A stretch of DNA of 64,000 bases, taken from NCBI GenBank assembly GCA_965637545.1, contig OZ281498.1, forward strand, positions 11,904,001 through 11,968,000. Reading direction: 5' to 3'. Shown here in pieces: positions 1-64,000 of this stretch (the first letter of the stretch is position 1; every line of letters starts with the position of its first letter). The DNA comes from Phallusia mammillata. Lineage: Eukaryota. Below the pieces are notes generated by a model, which ran no database searches, was not told the origin of the DNA, and saw nothing but the letters and a program-made list of their open reading frames with translations. The translations under genes were made by a program, and so were the position numbers.

Positions 1-3000
1 AAATCAGCTTTTATTACCACAGTGGTCGGGTTGGTCGGTGGGATATGTTTGACAACGCTAGTCTTTACTACATTAGAAGCTGCCTTGCTTGGTCCCACTT
101 TTTTCTGTGCCACGCCTACAGACCGTGTCCTTACAATTCGTTTATTCTTGGCCCTTCTCGCACTTGCAGCGGACATTTTTCGTGAAGTTGCAATTCCAGA
201 TTTCGTTACTTTTTGCTTTTTCTTTTCGCCACGTTTCTTTATCTCTTTGTCCGCGTTGCGATCCTGCTTTACATAAGTGTGGTCTTTCACAACTGGCACA
301 ATTTCCACTTTGTTATTGGTGTTGATTTGCTTAGCGCTGCGCCGGACGTAGCTGCTGTTCGCAAGCGCCACAGTCGAACCAGATTCCTTGCTTTGCTCTC
401 CGTCGCTTTTTATGTCCACGTTTTTACCAATGCATTCCACCGCTTCCGTTTTTTCCTTTGTTTTATCTGTTTTTACTGTGTCTTCGTCAGAGGGGGTTTC
501 CCCGATCGGATTCTCGTCGCGTTTTGATTTGAGCAGCAAATTTTTCTCGTGGCGCAATGCACGCCTCACTTGTTGCTCGGTCTGCAGCGCCAACACTGCG
601 TTGTGAACAGCTTCACGGTCGAGCAAAACCACAAAGTTGCATATTGGTGATTCCACCGGTTCATTTGCAGCCGGTTCATCGACTGCTTTGCACTTTTGCT
701 CAACTTTTTTCTTTGCTTCGACAATTTTGCTTATTTCTGCAGCATGCGGCGATTTATCTAAAGGTGCCTAAAAATAAATTAAAATTCAGTATAATAACTG
801 CATTTAAATGGTCAGCAATAAAAAACGATTTGCCGCAAAACGATAAAAAAACGATAAATAAAAACGATAAATTAGCTAGAATAAACGTAAATTCATAACT
901 TCGTGACCGACTGATTCTGTACAACGCCTTTAAAAGGCCCGACTTACAATGAAGTCACTTAGTCACACATTTCCCTTTTTGCGGGCTAGTAACAGTATGA
1001 CTGTATTTACCAGCTGTGAAAGTTTTTTTTTGTGTGGACTAAATTCAGCGGGAAAAAAAGAAAAATATAAAAAATAGACTACAATACAAATGTGGACCCA
1101 TGAGGAAAGTTGGTTAAAAACAACAGAACCTGTCTTGAAATGTGATGACTCACCTCATTGTGCTTCATCACATCATCAAGATTTTTTTCTTTATTAGTTT
1201 CGGTCGATTCTTTTTGCACGACAGATTCGGGGACTGGTGGCGGGTTGGGGGTTGATTTTTCACCTGCTTTGCTTCGTCTTCGTGGCGATACTGCCATGGC
1301 ATGTAACTTCTGACGCGATGGGGTGGCAGTCTGTGTGTTTTGTTTTATTTTTAGAGCGGTTACGTATTTTAACATTAATGGTATATAAGTTGACAAGATG
1401 GTGTACAAATCAACTGAGTTTTATGTCAGATAAACTTCGTCAATACTTTCAAACAAACACGTATCAAAAAGTGACAAGTTTTCACCTTTGGTTTTTCATT
1501 CGTGTTTTTCAAAGGCTTTGGATCAACAGGCAAGTCCTGTATTGCTTTCTCCTCAGGAACCTTTTCCAGAACATTCTGACCGTTTCCCACCAAGGTCCAT
1601 TGAGTTTTCGATGCTCCATCCTGTATGTATTAAAATCACGAAACATGTTGTTTAACAGATAAATACAGTTTCAACATAAAAAACTAAATTGCCAGGAAGT
1701 TTTTAACCTACTTACTTTACATAAGCATTAATTTTGTTACCTGTGATTTTACAGCGCGTAGTTTTAACTTTTGCACAAACTTTCGCGAGGATTCCATTAC
1801 TTCGACGGGCTCTGACTTCTCTAGAGCTTTCTCCAGTGGGTCTTTGTGCGTCGATGATAGCGTAACTGGACCTTGTGTTTAATGGTCGCAAATCAAACAA
1901 AGCCAAGGCATAAATTTAAATTAAATAAAATTAAAATTTACGTACTTTCGTTTTCGCACTTTGAGGGTGCAGAATCAAGTTTGCTTAGGTTAGTTTCTCT
2001 CAGTTGGCAATCGCCTGACACTCCGCTCTCTGTCGAAAGATTCGTTTCCTTTATTCCACTTGGAGATGTTGCTGCAGAAGAAGAACAACTCGTATTATCA
2101 AACAGTATGAGTAATTTTACAGTCTGAGAATACATTCAACTCACCCTTACTAACTAACCAATATACACACGTTTAAATAACAAATATTAGTTTAATATAT
2201 TTTTACAAACCAACCGGTGTGCTGAGGTGTGAATATTTTGCATGTATTTGATGAAAAGGTTGCTTCATCTTTAGTCGGAGAATTCATCATGTCAACATCC
2301 TCAGTAGTTTCCTGAGCCTGGTAAATTAAAATTTTAGCTGTTTCACATAACAATATATTCAGTAAAAAACCTCATGGCCACTAATTAAGCTTTTCATTAT
2401 CAACTGTTTGTAGGGCCAAAAACATGACGAAATGTTTTACATACCCTGATGTTTCCAACAGGGTCAGTAATATCTTCCTCTGATATCATCTTGTCACCAA
2501 AGCCGTCGTCGGGCTTTTGCAAATCAAGTGAAATGTTGGATACTGATTCCTGGACACTGACTTCACTTTTTTCATTGCAATCCGTACACGTCTATATGTC
2601 ATGTGAGAATTGTAGATTAGTACGTAAAAAAGGTAAAAAGCTGTACAAATTTAGGTCCAATATCTTATCAACTGTGGCTTATGTCATCAGTACACTTAAA
2701 TCTCATCACTCAATCACACTAAAGAGCCATACCAATACAAGAGAGACATTTGTACCTCGTTCGTAGATGTCTGCTTACCTTATTAGAATGAACGAGGTCT
2801 CCATGTTTGACGTTGTTTGGGTGGTCAGTCGGTGGATCTTCCTTGGGGCTTAACGGTTGAGTGGGTTGCAGAGATTGGGGACTAGATTTTAGTGGTGCTA
2901 TTCGATCTGTCTCGTCTCCATCCCTACTTGAGTCCTCGCCATTTGTGTCGAAACCAGGCGTCATAGTAAGTTCGTTTCTGCTCGAAACTCGCTGTCTGAT

Positions 3001-6000
3001 GCCTGGACAGTCTTTGTTCGCACCTGAAGCAGTCACAAAATGCAACTTAAAGTCACCTTGATTGCAGCAAAGGCTACTGAGACGAGTACTATAAGCTTAG
3101 TTTAATATAATGCGTACAATACATACACACACGCAACCTTTCTGGTTGACAATACTGAAAATGGTACATACAACTGTTTTTGTAAATGTCGGTGAAAACA
3201 AATAATTAAACCTCTATGTATGTCTCCCGTACAAAACATTTCAACAACCTGTAGCCACTTCCTTTTCAAACATGCCAGAAACCAACTTAACGAGTGACGA
3301 AATAATGACACTTGCGTACCACGATTTGTCAAGAAATGGTTTTGTAAAAAATAGATAATTGGTTGGTTTGTGAATGTTTCCCCGCACTTGCGTTTGGGTT
3401 GTACCTGGTAATAGTTCGATGCCATCTGATGTTGAATCATTAGATTCGTGTCGCATGTAAGTTCCATCTCTAGTTAGTAGCTGATGATCTAAATGAATTC
3501 ATGAAATTCTTATTTTAAAATACAATTAGCCCATGTTTATGACTTTTGTCTATGATTTTATCTATGATTTTTCGCTCATTACCAGAAAATCCTGCCAAGA
3601 TGACAGTAAAGTTCGTTAACAGTAAATTTAATAACAGCCCTTCTACAACCTATTCAAACAAATGGTTACGAAAAATCAGTTTTATACTCGATGCTAAATA
3701 TATTTTATTTCTTAGGAACACTATACACGGACTTAAAAAGTAGTTTAATCATAAACATTACTGCCAAGGTAGTGATGTATAAAGAATACACGATGTATTC
3801 TTTATACACCACTACCTTGGCAGTAATGTTTATGATTAAAATATTTTATTTCGTTATCAGTTTTAAAAGCGGTTAAGTGTTTGTCGAATCCCAGCATTTG
3901 AAATATGGAAAAAGATAAAAACTTAAAAGCAGTTGCTTTCCTTACCGTTAATATTGTGCAGTGTTGATGCCATGTTAGTAGACCTGGCCTCGTTTAAAGG
4001 GGAAGCGTCAACGAGTGGTGAATTATGCGCTACATTGACATTTCCGCGCTGAAACGTCCGCGTTTGTGAAGGATGAGTCGGGATAGAAGATAGCTGGCCT
4101 CGCTGCTGCCTTGCATCGGCGATCGCTTGCATTTTTAGCTGATACTGGGCTTTCTGAATACATCGTGTCATAACGTCACGATCCAGGTCCCACGATGTTA
4201 AACGTGACTTATTATGACGACCACTTTCCTGCTTTGATGTAGAAACTTTTGAAGTACTTCCTGGTAAGTGATTAAGACTCTCCAAAGATGTCCGTCTTGC
4301 TGGAATTTCAACTGCAGAATGTGATACTGGTTGTTTCGGGGGTTGGTCGGTTTTGTAGATTGGATATTGAACAGATGGGCGGTGGGTGGGATACCGGGGC
4401 GGTTGTCGACCAAAATTTGAATTCAAATAGGAAGTATTCCCAGTCACGCCTTTGTTCCTCGTGGAAATAAGTTGTTCGCGAATAACGTCAACTGATGGTG
4501 GCTGATTGCTGCCACTCGGAGTAGAGACAATCGGAACAAATCCATCGTCGCTGTAACGACGTTGTTCCAAATATTGTGGCGGTTGGCGTTTCTGTTGCGG
4601 CGAGTTTTGATGCATGCGAGAGCTCATTCCTGAGTAAGGGTTAAAACGGCTATCGGACAAATGTGGACTAGCAGTGAATTGATCACCCTGGTGAGATCGC
4701 GGCCGTTGACTTCTGTTGATACGTCGAAGCGACATTGGGCGGCCGGCGGTGCCGGCACCGTCAACTTGGCGGCCTTTATGAAATTTTACGTCGTGAAACT
4801 TTAACGGCAAATTCATCGACATTGTTGGCGCTACACAGCTTGGTGCATCCAGTTTCTGCAAAGTTTTTTGGTTTGAGGGACCAGAAACACTCTTAAAGAC
4901 CGATAGATTTTCTTGCAAGCGAGCTTGCTTGGCTGGATGCAAACAAGATGTAGATTTGGTTAGCGCAAGAGGCAAATCACTCCTTTCCGGTTCACTTGGC
5001 CCATCTTGCAACGACTCTCTTGTTTTCTTACTGAAGTCCAGTGCCCCGTTATCGGTTACAATGTAGTCATGTGTATGCTTTTTACTTGGATGTCGCAAAT
5101 CTAGTGGTGAATCTGATTCCTTCGCTGTTTTTTCGCGTGGTCTCTTGCTTCCACTGCTGACTTTCAGGTTTAAGGGGTTTACGTCAGGATTGGTACATTT
5201 ATAGTCTAAATTTACAGTGGGCCCTGTTGGCTCCGGGCGGGGAATGTGAGCAGTCTTGTATAGAGCGCCACGCACTTTTTCAGATACGACAGGGCTGATA
5301 TGAGGGCGGCTGTGGGACGAACGTTTTCTGTACGACGACGAAGGTTTCTGTAGAACTATTGATTGCGACGACCGTAATCCGACCTGGTGGGTGGAAGGGA
5401 TGCTATGTCGCTTTGGGTGCGCAACCGTATACGTCACATCAGCATTGGCAGTGTCTCGCGTCGGTGTGGAACTGAAGGTGACAAAATAGTTAGGGATCGC
5501 TTCAGGCATGGAATATTTTGTTTTTCGCGGGCTAATCTTGTGTGAATGTTCTTTAGGTGACATCACAGGTGCTGCTGCTTGGTAATAAGGATGAAAAGTC
5601 CTAGCTCGAATTTTTCGAACCTCTCTGGCTGTTTGCTGGCGCTGAGGGCTTCTTAGCGAGTTTGCAGCCTTGGCGATCAGCAGTGAAGAAACCCCTTTTT
5701 CTGGCATAGGAAACAAATCCGATTCGTGGACAAGGTTTGGTCCACGGCTGTGAGCAGGTTCGGGAAAGGGGTCTCCTCGCTGCGATGGAACCGGAAGTTT
5801 TCGCTTGTTGTTGCGGCGTTGCGCGTCATCTACTGCCGTTGCTTGCTGCTTTGTTTCTCCTGTAGGCTGAGCTGACACAGTTTTCAACGCGCTGCGAATT
5901 ACAAGTACCTTTATTACAGACAAGCCCTATCTAAAATTCACTTAATTTTGCGGATACATAAGGCAACACGTTCTACACATTTTCACGCGAGTCATGTTCT

Positions 6001-9000
6001 GTGTACTTACTTCACAATGAAACTCCACACCAAAATTAAGAATCCATAGTAAAGCATTGTAACGAAACTTATTAATGTAAGCTTTTCGTAAACGTTTGAC
6101 GTTTGCACGACTCATGAAACAACGCCTCATTTGCATCAGTATTTATACTCAGACGTCCTTGTCTTAATTTGCCTCATCACTAGCAATGCAATCCAGTTCT
6201 TGCCTTATGGTTTTTGGCGAACAAAACAATCACTAAACGCATTGCAGGGGATAAAGCAATCATCACACAATATCTAAAACGCAACGGCCAGGAAAATCAG
6301 TCAATCAAATGCATTTCCTTTAGTGGACGACGATTTCTCGCTATAAGGCAATACTTTACAAACATTCCTTCAACTAACCATTAAAATTACAGTCAAACAT
6401 AGCTAGATATAGAATCTAATACAAAATTTAGGCCTTAAGATTAAACTTGCAAAATCCCTTCTTGAAGTATCGTTTCGCAAAATAAATAGGCAAATGCAAT
6501 AATCCTAGCCCAACAAAACAAAACAATTTTAGGCACAAACCTATCTTGACGATTTGACAGACGCTGCAGAATACTGCTGAGTTTGGAACCATGCTGCTTG
6601 CCTCCGATTTTACGTGGTGACAGGTTCTTTGTTACCGAGACAACATTAACACTGGGTGAACTGTTTGGCAGGAAACTCGGTGTGATAGCAACTGAAGAAG
6701 AAGGTAGCTTTGAATCAATTGTAGACTCCATTGCGCCAGCAGTGATGGGGTTCATCATTGGTTGTTGATTGTCAAGCTGTTCATTTTTCTTTTCCTTTGT
6801 CTTGTGAGGTGATGCGCCTTTGTTTATCTCGTCTAAACAATATTGTGGTGTATGTAATTGGGAAATATTTCTATTGATGGATTCATACAGGATATTAAAT
6901 AAGCGTTATCAGGTTTGAAACCAGTCCTCCTCAGTGACAAGGATTGCCTTTTGAACCGAGACTATTTTTTAGTCATTTTTTTAGTCTTTGAATTTTGAGG
7001 AATAAAAGCTATTCATTCCTACTTAGAGTGGAGTAAAACCAATGGACGATAAAATCCTTGGTAAAACAGAATCAGTCGGTTTAATAAAGGAATATATATT
7101 TCGCCTATGTGGCATCATCAGTTCCTGTAATCGAAATACAAATCGATATAAAAATGCTGCTTTGAGTTTATTTTATTCATTTTAGCGTGTTTGTTTTAGC
7201 ACTCATTTTTATGTGGATTTGTATTTCGATTACAGGAACTGATGATGCCACATAGGCGAAATATATATTCCTTTATTAAACCGACTGATTCTGTTTTACC
7301 AAGGATTTTATCGTCCATTGGTTTTACTCTACTCTAGTTAAAAAGGCAAACAGTGATCGTCAGGTTAAGCCATGCTGTTGATGGTTTTGATCTATTACTA
7401 AAGTTGTTATTTTTTTCCTGATTAGAGAAAACGCAAGCCCGTCACATACGAGCATTAGGAGCCGTGAGTTAACGCTCTATAACAGTGGTTCCCAACCGTA
7501 TAGTCGAGGAAGAAATGCGGGTAGTTTTATCGAATGTGCCTTCACATAAAAAGGGACGTTGTGCAAGAAGCCAAGCCCAAATTTCACACTGACTTTTGAA
7601 TAAATACATTTATTTACACGCGCTATACTGCACAACTCATTCTGTGTTGTTTCATACAGTTATTTGAAATACAGAAGCCCTACAAAACTGATCCAGTTTT
7701 GCCAGGGTGCCGCAAACTATTTATCTCTTTGATAGGGTGCCGCAAGGTCAAAAAGGTTGGGAACCACTGCTCTATAAGTTATATTTCCAACACATAAGAA
7801 CGTTGAATTTCAATAAAATTACCATTGAAACTTCACATACATGAATTAGTGTTGCTCTAGATTTTAGACTTAACGTTTTATTTTTAGTATGACTTTAGCG
7901 TATAACATCCAAACGTCTTTTTTATAGTTTCATGACATTATTAACTTCTTGAAAAACAAAATAACAGAATATGCCCTATTGTAAAATCTACATAACGTAA
8001 CAAGAACATATGTTGGGAGCAGTGCCAGCAGTTAAAGCTGCTACTTGCAATTTCATTTTGGAAATGGTTAAGGATAAGGTTTTCACCGTAAATTGTTTTC
8101 CAAAAGGTTGTTGCCAACATAATTTTACAAGATTGGAGTACAAAATTGTGTTTTAACGCTTTTCGATTTGATTGTCGAGGGCATGTACTGTAGTGTGCTC
8201 CACAACTTACCATCTACAACTGTGAGCTTCTTATTTTCTTCATCTTTTCCTTCTTCCTCGTCTTGAATCTTGAATTTCTCCACAACCATACTCACGGGCA
8301 TAGCTGCACGCACGACCTTGAAAAGAAAATTATATATTTTACCACGTGAAGCACTTTTTGAACCAAAAGATTTTCAAAATATTTATTATACCCGTGTGCA
8401 GAAATCACTGAGGCGTAATCACTGATACGCATCAAGGGGCAATATAAAACGGGAAACCAAACTTTAAAACAATAAGCTCATTGCCAAACTGCACATGCGA
8501 GTCGCTTCAGTGAACCTAAACAAACCACGACGGGGATAGGCGCGATGTGCTCTTTACCTGATTTCGCTCATGTTTGAGCCTGAAGTGACGACGCAGGTTG
8601 ACTTGACTTGTGAATGACTTTGGACACTCCGTGCATTTGTGGCCGCGTCTCGGTTTTCCGTCCACTCCCAAAGTCTCGCTTGAGTTTAAAATCATCGGGT
8701 CATCCATTGACCCTTTTGCGGCTCTCTCACTGCCACGCTCTTGTGTGCTTGTCGCTCCTATGTTCCTGTTTAAACAAATATTTTCACAGGCGGACAAGAT
8801 ACCGCTAACGCAACGACTGTCACAACCACACTGTTGACGTACTTTTGGTTCAGCATGCCAGCATACAAACTTTGGTACTATCTTAAAGATTCTTATCGCC
8901 TTGGATACACCAACCCTTTTGTATGTCGTAAATATACAAATATGCAAGCATTTTCTGGGATCAGCCCCGAGCGCTCACATTACACCTATGAAAACGGCAA

Positions 9001-12000
9001 AGGCAAACTGCCATACAAGTAACAGTTTAAGTCAGGTCTGCAAACGGCATCATACCAAATCTGATTTTTTTCGAACTCTCACCCGGGGATTTGTTAAGAC
9101 GTAACGTATCTTGGTTTGCTAAAACCCACCTGTTGTTGACACCTGTCGACTCCACAACACTTTGACCTCCCATGAGCGACCCTTTTTCGAACTGATCCAG
9201 CTTCAGGTAAGCTGCAAAATCTATGTTCTCTTCAAATTCGTTGGTCTTATCCCGAACTCGCTTAACAGAAGTTGCAGTTTGAGTCGGTGCTTTCGGCAGC
9301 GCTGGCGCTGAAGTTGAGATCGCTTCTGACAAACTCTTGACTTTGCGCTTCTAAAATAATACGACAAAGAGGTTGGTAGTGAAATACTTTCGAGAAAACT
9401 GTGTATAGTGTGATAACTGATAGCTTGGGCGTTGTAATTCTATGAAACTATAAGTAATATCAATTCTACATATAGAGACAGGAAAACTTTCGTAAGGACT
9501 AGATTAATTTTTGAATGTTACAAAGTTATCAATACGATTTGGCAAACCAAAAATGTGTTGCGGGCCGTAGTTTGGTGACCCCTGCTATAGACCAAAACAT
9601 ATGCAAGTTCAACGCCCTGAGATCGATTAAATTCAAATTACCATTCTGACTGCACGTTCCGCTTTTGTTTTGGTGACCTTCATTTTATGAACCGACCTTA
9701 AATGTTTCACCATATCCGTTTTTTGAATGAATCCTTTCTTACAAACCTTAAAGCAAGACAAACTGATTAGAACTATCAAGGGGACCTAACCACACTTCCA
9801 TTCTGCATGCACTATAAACCATTCATGTAAAGTTATAAAAACTGCATTATTTTGATGTAAAGTAAGATTCCATAGATGTTAGTAAAATGACATAAGTGGG
9901 TATGCCTGCTATCCAGCAAAAAATATTGCACAAAGTTATGTTTTACACAATGCCCTAATTCATTAAGTTCAGAAATTTTTCTCAGCCATTTTTGGGAAGT
10001 TAGTTTGGTAACTGATGAAGTTACAAGGATCGATACACCAGGATGATACTAGCCAGATTTCATCTTGATTACACGCAGAACGTATGGAGGGACTAACTGA
10101 GCAACTGCTGATGTTATAAAATCACAAATGATAACAGAACAGTTTTATAAAGTCTACCACCTTACATACCACAACACATTACAACCAACAGCCTGTGGAA
10201 TATTTCGCATTGGGCCCCTGTTTACCAACTTGATCGTATGACAGGACAAGTAGAAAAAATAGAAAGCTGTGAGGTCATCAAACCCGTGACTCAACCCACT
10301 TACAGCCACCATATGTAAAAAGTTTTTACAAAGGTGTACACGATGCAAGATGATTACACAGCTCTTTTGTTGCTTGCCCTTGTAAGCTCAAAACGCATCG
10401 TAGTAGTTATCCTGTTTACACTACGAGGTTAAGATGTAAAGTTTTAATCCGTTGGTACAAACGGGGTTCACAATTCCATGATCTTTACAACTAACTTTTT
10501 TGCCCTGTAAGACTTAAGCATGTACTGACTCCACTCAGTGCCATGTAAGGACTAGCATCATTACAAAGTTTAAACAATGAGATAAGGTGTTACCTAAGGT
10601 TCATGTGAGACTTTGATCACTTAAGCTTGTTTTATCGTGAACAAAATCTACCAACTAGGTATGTAAAACGATGAAGGTCTAGGCCTACCTTGCACAAGTG
10701 TGGCCGATCCCCTGTGTGTGTCCTTTCATGTCGTCTAGCATTTGTGGATGTTGGGAATCTTTTGGCGCAGAATCGACATGCGTAGGGACGTTCACCTGAG
10801 TGACTTCGTTGATGACGTCGCAGTTCGTGACGTGTGGGGTACGATCGCTCGCAAGAATCGCACTTGAACACGTTGAGCATTTTGCGGACTAAGTTACCGT
10901 GTTTGGCCTGGAAAAGATTAGTAACTATAAGGTTCGTAGAGATACAGGGAATTGCCTACATTGATAACTTTTAAGCAACTGTCAAATGCAACAGTTCGAT
11001 ATACATACTGTCTATACACACACTGATATGATCTGATTACAAAAGCTAGACAGTTTCTAACAAAAGCTAATTCATCAAACTATTTACAAATCGTGAAGGT
11101 TAAATAAATGTAAAATATATTTTTTTCTTTTCCTGAACAATATCCGTTTTTATTAACAAACGTTTCATTGACAATTTGTAAAATATACAGCATGAAAAAC
11201 GTGATCTTAGTTTACGTACAGGTCATGAAATCACAATTCTGTACACATCAGTGGTATTGTGTGCTAATATTGGGAAATAAAGCAAAGAAGAAATTGGACA
11301 AGCTTACTTGGTGATGTCTTCTCAATTCTTCTTTTCGTGTGAAAAATATTTTCTGGCGGGAACACAACTTGCATGCAAACAAATAGAATGAGGCGTCTTT
11401 ATCACCTGTTTCATCACTTTCTGCACTATTGACGATTTCTAAAATACGAAAAATATACGTGAATAACTTCTAGGCTACAGCAGATGATTTTCAATCGAGC
11501 TTATGAAGATTAACTAATGCACACTGGCGTCCAAGTTCAGGAATAGCTATTATTGTAAAATAGATATAAATCTATTCAAACAACGTTCTTTACACAGTAG
11601 TAACACACACAACGATAGAACAGGATGAAGTGGTAAATACTGAAGAGATTTAGACATCGTTGACGCAGGTTGGATTGGGAAAACCTTTGTAAACATGAAA
11701 CCACGACACTGACAAACCAATGATAATTAATTATCTCCAAAGAATTTATAAGGAAGTTTTTTATAAGGAAGTAATTTTAGAGATAAAAAGAACCTTAACA
11801 ATCATATGATATACCTGCTGGAATTTCCGAATCTGAAGTAGATCGGTCAGATGCCGTGGTCGCATTTTCTTCGATTCCTTTCTCCGAATCGCCTGTACAT
11901 AACAAAATAAATTCAAGCGACGTGAGATGCGTTTACAATATATAGCCTACGGCGAAGACTTAACAAAAACGCAGCGGGCAACTTTAACTAAACATTAGTC

Positions 12001-14772
12001 TCATTGAACAAAAATGGAACTAGACGGTATCGTTATATATGCCGTGGCTTGGGTAACTATGAACACCTTTCTTGTTGTCTTTGCTGCTCTCTTGTCCATT
12101 GGGTTGGGTCAGTTTACTTATAATTTCTTGGTCCTTCTTGCCCTTGTTCCGAATAAAGCGTGGATTAATGTGAAGACGCTCGTAGTGACGACTCAAGCTG
12201 AACGAACGTGGAAAGAGCATATCGCATATGTCGCATCTGTAATACACACTCCCGTTTTATCATACATTTTTAACAGTTACAATACAATCTAACATACCCA
12301 AAGTGGGCACTATCGGGGTTACAAACTTTCGAACTTTAAGAGAGAACCCATTGTTCTAGTGATTTTAGTTGTTTACATCGTGAAAAGACACAGTTTTAGA
12401 GTTCATAGAAATAGCAATACTAAATGAGACACGAGAAGCTGTTTCGGTAAAAAATATTTCTTTGTGGGGCGTCTGGGAAATAAGAAACTAGCAACTTGGT
12501 TTCCCCGCAATCGAATATATAGCTCGATGTCCAGCACAACCGCAGGCTGGGTTTCAAATATTTGAATATCCACTGCGTATGTTCTAGTCGCATTTAACAA
12601 ACGCTAGTAGGACTGATAAAAGATCTGTGATAAAATTATTCGCTTTAGTTTTTTTGACAAACATGATTGGGTAAAAACCGCTTACATAGGTTAGCTTAAT
12701 CAATACGCTTCTTCGTAACTCCATTCCTTAACAGGCTAATTGAATGTGATACGCCTAACCAGAATGTGAATTGACCTTACCTGTACGACGTAACGCCACC
12801 TAATTTGCTCCGAATCGTATGTTCTTTGCAGACCTATGAGAATTCATTTTCATTACTAAGATGTGAAGTAAAATCTCATTGAATTATTTTAACAAACAAT
12901 AAATTGGAAACTAGTTACTACAAAAAGCATGAATGTTTCTATAACGGGATAAATTACAGCATCTACATGTGAACACACTTGGTACCTTAAATCTAAAATT
13001 TCCTTCTTCATCAAAAGTCACTGCGCCACCTGAAAAGGAACACATACGTAACAGGAACGAATGTTGTATTTGCGAAGTGGCTGGGATAGTAGATATGTGA
13101 TTTCTGCACCAAGGCAACTTCATTGAAATTGGGGTGTGATTTAAAACAAACCGTATTAAGTTTGGGGCGCATATTTTTTTGTATTTAAGAAGAAATATTC
13201 ATAATAGCACAAAAGTAATCAAAAAGCGCGGATGCGAAGGTTATTCGATTTCCCAAAAAGTTTTACAAAACTTTAAATGGTAAATTTTGTTTCCAGCATC
13301 TTAGGCACCAACAAGCACTTACCGGCACTTTCAGCACAAAATACTGCAGTTTGGACACTAGGAGGGGAAGGCAATCGTTGATTTCGAAGCTTTTCAGTAG
13401 ATTTTGATTTTAGAATCTTGGGAGTTCTTTTGTGACATTCACGAAACACCTGTAAAGCGAATATTTTTTAAAAACTAAGTTTAGTTGCAACATCTCAAAT
13501 TCTGTTATCAAAGGGTATGTTAACGGCATTTCCACACCAGGGATCGCGACACTGGCAACAGCCAGTGTTTGTACGATAGGAACTCACTACACATTATCTT
13601 CATTTATAGAAACGGTTACATCCAGTGTTTTTTTAAGGTGTTTTGGGGGACCGTGTTTCCCAAAAGCAAATATGGCTATTTTTTTGTATTTAAATAATAC
13701 ACTTGCGGTCTCTTAAAACTACTTAGCGGTCACCCAAACCAAACCTTAAAAAAACCCTGGTTACATCAGTCAAATGGTCACCCTATACTTAAGGCTGTGT
13801 CAGCAACTCTACATCAGAAACGCTACTTTTTGTTAAATATAAACGGAAAAAAGCTGGTAAGTGTTGGCTTTACTTTACCTCGGCTGGTACTGTTCGATTG
13901 ATGTTCATAAGTTTAGTTGGAATGTCAAAAAGACAGTCCTGATATCGAGAGGGTTTCCGTTTGTGACGAACCAACTTTATTTTTGCCAAAGGAGCTGTGT
14001 TGTTGTTATTTTTGTTAGCTCCAGATTGAGTTCGTTCTTTAGGTATATTGATCTTCACACGTTTCTTTTTTTCTGTGTTACACATTATCTGATGTTATGT
14101 CATAAAATGCAACCTGAACTTCCAAATTAACAGCAGGGTTCCAAAATGTTTTGCTATATTAGGGTATGTTTTGCTATATAATACAAAACCTTTATAACGG
14201 ATGTTGAGGTCGAAGCTTCTGGACAGTGCCAGTTTCTAACCTCACGGACCTCGTGCAGCTTGGGCCCTCAAGTGGATGTTAACAGCGCTCGGTCAACACT
14301 ATGGGTTTATTTTTATAAAGCTCGCATTGGATATTTGGTAGTAGTGTGTAACGTTTAAAACAAAAATTTAAAATCAAATAGTGTTAATTTTTAAAATGTG
14401 GAAGCACGTTAGGCGAATGGTTATGTGTCGTTGTGTTTATGTTGTTACTTACTTGCAGTTTCTGGGTTAGCTGCTTGGTTGTCAAGTACAGCTTCGGCAG
14501 ATTGCAAAACTTCGTCATTAGCGTCCTGAAAACATTTTGAATTTTTAAGATGCTATAAAATACAACACAAAATAATACGTCTGACTCTCTGTTATGCCGC
14601 AAAGTGCAACAATAGCAACGATAATGGTATATTTGAAAGTGAAGCTGCCCCAAGGGATTACACTTACTGTACAGTCAGTCGTTTTCACAGTGGAATCTGC
14701 TGGAAAGGTTTCGTGTGATGATTCGGCCTCCGGATCTGCATTTAAAACTTGCTTTGCACGAGAAATTTCCAT
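1..14772 (-). CDS. Large multi-exon C2H2 zinc-finger protein (25 exons visible, about 1,980 aa or more, 3' end beyond the window)
   Basis: Phase-consistent GT-AG model, 5'->3': 14772-14668, 14525-14453, 14036-13879, 13449-13323, 13029-12986, 12833-12781, 12236-12067, 11892-11815, 11438-11308, 10907-10689, 9746-9642, 9350-9130, 8765-8558, 8316-8211, 6832-6541, ~5891-3946, 3467-3405, 3023-2779, 2591-2445, 2317-2215, 2071-1946, 1871-1741, 1620-1486, 1330-1154, 767-<1. Six C2H2 fingers: YRCDICDMLFPRSFSLSRHYERLH, FACKLCSRQKIFFTRKEELRRHHQAKH, FKCDSCERSYPTRHELRRHQRSH, YACRFCAKRFPTSTNARRHERTH, HLCKVCKKGFIQKTDMVKHLRSVH, HKCTECPKSFTSQVNLRRHFRLKH. Linkers SGERPY and TGDRPH are canonical. The ATG at 14772, the acceptor at ~5891 and the donor at 1486 are the least certain calls. 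Confidence 0.85.
7024..7336. repeat. Long inverted repeat (foldback) in an intron of the zinc-finger gene
   Basis: 7031-7144 is the exact reverse complement of 7216-7329 (114 bp). This extends to 121 bp with one mismatch (7024-7144 / 7216-7336). The spacer is 71 nt. Confidence 0.95.
7483..7769. mobile_element. Non-autonomous hAT-type MITE (Charlie-like termini)
   Basis: TIRs CAGTGGTTCCCAACC / GGTTGGGAACCACTG; perfect 8-bp TSD CTCTATAA at 7475-7482 and 7770-7777. Confidence 0.9.
9475..9586. mobile_element. Degraded hAT MITE remnant
   Basis: One clear terminus (GGGCCGTAGTTTGGTGACCCCTG, the reverse complement of CAGGGGTCACCAAACT) followed by CTATAGAC. The other end is not clearly recognisable, so the left coordinate is approximate. 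Confidence 0.45.
13623..13759. mobile_element. hAT-type MITE, family A, copy 1 (137 bp)
   Basis: TIR CAGTGTTTTTTTAAGG / CCTTAAAAAAACCCTG; perfect TSD GTTACATC; internal sequence shared with 41404-41567 and 44343-44506. Confidence 0.92.
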
Positions 14773-16269
14773 GTTAAATATCATACAAAGTGCCTTTGAA
14801 ACAAAGCAGCGTGAAAAAGAGGTGTACATGTAGTTCGTTTAAGTCATGTTTTTTGCGTAACATGTTGCCCAAAATTGTACAAAAAGTAGTTTTTATTGTA
14901 TTTGTGACTATTTGTGATCGAAAAGATAACATAGATTTGGACCACACCTCTTACTTCCCCCGACAAATACAGCATTTGCGTTTCATGCTGCTGTGCACAG
15001 AAAAACAGCATGTAGCAAGATTGCCTAGTTAATACTGAGAACCACGGGTCCTGGTCTACACAGTTTTCTAGTACCACTGCTTTACACTACCAAACAGTTT
15101 CACAAGGTTACAACCACACACAATAATCATGTGCCTGATTAAAGTACATTAGGCTTGATAACGTCACAGCAATCACGACATTTCCAAGCGCGAATTAAGC
15201 AAAAAACGACTGGTGACCTAACCACTAAAACCATGATTCGACGCTTTACATTTTGTTTATAGTTGTTGACATTTATGTCGACTATCCTGTAGCCAGTTTC
15301 CTATGTTGTGCTTACTATAGCTTAAAACTAACTGTCTACAGTGAGCCCCACCACACCACATACAACTATACAAGTTTTGAATGGGCTTCCAATTGTTCAG
15401 AATCAGAACACACGTCACTCGTGCTTAATTCGCCTAGAGCAAACAATACAGACCATCGTCACACAAGAAACGTCCGCACCCACTGTGCAAATCGATCCAC
15501 CACTTTCCATACCCATTTCCATGCCACATTTTTTTCGGATCAATGAAAACCTTGACTATACAGCTTGCTTGCAGTTCTCCACTGTCAATCTTCTAACCCA
15601 GAAATTAACGTTAACCATAAAAGTGCTCGTAAGTGTAGTTTTTGATACACATTATATAAAACGATTCGCTAAACTTTATGGACCAGAAAGCATGGCTAAG
15701 CCTACTGATATATGTCAAGATTGTGGTAAAGCGCGAGCTCTAAAATTCCAACCAATTTCTCTTACTTCCAAAAAACAACCAAAAGTATTTTCTGAGAATA
15801 CAGAGCGGCGAAGGCTTTGCTTTTAGTCCGAGGTGGACCAAAGCACACGCATTCAGTACCAACACATGACGCATTTTATTCTTATCTTAAAGCACCTCAA
15901 AGCACAACTAATTACCTCCAAAACGAATGTACGTACAGTATGGTTTCTTTTTACTTTATCTAATCTATAGTCTACAACTGCACCAGTCACCACGCAACTA
16001 AAAAGAGGGTTTCGACCGTGTTAACTGACAGCAGAACGTGTACGGTAATGCCTTTTTCACTATTGACACAATATCCTCGCTTGAATTCACTCGATTTCAA
16101 CATGGCGGTTTGGTTGAGTACCATGCGAACGAAAGGAATCCGTCTGGCGGAGCATAGGCGCTTGGTACTTCAACTAAACGCTCATAATCTTAGCACAAAG
16201 CGTACATACGTTTCATCAAACCACTACATAGTGTCTTGAAATCATGTAACTTTGTTACTATGTCTTAGT

Positions 16270-16560
16270 TGGGTCAGTGGCGAACACAAAACTTGCACAA
16301 ATAGCATGTCAAAACCAGCAAATTTTCGTTGTTTTTCAACGTTTTTGGTAGAGGCAACATCGTGGTGCTGAATGCGGTGTCTCGCAGACAGGCGTTTCGC
16401 TTGGGTTGGGCTGGATTGGCTGGCGTGCGATCATTATAAAGCGTGCTGGGCTGTGTGCTTGTTGTAAGCATTCGTAGAGAAGTCCGTGTGGTGCGTGTGT
16501 GTATGCGCAACGTGCCACTGCGCAACTTTCCTACAGTGCTGAAGGAGCCGGCGCACTGAA
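16270..16560. promoter_or_regulatory. CpG-richer segment upstream of the zinc-finger gene; candidate promoter or 5' regulatory region
   Basis: Locally raised GC/CpG content against an AT-rich background, a CCAAT and TATAAT on the minus strand, and TTGCGCA palindromic cores, between two divergent genes. No direct evidence of activity. Confidence 0.3.
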
Positions 16561-19500
16561 GTAGTCATCAAGCTGTTTTAATAGGAAATGAGCACCTTTA
16601 CAATATGGGGTGTCAGTTTTTTTTACTACACTACACTTTGTTTAGTGCACCAAACCACCAAGGAGTTGGTGCATCACAGATGACACCAATCATAAATTAG
16701 GACTTAAGTGGTAATTTTTAGCCTTCTTACTGGTTAAAAATTATTGCTTTTTAAGAAGACTGTTTCATCTAAAACACCATGTTCATGTACATCCTGTGGT
16801 TTGTTTGTGTACATTTTTCATTGTATTGTAAGAAGGTCAAAAACAATCACTATTTACTTCAAGTTGATCACTTAATTTCAAGTTTGTGTGATTTACAAGA
16901 CTATTTGCAATTTCTAGATAAACTGTACAGTAAGTTTGTTCTTTAAATTCAACGATTTTTTGGTTGAAATGTTTATGAAGACATATGCAGTTTGAGCTAT
17001 TACCAAGTGACGTACTTGGGTGCTGAATATTGTAACTAATCTTCTCGCTTGGTTGGTTTAAGCACCCTGGTCACAGAGGCGATAAACAGCAGTTTTTAGC
17101 TATCATGTTTGCGGTAGTCTTGTGCATAAAAGAATGCACAGTAACAAAACCATTTTGCCGGAGGCGCCCTTTTTGCCACAATCTGTGTTTGTGATACTGG
17201 TTTAACGTCATCTTCGTTGGAAACTGGAATGTTTTTCCGTTTGTTAAGTGACGTTATTCAGCTCTTAACAGAGCCTGTGAAAATTACACTTCAACATTAC
17301 TGGATGCTTTCTAACCTCGCCCAGAAGAACAGTCCACAATCAGCCCTGCTGTTATAAATTATTAACCAACAGCTATTTCCTTGTTTAGTGTTGGCTTCCA
17401 TGTTCCCGATGGTAAACTACGCGTGTGCATGTTATCTCATAAGGATATATTTGATTGCACCATCGTTTAAGTTGTGAGACACGAAATGATTCGGGAAATC
17501 AACATATTTACTTAGTACAACCTGTATCCATTAACGTACATATACATTAAAATGTATACAAGGCAGCTGGTGCACTCGATTTCAAAAGGAAGTGGCTAGA
17601 CACTTCCGACAGATGACTAAATCAATGTGAACTGCTGAGCTTTGCGAATCAACACACACAATTCCTATAATGAAAGAGCCTAATGCAGCTCAGGCGTTAA
17701 AAAATGCAAATCATGTTCCGTTTTTTCTTCTTTTGGGGACATTTGACCATTTAAAATTGGCATATAAGTTGGCCCTTTGTAAAAGACATGTATCTTCGTA
17801 AACTTTTGCAATACATGAACTATTAAATCGGTATCAGCATGATGACCGATATAGTGGAGTGCATCTAAAATACGTCTAGTCTTGCGTGTCTAACATCAAG
17901 AAATGGAACATTTTACAGCACTTAAAAGCTTAACTTTGAGCCCACTTGGAAGAAGTGTTTTCGATATTTCGGCGGTATGAATTGGTTTTGTCTATTTTGT
18001 TAATGCTTTAGATTTTAAGTTATGCTATCCCGATTGGTCAACACAATCGTTGAATATCCTGACCTATTATAGCAGGCCCAGCAACTAAAATGCAGTTCCG
18101 AAATTTCCTCTAATCTAATCCTTGTTTGCATATAAGCCTTAACGTTACGCCTAATGAGCACCAAATGTAACCTAATCTTTTATATTTGTCTGCGCAAAAG
18201 TGTGATTTTCCGAACAAAAATGTGACTAAATTTCATGCTTGGGCCTATAGTGTGTCGGTGTGTTTATCCGAACTGATTGATTTACTGGAGTTTGAAATGG
18301 AAATCTCTCCATAATTAATACTTTAAAAAGGTTGTAAAAAATCTGTACACTTGTATAAAATTTGTTGAGAAATTTACAAACAGTGTTGCTATAGGATAAT
18401 TTAAAGCTTTATAAGTTGTCGTTTTGACATTAAACACCGAATTATAACGAAATCCACGTAGTGGTATGTAAAGCATGTCGCTTTATTTAGAGGGTAAATT
18501 ATCTTTCTGTTTGTATCGTTGGATAATAACGTAGCCTACGCGTATTCATACCCTTCGATAAGTGCTCAACTCTGATGAAAGACCGTTTATTTTTATGAAG
18601 TTATACCTGTTTAAATAAAATTAGCAAATATATATTTGTAAGTTAGTTATCTTAACATTTTACTAAAACTGGAATGATGCTTCAGTTCAAGAAGTAAAAA
18701 GCGAAGAATGCAATTTGTTCTTTTTAACATCAACAGGGTTGGGAAACCTCACATGAACATAACTCCCAAAGATTAACGACAGAAAGCTTAAAGCCCGATA
18801 CACTTTTATGGACTGGAAATTTTTCTTACATTGCACCTAAACAGTCTAACGCATCGAATTGACTGATCACTATAATGTAGAGAACAGAATGTTATTGCCG
18901 TATTTCTGTGCTCTAAAAAAAGCATTTTCCTGCATAAAGTTTACAATGCATAAGATTGGTGGCGACAGAGAGCTTATAACATTTGCCAAATATCAGATAA
19001 ATGACTCCATACTACGGGATACTTTTGTGAAACGTTGACGCACTTTTTACTACACAATCTTATGTGCACGTCGAGGCATCCGTTACTTGTACATTTTGAT
19101 TATGCTTCGTGAATGTCGGAAACTTCTCAATATTTGTTTTTATACTCCAACGAAAAATTTTTACTTGTTATTTAGGCTGTGGTTTTGTAATGTTTTGCAC
19201 ACTTTTAGTTATAATACTTGTACACTACATGCCTTTCCATCATTGAAACAAACAGTAAATAAAAGATCAAGGCCGAATGAAAAATTAACGACGGTATTGA
19301 TCACTTTTGGCGCTGTTGGGCCTCGCAGTCTCGATTCCCAGTCCGAACAACAAGCAAACATCGCAAAATACTCATATATCAGAAGTAAATACATATATCT
19401 AAAAAAAAACAATTCAAATATTTTATTTGTTTTTAATTAATACAGAGATAGGTCAATGTTGAGTGCAGGAAACTAAATCAACATTTTGCCGGCTTGGCTG

Positions 19501-20577
19501 AGACAACATAGAAATAATAAAGATTGCTTCTGATTGTACTTGCAAACAGGAAAACTACAAAAAAACGGGTTGAAGTTTGTGTGCAACGTTGGTGAGCTGC
19601 GACAAACTGCCATTCTTTTTAAACACACAGCGCTTTAAGTCAAGTTGCGAAATGTAAATCTAATGTTATTGTTTCATATTTTTGTTTCAAAAAGTGTGAA
19701 AGTAACCGTTGATACCATTTCTTTTTTTATTTTGAAGCACCCCTGAGACTTATTAATTTCTGTGAATATTGCAGAAGTTTAAGTTAATGGATGAATTTAT
19801 TATGTTTAAGTGGCATTTGTCACCAGGCAACTTCTCATTGATCTGTCAAAATGTACCAAAATATGTGTTGTATTTTTTGTTACTGTCTTTCTTTTCCTGA
19901 TGCATTGTTCAGTTTCTTAGCTCCAAATTCAACTTAGTGTAATGTAAAATGTGTATTACTTCAAAATGTCTCACATTTTACAAGCCAGCTCAGTTTTCTT
20001 AAACACAGTGACAAATATTTATAACTTGATGCCATCTTTATAGACTATTAAGTTTTTTATATTTTGTTGTGAAATGGATGACATAAATCGGGGGTCCACA
20101 ACCTTCTGCATGCAGCAGGCCAAGACTAAGATCCTCCAAGTTGCAGTACTAATTTTACTCTGAAAGCAGACCCATAGGTTGCAGACCCCTACCCTAAATA
20201 GTAGCTGTTCAAACAATAGACAGATATATTTACACATATATATGTATATCTAACCACCAAGAAAGCACAACTTGTAAAAACTAACAGATGAGCATAAATT
20301 TATAACTGGGATCAGTCCTGAAGTGTCTAAGCAATGTTTTCGATATATTTGGAACGTAGAGATGTGCTAAAAAAGTATCATTTTATAACAGTCAGATGTG
20401 TTTTTGTTTGCTTTTAAAATTTGTTCTTTATTGCATAAACTTCTCTAGAAAGCTGTATCCTATCTTTTAAGAATGTATTTGGTCTTTACAGATTTTTTTA
20501 TTTGACTGACCTGGCTGATAAAGGGTTTATGCAAGGACTGTGTATTTGCTTGTACTGTTCCCTACTTAGCATCATAA

Positions 20578-23500
20578 ATGGCTGCTGCCACAGTAAAAAT
20601 GAATCCTGACACTGGGCATAAAAGTGACACAAAAAAGATTGAAGAGGATGTAAGTCATGTTTGTAAATGGTCTGTTCAAGTAAAATAGAATTGTATAAAA
20701 AATACCTAAATGGCATCACATCATAAAACTTTTGTTGGAAAATTAAAATCTGTAACAACCACACATGAGTTATATTTGTATTTAAATATGATTTGGCTGT
20801 AAAAATCAATGTCTATAAATATGTGAAAAAGACTGTAAACCAGGGGTGGGCAACCCGCGGGCCGCATGCGGCCCTTCATTAAAGCTTGTGCAGCCCGCAG
20901 AGATGCTTGGATTTCAAAAGTACTGGCAAACGAGTCCAATTATTACACATTTTTGAGCTGATTAATGCGCCTGATGCTAGTTTTCTGCGATCTAGCAAAA
21001 TGTGACTAGAATCAAATACAAATTATACTTGTAGTTAAACATATTTGGTAAGAAACAAAGCAAAATCACTTTGTGTGTTGAACATGTGCGGCCCTCGATA
21101 CAATTTTTACATTTATAATTGGCCCTACAGTAACAAAGGTTGCCCACCCATGCTGGAAACACACACATTCAATAAATAGTTTATCTCTTTTGTGTTATCA
21201 CATGTCATCAGTGACTCTAATCATACTTATAACAAGTGATAGTAATAAGGTGCTTTACCCTTCACCTTAGAAATTTGTTAAACCTACATACAGATGTTAT
21301 CGTGGTATTTTTGCTTAATTGTTCACTTGATAAAGCATTTTGCCCCACCGATGCCCTTGTAAGAGTAGACATATATACTTTTGCCCACATAGGGATAACA
21401 CACATTTTAAAATAAATATATATACCAGTGATTTTGAACCAAAAGCTTGACCTGTAGCACCTTATATATTTGTGCAGATCTTGAATCTTAAGCATGTGAT
21501 CAACATAACAAAGCAGTCAATAACCAAGCTCAACCAAGAATTTGGAGGAAAGAAGAATCCCCCATCTATTTATTTTGAGGTAACATAAATTACAAAGCTG
21601 GACAATGTTGGTCTACACCAGTGTTCTTCAATGGGGGTTAATTTTGTCCAAGAAAAAGTGATTGTAAAAATTTTGAAGTTATGTGTAATATACTTCCACT
21701 TTTAGGGGCGATTTCGGACAAACTAATTGTTCAAAAAATGTTTAAGAAAAAACGTAACATGCCAACTAAGTTGCAACTACTAGTGGTAGTTCTGCAAACA
21801 CACAAGAGGCCAGTAGGGTGCATTTGCTTCAACAGCCTGCTATTTTAAGAAATTGTGCTTGTTGTTGATTGTTTGGATCTTTTGTGATAATTTTGAAGTA
21901 GATTGTATATCTATCAAAAGGGAAATTCTATGCAAACGATGCAAAATCTAAGAGGCACTTTTGACCAACATTTAATGGCACAATTTACATCTAGTCGTTT
22001 AAAGTGTGGGTATACCATGCAGTTTCAAATGAGATATTATGTACTGTGGATTTTATAATTGTATTTAAGTATACATTTTGGTGAGATCACAAATTTAAGC
22101 AGGTGTTTTTGGCAATTCAGTTCAAAATGAAATTATATGGGTGAATGTACAATAAAAAATGAAACTCGATACACTTTGGGCTGCATGCTACTATCATATG
22201 TACCTTAGAGTAATGTGACAAGAGCCATAAAAGCATCCAAACCACCGATTAATAGTGTGACAGTTTCATTACAAATTGTGTTTTTATGAACCAAGATAAA
22301 ATTTCTGTGTACAAACATAGGAATACAGAGATCTAACAGACCGGTTGGATGAGCACCAAAAGCGTCTGGAACACCTTACTGACATTTTGGAACAGGAGCA
22401 GATGCCAAGTAACTCTACTTACAATCCTCGATATTCTCCAAGTGTTCATACACAACATTTCTTTCCGCATCCTGTCACGGTTCCTCAAAATGGACAAACA
22501 TACACACAAGGTGTGCGCTTATGCTTTGAAACAGTTACGTTTTGTTAAATCTTGTTTTGTCATTATAAGGCAATGTAAAGGTTTTCCGAGCTTAAGGTTT
22601 GCAGTGTAAAAATGCTTTGATTATGCTTCCCACCTAAAAATGGTATATTTTCAGTACTGGCTAACACTGTTATATTCCTTCTTTTTTGGCAAGAACAATT
22701 TACATGTGATAGATGTTGTTCTAAAATTTAAACTGCAAAAAAAGTTTTTTACATATATACTGGGTTTGTTTTATAGCGGCTAGTGTAAGTGGTGGCTCAG
22801 AAGCACCACAGTCTCCCAACCAGCAGGGATCATCGGGTAAAAGTGGTGGAGGTGGTGACAAACCTATTGGAATGATTCGAATTTACCTGCCCAATGGAAA
22901 AACCACTGTGAGTCATATCTGATGTCACTGTTTCCAAATAGTTTGTGCCGTGGCTGACAGCAATTTGTCATGTTGCATATACCTGCAGTCTTGCACTGGT
23001 TTGCCACCCCCTTGTTTTTTATGATGTCAAAATACCACCTGGATTGTAAAACACCTGTAAATAAATTGTATACATCTTTTTCCTTTTTAATCAAACATAT
23101 TGGTAAAATTCTTAACTGTTTTTACCATTGTAGAAAAAAACAAAACAAAAACATTGTGTATGTATTGCAAAGTAGAAAATAAATGAGGATTTTTTTCTTC
23201 TTTGCAGTTTTTTATTAATTGTTAACTGAAGCACTTATTTTTTAACATTTTCTTTATGTCTGTTGTTGAAGGTTGGTGCCATCCCTAACAAGCGTTTATC
23301 AGACGTTTTACTCAGATCTTCGAGGTTAAAAAGCTTACGAGACAAATTAGACCAATGCAGTGTGTACAAGTTCGGAACAGAGTAAGTGCCATCTTTGTTC
23401 ATGTTAATTGGTTGTCACATGTGAGCCTATCGAACCATTAGTCATAAAAAAGTGGAAATTTGCTCACTTGTTTTTGCAAGTACATTTATTTTCACACATC

Positions 23501-26500
23501 ACTGTTACTTTTATAATTGTTGTTACTTGGAATTAGGAAAAATCGATGTTGAGTTTTATTGTGTGATCTGTGAAAGTAATTTAACAAAATACTTCCTTCT
23601 TATTTGTGTGGTTTTTATGATATTGCTAGTGTTTTGTAAACAAACGGCTTTTGCTTCACTCAAGGGATATCTTTACTGATCTGTTAACCTTTGCTCCTAT
23701 TTACTTCTTATTTGTGAACAATTTTTATAACAGCTTTCAACATAACCATTGTGTTGCAGTGAGCAAATTGATTGGAACATTGATTCTGGAGTGCTGGCTG
23801 GCGTGGAATTGGAACTTAGAACAGAGAACAAAAGTTTCAATAAATCCACTAGAATTCTTCAGGCCAGCCACAATTTTGTAAGTAAAATCAAATGCCTTCC
23901 AATTTAAGTTCCAATGCGAGAAATAAACCACCAAGACAATATACCTAACAAGTAGAAAATGTATTCACAGTTTGTAACATATAGGCCTAACGTTGACTCT
24001 GGGTATTTTCATCATAAGAAATTACCCTTGCTTGTTTCGTTGCCGTTGTTAGCAAACAATTGGTTTCCCGGAATTATTTTACGCCACCAAATTCAGGGTA
24101 TCTACGTTACGTAATCCATGTTTATTTGCTGGTGTTTGTATGACATTCACTACGTTTCGATTACAAGGGCCCAAATTCCTCGAATTCCTGGTAACGGCAC
24201 TTAATACTTCTGCCTGTAGTTAAAGATCTTGGTTACCGCTTTGTACTGAAGCCAAGCTTATAATACATGCTTCTCTGAGCAAGATCAATGTTGTTACGAC
24301 TTGTTCTTGGTTTGCAGACTAATGAAGTTGATTATAGTATAAAGCTCTTATATAACTTGCTTCATAAGAATACTATTCTCGCGATATAGCTTTGATAATT
24401 AATATATTGAGCACAATCAACGTAAACATAATTTCAATTTGCCTGGTTTCTTAAAAAAGCGTTATGTGTGACACGTTTATGAAACTTGGTTGAAGGAAAC
24501 AGTTAGGTGATGTTGGTTATTTATATCGTCAGGTGAGGAAGACTTTCTTTGCACTGACGTATTGCGACCGATGCCGGAAGATTCTCTTCCAAGGAGTCAC
24601 GTGCAAAATGTGCGGATTTAAACTTCACCAGCGGTGTATTAGTGATGTTCCAGACTTCTGCATCACTCGAGGACAGATGATGAAACTCGAGTAAGTTAAT
24701 AGAAGACTTCTATTTAAAAAATAAAGCATGTATAGACCATTTAACCCGCGGTGGCAAAAAACAAAGCCCCGTTCTTTCGGCGCTTCTGGTTAAAGATGTA
24801 CAATAAGATATGTGTAACCTTGGTTCGTTTACTAAACTGATATTTTTTATTTGTCGAAAAACCATTAAGTGAACTACACTTACAGAAAGTGCAGTATTTA
24901 ATTTAAGACTGCAAGGGTACTGCAAAAACACGACTTGTCCAACTTGTATCTTTGCTGTGCACTTGGCAGTTGGCACCCATTGTCACTCATGAAATTTTAC
25001 TCGGAGATGCCGCAATTGACGGTGGCGTGCCTACGCTTTCTTGTCCTGCGTTCGACCTCAATCTCAATTCGGTTAACCCCATCATGCCCGTGCATCCCTG
25101 CGATTACCCACCCTAATGCACCCGAAAATGTTTACACCCACATAAACAGCTTGCAGTGGTTTGCACGGGCGATCCTAAGTCGCAACTAAGGCTCATTTGG
25201 GCGATTTAAGCCGGCGCGTCGTACACAAATAGCCCACATGCTAAATATTGCATGACACCGGTACCTCATGGTGCATGTGATGTTTGTTTGTTCAGCGTTT
25301 TAACACATCGCAAAGAGCCGCTAGCTGTACGATGGACCGGTTAATCCCCCCTACAGGGCGAACACATTGTACCATTTTTCCAATGGCCGAGATTCGAACT
25401 CTGTAATAAGCGTCGCTATTTGTAATTGCGCCGGCACGGTTTTGTGAAGGAAAGAAAAACATAGACACAGGCGTCCAAAGTCAACTCTTTGTGTGATGCA
25501 ATTTGGCTACAGTGTTTACCAGTTGCCGTTGGATTTCAGATTTGGAGTATTTGTCGCCGCTTTTCATACTCTCTTTCACATTAAATTAAACTCCAGTAAA
25601 ACAAAACATTTCTTGGTTTTGCAGGGAAAAAATCCGACCACAAACACCATCACCTGATTCTCCTAACACTCCCACAGAAATGAACAACTGGAATCAGTTT
25701 GGTGGGGTGAGTGCCTTGTCTTGTATCCCCCTTTGTTTCTAATACATAACCAGCTGTGTTTTGCGTCCAGCGTTATGTTGCAGCTAACACACAAATCCTC
25801 CTTCGTCTTGGCTGCAAAAGTTGTTAACCCTTGAATTTACGCAAAAAATCAATCAAAGTGTGACCGACTGTCCTAATTTTGCCAACTGTATTTAACCAAT
25901 GTGTTTTGTTTAGTTTGTTGTACATAAGTTTACAACCTTTTTTGGAATATGATGAAAATTTTGGAAGATGTATTTTTAGGTTACCTTCCCGTAAGGGAAA
26001 ATAACTTGTTGGCACTATTGTTCTAGTTGGCTTAACTGTTTATAGATTGGTATATCTATAGATTTATAGATTATGAAGCTATAATGTGTTTTCATAAACG
26101 CGTCTTGACATGATAGTGCATACTAGCTGATTGCAAGCTTAGATGACCTTAGGATTTCCCAACAAACAAACAATTGTAAAAAAAATACGCGACACAATTA
26201 ACGACTTGCAGTTTCACATTTCTTACTTGGGTCGCCCAAAGACCTGTAAGCTTCTTTTTATACAAAAGTGGTTCCCAACCTTTGGCACAGCTGCCTCTGG
26301 CGACGGTACTGTTCTGTGGTAGCCGAAAACGTCTCGCCAAAATGTTTGAATTATAACTTAACCAAAATAAAAAAAAGATTTAGACATACAAGGTATCAAA
26401 AGTTGATTTTTTCAAATTATTATGACACTGTTCACAGTTGGTGCATCACAAATTTGTAACTGAAATTAAATTGACCTGAGAAAAATGTGCCACCGATGCA

Positions 26501-29500
26501 TGGCTGGTCGTTTGCAGCAATCGGCTGGGACTTTCCAGCGGTAGGCAATGAAATGAAGGTTAGGGACCACTGGTTAACAAACTTATTCGCCACAAAGAAA
26601 TACCATTTACGAGTCGCAAAACTACATTTTAGTTTTGCGTCTATTTTTCTTTTTGCTCAAATCTGATGCTTTCATTGCTTCATCGGCACTTTGTTTGTTT
26701 GTTTGCGCAACAGGGCGAACAGTTTACCACCTTGCAAAGACCACGGTCGTCGTCGCAGCCAAGTCTCAGTATTCACAACATTGCTCCTGTTATGCCGGAT
26801 CAAGGGCCCGTACGTTTATACACGCTTTGCTTTGGGCTTCTCTTGTTTTTTGCATCGTGATCATGGCTCACACCCCGTCATACTTTTAACAGTTTGGTCT
26901 TTTTAACCGCGTCAAAGCGCGCACGTGTTGGCTTATGAAATCTCTAACCCGAAAGGAAATAGCTGAAAAAGCGATGGTATATGGTTTATGTTTTTGGGTG
27001 AACCAAAGCAAAACCTCCCAATCGATTATGCTTCATACTAAATTATTAACCACGGTTTTTGTTGCCAGCTGTTTTGGTTTTGCATGCCCAGGATAACAAC
27101 AATTTATTGATTTGGTAGCCACGTGATTTTTGGTTGTAAACTCATTGCTTGCTGATCTCTGGGTTTCATTCACATTTCTGATTGCCCGTGCCCGACCTAA
27201 CTTGCGTTTAAGTTTTTGCAATTTTTGAGTTTAATCCGTTACGAGCTTTAGTTTGCACGCACTAAATTGGTTCCATCGCCTTATGAGCATCTTTCCCAAC
27301 TTAACATTATTATCCATGTTAGTGCTTCGCATCAGTATCTCATAATTTGGCTTTTGTTCCATGGATATTTTGCCAACTTGTACGAAGTCATTCATCATGC
27401 TATTTTTATTTAACCTTTAAATACAATTTCTCTTATTGCAGGATTTTGGAGCATTCCCTCCTTCACACGGTAAGTTATCCGTTTCAGTGAAGTAGTAATT
27501 TGCATGACTTGTCTGTCATACGTCACGCAGTGCACGCGATCCTCTCTTACTCTCCCCAAACTTCCAGTATTCCTATGCAATGATTTACATAAGGGGGTAT
27601 AAACGGCAAAAGGGCCTGACCATTACGCAACGCGGTTTTGAATTCACACAGAACCCGAGCCAGTTCTCAACAGTCCGCCCATGGGCACATCGCGCCGTTG
27701 TCATTCGACGACATCAAATCCCAGTGATCATGAGCCTAAACCCCGCTCTTCCAGACGCCACCGCCCGCCTCACTTAAAAGAACCTAGCCTGGCCGGTGGT
27801 ATTCTTATGCACGCTGGTTCCCTTGAGCTACTCAACCGAGCAGTTCTAAGTGTTGAGGCCAAGCGCTCATCGAGGCGTATGGATGATAAACGGAGCCAGC
27901 AAGGTTTTTCTTTTCGAGCGAAACTAATTTGCGTAGAAGCCAATTGTTCGCCGGCTTTTAGTGATTGTTTTCACGTTTATTGCCACGAATAATTTGTTCA
28001 GTGGGTGGTAGACTGCTTGGGACCGATCACCCGAGTTAAATTTGCGGTGCTTGTTGTAATTTGGAGTGGTTTTAATTTGATAGTTTTGGTCACGTGATTT
28101 CTGAACGAAAATCTCCATAAATCTAATTTGCTGTTCAAATGTGTTATTGTGTTGTGATTTCAAAATGGTGTGGAAAACAAGGATTTAATCAGTCGGATGT
28201 GCTCCTACCGACAAATTGAGATTTCAATGCCGGGCAGATCGAAATTCAATAAATCACCGTCCTTTAAACATGATTTTAAACAACAAAGTATAAATTTGTC
28301 AATTTAAACATTAATTAAAACCAAAATTAAGGGCTTCAGAATTAGTTTACTCAGTAAAATAAAACCTAATTTGTCCGACAATAATCGAAAAGTTTGTCAA
28401 GATATCAAGCAAAGATGTGAAAACGGTATTTGTTTCAACGCACTGTAGTGGTGTTAGCGAGTTCAGAAACTTTTTCTGACTCAAAGCACACTGTACGTAG
28501 TACAATATTAAACTTATTTTTGAAATTGCTATTAACAAGTTTTAATCACTTACCAGTAGTTAATCAGCACACGGTTAATAGCAACGAAAAATAATGCAAT
28601 CGTGCACATGTTGTATATCAACAATTTTCACTTTGAATCATTGTAGGTTACCAAGGCAACAACCCGACGTCGGCTGTGGCCAGTTTACCGGCTCCCGTTG
28701 TTATTTACCGACCTCAGGTTGCGCATCGAGGGGTAAGTGCACGAAATCGATCTTACATTGACACAAAAAGCAAGTTCGATGTAAAATAGTGTTAGCCAAA
28801 TAATGCTTGCTAAAATTTTAAACCTTGAAGTTTTTATTAAACCTTACATATGACAATATTTGTGTCTCTTAACGAGATATTGCGTCAGGTCAATATTACG
28901 CCATCATTACGTATGTTTACAGCATTCGCCCCGTCGGGACTCCAACGAAGATTGGGAGGTGCCGGACAAGGAGATTGAGTGGGGTGAAAAGATCGGCTCA
29001 GGATCCTACGGGATCGTATATAGGTGTCGGTGGCACGGTATCGTCGCCGTCAAAGTGCTCAACGTTTCCGATCCCACCCCGTCCCAACTGCAAGAGTTTA
29101 AAAACGAAGTTGCAGTTTTAAGGTTTGGAATTATTTACCGCTTAACCTGTTTTATCTTTAAACTTGTCCGTCGATGCAACTATGTATACAGTGAAATAAA
29201 ATGTCGCCACATTGCATTGTTAGTACGATCAAATTTTAATTGTAAACCCACAAACGGAAGTTTTTGTGCATATCATAAGCCAGGCTTATTGAAGGCATTG
29301 TACTGAATCAAGGCGGTCTCCTAAACATACCCAAGGTATACATGAATGCTCTAGGGCTGATTCCAGTTGTAAATGAATAAACTGGTTTGAGGGATATGAA
29401 CGAATGAAACTACATTGTAAATGAAACGAATATTTGTATATTGTATAAATACTGGAGTCGGTTTTCGTTCTGACTTCGTGTCCTAAGACAGGTGGTCTCG

Positions 29501-32010
29501 TTTGCATTTCACTTTAATGGTTCTCCTACCCCGGAGGTGGAAAATGCTAGTTTGAAATCGCCAAACTGCAAATACATTGTATGTTTATTCATTTGATAAG
29601 TTTTAATTGATCTTATATACCTCATTTGCCCTTTAATTTGGGGTTGTCGGAATTACACGAGCTTTTAAAACTGTCGGAAAAGTATGAACCTTCAAAAATA
29701 TACGGGTTATACGAGAGCCAAAATCAGTACTTTTCTGTATTTTAGGAAAACGCGTCACGTGAATATTCTCCTCTTCATGGGATATACAATCAAGAACCAA
29801 CTCTGTATCGTGACACAATGGTGCGACGGTTCAAGTCTCTATCGCCATCTGCATGTGCTCGATACCAAATTTGATATGCTACAAACTATAGACATCGCTC
29901 GACAGGCTGCACAGGGAATGGAGTAAGTGCTCGTTCAACGCTGCGCATGTAATAGCTTCATTTGTTTATCTTTACTTTTATTTTTCAGATACCTTCACGC
30001 CAAGAATATCATTCACCGCGATATGAAATCTAACAGTATCCTTTTTTATTTTATTGATAGAACCCCCAAAACAGCGGTTCTCAAACTGGGGTCCGCGGTC
30101 CTTTTGGGGTCCGTGAGGCAATTTTGGGGGACCGCGAAAAGGTTGAAGTAATTCTATAATCTTATTTGGCGTCAGTTTGTGCCACCAAATTAGTTTATGT
30201 CAAAGTAGGATTGAGCATCGACTGTCTCCATTGCTAAACAATAGCCTTTATTGCATGGCAGCTAAGAAAAAAGCAATTGTTCGCGCACAATCGTGATGTT
30301 TTTTTGTCTTGTCAGTGATGTCACAAGCTGTTTTTGGGTCATTGTTATGCCCTGATTTGCATAACTAGCTAAAATCCTGCAATCGGCTTTCGTTTTTCTG
30401 AAATACACTTTCAGGCTTAAGGACCGCGAGCCCTCGAAATATTGACAAAGGGACCGTTTTGAAAACATAATAAAAATGTTTTAGAACCACTGCCCCAAAA
30501 TATTCCTTGTTTCCTTGTTTGTCAATACAGGGATAGAATGTGGCTACCACCAAAATACCATTTCATGTGTACTATAGTCATCTTAAGAAAGCGTTTCTTG
30601 AAGTCCCATATTTGCCTTTTCTACCACGGATAAGCTGTAGATATAAGCGCAATAATTAATATACCTTATTACTTTGTATAACTTTGTAAAATATGATACA
30701 TTTTCATGGTTGGTTAAGGAACTTGGGCTTTACAACCAAACAAATGAAAGAATTTTGTCCGATTAAATTTAGACCACTGGAGGCGTTTGGAGCAAGAAAC
30801 TTGCTGTCATGCGCTCATGATCCAAAACCGCAATATGCAAGATTTTATTTGTGAAAAAAAGACGACTGTGTTTGTCCTTAACTGGTCGCTTGCAGACATT
30901 TTTCTTCTCGAAGACTACACTGTAAAGATCGGAGACTTCGGTCTGGCCACCGTCAAATCGCGCTGGTCTGGATCAGAACAAGTTATGCAGCCCACTGGCT
31001 CTATCCTTTGGATGGCCCCAGAAGTTCGTATAAAACTCCTAAATATATACGTTTACACATAATATTGTCTGAAGTTAATTAAATTAAATCATGAATTTAA
31101 TATTTTTTATATCACTGTTTGCACAAAAAAATATATCACAAATCACATTCCTGTTGCAGTTTTAAACAAGTATTTTGATGTGCAACTTTAAACGTTTTGT
31201 GCTTGTAAAAACAGCGAAATCCTGCTGGTAACGAGTGTGTTATGATGCGTAATGATTTACTCGGTTGTTCGTTCAGGTAATTCGAATGACAGACGGCAAC
31301 CCCTATACATTCCAATCTGACGTATATGCGTTTGGTGTTGTGATGTTTGAGCTCACAAGCGGCACTCTTCCCTACAGTCACATCGGAAACAGGGACATGG
31401 TCGGTGGATTTATAAACGTGCATTGCAGATCGAGCAAGATCTACAATTGATATGTCTATTGTTATCTGTATTAATAAAATTGTATATTATTGACAAATAG
31501 CCCATAACGGCCAAAACGACTTAAAGGTGACATGCTTTTACTGTTGAAACGTTTCGTCTCATTCCACCATCAGTGACTTTATGTTATATCGTGTAGATTC
31601 TCTTTCAAGTTGGCCGTGGATTTCTTCGACCTGAACTCGAGAGCATTCGGGCGGGCACTCCTCGTGCTTGCAAACGACTTATTGTCGACTGCATCAAGAG
31701 AAATAGAGACGAACGGCCATTATTTCCCCAGGTATTGTTTATTTCCTGACTAGTCCGGTACAAGAAAAGAAGTGTCTAGAAATTTAAAATAATTATTTGT
31801 TGAAAAAGTCTTCGTTCTTTCCTCTCTTATAAAAAAATCAATTTGTAGATCTGGACTTCGTTGGACGACATATACCGAGCACTGCCACGTATCTGTCGCA
31901 GCCAATCAGATCCAGGCTGTTTAAACAGGCCTGGTATGTCGGTGGAAGATTTCTTTCGAATGCCCAAGACACCACTTACACAAAACTCTTTCACGTTTAT
32001 CAGTCCTTAA
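20578..32010 (+). CDS. Raf: Raf serine/threonine kinase (B-Raf-like MAP3K), 19 coding exons, about 762 aa (about 798 aa with the longer exon 11)
   Basis: Exons 20578-20649, 21478-21579, 22321-22510, 22777-22907, 23272-23381, 23760-23877, 24533-24690, 25625-25706, 26714-26809, 27442-27469, 27652-27795 (or 27903), 28647-28732, 28923-29122, 29746-29922, 29989-30035, 30896-31023, 31277-31399, 31597-31731, 31849-32010, all phase-consistent. Motifs: BRS-like [14 protein letters not shown]; [12 protein letters not shown]; C1 [19 protein letters not shown]...[12 protein letters not shown]; CR2 RSSSQP; kinase [41 protein letters not shown]; C-terminal RSQSDP and PKTP; TAA at 32008-32010. Confidence 0.97.
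20841..21152. mobile_element. hAT-type MITE in the Raf intron after coding exon 1
   Basis: TIR CAGGGGTGGGCAACC / GGTTGCCCACCCATG; TSD CTGTAAAC vs CTGGAAAC (7/8). Confidence 0.85.
26266..26572. mobile_element. Older hAT-type MITE in a Raf intron
   Basis: Degenerate TIRs AAGTGGTTCCCAACCTT / AAGGTTAGGGACCACTG of the same type as 7483-7769; the TSD is eroded. Confidence 0.6.
30036..30895 (+). other. U12-type (minor spliceosome) GT-AG intron in the Raf kinase domain
   Basis: 5' site GTATCCTTT at 30036; branch point TCCTTAAC at 30875-30882, 13 nt before the end of the intron (TTGCAG); almost no polypyrimidine tract; phase 1 inside HRDMKSN/N-IFL. Confidence 0.92.
30072..30492. mobile_element. hAT-type MITE (421 bp) inside the U12 intron
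   Basis: TIR CAGCGGTTCTCAAAC / GTTTTAGAACCACTG; perfect TSD CCCCAAAA at 30064-30071 and 30493-30500. Confidence 0.9.
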
Positions 32011-33216
32011 CCCTCGCGCAACACAATGCCAGCGACCTTCTTCACCACAGAGCCACGGGTTATAGGCTCTAAAGCACTCCGCAGTGGCTTTAATGGGAAA
32101 GGAGCCCGGCTTAACTGTTAGTGACGTAATCCATTCTCGCGTGCAACGTAATTCCAGTAGTATTTATTCGAATAATAAGCCAGTCTGTTTGTAATTTTGC
32201 TGGACGCGACACGCCCAAAACACATCTACATTTATAATCAAGCTCTTAGATGAAATTATCAGTTTTTCGACATTGAACTTTACGTGTATTTACGTGTCCC
32301 TTGTCTGGTGGTCAGAAAAGTACGTTACTCCTGTCCATGACACAGCACTTCAAATTCTGCAGCAGCACGCGGCTTATATTGCTTATAACTGCGCTGCTGC
32401 AATCTTTGCGTTGCCTGAAAAAAAATTAATATGGAGCATAGTCTAGTTCAGCACAGTGCACGTCGACTTTGAATGTTCAGCGTGTTTTATCACTGAAACC
32501 ACAATAGGTCGTTTACCATAGCTGGACCGTGTCATCTTATTAACAAACTGATACAGGCAATGTACACATACAAGCCTTCATTTGGACACACGTCATAAAA
32601 ACAAGTCACTTTTTAAAGGCGAAAGTTCAAAACGAATTTCTCCACTATTTCCTAATAACGAATGACAGGCGGCAGATCGTCCTATACATAAGTGCTAATG
32701 TACAAAATGAGTGCATCATGTGAAACTGCACTTGTAGACGGTGCCGTAAAAGTATTCTGACGAGTAAGACGCAACGCTTATGCTTTTATGATTCAGCTAT
32801 AGACATTTAGCATACTTACCGTTTGACCTGCAGCGCAGGTTGCTTCCGTTTATCAACCGCATTTGTGTACTGTTTAGGCAAATGCTTCTGATGCAAGAAT
32901 TTTAGCGTGGAAACAGTTATCAAGTGTTTATTCGGGATCGCGGTGAAACATTGCGCTTTTGCAATGCGGGTACTGATATTGATATTATACGTTTTTAATC
33001 GAAAAAATCGAAGCGCTCCTCCGTTCTATTCTTCTCCACGACAAATCAGTTACGTTCGTGTTGTGATTTTCCCTTTGCTGTCTTGTAATTGCCCGCAATA
33101 CAAATACGCGATAGACCGTAGACTTGTTTTTTGGGAAAGTTGAAGTTACAGCCAGAATTGACTTAGGTTTTGATTGATTAAATCAGCTTTAGATGTCCTG
33201 ATGTCATGAATACAAG

Positions 33217-33403
33217 CAGGGGTGCGATTCAAATTTTTGTTCAGCCGGTTCTATCACGAAAGTCGTATTTTTCAGCCGGTTCTGTTACAAAAAGTCATAT
33301 TTCCATTGACAATAACCAGTAATACTAACCGGTTCGCTGATCTCATAAAATTTCGTGAGACGGTTCCATAGAACCTGTGCGAACCGGCTGAATCCCAGCA
33401 CTG
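33217..33403. mobile_element. hAT-type MITE, family B, copy 1 (intergenic)
   Basis: Termini CAGGGGTGCGATTCA / TGAATCCCAGCACTG; TSD AATACAAG vs GATACAAG (7/8); repeated CCGGTT subterminal motifs; internal homology to 63522-63669. Confidence 0.85.
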
Positions 33404-35076
33404 GATACAAGGATCTTCGGAAAATTAATAGAAAAAATAAAAACTCAACGCAAGTTTAAGCAGTTAAACAAAATCTGATTGTGGAAAACTTTTACAATTG
33501 ATTGCGAACCATTCAGCCGATTAGCAAACATTGTACTAATATCAGGCGAAAGTGGCCATTGTCCGCGACGACAATACACGGCCAAGTGGCGCTAGTAAGC
33601 AGAACATTCGTGTATACTTACCGCTCGGAAAAACAACAACTTGAGTTTGTGTTTCTGATCCGTGCCTCAATGCTTACAAAAATCGAACATATCGTTGTGT
33701 TATCAATTGAAAGTGTGCCTCTGTTTTCGCACAAATTAACCTAGTCTAAGGTTTGAGGGTGATGAAATATTTGTATCGTTGCTCAGTAAATAGGTACGAG
33801 AAAAAGTCATTTATGTTGACCTGTCCATAAATCAGTCACTGAGTTTACTTTTTCATCGTACAATGTTACCATACAAACCACACCTGTTTACATTTGTGAA
33901 ACCAAAACAAGCCCAAAGTAGTTGGTATCTAATGTTTAAGCGATGTACGACAATTTGACAGGCAGATAGTACTGCCCTAACTGATCTGTAACGAACAATA
34001 TTTTTATGCATCAATCCATAATGTTGTTGGCTGCAAAATTTTTATTGGTGTTAAATAAACCTTGTTCGTGTGAGCAAGCAATTTGTGCTTACTAAAAGAT
34101 CTTTTGTAGTCAGGTTGCCAATTAATTGATTTACACGTGAAATTGTTTCTGTTGTGCTGCTTATCGATTGTCTACTTGCGGTAATTACGCGTTTTTTTGT
34201 TTCACCAACCTTGTGCATGAAGTTGAATCTCCGCGACGCGCTATCTAAAGCGGAATGCCACGAAAAGACCATCCAACAATTAATTACCGACTTTGTGGTG
34301 AGGAGTGATGCAGAAGCTTAAGAGAAAGGCGAAACGTAAGAAAAACGATCACAGTAAAATTTAATAGGTAAACAGAGTAGAGTCGTGTTATAGGGGACAA
34401 AAAGATCTGTGTTACCTTTCAGGCACCAGGTTAAAAGAGTTGTGTTAAGCACCAGAGGAGCCAACCGCTAGCAGGGTAAACGCTTATTACGTTAACGAGC
34501 AGGTAATATGCGCTAGGTTCAGTAATGGCTGGCTCAAATTTAGGCGTGTTTTAGTAGTTGTATCCCTGAGGCTAAACGCAGCGTCGTAAAGTATCCACAT
34601 TTACAAAGGAAGTCCACGCCTAACTCATGTTACGTTATATGAAGGCAGCTTGATATTAAAATGCTGAGAGGAGTATGTAGTATACATGTTGAAAGCTACA
34701 ACAGTACAATCCAAACCAGTATAGATCAGCTATAGAGTAATCTGCCTGAGGACATACTGAACGTTATTTAGCGGGTATATGAAATCCCTGACATTGATAA
34801 AATCTTTTTCAGCCAGTGGACCTCGATGTGCGATATTTATTAATCTTATCTATGCTTGTTAATAACAGCATACCTCACTAATTGTTTTGGTGTCACTTTC
34901 AAACTCGCCTTGCGAGATTTAAGTGGAGGAATTACACTAACTTTGCACCAGGAATGCTAATTTCAAGAGCAAGTGGCTTGCCCGCCCACAGCCTACCTCC
35001 GTTTTTGACTAACCTTCAAGAAAGAAAAAAGAAAAAGATAGAAGCTCGAAACCGCCGGCCGGCTTTGTTTCACGGA

Positions 35077-38000
35077 ATGAAATGCCAATACTTTTCAGCA
35101 GCTGTAATCTTGCTCCTTTTCGCCGGTCCAGTTTTTGCAAAAAACAACTTTACAGACTGTAGCCGATCCCATTTGGATTTAGTACTTCTTATTGATGGGA
35201 ACCTCAATCAAGATCCATCGAGCCTTGCAATTATAAGGAGCTTTCTGTCAAACATTGCGAGTTCCCTAAATACCAACAGTGAAAAGTCAAGAATGACTGT
35301 TTTCACGTAAGTTGTTCAATGTGACGTCACAATGTGTGTTAAGCTTTCCAAATCTTTCCGTGCGACTCAAAACGTTGACGATTTATTAAGCATTATGTTC
35401 TTTGAATCACTGTAGGTTCGACAAAAAAACGAAATTGGTGTTGGATTCTGCAGCTGAAATTGACTTCGAAAGCTTTTATGCCAAACTCCAGGCATTGGAA
35501 ATAACTGGAAAGGGAAGTATTCTTCTTAGAAGGGCTTTACGAAATGCAAAGCGGCACCTATTTAGTTCAAATGTTGGATTTCAGTGGCGGTAAGTTGTGC
35601 ATTAAGTGTGACACCATGTCTTGTTAGCGGTTTGGTGAAGTGCCCCCAGGGTAAACAAATGTGGAAACTTATGTAGATTATTCTGCAAACTGCTACTTGG
35701 CTACGGTGCGTCTAATTTGTTGTTCGGGGTCAATTAGTCACTCAAACACATACACTGCTTTCCATTAATATCTTTGCAAACCTTTGGGCAAGTGGGTTAA
35801 GGTGGAGATACTATCAGATATGTTAACACTTGCTTTATGAGTTTATGCTTCTTAAATTGATAAAAGTGCAATCAACATCCACCAAGTAGCTTTTAAATCT
35901 CTGTTTTCAGACGGGAACAAACAAGAGTTGTATTTGTGTTAATGAGCAAAAAGTCGAGAGATCCAGCTATTGAGATAGCCACCATACTTCGTCGCAACGG
36001 TGTAAAAATCGCTGCTATTGGCTTTGAAGAGGCCTCCGAGGTCCAGCTGCTTCCTTTGGCCTCGAAACCAACTAAAGTATGTTCAATATCGGATTATTTC
36101 AAGTTCTAAACACACTTGGTTATGACAGTACTTTACCTACATCATGCAAGTTTAATGACAAAATTACAGCTTCTCTCGCTGCGCGGTTACCATACGTTTC
36201 ACTTGCGGTCGCTGGCTATTGTATGTTCCACTTGTGCTAATACTTCGGTACTTTTCAGCATAACTTACTATTGCTGAATAATGTACATCAACTTCCCGGA
36301 AATGGATTAAATTTCTTTACTGCGATTATTTGTGAACAATATGGCCGGGAGACTTCGTCGCAAGGAGTGGATGTTAAAAAAACCAACACACCAGGGGGTA
36401 AGAAATTTGTTTAAAAATTTTAAACCGATAAATTCGATGTTTAAATATTGTCGCTGAAATCAAAATAAACAATGTCCTTAACAACATGCAATGTAGGCAA
36501 AGTTTTGCAGACAAATTAAATTTCCTACCTAGAACATTGATATCACAAACAAACAAAATGAAAGTAAATTATTCAAATTTATTTATGTTTTAGGTGATTC
36601 CCAAACACGGGCCTTTTTTAACATAACCAGAACCATCGTTACTTCAAATTCGATCGAAATCCACATTTCAACGGAAAATCTCCATCCACAACGATTTGAC
36701 ATCAGCATTGCACCAAATGACGCTTCATCGAAAGTCACACAAAGTGGTGGAGTTGTACTGATTTCTGGACTCGCCCCAGCAATGGAATACTACATAACCA
36801 TTGTGGCTGTGTTTTCAAAAACAATGAAGTTGTCGAATTCCTTTAAACTGGCTACACGTAGGTCAAACTAGAAACAACATTGGGTTAAATGTTTGCGACA
36901 ATCGCCGAAGCGTATAACTTTGGCAGCAATTCTCTGAGAGTGAAATCACAAGTTTGTCGTGTGCAAACGCACGAGTCATCAAACTGCCACAATCGATTAG
37001 CAAAGGTCAAGATAAATTTGTGACGTCTGCTTAAAAGGGCTTATTTTAGGCGTTTCAGCCCTAGGCAAAACATTTTGTAAAACCTATTTAAATTCGTGAA
37101 GTGTTTTGCTATTACAAAGCAATATCTGAATGCAGCATTCATTTAACAAAACTGTTTTAGATGAGCTTGTGACCCTCATATAACCCCATTCAGTTTTCTC
37201 AATCTAGTCCAAACGTTTTCCAATTTTCGGCAATGTTTTATATTTTCAGAAATGTCAAATAAACTTACCTACAATTTTATCTTTTTTAAAAATAAACTTT
37301 CTGTTTTAGGTCAACAAATGGTTGAGAACATTCGAACTAATATTATCACAACCCAACCTTGTCAGATGCAGGAAAATTTAATGGTAAAAACAAAGTGTCA
37401 AATATCGGTCGTGTTTTTTGTTGTTTGAAGCAGATAACGTTTTAATGTAATCTTCGTTGTTTAGTCAATGTATGGCGTAAATACCGACTTTGTCCTAAGC
37501 GATGCAGACTGTTTACCGGGAAATAAACACATCATGATCGAAGTTGAATGGCAAAGGACGGCCGTCAATGCACTGTACCAAGTAAGACACGTTTTATAGT
37601 TTTGAGTCAGTAAGGAAATTTACTATCTGTGATCATATAAGACTTATTTCGAGCTGCAGCTGCAATATAACTACTTAATAAGTCATAAATAAAAAGCTTA
37701 AAAGATTTTAATTATAGTTTTCCGTTTTATTAGTAATGTCTGAATCATAAAGCTTTTTGACAAAAATTCTACAGAATAGATCATTCTTAGATTAGTTAAC
37801 TAAAAACCAACAATGTATAGTTATAAGTCAGTTTCACCATTGCGTTCATGACGTTTAAAGTTACACAGCTGATTGCGACATGGTGACTGTTTCAGTGCAA
37901 TTATGTCGCAGTGTTGGAGAAACCAAAATAAAATCTTTTACCTCAAATACACACCAATTCAAAGTAGAAGCCAAATCATCACATATTAAATCACAAATTT

Positions 38001-41000
38001 CTTGGTTACTCAGAGATGTTTTGGAATAGAATGTTTCAAAAACAGCGCTTCGTTGTGAAACAGTTGGTTTTGGTTCTTAACATTTTTTGCCTAAACGCTT
38101 TGATACAGTTTAATTACAAATTTTGAAAAAATACAAATAGGTCTACACTTTGCCATATCTTCCACATCTTGTAAAAATGCCAAACACATCGAACAAGCGC
38201 GTGTTCACCAATGCTCAACCTGGAACAAAGTACACGATTTCCGTGAAGGCGATCTCCTCCAGCAACAACGTTTCATCCGAAGCTTCAACCGAAGTTGTAA
38301 TACGTAAGATAGTCCATACGACAAAATTACTATACTTTGTTCATATGATGACACGAACAAGCCAGCAGATTTGGGTAAAATACATTCGCATGCCGACAAT
38401 TTTTAACGTTTTTTTATTAAAATTGTAAAACAACAATTAGCTTTTTATTTAACATCGCAATTCATAAAGGCACAAAGGCGACAATTTGGCAACTATTTTT
38501 TGCATTATGAAATCAAAACTTATTTTACAGCTCCAAGTTCACCACAAAACGTTGATTTACGGCGTGTGAGTTCCACAGAAGTGGAGGTCGTTGTTCGTAC
38601 ATCGGGTTTGGCAAAATTTGGTACAATAGAATATGATGTTGTTTCCCCATACAAAAGATATACCGTCAGGTTAGTTTTTCTGACTAACTCGTCAGATTTT
38701 GCACAAAGTTATACTAACCTGAAGAAAAAACATTGCGCGAGTAGCAATATATGTCCTACATGCTGTTTTGAAGTATACAAAAGTATACACAAAAATGTGC
38801 ATTTTGTATGCCAACACTCTGTATTTATACCAATGGCAAATTAGTAAACAATCGACTTAATTTTAACGAGGATGCACGGTTTGTTATAATCCAGCGTCTA
38901 CATAAAGTTGGTGAAAAACAGGCTTTTTGTTGATGTTGTAATTGTGTTGCTATAGATTTTAAACAAGCAAGATTTCTTACAGACACAGCCCAAAAGGCGA
39001 GCAAGGTAACACCTCTGTCACCTCGATGTTTACAAATACACTTGACAACCTCACCCCATGTTTACCTCATCACGTAACAGTCCGTACTTCAAGTCATGGG
39101 GCGTTGAGTTTGCCAGTGACAGTTCGCCTGCAAAGATGCACTGAAGGTAACATGTCACAACATTTTTTGTGAGAAATTTGAACCAAATACATGTTTTGGC
39201 TTGTTTCAGGAACGCCGATTCACGAGTTCGATCAATCTGTCGTTATTTCCACTTCCAACGGTGTATATATCGTACCTTCAGGAAGAAGTGCCTTTCAACA
39301 GATCACGCCAAGGGTATAAAAATATTACACATTCAAAAATCGCCTTCGGCAATATTTTGTATTTTTCCACAAACTATAAACTTCATTTAAATTTTGTCAC
39401 TGTTTGTTTTGAGTTTCATCAACATTCCTGTTTGGAATTTAGTTACTCCTCTCCGTGCCCAGTGGTGTCGTAAACGTTCTGCTTCATCGCCGTAAAGTAA
39501 ACTTGAAGAAAACCCATGGACAAGGCAGCAATAACTATTGGACGTATTCTTTGATATGGATTGATCGCAAAACTCGCAACATCAAAACTACTTCCGTAAC
39601 TGATCCAACGAGGAAAAGTGCGACCATTGTATCCGGTAAATAAAAAAGACGTTACTTTGTTAAAAGACCAGCAGTGATTTTTGTGTTACAGCAAGCCTGA
39701 GCTTTGTCGTAAAAAATTGGTTATTTCTTCTTTTTCTAAATGATGTCTGGATTTACGTTTAAAAATATATGCAAGAGTTTTTTTACAAAACCTTGTGAGA
39801 TTAAATGTATATACTGAAATAAACAAAAGCGTACCTGTGTGAAGTATAATGTCTATAACTCCATGCAACTATAAAGTCGCTGCTATGTTTAAGTTTCCAA
39901 TACAAACTTAATCCTCCATTAGCGTAATTCGCGATAAGATCAACACATTAATCACGCCTATGTCGTAATCATACTGACTTATGAACTGCAGGACTACTAC
40001 AGCCCGTGGGCTTGGCGGTGGATGTATACGACAACAACGTTTATTGGAGCGACATGGCAAGCCGGAGTATTGGGGTGGCTCGCCTCTCTAGCGCCAGTGG
40101 TGAGGGGTATTCCACAGGGCTCAACAAACGTCTCATCACTACCGATCTCTACACTCCTGTAGGGCTATCTGTAGATTCAGTTGGAAGGTACGTGTGGAAC
40201 AATTGTATCCGCATATTTTGATATGAGATTCAAACGTTTGTAACATGGCAAAATATCGCTGATAAATTTGTTGTCATTAATACTTTTAAAGAAATCTGTT
40301 TTGGGCGGACATGTGGGGACGAATAGAAAGGAGTGAAATGGATGGAAGTAACAGAAAAGTTCTCATCAACGATCCGATCATCCGTCCACAATCGCTAGTG
40401 TTTTGTATGGCTTGTAATCGACTTTTGTGGATTGACTCACTTTCTGTAACAATTAACTCCATGAGGTAAGTCAAAAACGCATTTTTTTATTCGATTAGCG
40501 CACACAAAAACACGTTTTTATTCCTTGGGTTAGTCTTCAATTACCATTATATCTGGTCTTACTCTTTATTAATAAATGTCATTTTTACTCTCTGGTTTAG
40601 ATTTAACAATACTATATGATTTGATTTACTTTCTAGTGTAATCTTAAAAATACCATTCAAGACGTTTGTTGTGTAATCTAAAGTAAGATTTTACTACCGT
40701 GTTACGACTTTTTTTGCTTGTAGACCGGATGGAAGTGAAATAAGGAGCATGAACGAAACGAATTTGTCCCCATCCACTTTTGAACCCACTTTGCTGACAT
40801 CAATGGGAAAGCGTATCTTTGTGATGAACTCAATAGACAATACAATGTATGAATATGAAGAGAAATCAGATGGGACATTTGCACCAAACCTTTTGCCGTT
40901 AACCAACGTCGGGTCGCTTTCTGGTGTTACAGCGTTAACCTCTCAAGACCATGTGACTTACGAAGATGGTGGGTGCATGTTTCAACTATAACTATAGGTG

Positions 41001-44000
41001 TACGTAACACATTGCAAATAATTTGAAATTATACATGCACTTGTGTCTTGTCTGTAAAACAAAAACGAAAAGCTATTTTAGAATAAAATGTCATGTTGGT
41101 ATTTCATCCAAATTCAAATAATACTTTTTTATTTGCAGCTTTAATGGAAAGCAGTAAAGATATAAACTTTCCGTGCGCTGGCAAGAATCATAATTGCGAG
41201 GAAGTTTGTATTTCCAAAACTCTTTCTTATCCGATTTGTGCTGGCCAATGTTACCCCTGGGAAACTTTGTGTGTCAACAGGTTAGAAAAATATAAAATTG
41301 TATGCTTATTTTCTAGTGCATTATCTTATCTTAGGTCTATATAATTTAAGGATACTGAATACATAAAAAATCGAATACGTAAAATTTTTGAAATATTCTT
41401 ACCCAGTGTTTTTTTAAGGTGTTTTCAAATTTCTCCAGCGGTTTCCCGAAATTTGTACAAATAATTCGTTTACGCAAATATGGCTATTTTTTGGTATTTA
41501 AATAAAACACGTGCGGTCTCTTAAAACTACTTAGCGGTCACCCAAACCAAACCTTAAAAAAACCCTGTTCTTACCAATATGAGGCATGTTGTCTTCAGTC
41601 GTCATTAGAAATTCAATTTTGTTTCAGCACTCATTCATGCGTGAGCTCTGTTCTTGTATGCGACGGAACTAGGGACTGTCCAAACGGCGAAGATGAGCAT
41701 TTTTCAGTTTGTCCAACCAGTTTGCTGGAATGCGACGACTCGTCAATGTTTTTGTGCAAAAACAAAAAGCGATGTGTAGCCAACTCTTCACTATGCGATG
41801 GGCGGATGGACTGCAGAGACGGGTAGGAATAATTTATCTTGATATTTTTTGTCCGAGTATGCGCCCCTATCTGTTATATCTTGTGACTAAGAAAGTGTGC
41901 AAATAAAAAAAAATGTCTAATGATTTACTCAAATGAAACTATTTTTTACGTATATTTATTCAAGTCAATTCAAACCTGATAATGCGCTGATTAATATATT
42001 TAACAAATATGACATGACCTTCAGTTTTGACTGCCATACTACAGTAACTTGCACAGGAGAGTAATTATTTTGTTCTTTTTCGCACCTTCTTGTTCAAAAA
42101 GTTCGGACGAGGAAAATTGCCCTATTCAAAGCCAAACCTGCGACTTCGAAGACGACTTTTGTTTATGGAGCCAAGCTTCAAACGACGAATTTGATTGGAC
42201 GTTGTGGCACGGTCGAACGCCTTCGAGTAAAACCGGACCTATTCTCGACCACACGATGCTGCGTGTTAACAGTAAGTCGAAATGCAAAATGCTATCTCCA
42301 CTGAGGATTATATGTTTTACAATTGTCAAACAATGTGCACCGGTACACTCTGCTAAAAAAATCCCCATTTTAAGGTACGTATATTTACGCTGAAGCCACA
42401 CCACACGATGAAGGTGCTGAGGCAAGACTGATTTCTACATGGTTGCTGGGTCCAGTTTGCGTCAAGTAAGTGCAAGCTTTGAAAATTTTGTGTATGAAAT
42501 GTACAAAATGATTTGCTTTGCACTACAGCTTCAATTTTAATCCAGGTATTTTTTAAGTAAAACTAAAAATAGGAGGAATAACCTCCAAAGTTCGTTTAAA
42601 ACAACAGACTAAGATAAGAAACGTTTGTTTTAGGTTTTCATATCACATGTTCGGCGAAGGTGTGGGAAGTTTGTCGTTGTTTGTCCAACATCGCGACGAA
42701 CAGAATATGAAGGAAAAGTGGAGTGTCAGCGGCAATCAGGGAGTATTTTGGAAGACATCTTCTGTGTCAATCAGTGAACATGGTCTTTTTCAGGTACGCT
42801 TCGGTGCATATTATGACTCCTTCCTTCTTATCTATGTCAAGAGAAAATAATATTTTTTGCGGCAGGTTGTTTTCCAAGCGGTCCGAGGAAAAGACTTTCG
42901 CAGTGACATTGCCCTTGATGACGTCATGATTAGTGACGGTTTGTGCAAGGTCAGTTATCACTGCTTGTTTGACGGAGGCGAATGTGGTTATGAAAACAGT
43001 AAGTAAGCAATGTTCGATTATATTGATCATACCATAATCTTTGATATGTTTTGTAATATGCGCAGTCAATGATATGGATGGTGGATGGTCGATAAAGTCA
43101 GGATCGCTTCCTTTTGTGGATGAAGGATCTTCGGAGTTTTCTGCTCGAACGAACCAAAATTTACTCGACAAGGTAGCACTTGTTTACGCCAGCACCTTCT
43201 ATACTATAAACAAAAATCCCCAGTACTATACTCTAGTACACGGGTTCTTAACCAGGGGTGCGAGAACTGTTTCTAGCGGGGGCGGGGATGCATGTATAAA
43301 AATTAAATTACCATGGTTTTGTTATTTAAGCAATTACAGAAAGGAGTGCGAAAACTGGTTGGTAATCTAAAAGGGGTGCAGCAAGGAAAAAAAGAACCAC
43401 TGCTCTAGCATATGGTGTTTGACAAGATTAAGGAGTTTTGGTTTATAGACCAACTTTTAGTTTAAAGTGACAATAGCAATTGTGGAAACGTCTAGATCAT
43501 GATATATTCTCTAAAAGCAATATCTCTGGTAGTTATGATTTTGATCATGTAAACTTGTGCTAAAATCAGTAATTTTGGTGTATATTGCATTACCAAATAC
43601 TCACATGTGTTTACAGAATCCAGTTGAGGAACTCGGACCGGAGTGGTTTTATTTTCCTTTCAAGCATGACGACACTCCCGGATGTAGCGGATGTGATGGA
43701 ATCAAACTTGTGCGACAAATTTCATCTTTCGGTGCACCACAGTTTGCAGGCATCGTCCTCTGCAGTCCAACAAGGTCAGTTTTAATCCATTGATAAATCA
43801 GAAATTACAAAGGAATAGCCTCGTGTTTAAATAAAGATTTTCGATGACAAACCAAACCAACAATCTAGTTTTGCGGAAATAATCATGGACTGATCCGTGC
43901 ATTGAGAAATACTTTGTTAAAGATTTAATGTTACGTGCATTTTGACGATTTGTCGTCCAATTTTTGGACTAGTTTTATTTTAATGTTTTTTTATGATTGT

Positions 44001-47000
44001 TGTAATCAGATACAAGATCTATCTGGGTGAAACTTTGCACGGAGTGTTTCGTAACGTGGCTGATGGTTTTGGTTTGGGTGAAGATCACTGCGAGTTTATC
44101 GGTGCCAAGGATTACGCCCATGAAGTTGGAGAATATATTCACTGCCAGGGTATGTCTAAGAAATATCTAGACTGGCATCAGAAAAACTTATATTTGTTAA
44201 ACCAAATCTAAGGCTGGTCGTCGCTGAGATTAGAACGCACAACAATGACATTTTCATTAATGTATTGTTCATGTAGTGTTCAACTTTGGTATGCTTGGAT
44301 TTCTAAATATTAACGTACCAATGGTTCTTTTATATTTGGGCCCAGTGTTTTTTTAAGGTGTTTTGGGGGACCGTTTCAAATTTCTCCAGCGGTTTCCCAA
44401 AATTTGGACTTGCAACTACAACTACAGTTTTTGGTATTTAAATGAAACACTTGCGGTCTCTTAAAACTACTTAGGGGTCACCCAAACCAAACCTTAAAAA
44501 AAACTGTTTAGGCCTATTTGGCTACAGACGAATCGACTTTTTCGAACACGTCGAGGAAGGAATCTTCGGTCCCCATCACAATGGCGGGCATCCTTTCTTC
44601 TCGCCAATCTTCTATGGCTGCAATCTCACCATTCCACAGGCGGTTATTGATTTCGCTCCGGAAAATCGTCGCCACATGGAAGCTAACAGTTTTGCATTTT
44701 TCGACGGGACTTCTCCTGGAAGAGCGACCGCTAGCTTCATTGTCCCCGTTGCTAGAATAGCTGAGAGATCCACACCGGGTGAAGATGCTAAGATGGAAAA
44801 GGAACCACAGTTTGACAGATGGTGCCTTAGTTTTAGGTGAGATATATATGGACAAACTTTTATTTGAACCAATAACTGTATCGTATTTTGTTTGAAATTC
44901 GGTTCTTTTGTTTGAAAATTAACAAACTTGAAAAATCTTGTTTTACAATGTTGCACCATCTATGTCTTTGAATCAGTTACTTCGTCACTGGACTTTCATC
45001 GAAGTCGCTATCTCTTACCGTTAATGGTGAATTTGTAACATGGAAAACTTCAGGCGATGCAAATAACTCCTGGAACGACGCGATTACAAGCATTCCTTCA
45101 TCAGATGTCAAGTAATTGCTTCATGAAGAAACTGTTGTGCAGCTTAAGTTTAAAATTGTTCAGCTAAACCGAAAAACTTATGTTCAGATACAACCTTGTA
45201 TTTACGGCAATGAAGGGTCAAGATGAGACCGGCTACATAGCGGTTGACAACATTACCATTAACCAGATGCCCTGTGTCAGACCTCAGTCATACGTGACTG
45301 AGTTTGACGATTCTAACCTTGACGCAAACTCATTCTTTGTGTTTGGTAAGACATAGTCGGGAAATTGCACAATATTTCAACATAACATATCTTAAAACAG
45401 CACCCAATACATTTCTACAATGGAATGATTCTATTAACCAGAAATGTTTTGTGAACTTACTACTCAGGTACTGTTCACCATGATTTGATGCAACCGCTGT
45501 ACGAACGTAGTCGAAACGACCCAGTGATCGTCGCTAATAGGCCTGAGTCATCTGGTGTGATCAGCTACACATCGGGCCATTACATGTTTCCCCCCTTCGT
45601 TGAAAGTCCAATTCTTCCTGCTATAAGCACTTACTACCCCGTCTACTGCCTTTCAATCGAGTATAGGTATTTAAATTACTGTATCAAGCGACTGTGTTTA
45701 ATTTATTTAAAGGATAACCTTATGAACATACACCTTATTTTGTGTCAAATCGTGAAATGTATCGTATCGTGATAACGCTTTAAAACATGTTTTTTTTTTG
45801 TAATTTAGACAACGGACCCATCAAGGTCAACTTAAAGTTGGAGTTCGAAGAGTACAAGATTTTGATGCATCATCAATAATTACACACACCCTCACTCCAA
45901 TAGCCAGTGTTCGGCCTTGGTTGACTCTGAAGATTGAAGTTAACTCTTCTATTTCCCTGGCAACAGAAAACTCTTTTATAATAGGTATAGTGAAATGAAC
46001 AAAAACAACTCCTTGCCAAAAAGTTGACTTTAAGTTGATTCGAAATAAAAACGACTCGTTGTGTGTTTAATGTGGTAAGGCGCTTATGAAGGCCTGATAG
46101 AATTGTTTTTCACATCAGGGTGGAAAATTTAATAATTTGTCTTTGCACCAGGAAGGTATTTAGGTTGCTTCTAATTCCCCTTTCTTTAGTTTTTGAAGGT
46201 TTACAACACGTTTGGTTGAATTCAATGGCCGTAGACACCCTTCAATGTTCGCAAGTAGATCGTGGAAGTCCATGCAACAATGGGGTTCAATGTTCGAATG
46301 GACGGTGTGTTCATCCAGATCAAATGTGTGATGGATTAAACGATTGTGGGGATTGGTAAGTTAAGACTGGGTTTCGAAGTCTTTTGGGAGCGTTTTTCTA
46401 TACCAACCTATTCTCTTAACGTAAAAAAGACATTTCTCCGTTGAGCTGCCTTTAGACAAAGGGTTTTTGGTTGCTTTTAGTCAACAATTAGGGTTACTTT
46501 AGGTTACAACATTTATATAGTAGATGTTCGTTTCAACAATAAACAACAAATGTCACTGGTTATGGCATGAGCATTTGCCGAAACGTTTGAACAATAAAGC
46601 ATGTCGCTTTTTATGTCTATTTGGGCCGTTATTTTCACCATTAAACAAATGTCTGATATCATCAACATTATTGCAATCTCATCAATAACCGTGGATTTGT
46701 TTCGGAAACCTGTTTTGAAGTTTGTGTACTTGGTAATCTAACACAAATGTATGTCATATTCCAGGTCTGATGAAATTGGTTGTCCATCCCATTGCGGTTC
46801 TATAGCTGATGTGTTTAGCTCTCGTACAACATTGCTTGAGAATAAAGATATTGACCATCCAGTGTTTGGTAAACAATGTTTCTGGCGAGTTCACGGAACT
46901 AAAGGAAAGCAGGTTTTGCTGAACATTGGAAAGTCGTTGGGTTCAAGAAAAGTGAAATTTTCGGTAAAAATGTGTTTGCTTTTTAATATTTCTCTTTGTA

Positions 47001-50000
47001 AACAATCTTGATTTATTTCTGGGATAACACATCTTACTTCATTTACTAGGTTTGGCGTAAATATATAAATTAAAACGCGATAACAGTTTTGGTTTGTATC
47101 TTTTGCAGTTGATCGTATACAAGGGATTTTCGGATATAGCTGATGCTCTTATATTTCCGTCTGAATCAAAACTCTTTCATAAGAATTATTTTTTGAAGCC
47201 ATCTTCATACTTAATTAACGACAATGAAGTCACTATAGTTCTCACGTTTAACAGGTAAACAAATTTACATATTTTCTACTTTAATTCATTATATCTGTGT
47301 TGTTTGTAAGTGTTATTTACAACAACTTCCCTAACAAAATGCATCCTTTTATTTCACTCTTTTGTATCTTTTGACATGCAGAAAAATCGTATTGCCAGTG
47401 ATGGAGCTGAACGTTACAATTGTTGAACCTACCCATTGTAAGTTTGTGTGTCCTGATCTCACTTGTTTAACTGACAACTATCAGTGTGATGGGAAGGTGG
47501 GATGCCCAGATGCTAGTGATGAATCCAATTGCACGCGCGCCACCAACTTATTTGGAGAAACGGTTAGTTCACAAGTAAATGGATTTATTGAGTGAGGTCG
47601 GGTGTATAAGAAACCCTTTTAAAGCATGTACATATATTCCCGATCGCACAGATGTTTCCATATTTGAACTTAATCTTATCCAACCTTAACAAAACATTTT
47701 TTCGGGCAGTTGCTGGAAGTACGACGACTTAACGACAAATTTTCTCTCTTGTGTGGTGATGACGTTACACATGACGTAGCTGACGCGGCGTGTCAGCAGC
47801 TGGGTTACTCGAAGGCTTTGTTACCTCTTCGTTTTATCTCGCTTCCAAAGAAGCATGTCGGTTTTTCGCATTATCGACTTACCGGGAATCTTACCGACAA
47901 ATGTAAGAGGGTTTGGCTTTATGTACCAAATGGAAAAAAAAGTCACATGATTGGAAAATTGATCGATAAACTCCTAATAGCAACACCAGTTGATTTTGGC
48001 GGACCGTTATGAGTTCTAAGTTTCACACATAAAATTTTGTTATTATTATAACTTTACCTTTGTAACATACAAGAAGGTATAAAAAGCACGTATATTGTAA
48101 AAACTTAATCTAAGCGGTTTTGTTCATGTAGATCCGCAGTACATTCAGAGTTATATTACGTCACTCCAAAGCAGAAGAGAAGAAACTTTCAATATTCCTT
48201 CACAAGGTGAATGTTGTATTATATTTTTGAACATTTTCGGAATGCAAAATTATGTAGATTTTTTCTATGCCAAACAATTCCTGGCCTGAACTGTTTGTTT
48301 ACGTTTTTGTGCAGGTATTTCGGCTTGTTCTTCGGGATCAGTCTGGGTCGCTGACTGTGTTCCTTATCAATGCGGAGTGAGATCCATTGAACGGGTTCAT
48401 ACGAAGAAACCGATGCTAAAGATTGTGGGCGGCCAAAAAACTGCAAGAGGTTATTGGCCATGGATTGCTTCATTGCAAGTAAGTGCAGTAACTCCAAACG
48501 TTTGCAAAAGCAAAGTACAGACCATCCTGTACAGGATACGTTCGTGGGCAAAAAGCAAAAAATGTTACAAACAAAAGTATGCAACACTCTTATTTCCTGT
48601 TTTGCTAAAGGCTGGTGGTGGTCATCTTTGCGGCGGAACTCTGATCTCCGATCGTCACGTGATCACAGCAGCGCATTGTTTCGACATAAAGTCGCCGAGT
48701 GAATTTAAGATTGTCTTGGGAACTAATGATCTTGCACCTCTTGATCTCGGGGCAACGACGTACTCTATTGTTGATTATGAAAAACATGAGTAAGTTTTCA
48801 GCAAACAAAATAGTTATGACCAAATACTTAGTATATTCCTTAAGGTATATAGCATTGGGTGGGGGGTTAAAATTAATAAGCTGTTATGAGGCCGGTACAG
48901 AAAAAGCTTTAGAAACATTATTTAGAAAAACAATAAGATAAAAAATAATAGTTTAATTACTTAATAATTAACCAACTAACATATTCTATAATTTTGTTAC
49001 CTTACACTCGTTTGCTTGTGTTTTCATTTTGATACTTGCCTTGAAATATGGCCTATGCTGTATGTTTGAGAATATTCTGTTGGTGATCTTCTGTATATAT
49101 TTTTGTGCAGCAATTATGCGAGTGATGCAGAGATTCCGGATTGGGATATCGCGATATTGGTATTGGACCGTACCGTAAAGTTCACGAAGTTTATCAGCCC
49201 TGCTTGTCTACCGGGCGGAAATATTCGGTTTAGACCGGGTATGTTGTTTATTTAACACATTGTCGATTTGTTGTTTACCGGGATCGAACCTTGTAACCTA
49301 CTTTGTGTATCTCACCAATACATCTAGATTTAAATGTTGAAATAATGAAATGAAATGAAATCGTTTAAATATGAAGTGATTTTATCACAATAAAAAATAT
49401 CGATATGACTAATCGCACATTCTTTTTTCACTAGATACAAAATCCCCAAACATGGCCTATTATATTAGGGTCAATCGCACAAAAGACTTAACAACTACTT
49501 ATGTTTGTAATAATCGAGCACGTTTTACCTCCTTGGCATCTTTAATATATAAAACACTTTTGCGTCTCGAGTGTTTGAAATAGGAAATACGTCGGACACT
49601 GTAAATTGCTGATTATGAGTTATTGGCTTTTGTTTTATGTTCGTTTTAAAAACTTTTGAGGCCATGAACCTTTCTAGGTGTACACACGTACTTTTGAAAC
49701 TAATTTTAAGGACATTCATTTTTTTAACATATTGCATCCAATGCTTTGCACAAATTATAAAAGCACAACTGGTTCAAGATCAAGTACTTTAATAAATGGC
49801 AACAATATTATCCAGCTAAAGTCACTATATGAACATTTTAGGCGACATGTGTTACATTGCTGGATATGGACATTTGGAAGACGACGGAGAAGAACCATTG
49901 GATTTGTTCCAAGCTAAAACACCCATACTTTCTCGCGAGGATTGTAACCGTAGTTATAACAAGAAGATTTCGTCACGCATGATTTGCACCGGATATCCAA

Positions 50001-53000
50001 AGACTGGCAGCATCGGAATTTGTCACGTAAGTTACAAAAAAATAATATAAAGTATTTATCATATACTTTTAGCCTGCAAAATTAATAATCTAATGCGACG
50101 TTTTTTTCCCCTGTAAGTGGTTTGTCTGAGCAGTTGTAACGTTAAAGATATGATTGTGTACGGTTTGTGGTATACGTTCATCTAAACCTTGGTCCATGTA
50201 TATGTCTTTTCTTATTACTTCATATGAATTCTCTGTTTCTCGACGTTCATGCAGGGTGACAGTGGTGGCCCGTTGGTTTGCGAATCCGACGACGGACAAT
50301 GGCATTTGGCTGGAGTCGTCAGCTGGAGCATTGGATGTGCTAAAATCGACAGACCCGATGTTTACGCCAACGTGCAATACTTTATCGGGTGGATCAACAA
50401 ATACGCCGGCATGAGTAGGTTATTCTACTTTCTTTTTTAACAAAATCTCAAACCCCCACACATGAAATAGTTTGCACTAAGCGTGGGTAAAAATATGTCA
50501 CTTAGCATGTCTTCGTTTGCAGATTTGACGCTTCCAGCTCACGAGTTACCTGGTGAATGTGGGGGAACATATTACAATTTAACCGAAGGAATATTCGCAA
50601 GCCCAGGGTGGCCTTCATTCTATCCTCCAGAACAGTTGTAAGTCGTCACAGCGAAAGTTTTGACAAAAATTTTTCAACACTTGTGGTATGTTGCAATATT
50701 GTAAAAAAGCTGTTTTTCAGTTGTTTGTATCGCATTATGGCTGCTCCCGGGCAGACAGTGCGCATTGAGTTCGACACATTCGCGTTGGAAAAGGATTACG
50801 ATTTTGTGACGATATACAGAGGAGGAATAGATCCCACAAATATTTTCATGCGGTTAACAGGCAACAGATCAGGAGGTAAACTTCAGATCACACAAAATCA
50901 TATCAAAAAGTATTTGCATTTAGGGAAGCATATTTTGTTTTTAATCTGATCTCAAAGTCAAACATTCTTCATTTAGGTTAGATTTATTTGAATCATATAA
51001 CGTTGCTTCGAACTATTATTTCTTGATATCGTTTTTGTAAAAAATGCCATCTATGTTATTCATTTTTCCATCAACTGTCTCAATGACTTGACGTTATGTC
51101 TTGTCTACATATAGGCATATTTTCAAATCGTTTTTTTTTTCAGGTGTATTTGAGATCAGCAATGCGACGGTGGAGCTTCTTTTCGAGTCCGACATCGATT
51201 TTTCAAAAGCTGGATTTTTCACGAAATGGTGGACAAGTGGTGAACCTTTAAACTTTACCGGTAATACTTTCAATGCCTGATTTCGTGGTACTGACTTAAT
51301 TTTAAATACCAACAACCATTGTCAATGATTTTAGGTGAAGCGAAACCAATCACAGTTTTGGGTTCAACAACTTCAAATCAGGAATCTGTAAACCTGCTAC
51401 TTGTCGTTGGAAATTACGTTTCTACTGGAATCACCGCATATCGCCCAACATACGAACAGGTTAGTGTGACATTTTTACATGGTGGAACCTATACGTTGAC
51501 GAGATACGTTTTTTTAAAACTGCATACAATTTTTTTCAGGTCGTTTTACTATCAAACATTTCAGTACCAGTGTACAAGATGTTTTTCTACGAACCTTTAG
51601 GCCAGTGGAGAATTATTCCGGGGCATATGCAAGGTATGTCGTATGCGTAAATTCTCTCACCAAAAAGTTAAGAATCATTTTTCCAGTTGGTCAACATTTC
51701 TCAATGTACATTAAGCATTGCATGAACAAGACATTTTTATTGCAGATAACGAGGTTCCACAAGGCATGTGGTTGTATTGTAACGACAGTGCAATTTTACC
51801 TTCTGACATCAAAGTTCCCTGGAGTGTGTGGAACGGGTCGGCTTGGAGCGAAATCGATTTACAAATAGAATTATCTTTCGGTAAGTTTTTTTTTGCTTCT
51901 TGCTTTAACATGTACTTTCCACTGCAAAAATGGTTAAAATTTCGATTAATTCTACTTTTGTTTAAAAGAAAACCACAATTTTGCCCAAGAAAACCTCAAC
52001 GGTCGTACAATTTTTTAGAACCATCAGCAACAACACTTGAAACAACCGCCAGTACTTCCCCGAGTATCATTCCCGTCACAGACAACTTTAACACTACATG
52101 TCCCACGATGAATTATGATGATGCCATAGGAGTCATCGAAAGCCCGGGTTTCCCAACAAAGTTTCAAGTTGCGGTGAATTCAACCTGTCAATGGAGAATT
52201 CAACCCGACAGTAACAACAGTGGCCAAGCGATGCTGATATTGCTGCTTGTCCAGTATTATGACCTCAACGAGCAAATGGAAATATTTTCCGGAGATTACG
52301 TCACTGGAAGTCAACCACTGTCGTTCATCGAACCAAGAAGTATGATGGGTAAGTCAAATAAGTTGGGTCAACACAAGTACCAGAAATTATCCTTGTATTG
52401 TTTTTGGTGTATTTAACTATGGTGGATAAACCAAAGTAACCAAAAATGTTTACTCTGATTCCTTAGACGAAACGTTTCTTATAAATCGCCAAGAAAATTC
52501 AATGGTTGGATCGGGAAATGGTGACGTGGAAATACCAAGTGCTCATCCGCCCACCGCATCTACTGTTTCTCTTCTGTCGCAATCTGATATCAATCGAATC
52601 GCAGGACAGATTGCAGCTCAACCACAATGCCTGTACGTTAAGTTCAATTCTTAACTTCAAAGTTTTTATTATTTGTTTCTAACTTTTTGCATTTTTAGAC
52701 ATTCCTTTACTCGTTTTTCGGCCAACACCTGCTCCAGTGATCTTTACACAATGTTTGACAGCAATACCGACGAAGGAGTAACCTCACTTCTTAATTGCAG
52801 TTTGTTTATAAAGTCAGTTTCCAATAAATACGTGCAGCATTACTGCTATTGTAATTTTTTAATTTCTAAAAAGAAAATAATATTGTAACTAATCTTAGTG
52901 TAAGATGTTTTTGTCAATATGATGTCAATCATATCCACGTTGTGTTGTAAAATTGTGGCATTTTCTTGGTTTTAGATGTTTTAATGTGAGTTGGTGTGAT

Positions 53001-56000
53001 CTGGTTCAGTTTCTTGAGGATCTCCCACATTTTGTCACTTGGGTCGAGGCCACTGAAAATTACTGCCAAGACCCAGCATGGAAGCCACCAGTGCCCAGCA
53101 CTACTTCATCCTTACCAGGTCCTTATTCTACATTTCTGAAAAGTTGCCTAATCGGTCTTACCTTAACATGAGGGGTGTGTCTTCTAGTGTTACACTAAAC
53201 CCTAACATTTCTTGTTGTTTTTTCAGGTAGTTTGCATGATGTTGGTTTGGGAAATTCAACACGTCCCCGAAAACAACTTTTCATCTGCACAGGTAAAAAC
53301 TTATCCTACTTGACTGTGTGTTTCTGAGGGATGAGTCGAACCAAGTATTTACATATGCAAACATTGCTTAAGCATGTGTCAGGCCAAATTTCGGCTCTAC
53401 CACGCGAGCTGTGTTTTCCGTTATGTTATAAATGTGCAACGTGCAAATATTCAACACTTACTTTGGTTTATTGCCGGCAGACACAAGCCAATCTGGTCTG
53501 ACACTCAGACTGAAGTTACTTGGAACATCCACCGGACACGGATTCTCAATCAAATTTCACACGCTTACTGACCTCAATATGTCCCCATACAACCATCAAG
53601 AATATGATGTTCAGCATATTGGAGAAACACGATTCCGTATGTTCATGATTATTTCGCCTCTGTATCTGAATTAATAGACATACTAATGCTTAGGTCGCAC
53701 GATCCGCTCTATCCAATCTGCCGTAGGTTTATCTTTCGGTCATCCGACTAATACTCCGCCTTCAATTTTTGTGGCACGACCAACGACTACAAATCCAGGT
53801 AGTTAATTCTACACAATTTTACTTCATGTATCATATCGCCAAATGTGTTAAAGTTAAAAAAATGTATACTATAAATTGTAGACCTTTATTTGACCCAAAC
53901 AAGCCCAGGGGAAACCCCGTCCCCCTCAGTCGCGCCCCTACTTCGTATCGACCTCACTGCTAATGTGACGTGCGCTGGAACATCGTGGAAATCCGGAGAT
54001 CATTGGTTTATTACGTCACCGAACTTTCCAAAGGATTATGATCAGAATTCAAACTGCATGTGGAAATTCGAAACAGAACCAGGATATCAGGTTGGTTTAC
54101 AGTTAGGTGATAGGAAGTTTTTAACACTATCTCATAGTTTTAATGGATTTGTTAAATCCAATCAAAATTGAAAATTTTAAAAATAAATTTATTTTTTTGT
54201 TGCACATGACTCTTGCGTATGTTACAAGATAAATCCTTGTGAAGTTTAATTAAAGAATACATTTATTTTGAAAAAAGTGATTAAATAAAATTTAAAATAA
54301 GCTTAATAAAACTAAATGTTTAAATTTAGGCTGTTTCCACTAAATTAAGCGTTTACTTGCTGAAGTAGCAAAATACTGGTAGTAACTTTATCTTACCCTT
54401 TTACTTTGCTGTAGATTCTGCTGAAATTTTCCAAAATGTTTGTTGAGGGAGACGTGTCTTGTGGTTACGACAGTGTTTCGTTGTATGATGGACCCGATAT
54501 AAGTTCACCGAGAATTGGGAAATTTTGTGACAGCAGAAACAGTTTTATCCGTCCACAGTTGTCCGCTGGCCCTGAGATGTTTATCCACTTCCGCTCCGAC
54601 CATTATGTCCACATGCAAGGTTCTTTTTACACATGTTTCTGCTTGTGATAAGTAGTCATAATTATAACATAATTATTTGCCAGCACCCACCTCTGTGAGC
54701 GCTTGCACTTAGTAACTAAAGTGAAACAAATTTTGTCAGAAACTATACTAACACTTTTTTGTTGATAACAAAAGATATTAATACCTACAGCTGTAATTTA
54801 CCTGAAACTTTTATTTATTTAAAGGTTTTAAGGCGTCTCTGTCAACCCGCAAAACACCGAAACGAGAAAACAAAATAAGTAACCAGACTGTTCTTTACTC
54901 ATGCCACTTTGATGACGACATGTGTGGGTTTGATGACGAACTTGTGTCGTCAGACTTTACTTGGACGCGGAACCGGCTTTCTACGTCTTCTGAAGATACT
55001 GGACCTCCGTACGACGATTCTCCTATGAGAAACGGTCAGTCGATGATACATTAATGTTGTGACAATAAACCGGCGTAGAAATGTGGATGTTAGAAGCAAA
55101 ATGCTGTAATTATTAAACATTTCTGTAAATACTTACAACATCCATGCATTATCAGCACAAGAAACTTTGTAGTAAAGGTTTAAACCTGCATGTCGCTACA
55201 ATTGGCTAGGCAGTGGGTGGGCAACTTTTTTTTATTCCTTGTGTCAATTTACTTGCAATGTCAAAATGCTTTGCGTGCCTACATTGTTATGTATATAAGT
55301 CATTTGTGACTTTAGATTTGTGGGGTGATTAGAAATCAGACACATTTATATGTGTTCACCTTGTCTTAGGACTACGTCACTCTAAACAAACCTTGTAATT
55401 GTAATAGTCTAATCGTAAAAAAACATGAACTTCTAAATAATTTGGCGTAAGTAATCAGCTCGCGTGTCAGCCTTGGTTGCCTACAGTTTTTGTTTTGGGC
55501 TAGTGTGTTTATCACAAGAATTCCCATCAGAGGTTTTTGATTGTATTTTTTGTTCAATATCGAAAACCTTCCATGATTTTTGCAAATCTGCTGATTTTGA
55601 TCTCAGTCTCACCATTTTATTTTAAGTTGGAAAAGGGAAGTTATGCCTTACAATAGTTTAACAGAAAGTCGCTCATATAGCATTTACTCCATTCTCTTCG
55701 ACTCAATGTTATGTGTTATTTACTTACGTGACTCGGATGAACACAGGTTGGTACGCTTACATCGAAGCCTCGTCTCCTCAACACAAGGGCGATCGGGCCC
55801 GCATTGTCAGCCCGCTTATTAGAGGAACTCCCAACGAGGCACGCTGTCTTCGTTTTTCCTACGACATGTATGGTGGAGCCCATGGTTTTCTCAACGTCTT
55901 TGCTGTCGTGGGCCTTCGCAGGAATCACACGCAAGTCTCGCTGGAGGAAGATGGAACAGAGTCAGTGTCTTCCACCGAACCTCTCGTGTATTTGTTTGGG

Positions 56001-58740
56001 TCGGGAGTCCATGCTGAGAAAGCGGATGAGAGTAACACCAGTGTAACGTGAGTTTCATTATGCTAGCATCGCGTAGTAGAATTTTTTTTTACGGTTTATT
56101 AACTGTATTCTGCAGTAACGTTGTAAATATACCCGTGTAAGTGGTGACTGACACGATGACCACAAGGTCTTTCGGTAATGGTTTCACGTTTTTTAGTTTA
56201 AGAATCCATTTTAACAGTGGCTTGCTACAATTATGAAAATGCTGTAGTAAATATTATTCACTGAATATTATTTGATTCACCAGGTTCCAACGCTTTTTGT
56301 TATGGAGCAGATCAGATCAGCAGCGTAGATTTGACGAAAAACCTTGGATGCAAGCTTCCGTTACATTTTATCCATCCAGCGATTTTCAGGTATTAATTGA
56401 AACATCAACACTTTTGCATCTTTGCATCCTATCCGAGCTTTGCAATTTAAATTTTTAATCCAACGTTTTAGATCATGTTCGAGGGAGTTCGCGGACGAAC
56501 TTACGAGTCAGATACAGCGATTGATAACATGGAGGTTTTAGAGGGAAAATGTCAGGATGAATGTAAAGAGGATGGTCAGCTTCAGTGTCTCACCAACAGT
56601 GGACTAATAAGCACAGGTAAGCGGCCCTATAACATGACTCATGTGTAAAGGGATTTCGCAAGAGTTTTTTTTTACTTCCTAATTCTGTTAAAGCCAATTA
56701 CCCCGAGCAATAGGGCGTGTTATTGGCCTAAACTGCTATGTCCTATTTATTTAAACAACATTAAAAATGCCTCGTACATATACTAACGTCAATGATATAC
56801 AATTATAATTGATTAGTGTGCATGGTTTCTTTAAATCCAAAAACAAATCGTTCCCTCTTTTATTATACCAGAGAAAAAGTAGAGAAAGCGTTCAACACAT
56901 TTAGCTTGATAACTTGGGTTTAGACCTAAACATGTAAATGTGGTGTTGGATTAATTTCTTCCGATTTAACATGGTATAGTTCAAATCAAATATTGACTGA
57001 CACAATATAATGTGTAGTGGTAAATCTGGAGTTTCTTTATGTTTTGCCTTATTAATCCGACAACGTTATTTTAGGCGAATGTGTCCCAATCATGTTGGAG
57101 TGCAACGGTGTGAAGGATTGTGCAAGCGGATCTGACGAACTATATTGCATCACTACTTTACGCCAGATGTGCGCGGCAGGTAAAAGAAATTTGTAGATCA
57201 AATCAATACCTCCAATATATTATGTTGTTGTTCTCCTTTAATACCAAATTATTTTATCAAAATGTCTACGCCGCGCAACGAACATTTGAAATCATAGTCG
57301 ACACCAACATCTTGTACGGTTACATGGTTAAACATGTACAATTCATTTCAATTGTGCAGAGACGATCCAACCCAATACGACACTTGCACTTGTTTGTGAC
57401 GAAAAACACGTTGATCAATGTGGTTTGTCATCATCTTCCGTAACCCGGATTGATCAAATTATTTGTGATGGAAAAATTGATTGTTTTGGTGGATACGACG
57501 AAGCTCTGTGCCCAGAAAAACAGACAAACGCAGAATCAGAGACTGTTATTAATGCTCTTCATGGTGATTGTGGAATTCAAGATGCCGAGGGAGATGAAGT
57601 GTCAGCATACCCGGTATTGAAACCTTTATCAAATTTCGCCAATAAGATTCTCGTTTATAAGCTGTCCTATTTTTACTTAGATAAGGCTCAACCCCTTTTT
57701 TAAATTTGCAACCACTGTCCTATGTAGATATTGGTATTATTAGTTTATAAACTTGTGAAATTAGTTTAACCCCGTTTTCAATTTCAATGCTCTATTTGTT
57801 CAAATTTTTAACTGACGATACTTTATCAGAACGTGCCGAATTCGGAACTGTGGCGATGGGTTGTCGGTTTGTACGTTGCCAAACCAAGTCTGGTTAAATC
57901 GAATGGACACACAACGAGCACTGGTGTTTCGTCTTCGGCCTATACTTTCTTGTGTAGTGCTGTTTTTATCCAAGATAATTGGGCGGTTATCCCAGCTCAC
58001 TGCATTTTAAACCCTGATCTGTACGACAACTACGCAAGAAGCTTGTTGGAGGCCGATAAAACCGGACCAGATGGAGAACTGTTAGCAGGTAAGTTAGAAA
58101 AGGCAATCCGCAACACACGAAACGCGACTAACGATATTTCTCTCAGAGTTCGATGACCCAGACCTGGATGCCGAAGTCCCTGCAACTTTCTCGTACATTC
58201 TCATCAGAAATCGAAATCCAAATGTGGAAACAACAGCTAAACGGGTCACGTGGAGGGTCACAAACTGGTTTATTCATCCCGACTATGTAGTTCGCCCTAA
58301 CAGCAGCACTTCAAGAAAAGATCGGAGATCTTCGTCGACGTATTTTGATCGTTTCAAGACACTGACCGAAGACAGTGATTCAGCCAATAGTGACGTCGCT
58401 CTGCTGAAAGTCGAGCTCGATGACGAAGTGTTGTCCCAAGTTGACGTCAGCCCCAACACCGGTGACGTAGTTGAGGAAGAAGAAATGTTCTATGTGACAT
58501 ATGACGTCAGCATGAATGTCACCGATGAAGCACCACCGTCGTCAGCATGTTTAGAGTTAAAAAAGAAGAAAAAAAGAAAGCGAGGGTCTTCCAGTGGGTC
58601 AAGTGCGTTTCCTTTACCTGTGGAACTTGAGCGACATCCAATTTCTTCTTCGGAACCAGAAAGCACAAAACCGCGAAAGGCGACCTGTATTGCAATAGGT
58701 CATTCCCCAGTCACCAGGTATAAATACTTGCATGTTTCCG

Positions 58741-58796
<56 letters not shown>

Positions 58797-61700
58797 CACG
58801 GGGTGCGAACCCAGGAACCTCCCGGGGACGAATCCCGATCAGGTTTTTTATGTCTGTATATGGGTCAGGCGCGCCAGGCCATTCGGCCAAGTTCCTGCCC
58901 ATGTTTCCGCCTCTTGCTTTATCCTCATGGCATTTTTTTTCTTTCAAACTCTAGCGGATTGGAGGAAAACCACTTAGTTTGGAGCTTACGCCAATCCAAG
59001 ATTTCTGTGACATCGTCAGAGATCAGTACTCCACATCTATTCTGTGACACTTATCAACTTCCTGAAATGCGAAGGCTTTGCCTCGAGACGATTACATACG
59101 ACCAAGGTAAGATTTGTCACAAGTTGAAGAACACTATTTAATCCAATGCTAAATCACAGTTTGAGGTCGTTTTGCGCTAAAAAATGTAAGGACGACTTGA
59201 AGCCATGTGAGGACTCTCATATTGCAACGGTTTTGTTTGCCCAAGCAGCAAACATTCACACATATATGCTATGTCGTGAAACAGACTAAGTTATTTGACG
59301 AGGTAACATTGACCATTTTACAAAAGACTTTAGGTTTGGTCGAGCTTTCCAACACCATATTGAGTTGCCAAACGCCAAGCTTGAATAAGAGATAGTTGGT
59401 ATCAAATGCTCGACTTACTCTGGCATTTCCTTTTCCAAAACTACTTTATTATTGTAATACATGCTGCAGCAAGTCAACGAAATTATTTTCATTCATAGAA
59501 TCACCTTCTGGCATCGGCTCAATGAGACTCAATACCACAATCCGGGCTGGACATAAATCTGTTCGAACATCCGCTTTTCTGGTAAGTTACATTCCAACGC
59601 AAGGTCATATTTATCGTTTTCCACTGACACCAAGCTTTTTTTCTAGAACGATCCGGGACTTTCCCTATTTTGCAAGCGACACGACAACCGATGGTTTTTA
59701 ACTGGACTCTACAGTTGGATAAACTTCAGAAGAAACTTTATGATGCCTAATTACACGTCTATACTGAACAACATGCATAGTAAGAATAGTTTGTTGGACC
59801 TCATTTAAGCATGCGGGTAGCTTGTGATCTTTCCTGGCCACTTTTGCTAAGTACCTAGCAGTTGCAATCTGCTTTCTGTCACAAAACGTTCATACGAGTT
59901 TTTAAGTAAAGTGGCACTTATGACACCTTAAGACCAATACCATGACCTTCTTTAGGTGAAAGTTAGCAAACTTACTGGGAGTATCTTTACACAGTCCTTT
60001 TGCATGCCAACTTTGTTTAATACTAACACCGCAATTTCGCGTCCCTCTTCTCTCCAAAGCTTTGCCTTGCTTCCGATTTTCACTAATCCGTCTTTATCTT
60101 GTGAAGACAGTGGCTTACTGTCTATTAATTCTCCAGTCTGGCCGAATGACGATCCGACTCTGGGCGTTCCGATGGGCACAGACTACTTTCTACAAGTCAC
60201 CCAAAGACATAACGAATGGATCGACAAGTTACTGACCGACGGTAAGCAACAAGAAGTATAACGCAATTGCGGCACTGTGAATGACAAAAAACACGAACCG
60301 ATGACTACATGTGGGTCTCCAATGTTGTATTCTGCAATTATTTTTTTTCTGTCAATTTCTGTGGGTCTTACAACAAAAAAGGGGTCCAGTAAAACAATCA
60401 CAGTACGCCAGGCCCATTGAAGGCGCCATACCGAATCAGCCGGTCACCAAGCATTCACCACTATATGGCAAGGCGTAGGTTAGAAAAATCTAGCCTGCGG
60501 TGGGATTCGAACCCACGACAGGAGTCTTTCCAGTAAAACAAAAATTAATTAAAGCGACCCATGCACTGAAACTATTTTTTTTATCTCGTCCAGTCTTACT
60601 GTTTGCCTGAGCAATATGGACAACTCTGTGAAATAAATAAAACAAAAGTAATCTGGTTTGAGGAGGCAGTTGCCTTGGCAACGGCTTGTTTTGTTTAATT
60701 TTGCGGAGTAAGGCGTTGTTTTGTCAAACGATAGAGCTTTATTGTTATTTAAAGAAGTCACACATCACATCAAGTTGCAAATAATTGTCTTTGATTTTTT
60801 TTAGTGCATTTTGTGCCTGCAAATTGTACCGCGAACAATAATGTTGTTTGTTCCGCAGCATAAAAAAAATACTGCAATATATAAAGGTTGGGAAACATTA
60901 TATTATATATTACTTTACTTTTCTTATTTTTACATTTATCAATTGTATTGCTTTCCATCAGCCTGTCCCGGTCAGTTTTCCTGTTATCCTGTCGAATCAT
61001 TGCATCCGGTCAAATGTATTCCTCATAAATCAATATGTGATGGAAAAGTGGATTGTCCAATGAACAACGCCGATGAAAACAACTGCACTTCTGGTTGTTC
61101 TTACAATCCCACACACGATTCCATCCACCGCTACTATTCTCGCCTTTCTTCATCTGGTGTCGTGCTACCCGAAGGGGCAGGTCTTGTGGATTTGGAAGAT
61201 TATGACGATGCCACGCGTTCCTGGAGAAATGAATCGGTATTTGGTGTTCAAAGGATTCGATTTAATTTGGTCGACTCTCCAGGGCCACCTAGCTGCCGAT
61301 GGGTGATACAACCACCACCTGTGAGTGTTTCCAAAATGTTACCATTATGCTAAAAAATGCTGTTGTAGCTTTGTGCAATTAAACTTAACTAATTACTACA
61401 GGTTATTCTTGTGCATTTTTTGTCGAATGAAATATATACAAGGTATTTTCGATCCTAAATTAAATAGGTTTACCGACACTGTTTCAAACTTGTCACGGAT
61501 TTGATTTCTGTTTTTTTACACTTCTTATAAAACCAAAGTACTTCGATTGCAGGGCAAAATAGCCGTGTTAAGAATTCCAAAGATGAGCGTCAGTCCTGTA
61601 TTAGGGGGTGGCAACATTCAAATCATAAATCAGGAAAAAAGGTTTATTCACGACTACAAAACGGAATCGGCATCTTACTTGTCGTCGCCTGGGAAACCAA

Positions 61701-62700
61701 TTGCTTTTTCACTAACGCCACCTCCCGGTATAAAACAATTGACTGCATTAAGGTAATCTTTTTAAAAGTCATAAAGTATGTTTTTCGGCAATGGATGGAA
61801 AATAAGTTTTGAGTTCGATTTGTAGATCGCGCTATTTTGATTATTTCCTTGATGAAGTTGGAATGTGCACTGGAATGCACAAATGTTCTAATGGAAAATG
61901 CGTGTCGTTACACAAGGTATGCGATGGGGAACTTGACTGTGCTGATATGAGTGATGAACAGGAATGTTCATCTGGTAAGTCTTGGCTAGTCTATAAATAC
62001 TAAACGGTTTTCCTATTCACCTAAAAAAACATGTCTTCGTCATATAAAAATCTTTTTGGTAAAATAATTTAGTTCTCATCATGCGATAATTTAAAAAAAC
62101 ACATTTACTATCGTGCTTCCAACTTGATGTAATATACGGTTGTTGTGCATTTTCATTACATTATCTAACGGTTCCACAGGATGCGGCGGTCCCAGTCTCT
62201 TGGCAAACACGATTCGTGGTTCCATTATGAGCAGAAATTACCCACTACCTCACTATGGATCCGGTGATTGCATGTGGATGATTGTTGGGCAACAGCAGCA
62301 AACTGACACCACAACCGAGGGATCAACTGAATATTCCTTATCTATTGAATTCAGCGAATTCAAAACCTCGCACGACAATGACGTTTTGTACGTATATGAC
62401 GGCGTTGGAAAAGATAGAACTTTGCAAGGTAAATCTTGTTGTAGTTGTTGTTTTTAATTTTACTCAATTTACGTTTTTTTGACTATGTGTTCTGTGCATT
62501 CGAATCTGCTGCTTATTATGTGTAAAGTAAGTCATTATCTATCATCCCCTTTTGCAGACACATATTACGGAGAGCGTGGAGTGTTTAACATCAATGTTCA
62601 AAATGATCGAGCCACGATAATACTTCGCAGCAATGACGACATCGCCATGAGACGAATCAATGCCACATTCTACCTAAACGCAATGGACTCGTCCGTTTAA
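35077..62700 (+). CDS. Giant secreted mosaic serine protease (about 72 exons, about 4,100-4,200 aa) with one active and one inactive trypsin-fold domain
   Basis: ATG 35077 starts a signal peptide ([21 protein letters not shown]). I traced a phase-consistent GT-AG exon chain to TAA at 62698-62700, with a few boundaries approximate (for example near 47901, 57613 and 59963). Domain order from motifs: VWA, about 3 FN3, YWTD repeats, EGF-like, 2 LDLa, MAM, MAM with an insert, degenerate MAM, LDLa, CUB, LDLa, SRCR, protease (IVGG 48422; TAAHC; DIA; GDSGGP), CUB, unknown module, split CUB, CUB, MAM, 2 LDLa, protease homolog, LDLa, CUB, LDLa, CUB. No transmembrane segment was seen. Confidence 0.85.
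35170..36330 (+). other. VWA domain of the mosaic protein (exons 1-4)
   Basis: DLVLLIDG..., [31 protein letters not shown] show the typical VWA strand/helix pattern. The MIDAS DxSxS reads DGNLN. Confidence 0.8.
36594..39146 (+). other. About three FN3 domains of the mosaic protein
   Basis: [19 protein letters not shown]; [19 protein letters not shown]; [10 protein letters not shown]...[17 protein letters not shown]. Confidence 0.75.
39441..42120 (+). other. YWTD (LDLR class B) beta-propeller, EGF-like module and two LDLa repeats
   Basis: [16 protein letters not shown]...VYWSD, PVGLSVD...[25 protein letters not shown]; [12 protein letters not shown]; [13 protein letters not shown] and [16 protein letters not shown]. 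Confidence 0.85.
41404..41567. mobile_element. hAT-type MITE, family A, copy 2 (164 bp)
   Basis: Same TIRs as 13623-13759; perfect TSD TTCTTACC. Confidence 0.92.
43239..43402. mobile_element. hAT/Charlie-type MITE
   Basis: Termini CACGGGTTTCTTAACC / AAAGAACCACTG; TSD CTCTAGTA vs CTCTAGCA (7/8), close to the NTCTAGAN preference of Charlie elements. Confidence 0.75.
44343..44506. mobile_element. hAT-type MITE, family A, copy 3, inserted at a 3' splice site
   Basis: Same TIRs and body as the other family A copies; TSD TTTGGGCC (44335-44342) vs TTTAGGCC (44507-44514); the right copy contains the AG acceptor of the exon starting at 44512. Confidence 0.9.
48422..50405 (+). other. Serine protease domain 1 (S1 family), catalytic triad intact
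   Basis: QCG...PMLK/IVGG activation site, WPWIASL, LCGGTLI, TAAHC (His codon 48674), WDIAILVL (Asp 49145), [11 protein letters not shown]|GDSGGPLVC (Ser 50261), [17 protein letters not shown]. Confidence 0.95.
57560..60241 (+). other. Serine protease homolog domain 2, predicted catalytically dead
   Basis: DCG with no IVGG; [26 protein letters not shown] (His 57998), [15 protein letters not shown] (Asp 58392), SACL. The GDSGGP equivalent reads NDPGLSLFC (Pro at 59653), followed by WFLTGLYSW and [13 protein letters not shown]. Confidence 0.85.
58747..58899 (-). mobile_element. Young tRNA-derived retroposon (SINE or tRNA retrocopy) with a poly(A) tail
   Basis: Perfect 16-bp TSD CATGTTTCCGCCTCTT (58731-58746 and 58900-58915); about 50 T on the + strand; 103-bp head on the minus strand with A-box TGGCCGAATGG and a B-box-like GGTTCGCACCC. 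Confidence 0.9.
60400..60525 (-). mobile_element. Truncated tRNA-related repeat (SINE-like fragment)
   Basis: The minus strand reads GTGGGTTCGAATCCCACCGCAGGC (T-arm with B-box and an acceptor 3' strand) followed by a GC-richer body. There is no matching 5' half of a tRNA. Confidence 0.5.
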
Positions 62701-63521
62701 TACGGAACATATTTTTATTCGTTTATAGTTCATCATTTATTGTCGCACAAAGTGGCACAATGTGCTGTATTTGCATTGCTGTATTTTTGTAAATTTTTAC
62801 GACGTTGTTAGCTTCTCATCAGCTCCGTGCAGCAAGAGCGCACTGGTGCCTTTTCTTGGCAGTTTGATCCTTCAGCGAAATTCTCAAGGCAAGCAAGTCA
62901 TCTGAAATTCAAGCCTCTCGTCGATAAGCTCGTATAGAACACAATACCATACCTATTGCTAGCTGCAAGCTGAAGTGTTTTGATGATTTATAAACGCTTT
63001 ACGCTTACACTCAGTGCAAGTCAAATCCGAGTTGTTCCTTTTTCCTTATTGTTTGAATGCATTAGCTTCAGTCAAATAACAGGGAAGTTTCGAAAGTATA
63101 CAGTGAAACTAGTATGACGGTTAGGTATTAAACGCATTAATTTTGTTTGGTCTCAAAGTCACTACTTTAGAAATCGAACTGAGGTTGTTTGTGTCAGTCA
63201 CAACTTCGCTTTCACAAGGGGGCGTAAAGAGCTGAATTTTTATTTAGTGGCTATAAATGGGTTGGGTTGGGAAATATTTACATAAAATTTTTACATTAGT
63301 AACTCATTTTTTGGGTTAGTTTTATTGAATTTTAAGTGCTAATACCTTACCCCGACCCTAATAGCCCTAATCGTAAGCATTTTGGGAGATATAACCAATC
63401 AAATTCGGATTGTGTTTCTCGTTATGGTGTTAGTAGCTCTACGCGCGACCCCCACCAGGATGTGTTTGTACATTTACTAACAAACGTTGCACAGAAAACC
63501 CCTTAAAATTTTGGTTATGGC

Positions 63522-63669
63522 CAGTGGTGGGATTTAATTTTTTTGTTAGTTGGTTCGATCACAAAAGTCCATTGACAGTAACAAGTAATGCTATCCGGTT
63601 TGCTGATCTCATAAAATTTGGTGAGACGGTTCTACACAACCGGTGAAAACCGGCTGAATCCCACCACTG
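63522..63669. mobile_element. hAT-type MITE, family B, copy 2 (148 bp)
   Basis: TIR CAGTGGTGGGATT / AATCCCACCACTG; perfect TSD GTTATGGC; near-identical core GCTGATCTCATAAAATTT..GTGAGACGGTTC shared with 33217-33403. Confidence 0.9.
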
Positions 63670-64000
63670 GTTATGGCTCATGTCACCATAAATCTTTACA
63701 TTATTTCATGTCAAACACGCCAAAAAACACAATCATACAGAAGTACATATTTGGGAATACTGTTGTGACAATTCTAAATCAAACTGTCGTGTCAGTTACT
63801 ATGCTAAACAGAAGTCACGGGGAAAGTTATGATGATACGGATAACATCATCCCGAGTTGGGTTGCGTCTAGTGGAAACAACTTTTATGCCTAGTTTTTGC
63901 ACTAACACTCGCTAAAAGGCTTTTACTTGACACCAAATAAAAGTATAAAGCACAAAAAGTTACGTTTTAAGTAGTTTCTTATTGCCAAAAACAAAGCAGC

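What the first reader, a model, noticed from the sequence alone, without database searches (positions are those of the whole stretch)
35077..62700. A ~4,150-aa secreted protease platform with about 30 modules and an active/dead protease pair
One phase-consistent reading frame joins matrix-binding modules (VWA, FN3), an LDL-receptor-type YWTD-EGF unit, four MAMs, about six CUBs, about eight LDLa repeats, an SRCR, an intact protease in the middle and a dead protease homolog near the C-terminus. There is a signal peptide and no TM segment. I know no described protein with this architecture. Partial parallels are the enteropeptidase/matriptase stem (CUB-LDLa-SRCR-protease), Drosophila Nudel (LDLa repeats with an active and then an inactive protease domain) and the multi-protease CUB polyproteins ovochymase and polyserase. 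It could be a self-scaffolding extracellular cascade for egg coat, tunic/matrix remodelling or innate immunity (inference).
Basis: partly seen in the sequence, partly recalled or inferred. Interest (0 to 1): 0.85.

Follow-up and report, generated by a model that had tools for sequence, protein, structure and literature searches.

The report
Giant secreted sea-squirt mosaic protease gene
This is very likely one real gene of about 71 exons encoding a 4,100-residue secreted protein that strings some 30 binding modules around one working and one permanently disabled protease domain, a layout kept in a distant sea-squirt relative but matching no described protein, and its function is still unknown.

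Summary
My model on the + strand runs from ATG 35077 to TAA 62698-62700. It has 71 GT-AG exons and encodes 4,092 aa, with a signal peptide and no membrane segment.

Exon-wise Pfam scans and motifs give this order: VWA, 3 FN3, YWTD propeller-EGF, 2 LDLa, 3 MAM (the second interrupted by a TARSH_C-like insert), LDLa, CUB, LDLa, SRCR-like, active S1 protease, 3 CUB plus about 320 unassigned residues, MAM, 2 LDLa, dead protease, LDLa-CUB-LDLa-CUB.

- **One gene:** a 78-kb contig of a distant relative (28-60% identity) is collinear exon by exon, from its own signal peptide-VWA exon to the last CUB. Conserved splice sites are phase-compatible at about 35 of 37 junctions. This includes the suspected break after the active protease.
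- **Active protease:** it has K|IVGG, His, Asp and Ser, with an unusual Gly189/Asp226 pocket.
- **Dead protease:** it keeps His and Asp, but lost Ser195 in both species, and Gly193 and the activation site at least here.

No transcript evidence could be obtained, and nine exons (about 370 aa) are unsupported. No long annotated homologue and no matching paper turned up. I rate it a new variant of the mosaic serine proteases; function is inferred only. The scan had not noted it on other DNA.

The parts
35077..35139 (+). Start codon and signal peptide (aa 1-21)
   Evidence: This is the only stretch with Kyte-Doolittle mean above 1.8. The ortholog's first exon also starts with M plus a hydrophobic leader.
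35077..36397 (+). VWA domain without a MIDAS motif. Exons 35077-35306, 35416-35589, 35911-36076, 36259-36397.
   Evidence: Pfam VWA E 2.5e-5 on the third exon. Exon 1 matches the ortholog at E 0.007 and ends in the same phase. Exons 2 and 4 rest on motif and model only.
36594..39146 (+). Three FN3 domains. Exons 36594-36857; 37310-37383 (uncertain linker), 37465-37581, 38141-38303; 38531-38669, 38983-39146.
   Evidence: Pfam fn3 E 6.5e-4 and 1.4e-4. Ortholog matches: 38141-38308 at E 4e-6, plus weak collinear hits for the third FN3.
39210..41280 (+). YWTD beta-propeller and EGF-like module. Exons 39210-39313, 39443-39635, 39992-40187, 40292-40465, 40724-40968, 41139-41280.
   Evidence: Pfam Ldl_recept_b above cut-off on two exons. 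The exons are collinear with the ortholog and share splice sites with it.
41628..42130 (+). LDLa 1 and 2. Exon 41628-41822 and the start of 42102-42271.
   Evidence: Pfam Ldl_recept_a E 3.8e-11, two stretches. The regex also finds both.
42130..42960 (+). MAM 1. Exons 42102-42271, 42375-42465, 42634-42793, 42866-42998.
   Evidence: Pfam MAM E 1e-6, 4.7e-14 and 2.3e-4 on three pieces. Splice sites are conserved with the ortholog.
42960..45290 (+). MAM 2, interrupted by a TARSH_C-like insert. Exons: end of 42866-42998, 43066-43172, 43617-43774, 44010-44149, 44512-44836, 44977-45111, 45188-45345.
   Evidence: Pfam TARSH_C E 2.4e-4 and 1.4e-12, and a MAM C-terminal hit at E 7.8e-5. The TARSH-like exons are 58-60% identical to the ortholog.
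45290..46260 (+). MAM 3 (divergent). Exons: end of 45188-45345, 45468-45666, 45809-45984, start of 46190-46355.
   Evidence: No Pfam hit. Assigned from MAM motifs and ortholog matches at E 2e-11 and 4e-11.
46260..47562 (+). LDLa 3, CUB 1 and LDLa 4. Exons 46190-46355, 46765-46951, 47109-47254, 47382-47562.
   Evidence: Pfam LDLa E 3.4e-6 and 3.8e-7. CUB 1 rests on motifs and ortholog matches; it was part of the training set of the HMM, so that score is not independent.
47710..48418 (+). SRCR-like module and pro-segment, including the Cys at 48371-48373. Exons 47710-47902 and the start of 48315-48478.
   Evidence: Pfam SRCR E 7.4e-4 and SRCR_2 E 3.4e-3, both below cut-off. Conserved in the ortholog.
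48419..50414 (+). Active S1 protease (SP1). Lys|Ile cleavage site 48419-48424; His 48674-76; Asp 49145-47; Gly189 50015-17; Ser 50261-63; Asp226 50357-59. Exons 48315-48478, 48611-48789, 49111-49238, 49842-50026, 50255-50414.
   Evidence: Pfam Trypsin at 48.1, 19.3, 42.9 and 51.5 bits against a 20.6 cut-off. Residues mapped. All are conserved in the ortholog. PDB hits are generic S1A proteases.
50523..51260 (+). CUB 2, joined to SP1 by a 108-nt phase-1 intron. Exons 50523-50637, 50721-50875, 51144-51260.
   Evidence: Pfam CUB E 5.6e-7. Donor, acceptor and phase are conserved with the ortholog.
51335..51880 (+). Unassigned segment A (about 118 aa). Exons 51335-51459, 51540-51633, 51746-51880.
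   Evidence: No Pfam hit. Only the third exon has a weak ortholog match and a conserved donor. The first two exons are model-only.
52019..52632 (+). Ser/Thr/Pro linker and CUB 3. Exons 52019-52348, 52467-52632.
   Evidence: Pfam CUB weak, E 0.033, and a weak ortholog match at E 0.023. It was part of the training set of the HMM, so that score is not independent. The second exon is model-only.
52699..53798 (+). Unassigned segment B (about 195 aa). Exons 52699-52812, 52976-53118, 53227-53292, 53481-53636, 53694-53798.
   Evidence: No Pfam hit, no local CUB-HMM hit and no ortholog hit. This is the least secure part of the model.
53882..54619 (+). CUB 4. Exons 53882-54090, 54415-54619.
   Evidence: Pfam CUB E 8.2e-8 and 1.4e-8.
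54825..56560 (+). MAM 4. Exons 54825-55034, 55747-56047, 56284-56389, 56472-56616.
   Evidence: Pfam MAM E 1.4e-3 and 7.8e-10. Ortholog E values reach 3.6e-27, with conserved splice sites.
56560..57613 (+). LDLa 5 and 6. Exons: end of 56472-56616, 57075-57179, 57360-57613.
   Evidence: Pfam LDLa E 4e-8. LDLa 6 is assigned from the motif [16 protein letters not shown] and an ortholog match at E 1e-17.
57830..60241 (+). Dead S1 protease homologue (SP2). His 57998-58000; Asp 58392-94; Asn-Asp-Pro at 59647-59655 replaces Gly-Asp-Ser; no Ile-Val-Gly-Gly start. Exons 57830-58088, 58147-58717, 58955-59106, 59499-59581, 59647-59779, 60137-60241.
   Evidence: Pfam Trypsin E 0.0086. Aligned to SP1. The ortholog reads IDRGV at the Ser motif. 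The exon 58147-58717 is found in nine other assemblies with the Asp invariant.
60962..62700 (+). C-terminal LDLa 7, CUB 5, LDLa 8 and CUB 6, then the stop codon. Exons 60962-61320, 61553-61752, 61826-61974, 62180-62428, 62558-62700.
   Evidence: Pfam LDLa E 1.1e-3 and 1.1e-10, and CUB E 4.5e-6. Ortholog E values reach 1.5e-22, with conserved splice sites. The last exon is model-only.

Best explanation
A single protein-coding gene of a tunicate (sea-squirt-like) genome: 71 exons, 27.6 kb, about 4,092 aa. It encodes a secreted, soluble mosaic serine-protease zymogen.

Shown by the sequence:
- An N-terminal signal peptide and no membrane anchor.
- A front half of matrix- and ligand-binding modules: VWA, FN3 x3, YWTD-EGF, LDLa, MAM x3.
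- A central cassette, MAM-LDLa-CUB-LDLa-SRCR-protease.
- A protease (SP1) with a complete catalytic triad, a GDSGGP oxyanion region, a Lys|Ile-Val-Gly-Gly activation site and the usual cysteines.
- A roughly 1,900-residue tail of CUB, MAM and LDLa modules that holds a second protease fold (SP2). SP2 has lost Ser195 in both species compared; Gly193 and the activation cleavage site are gone in this genome, and the ortholog shows no Arg/Lys-Ile-Val-Gly-Gly site either, although its exact exon boundary was not resolved.

Inferred:
- The protein is secreted and docks to extracellular partners through its many modules.
- A trypsin-like enzyme, or the protein itself, cuts after Lys1937. The two chains stay linked by a disulfide between Cys1921 and Cys2048.
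- The Gly189/Asp226 pocket gives basic or broadened specificity.
- The dead domain serves as a non-catalytic binding or regulatory module carried on the same chain.
- The biological process is unknown.
For: - Gene model: no stops, all introns GT-AG.
- Ortholog: collinear from the signal peptide-VWA exon to the last CUB.
- Splice sites were chosen by cross-species conservation alone, yet about 35 of 37 adjacent exon pairs are phase-compatible.
- The SP1-to-CUB junction is conserved to the base, and in the ortholog the CUB exon cannot start an ORF.
- No signal-peptide-like ATG start lies between 50414 and 55573.
- Pfam domain hits.
- Catalytic residues and their conservation.
- The dead-protease exon is intact in nine other assemblies, with an invariant Asp and a shared exon end.
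Against: - No transcript or protein evidence was reachable.
- Nine exons (about 370 aa, mostly 51335-51633 and 52467-53798) have no Pfam or ortholog support, so continuity there rests on my splice model and on the absence of an alternative secretory start.
- The SRCR and SP2 Pfam scores are below curated cut-offs.
- The ortholog's intron after SP1 is 3.5 kb, long enough for an intergenic region.
- Tunicates use trans-splicing and operons (from my own knowledge), so adjacency alone does not prove one mRNA.
- All functional steps are inference.
Confidence: 0.75

Rival explanations
1. Two or more adjacent co-oriented genes, possibly an operon resolved by trans-splicing. For example, a VWA-to-SP1 protease gene followed by a separate CUB/MAM/LDLa/pseudoprotease gene. 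The break would lie after SP1 or within 51260-53882.
For: Most mosaic S1 proteases end with the protease domain. Without splicing, the frame stops 8 codons after 50414. The ortholog's gap after SP1 is 3.5 kb. The stretch 51335-53798 is poorly supported.
Against: The phase-1 donor and acceptor at 50414/50523 are conserved to the base. The residues across the junction (N-LTLP versus N-LTVP) are conserved, while upstream of the acceptor is not. In the ortholog, stops precede the CUB exon and it has no ATG. No signal-peptide-like start lies between 50414 and 55573, although all downstream modules are extracellular types. Phases chain correctly throughout.
Confidence: 0.1
2. One locus, but the full 12.3-kb mRNA is rare. 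The main products are shorter isoforms. Examples would be retention of the intron after 50414, giving a protein that ends just after SP1, or skipping of the symmetric unsupported exons.
For: A stop lies 8 codons into the intron after SP1. Two other introns are in frame and stop-free (48479-48610 and 58718-58954). Exons 53481-53636 and 53694-53798 are phase-symmetric, and my first model left them out.
Against: The C-terminal half is conserved exon by exon with intact frames in a distant species, so it is translated. It has no start of its own.
Confidence: 0.12
3. A decaying or non-functional locus, that is, a pseudogene or an artefact of stringing together unrelated domain-like ORFs.
For: Several modules are very divergent: MAM 3, CUB 1, SP2 and the unassigned segments have no Pfam hit or only weak ones.
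Against: The 71 exons contain no frameshift or stop. 50 exons (75% of the CDS) have ortholog matches in the same order and strand. Catalytic residues and an unusual S1 pocket are kept in both species.
Confidence: 0.03

Closest known systems
Enteropeptidase (TMPRSS15) and other type II transmembrane serine proteases
   Same: The central cassette MAM-LDLa-CUB-LDLa-SRCR-protease follows the order of the enteropeptidase stem (MAM-CUB-LDLa-SRCR-protease, from my own knowledge). It also has a Lys/Arg|IVGG zymogen site and a pro-segment Cys that can tether the cleaved chains. A partial Ciona cDNA has been called a putative enteropeptidase homologue (PMC7914634).
   Different: There is a signal peptide instead of an N-terminal membrane anchor, and no SEA domain was found. 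About 1,600 extra N-terminal residues (VWA, FN3, YWTD, two MAMs) are present. The protease is internal and is followed by about 1,900 residues. The S1 pocket is Gly189/Asp226, not Asp189.
Drosophila Nudel
   Different: Nudel has no VWA, FN3, YWTD, MAM, CUB or SRCR modules. Homology beyond the shared domain types was not tested. The resemblance is most likely convergent domain shuffling.
HrOvochymase, ovochymases and polyserases
   Same: These are secreted ascidian or vertebrate polyproteases in which CUB domains separate protease domains and the last protease domain lacks the catalytic triad (PMC9265791).
   Different: Ovochymase has only protease and CUB modules and two active domains. The protein here has one active domain, eight other module types, and a dead domain that keeps His and Asp.
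MAM/LDLa array proteins (MALRD1, MAMDC4) and LDL-receptor relatives
   Same: They share alternating MAM and LDLa modules, and a YWTD propeller followed by EGF next to LDLa repeats (from my own knowledge).
   Different: Those proteins are membrane-anchored receptors without protease domains. The protein here has no transmembrane segment and no cytoplasmic tail.

Membership tests
Peptidase S1A (chymotrypsin family), active enzyme: SP1 | Pfam Trypsin profile match above the curated cut-off | tested here: met
   Three exons score 48.1, 42.9 and 51.5 bits against a 20.6 cut-off.
Peptidase S1A (chymotrypsin family), active enzyme: SP1 | His57, Asp102 and Ser195 triad, GDSGGP oxyanion region, and a zymogen cleavage site before IVGG | tested here: met
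   TAAHC, WDIAIL, GDSGGP and LK|IVGG are present. All are conserved in the ortholog, which has R|IVGG.
Peptidase S1A (chymotrypsin family), active enzyme: SP1 | Measured catalytic activity | not testable with these tools
   Needs a recombinant enzyme assay.
S1A pseudoprotease (non-catalytic protease homologue): SP2 | Chymotrypsin-fold homology | tested here: inconclusive
   Pfam Trypsin gives 16.3 bits, below the 20.6 cut-off. The alignment to SP1 recovers WxWxxxL, AHC, HPxY, DxALL, the GDSGG position and the WI-helix blocks, but with large inserts. No structure model was possible because the domain spans six exons.
S1A pseudoprotease (non-catalytic protease homologue): SP2 | Loss of at least one catalytic residue | tested here: met
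   Ser195 is Pro here and Arg in the ortholog. Gly193 is Asn here and Ile in the ortholog. There is no IVGG activation site.
Enteropeptidase / type II transmembrane serine protease | N-terminal signal-anchor transmembrane segment | tested here: not met
   The only hydrophobic stretch is a short N-terminal signal-peptide-like leader (cleavage not tested). No other 19-residue window exceeds a hydropathy mean of 1.65.
Enteropeptidase / type II transmembrane serine protease | Stem order ...MAM-CUB-LDLa-SRCR-protease | tested here: met
   MAM3-LDLa3-CUB1-LDLa4-SRCR-SP1, with one extra LDLa. The SRCR call is weak.
Enteropeptidase / type II transmembrane serine protease | Asp189 trypsin-type S1 pocket, and orthology of the catalytic domain | tested here: not met
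   The pocket is Gly189/Asp226. PDB phmmer ranks acrosin, TMPRSS6, plasmin, hepsin and tryptase with no preference for enteropeptidase. No phylogeny was possible.
Ovochymase / polyserase polyproteases | Several protease domains in one chain, separated only by CUB domains or short linkers | tested here: not met
   The two protease domains are about 1,120 residues apart, with CUB, MAM and LDLa modules between them.
LDL-receptor family | YWTD propeller-EGF plus LDLa repeats, together with a transmembrane segment and cytoplasmic tail | tested here: not met
   The extracellular modules are present, but there is no transmembrane segment or tail.

The most novel reading that the evidence does not exclude
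A tunicate-wide giant zymogen in which the permanently dead protease domain acts as a built-in cofactor or regulator of the active one on the same chain. It would work like the separate serine-protease homologues that assist clip proteases in arthropod cascades. One secreted polypeptide would then carry matrix anchor, enzyme and cofactor together. It may descend from the enteropeptidase lineage after losing its membrane anchor.
Probability: 0.15. Interest if true: 0.7.

Novelty: new variant of a known kind. Interest (0 to 1): 0.5.

Why it matters
If one mRNA really encodes all of this, it is among the largest and most module-rich serine proteases seen. The protease sits mid-chain rather than at the C-terminus. 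An anciently inactivated second protease has stayed under constraint in at least ten assemblies. That makes it a natural system for asking what dead protease domains do when tethered to a live one, and how an enteropeptidase-like stem was re-used in the closest invertebrate relatives of vertebrates. It is also a practical warning for annotation: the only database traces found were single-exon ORF fragments, so automated pipelines may miss or split this gene. All the domain types are familiar, and giant shuffled mosaics are common in invertebrate deuterostomes, so the surprise is moderate.

Tried and rejected
- **De novo splice/codon dynamic programming alone.** It gave 61 exons and 3,704 aa, missed real exons and chose wrong sites around SP1/CUB2.
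- **Dynamic programming with conservation bonuses.** It over-extended exons and added tiny filler exons (79 exons, 4,525 aa). I replaced both models with manual curation on conserved splice sites.
- **Representative search with the dead-protease exon.** It found no long or named homologue.
- **The search for homologous proteins.** The FN3-1 exon found nothing. The 347-aa read-through ORF found only one known fragment, so no spliced transcript-derived ORFs turned up.
- **One contig walk step.** It landed on a repeat ORF in another contig (L006) and was discarded.
- **A second ortholog contig (L002).** It covers only MAM4-SP2c, and its Ser-motif exon lies beyond the fetched range.
- **ESM Atlas look-up of the LDLa7-CUB5 exon.** It returned only generic CUB/LDLa clusters.
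- **Local CUB HMM and self-BLAST.** Neither assigned the two unknown segments.
- **Signal-peptide-like ORF at 60301 inside the largest intron.** I rejected it as an alternative start, because the ortholog's intron there is only 120 nt.

Full report
**What is there**

The window is AT-rich (about 38% G+C), and the + strand of 35077-62700 is a dense series of short stop-free segments with domain-like translations.

I scanned about 60 of these segments against Pfam. In order, the hits were:
- VWA
- fn3 (two hits)
- Ldl_recept_b (two hits, above cut-off)
- Ldl_recept_a (seven places)
- MAM (three domains in pieces)
- TARSH_C (E 1.4e-12) inside the second MAM
- SRCR (weak)
- Trypsin (four consecutive pieces, 19-51 bits)
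- CUB (four places, one weak)
- a weak Trypsin hit (E 0.0086) at 57812-58153

**Gene model**

A purely statistical splice and codon model was too crude, so I anchored the model on comparative data.

A search of 1.84 billion cluster representatives with the long exon 58149-58715 returned only nine short, unnamed ORF fragments of 165-313 aa at 29-54% identity. These are the same exon in other assemblies.

Several of them lie on long ENA contigs. I walked one contig (ERZ25067582 ctg11551_29x_l) in overlapping 20-kb loci and merged 81.8 kb without a mismatch.

tblastn of the window's stop-free segments against it gives a single collinear, co-oriented chain at 28-60% amino-acid identity:
- It runs from window 39446 to 62433 at E down to 7e-30.
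- Upstream it continues with FN3-2b (E 4e-6), weaker collinear FN3-3 and propeller hits, and the first VWA exon (E 0.007).
- That first exon begins with Met plus a hydrophobic leader in the relative too, and ends in the same phase.
- Control: all 52 HSPs from + strand segments hit the relative's + strand, and the only 10 from the reverse strand are the antisense of the same exons.

For each conserved exon I picked acceptor and donor by the joint score in both species, without using phase. About 35 of 37 adjacent pairs turned out phase-compatible, where roughly one in three would be expected by chance.

The curated model has 71 exons, all GT-AG, with introns of 57-720 nt (median 175). The CDS is 12,279 nt and the protein 4,092 aa. 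Fifty exons (75% of the CDS) have ortholog matches.

Nine exons (about 370 aa) are supported only by my model: 37310-37383, 51335-51459, 51540-51633, 52467-52632 and five between 52699 and 53798. The true length may therefore be 3,700-4,100 aa.

**One gene or several**

The exon actually ends at 50414 (...YAGM + A|GTAGGT, phase 1), and the next starts at 50523 (cag|AT TTG ACG..., the start of a CUB).

In the relative the same junction reads ...HTGL + A|GTGAGT and ctgcag|AT CTG ACA. The phase is the same, and the spliced residues N-L-T-(L/V)-P are conserved. Upstream of the acceptor the sequence is unrelated, contains stops and has no ATG. That exon is therefore internal in both species, although the relative's intron is 3.5 kb.

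Elsewhere, a scan for Met followed by a hydrophobic run finds the true start at 35077 and no candidate between 50414 and 55573. The few candidates elsewhere lie in introns or terminate at once. All downstream modules are extracellular types that need a signal peptide.

I therefore put about 0.75-0.8 on a single transcription unit. No cDNA evidence could be reached. Operons and trans-splicing in tunicates, which I cite from my own knowledge, keep a two-gene reading alive at about 0.1.

**The two protease domains**

SP1 (aa 1938-2173) has the following features:
- an LK|IVGG activation site
- TAAHC (His57), WDIAIL (Asp102) and GDSGGP (Ser195)
- the cysteines expected for the 42-58, 136-201, 168-182 and 191-220 bridges
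- Cys122 (SPACLP), together with a pro-segment Cys (YQCGV), so cleaved chains would stay linked

Its S1 pocket is Gly189/Asp226 rather than Asp189/Gly226. The relative has the same pair and an R|IVGG site. PDB sequence searches of two SP1 exons give generic S1A neighbours such as acrosin, TMPRSS6, plasmin, hepsin and tryptase.

SP2 (aa about 3298-3726, six exons) aligns to SP1 through these blocks, with inserts totalling about 200 residues:
- WRWVVGLY
- [19 protein letters not shown]
- WFIHPDY
- SDVALLKVE
- CIAIGHS
- IRAGH
- NDPGLSLFC
- WFLTGLYSW
- EWIDKLL

SP2 keeps His57 and Asp102. Ser195 is Pro and Gly193 is Asn, and there is no basic-IVGG site. The relative reads IDRGVALFC at the same place, so the serine was lost before the two lineages split.

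An alignment of the long SP2 exon from ten assemblies has 12 invariant columns, including the Asp102 equivalent and two cysteines. Every fragment stops 2-6 codons after GHSPV, which marks a conserved exon end. The dead domain is therefore old and under constraint.

**How it probably works**

Shown by the sequence: a secretory leader with no anchor, a zymogen-type active protease with an intact active site placed mid-chain, and a non-activatable, Ser-less second protease fold.

Inferred:
- The protein is exported and held on extracellular partners by its VWA (which lacks a MIDAS motif), FN3, MAM, CUB and Ca-binding LDLa modules.
- A Lys/Arg-specific enzyme, or the protein itself, cuts after Lys1937.
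- The heavy chain and the protease-plus-tail chain remain disulfide-linked.
- The dead domain provides a binding or regulatory surface.

Tissue, substrate and process are unknown.

**Comparison with known proteins**

- The central cassette mirrors the enteropeptidase stem. The membrane anchor, the SEA domain and Asp189 are absent, so membership fails even though the resemblance in design is strong.
- Nudel shares the idea of LDLa repeats around an active and an inactive protease.
- Ascidian HrOvochymase is a secreted CUB-linked polyprotease whose last domain lacks the triad (PMC9265791), so the active/dead pairing is not new in this animal group.
- A review mentions a partial Ciona cDNA as a putative enteropeptidase homologue (PMC7914634). 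I could not test whether it is related to this gene.
- Four literature searches found no description of this architecture.

**Verdict**

It is a new variant of the mosaic S1A serine proteases, conserved among divergent tunicates, and of moderate interest (0.5).

Earlier notes of this scan on the same window (the TARSH_C-like insert in MAM and the upstream Raf-type kinase) agree with what I saw. The scan had not reported this gene on other DNA.

Noticed in passing
window 48479-48610 and 58718-58954: Two introns of the gene are in frame and free of stops (132 nt inside SP1, and 237 nt inside SP2 with a T run of about 55 nt). Retaining them would insert 44 or 79 residues without breaking the frame. 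The ortholog's ORF also reads through at the first position.
   Followed up: partly
window 50015-50017 and 50357-50359: The active protease has Gly at position 189 and Asp at 226, the reverse of the trypsin arrangement. The same pair is present in the ortholog.
   Followed up: partly
window 43617-43774 and 44010-44149: The TARSH_C-like exons nested in the second MAM domain are among the best conserved of the whole gene, at 58-60% identity to the ortholog.
   Followed up: partly
window 35176-35200: The VWA domain lacks the DxSxS metal-site motif. It reads DGNLN here and INTNS in the ortholog.
   Followed up: no
window 60301-60417: An ORF with a signal-peptide-like start ([23 protein letters not shown]) lies inside the largest intron (720 nt). 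The ortholog's intron there is only 120 nt, so this is probably chance.
   Followed up: partly
L003/L004 (ortholog contig), opposite strand inside introns: The orthologous locus is about three times longer (78 kb against 27.6 kb). It carries hAT-type transposase ORFs (Dimer_Tnp_hAT, DUF4371) inside its introns. One ortholog donor appears to be GC rather than GT, at the end of the YWTD4 exon.
   Followed up: no
window 3926-5923 (- strand): An uninterrupted 666-aa ORF lies in a locally G+C-richer patch (0.48 against about 0.38). It has no Pfam match.
   Followed up: partly
window 28860-29303 (+) and 8519-8947 (-): The upstream neighbours include a protein-kinase exon, consistent with the earlier Raf note, and a C2H2 zinc-finger ORF.
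   Followed up: partly

Follow-up and report, generated by a model that had tools for sequence, protein, structure and literature searches.

Enteropeptidase is built in the order SEA-LDLa-CUB-MAM-CUB-LDLa-SRCR-protease, and its MAM domain belongs to a family (PF00629) that is also represented in the meprins and in RPTP mu/kappa. The TARSH_C domain (PF21731) is found in a different kind of protein. In ABI3BP/TARSH, a matrix protein, it stands at the protein end, in a cysteine-rich extracellular setting and downstream of fn3 repeats. FNDC1 is presumably a further bearer of this C-terminal domain, as named in an earlier note on the present DNA. To our knowledge, TARSH_C is an orphan module with no assigned function, and literature searches on PF21731/TARSH_C and on ABI3BP together with FNDC1 returned nothing about the domain. 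Nested domains are uncommon among exon-shuffled extracellular mosaics. Precedents include the integrin alpha I domain in the beta-propeller, the integrin beta I-like domain in the hybrid domain, and the laminin L4 domain in an LE module. Based on empty searches rather than on a survey of domain-architecture databases, we know of no description of MAM as a host or of TARSH_C as a guest. Here we analysed a stretch of 64,000 nucleotides from the ascidian Phallusia mammillata (the window), in which the sequence makes it rather probable that a TARSH_C module is truly nested inside MAM2, the second MAM of a tandem pair in an enteropeptidase-like protease. The features are as follows.

42102-42271, 42375-42465, 42634-42793 and 42866-42998, + strand: exons carrying MAM1, canonical, at 42139-42946 (Pfam PF00629)
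42866-42998, 43066-43172, 43617-43774, 44010-44149, 44512-44836, 44977-45111 and 45188-45345, + strand: seven exons of the nested locus, with AG/GT borders on each
42962-42998 and 43066-43103, + strand: MAM2 N piece, 25 residues with an intron between (MAM start pattern)
43104-43172 and 43617-43643, + strand: linker 1 of the insert, 32 residues with intron 43173-43616 between (splice sites)
43644-43774, 44010-44149 and 44512-44636, + strand: TARSH_C-like domain, about 134 residues with six cysteines (Pfam PF21731)
44512-44836, + strand: junction exon, in which the insert ends and MAM2 resumes (intronless border)
44637-44681, + strand: linker 2, 15 residues, past the point where the TARSH_C profile should end
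44682-44836, 44977-45111 and 45188-45275, + strand: MAM2 C part, 126 residues (BLASTP to MAM1, Pfam MAM)
48290-50437, + strand: trypsin-type protease domain of the same gene (Pfam PF00089, E 1.6e-12 and 1.6e-13)

The domain order of the host is VWA, fn3, YWTD, LDLa, MAM, MAM carrying TARSH_C, LDLa, SRCR and trypsin. The protease domain has the motifs TAAHC and GDSGGP, and the placement of TARSH_C in a protease, claimed earlier, is borne out by the PF00089 match. The host is a large mosaic serine protease that is probably secreted, with a predicted signal peptide. It resembles enteropeptidase in having LDLa and MAM followed by LDLa, CUB-like, LDLa, SRCR and a trypsin domain with a K|IVGG activation site. 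In addition, the enteropeptidase MAM is the best solved relative of MAM1 (heavy chain, 8H3S, E 2e-7). The two proteins differ in their N-terminal halves, as the host shows VWA, fn3, YWTD and EGF and begins with a signal-peptide-like stretch where enteropeptidase has a membrane anchor and SEA. The host also differs by its two or three MAMs and by the insertion of TARSH_C. The next domain downstream of MAM2, at 45346-46240, has a MAM-sized look and is without N-terminal cysteines. Contigs from RNA-like runs (X3 record 17 and X13 record 14) extend far past 47900.

The layout of a MAM with TARSH_C is real and expressed, as judged from RNA-like contigs. The seven exons of the locus, spanning 42866-45345 on the + strand, have canonical GT..AG introns and are joined in frame with agreeing phases, and 17 joined exons (42102-47898) give a stop-free open reading frame of 944 residues. 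Exactly this joined form is carried by RNA-like contigs from three studies. The record coordinates of X13 record 13 (1030 nt) and X1 record 1 (2158 nt) fit the joined exons to the base, the exon joint between 42998 and 43066 is present in RNA contigs, and the junction exon is covered at 44511-44834 by RNA contigs of X1, X3 and X13. In the RNA-like runs, the depth per bin shows the expected drops at 43172, 43774 and 44149 and is 0 within the intron at 43343-43541, and the DNA run X11 covers the whole region. All peptide strings quoted in the earlier note were found on the + strand at their positions, and the insert, which had been put at about 43617-44635, agrees with a TARSH_C-like core that we mapped to 43644-44636. 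It could be argued that the gene model is an artefact, with the TARSH_C exons being part of a different transcript, of a rare isoform or of a nested gene while the main mRNA encodes an uninterrupted MAM2. Other isoforms are possible and the RNA nature of the runs is a guess, but X13 record 13 and X1 record 1 each run through the N-piece exon, every TARSH_C exon and the exons of the MAM2 C part. Moreover, the insert ends and the MAM resumes within one exon, no exon coding for the missing MAM loop is visible in the introns, and skipping both core TARSH_C exons (158 and 140 nt) breaks the frame. We therefore regard an artefact of this kind as very improbable.

The insert between the two MAM2 pieces consists of 179 residues (43104 to 44681). 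Linker 1 has no family match in Pfam. The exon at 43617-43774 matches PF21731 over profile positions 1-41 (E 1e-4, 23.4 bits), and the exon at 44010-44149 by itself matches positions 40-80 (E 1.4e-12, 48.9 bits), which is above the gathering cut-off of 27 bits for this profile of 127 positions. The two matches are collinear, with successive exons covering consecutive profile positions. The resemblance to ABI3BP/TARSH, which the earlier note had proposed, thus has the support of two collinear exons of the Pfam family, one of them above the gathering score. The third exon scanned alone gave no match to positions 81-127, and the residues left for this last third number 48, compared to 47 remaining profile positions. 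The insert shares with ABI3BP/TARSH the ordered match to positions 1-80, the conserved YKIYLG..GEDHC core, the cysteine-rich extracellular setting and the upstream fn3 repeats. It differs in that TARSH_C is internal here, with MAM sequence on both sides, that the host is a tunicate protease and not a matrix protein, and that the last third is not picked up by the profile. At least 600 more residues, including LDLa, SRCR and trypsin domains, follow TARSH_C in the open reading frame, and no second TARSH_C copy was found in the 64-kb window.

An alternative would be that the TARSH_C match is due to chance or composition and that the insert represents a cysteine-rich loop that is specific to the lineage and unrelated to the family. 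Consistent with this are the missing match for the last third and the outcome of several searches: a PDB sequence search with the TARSH_C core exon and the junction exon gave no relatives, an ESM Atlas search by features gave no usable match, and word searches with the 121-residue open reading frame and the 75-residue core frame gave no matches. The only metagenome locus matching the core exon (L002) was rejected as chance, as it is an out-of-frame match of 30 residues on a bacterial contig of 64% GC. However, two exons match the same family in the order 1-41 and then 40-80, the second at 48.9 bits against a cut-off of 27, and the leftover length suits the leftover profile. These results make a chance match highly unlikely.

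For the flanks, MAM1 serves as the reference. Scanned singly against PF00629, its exons gave 21-37 bits each, and three of the four match the profile, at positions 1-38 (E 3e-7), 77-129 (E 5e-9) and 130-158 (E 2e-4). The end of the MAM2 C part is related to it, as residues 73-155 of MAM1 align with residues 252-330 of MAM2 (BLASTP E 1.4e-8, 31% identity over 83 residues), and the last MAM2 exon, scanned singly, matches PF00629 at positions 128-157 (E 8e-5, 23.0 bits, gathering cut-off 26.4). The MAM2 middle scanned alone had no Pfam match, and the first 46 residues after the insert showed no significant likeness to MAM1. The N piece begins five residues past the last MAM1 cysteine with the pattern C-x-F-D/E..C-x-Y/W..W, containing C-x6-C and then a tryptophan. 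When the 525-residue model was shuffled 20000 times, such a start pattern arose 11 times. Scanned alone the N piece had no Pfam match, and its likeness to MAM1 was weak, with a BLASTP E of 0.29 and with 238 of 5000 shuffles reaching its score in a separate comparison. The four MAM cysteines, aligned with those of MAM1, are kept in MAM2, in C-x6-C of the N piece, in WCLSFSY and in the final NQMPC, and the domain ends with the cysteine at 45273-45275. Without the insert, MAM2 has 151 residues, compared to 155 for MAM1, and its end-to-end alignment with MAM1 scored 96, compared to 11 +/- 5 in shuffles. MAM2 thus resembles the canonical family in its C half, cysteines, insert-free length and tandem placement after MAM1. 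It differs in that 179 residues replace the loop that bears 'TGPxxDHT' in MAM1, and in that its N piece and middle have diverged too far for a profile to pick them up. The earlier claim that the flanks make up one MAM is supported by the C part, the cysteines and the length, but the N piece and the middle are insignificant when taken alone. Taken as a whole, the sequence comparisons support the view that the flanks behave as complementary parts of a single MAM.

The junction exon was used in an exhaustive phmmer search against 1.84 billion representatives, and one real match was obtained. This match, P0001, is the orthologous junction exon in a second ascidian-like contig (34% identity over the whole length, E 2.5e-10). 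Two further matches, to an ankyrin-repeat protein and to a bacterial repeat protein, were driven by repeats and were rejected. P0001 had no Pfam match, and it conserves the last part of the TARSH_C-like domain as well as the string PQAV(I/L)D of linker 2. The second-species locus (L001) also contains orthologous exons of the MAM2 C part, collinear downstream. Its contig reaches only 1 kb beyond the junction exon on the upstream side, and no TARSH_C core exon is visible on it. In the junction exon, the RNA contigs differ from the window by 6 changes, all of them synonymous. In the N piece and the linker there are 3 amino-acid-changing polymorphisms and 0 silent ones, including Ser-to-Pro changes at 43098 (in the last residues of the N piece) and at 43131 (in linker 1). 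This pattern hints at a weaker constraint on the N piece, the counts being very small.

It is possible, although on the doubtful side, that the TARSH_C module is nested by history only and that the N piece survives as a remnant under loose constraint. The functional layout would then be MAM1, the remnant, TARSH_C and an N-terminally reduced MAM-like sandwich made of linker 2 and the C part (about 141 residues). The insignificance of the N piece by itself fits such a layout, and so does the contrast between 3 changing and 0 silent polymorphisms in the N piece and linker and 0 and 6 in the junction exon (Fisher 1/84), very small as these numbers are. Linker 2, with its conserved PQAV(I/L)D and the string 'IDFAPE', could supply a first strand, and the absence of N-terminal cysteines from the domain at 45346-46240 indicates that reduced MAMs are maybe tolerated in this protein. 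On the other hand, both N-piece cysteines and the tryptophan are retained at MAM spacing, and from 'IDFA' to the next strand there are 11 residues, compared to about 35 in a MAM, so a strand would be missing.

Under the preferred reading, a true nested domain, the insert, made of a disulfide-rich TARSH_C and two short linkers, would occupy the loop after the second MAM strand, which is the 'TGPxxDHT' loop in MAM1. The N piece, with the first disulfide and the tryptophan, and the C part, with the second disulfide, may pack as one MAM sandwich, from which TARSH_C would be looped out as an independent globule. This would resemble the integrin and laminin precedents, where a whole globular module is looped from a surface loop of a beta-rich host, with other host and guest folds. 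Such an arrangement could have originated by the arrival of exons coding for TARSH_C in a MAM2 intron, and a later loss of the intron at the 3' border would have left one exon across that border. The looped-out module may add a matrix-binding or partner-binding surface beside the MAM face. Such a surface would help to hold the protease in place or to choose its substrates, a role that the heavy-chain modules play in enteropeptidase. A more far-reaching proposal, which we consider improbable, is that ascidian enteropeptidase-like proteases conserve the MAM with its nested TARSH_C as a single structural unit, with the looped-out TARSH_C serving as a built-in exosite or matrix anchor.

The expression of TARSH_C in such a very different setting indicates that it is a self-contained and portable extracellular module. 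Its internal position in a MAM of a protease, in the sister group of the vertebrates, provides a second context for asking what TARSH_C binds. Because the gene structure is known, and an intron still marks one border while the two sides of the other share an exon, the case also illustrates how such insertions arise. As it stands, it is a lineage-restricted curiosity. If the MAM with TARSH_C did turn out to be an exosite or anchor unit, it would be the first MAM hosting a nested domain, and the orphan C-terminal domain of vertebrate ABI3BP would have its first function open to experiment, as would that of FNDC1 if FNDC1 indeed belongs to the family.

The window is intron-containing animal DNA whose forward strand encodes a protein in which a MAM domain (MAM2) begins, is interrupted by a domain like the C-terminal domain of TARSH (TARSH_C), and resumes. 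Exon calling in the sequence at 42840-45420 and its three forward frames gave seven exons for this region.

Exons of the region of MAM2 with its insert (AG/GT borders, phases agree)
42866-42998, + strand, end of the preceding domain (MAM1) and start of MAM2
43066-43172, + strand, rest of the MAM2 start and beginning of the insert
43617-43774, + strand, insert, first TARSH_C exon
44010-44149, + strand, insert, second TARSH_C exon
44512-44836, + strand, junction exon, end of the insert and resumption of MAM2
44977-45111, + strand, MAM2 continued
45188-45345, + strand, end of MAM2

Together with three upstream and seven downstream exons, these form a stop-free 944-residue ORF, and omission of both core exons of the insert, 298 nt together, would disrupt the frame. 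The peptide strings of the earlier note were all recovered at its positions in a forward-frame reading.

The claim that the insert resembles the TARSH C-terminal domain was borne out by Pfam scans on single exons. PF21731 (Target of Nesh-SH3 C-terminal domain; cut-off, 27 bits) was matched twice, in profile order, by exon 43617-43774 (profile 1-41, E 1e-4, 23.4 bits) and exon 44010-44149 (profile 40-80, E 1.4e-12, 48.9 bits). That this is a coincidental Pfam match is very improbable; the first match lies below the cut-off, and the second lies well above it and takes up the profile where the first ends. Past profile position 80, 48 residues lead to '..CNLTIP' (44636), against 47 profile positions left. 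Scanned alone, this last part had no Pfam match, either from the window or from P0001, the orthologous relative of the junction exon. The insert totals 179 residues and six cysteines, with linkers of 32 and 15 residues on either side of the domain.

MAM1 (42139-42946) is a canonical copy with PF00629 matches in three of four exons (profile 1-38, 77-129, and 130-158), and among solved structures the enteropeptidase heavy-chain MAM is closest to it. Five residues past its last Cys, MAM2 starts with C-x-F-D-x3-C-x-Y...W. Window-wide, the general MAM-start pattern occurs only in MAM1, in this 25-residue N piece, and in a third MAM at 54902, and it was found in 11 of 20,000 shuffles of a 525-residue model. 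The 126 residues after the insert (the C part) align with residues 73-155 of MAM1 (E 1.4e-8), and their last exon matches the Pfam MAM profile at 128-157; MAM2 begins, is interrupted, and resumes, as the earlier note had read it. Joined, the N piece and C part make 151 residues (155 in MAM1) and align with MAM1 end to end, with all four cysteines in register and a score of 96 versus 11 +/- 5 for shuffles. The insert occupies the position of an 18-residue loop of MAM1 that bears 'TGPxxDHT'. The most likely reading, which we think probable, is a true nested domain: TARSH_C would emerge as a looped-out module from the loop following the second MAM2 strand, and the N piece and C part would still make one sandwich. 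In the main rival reading, the nesting would reflect history only: the N piece would survive as a remnant, and the second linker would join the C part in a reduced MAM-like fold; we regard this as possible and clearly less probable. The N piece alone had no Pfam match, its score against MAM1 was equalled or exceeded by 238 of 5,000 shuffles, and the 46 residues directly after the insert are not recognizable as MAM by comparison with MAM1.

MAM2 with its insert does belong to a protease, as had been proposed: the trypsin domain matches Pfam and carries K|IVGG, TAAHC, and GDSGGP. By Pfam matches of exons, the host protein contains VWA, fn3, LDL-receptor class B (YWTD), two LDLa, MAM1, MAM2 with insert, LDLa, LDLa, SRCR, and trypsin; a signal-peptide-like start near 35060 and an EGF-like exon were seen by eye. 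The domain order of its C-terminal half is that of enteropeptidase. Exons 46765-46963 and 47109-47254 are CUB-like in position and cysteine pattern, with no Pfam match singly at E 0.01, and are kept in L001, the contig that carries P0001 (51% and 60% identity). Between MAM2 and the next LDLa lie 168 residues (45346-46240; exons 45468-45666 and 45809-45984 and the start of 46190-46355), also kept in L001 (46% and 38% identity) and lacking a Pfam match. This stretch has the size of a MAM, contains 'CLSIEY', and ends like a MAM, but the N-terminal cysteine pair is absent; it reaches only E 0.13 against MAM1 by BLASTP and may be a degenerate third MAM. The canonical MAM farther on spans 54902-56555 on the + strand, with LDLa modules beyond (57332-62000).

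Seven runs from two studies, tentatively taken as RNA, and four runs of unstated kind from a third contain about one-third of the words sampled from the stretch, roughly the exon share. An RNA origin fits the restriction of their coverage to exons and the GT..AG joints they show, neither of which the DNA run X11 has. Over 41950-47900, contigs of runs X1, X3, and X13 are confined to exons, whereas X11 gives full coverage; their depth is 0 at 43343-43541, and the exon ends 43172, 43774, and 44149 agree with the fractional depth in their bins. Joints 42793|42866 and 42998|43066 were seen directly in contig alignments, and those within the insert follow from letter arithmetic on contig records. 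In X13 record 13 (1030 nt), letters 801-958 correspond to 43615-43772 and letters 336-659 to 44511-44834, and the 141 intervening letters equal exon 44010-44149 exactly, allowing one shared base per border. In X1 record 1 (2158 nt), 537 letters lead from 42793 to 44511, that is, 133+107+158+140 minus one shared base. An artefact of the gene model, by which the insert would not be spliced into MAM2, is accordingly a very unlikely explanation.

Upstream of 42101, X3 record 15 adds some 3.1 kb of mRNA, and X3 record 17 and X13 record 14 reach far downstream of 47900. RNA contigs of 8.3 to 8.5 kb carry about 6.9 kb of mRNA past 47900; either the gene extends beyond the trypsin domain or the contigs fuse two adjacent mosaic genes. 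Two introns contain very high-copy repeats (44338-44536 and 46527-46725), whose words reach depths of up to about 436,000 in X11. The first of these repeats stops roughly 5 nt short of the junction exon's acceptor AG (44510-44511), a spot at which many contigs break off or jump.

When the junction exon was searched exhaustively with phmmer among 1.84 billion representatives, the one real relative was P0001, a 124-residue ORF fragment with 34% identity across the whole exon (E 2.5e-10). Its 22-kb JGI metagenome contig, L001, carries in order the two later MAM2 exons, exons of an unnamed domain, LDLa, a CUB-like part, and LDLa (38-60% identity). Because these downstream exons are collinear, the L001 gene is the orthologue in another ascidian-like animal, and the border between insert end and MAM resumption is therefore conserved. 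L001 stops 1 kb upstream of the junction exon, so that the TARSH_C core and N piece are beyond its reach. Another contig, L002, is bacterial metagenome sequence of 64% GC; its 30-residue match at 10001-10090, in an ORF that overlaps a short-chain dehydrogenase gene on the opposite strand, was rejected as due to chance and does not mark a relative.

Within the species, RNA contigs differ from the window at six places in the junction exon, all of them silent, and at three in the N piece and linker, all of them amino acid changes; these small polymorphism counts suggest weaker constraint on the N piece. Polymorphism is high in this species: contigs of different studies show many single-base differences from the window at 42100-45600 (31 listed over the 6 kb examined), some of which alter amino acids in MAM1 and the MAM2 N piece.

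Neither of the domains nor the type of protease is new in itself. What appears new, judging from sequence searches, is the arrangement, with TARSH_C internal rather than terminal, a MAM hosting a nested domain, and both in a protease. No public protein with this layout was found, which is consistent with novelty, though the sensitivity of the searches is limited for a fast-evolving exon. Under the nested-domain reading, the layout would have originated by exon insertion, and the guest module may provide an extra binding surface on a matrix-tethered or substrate-selecting protease.
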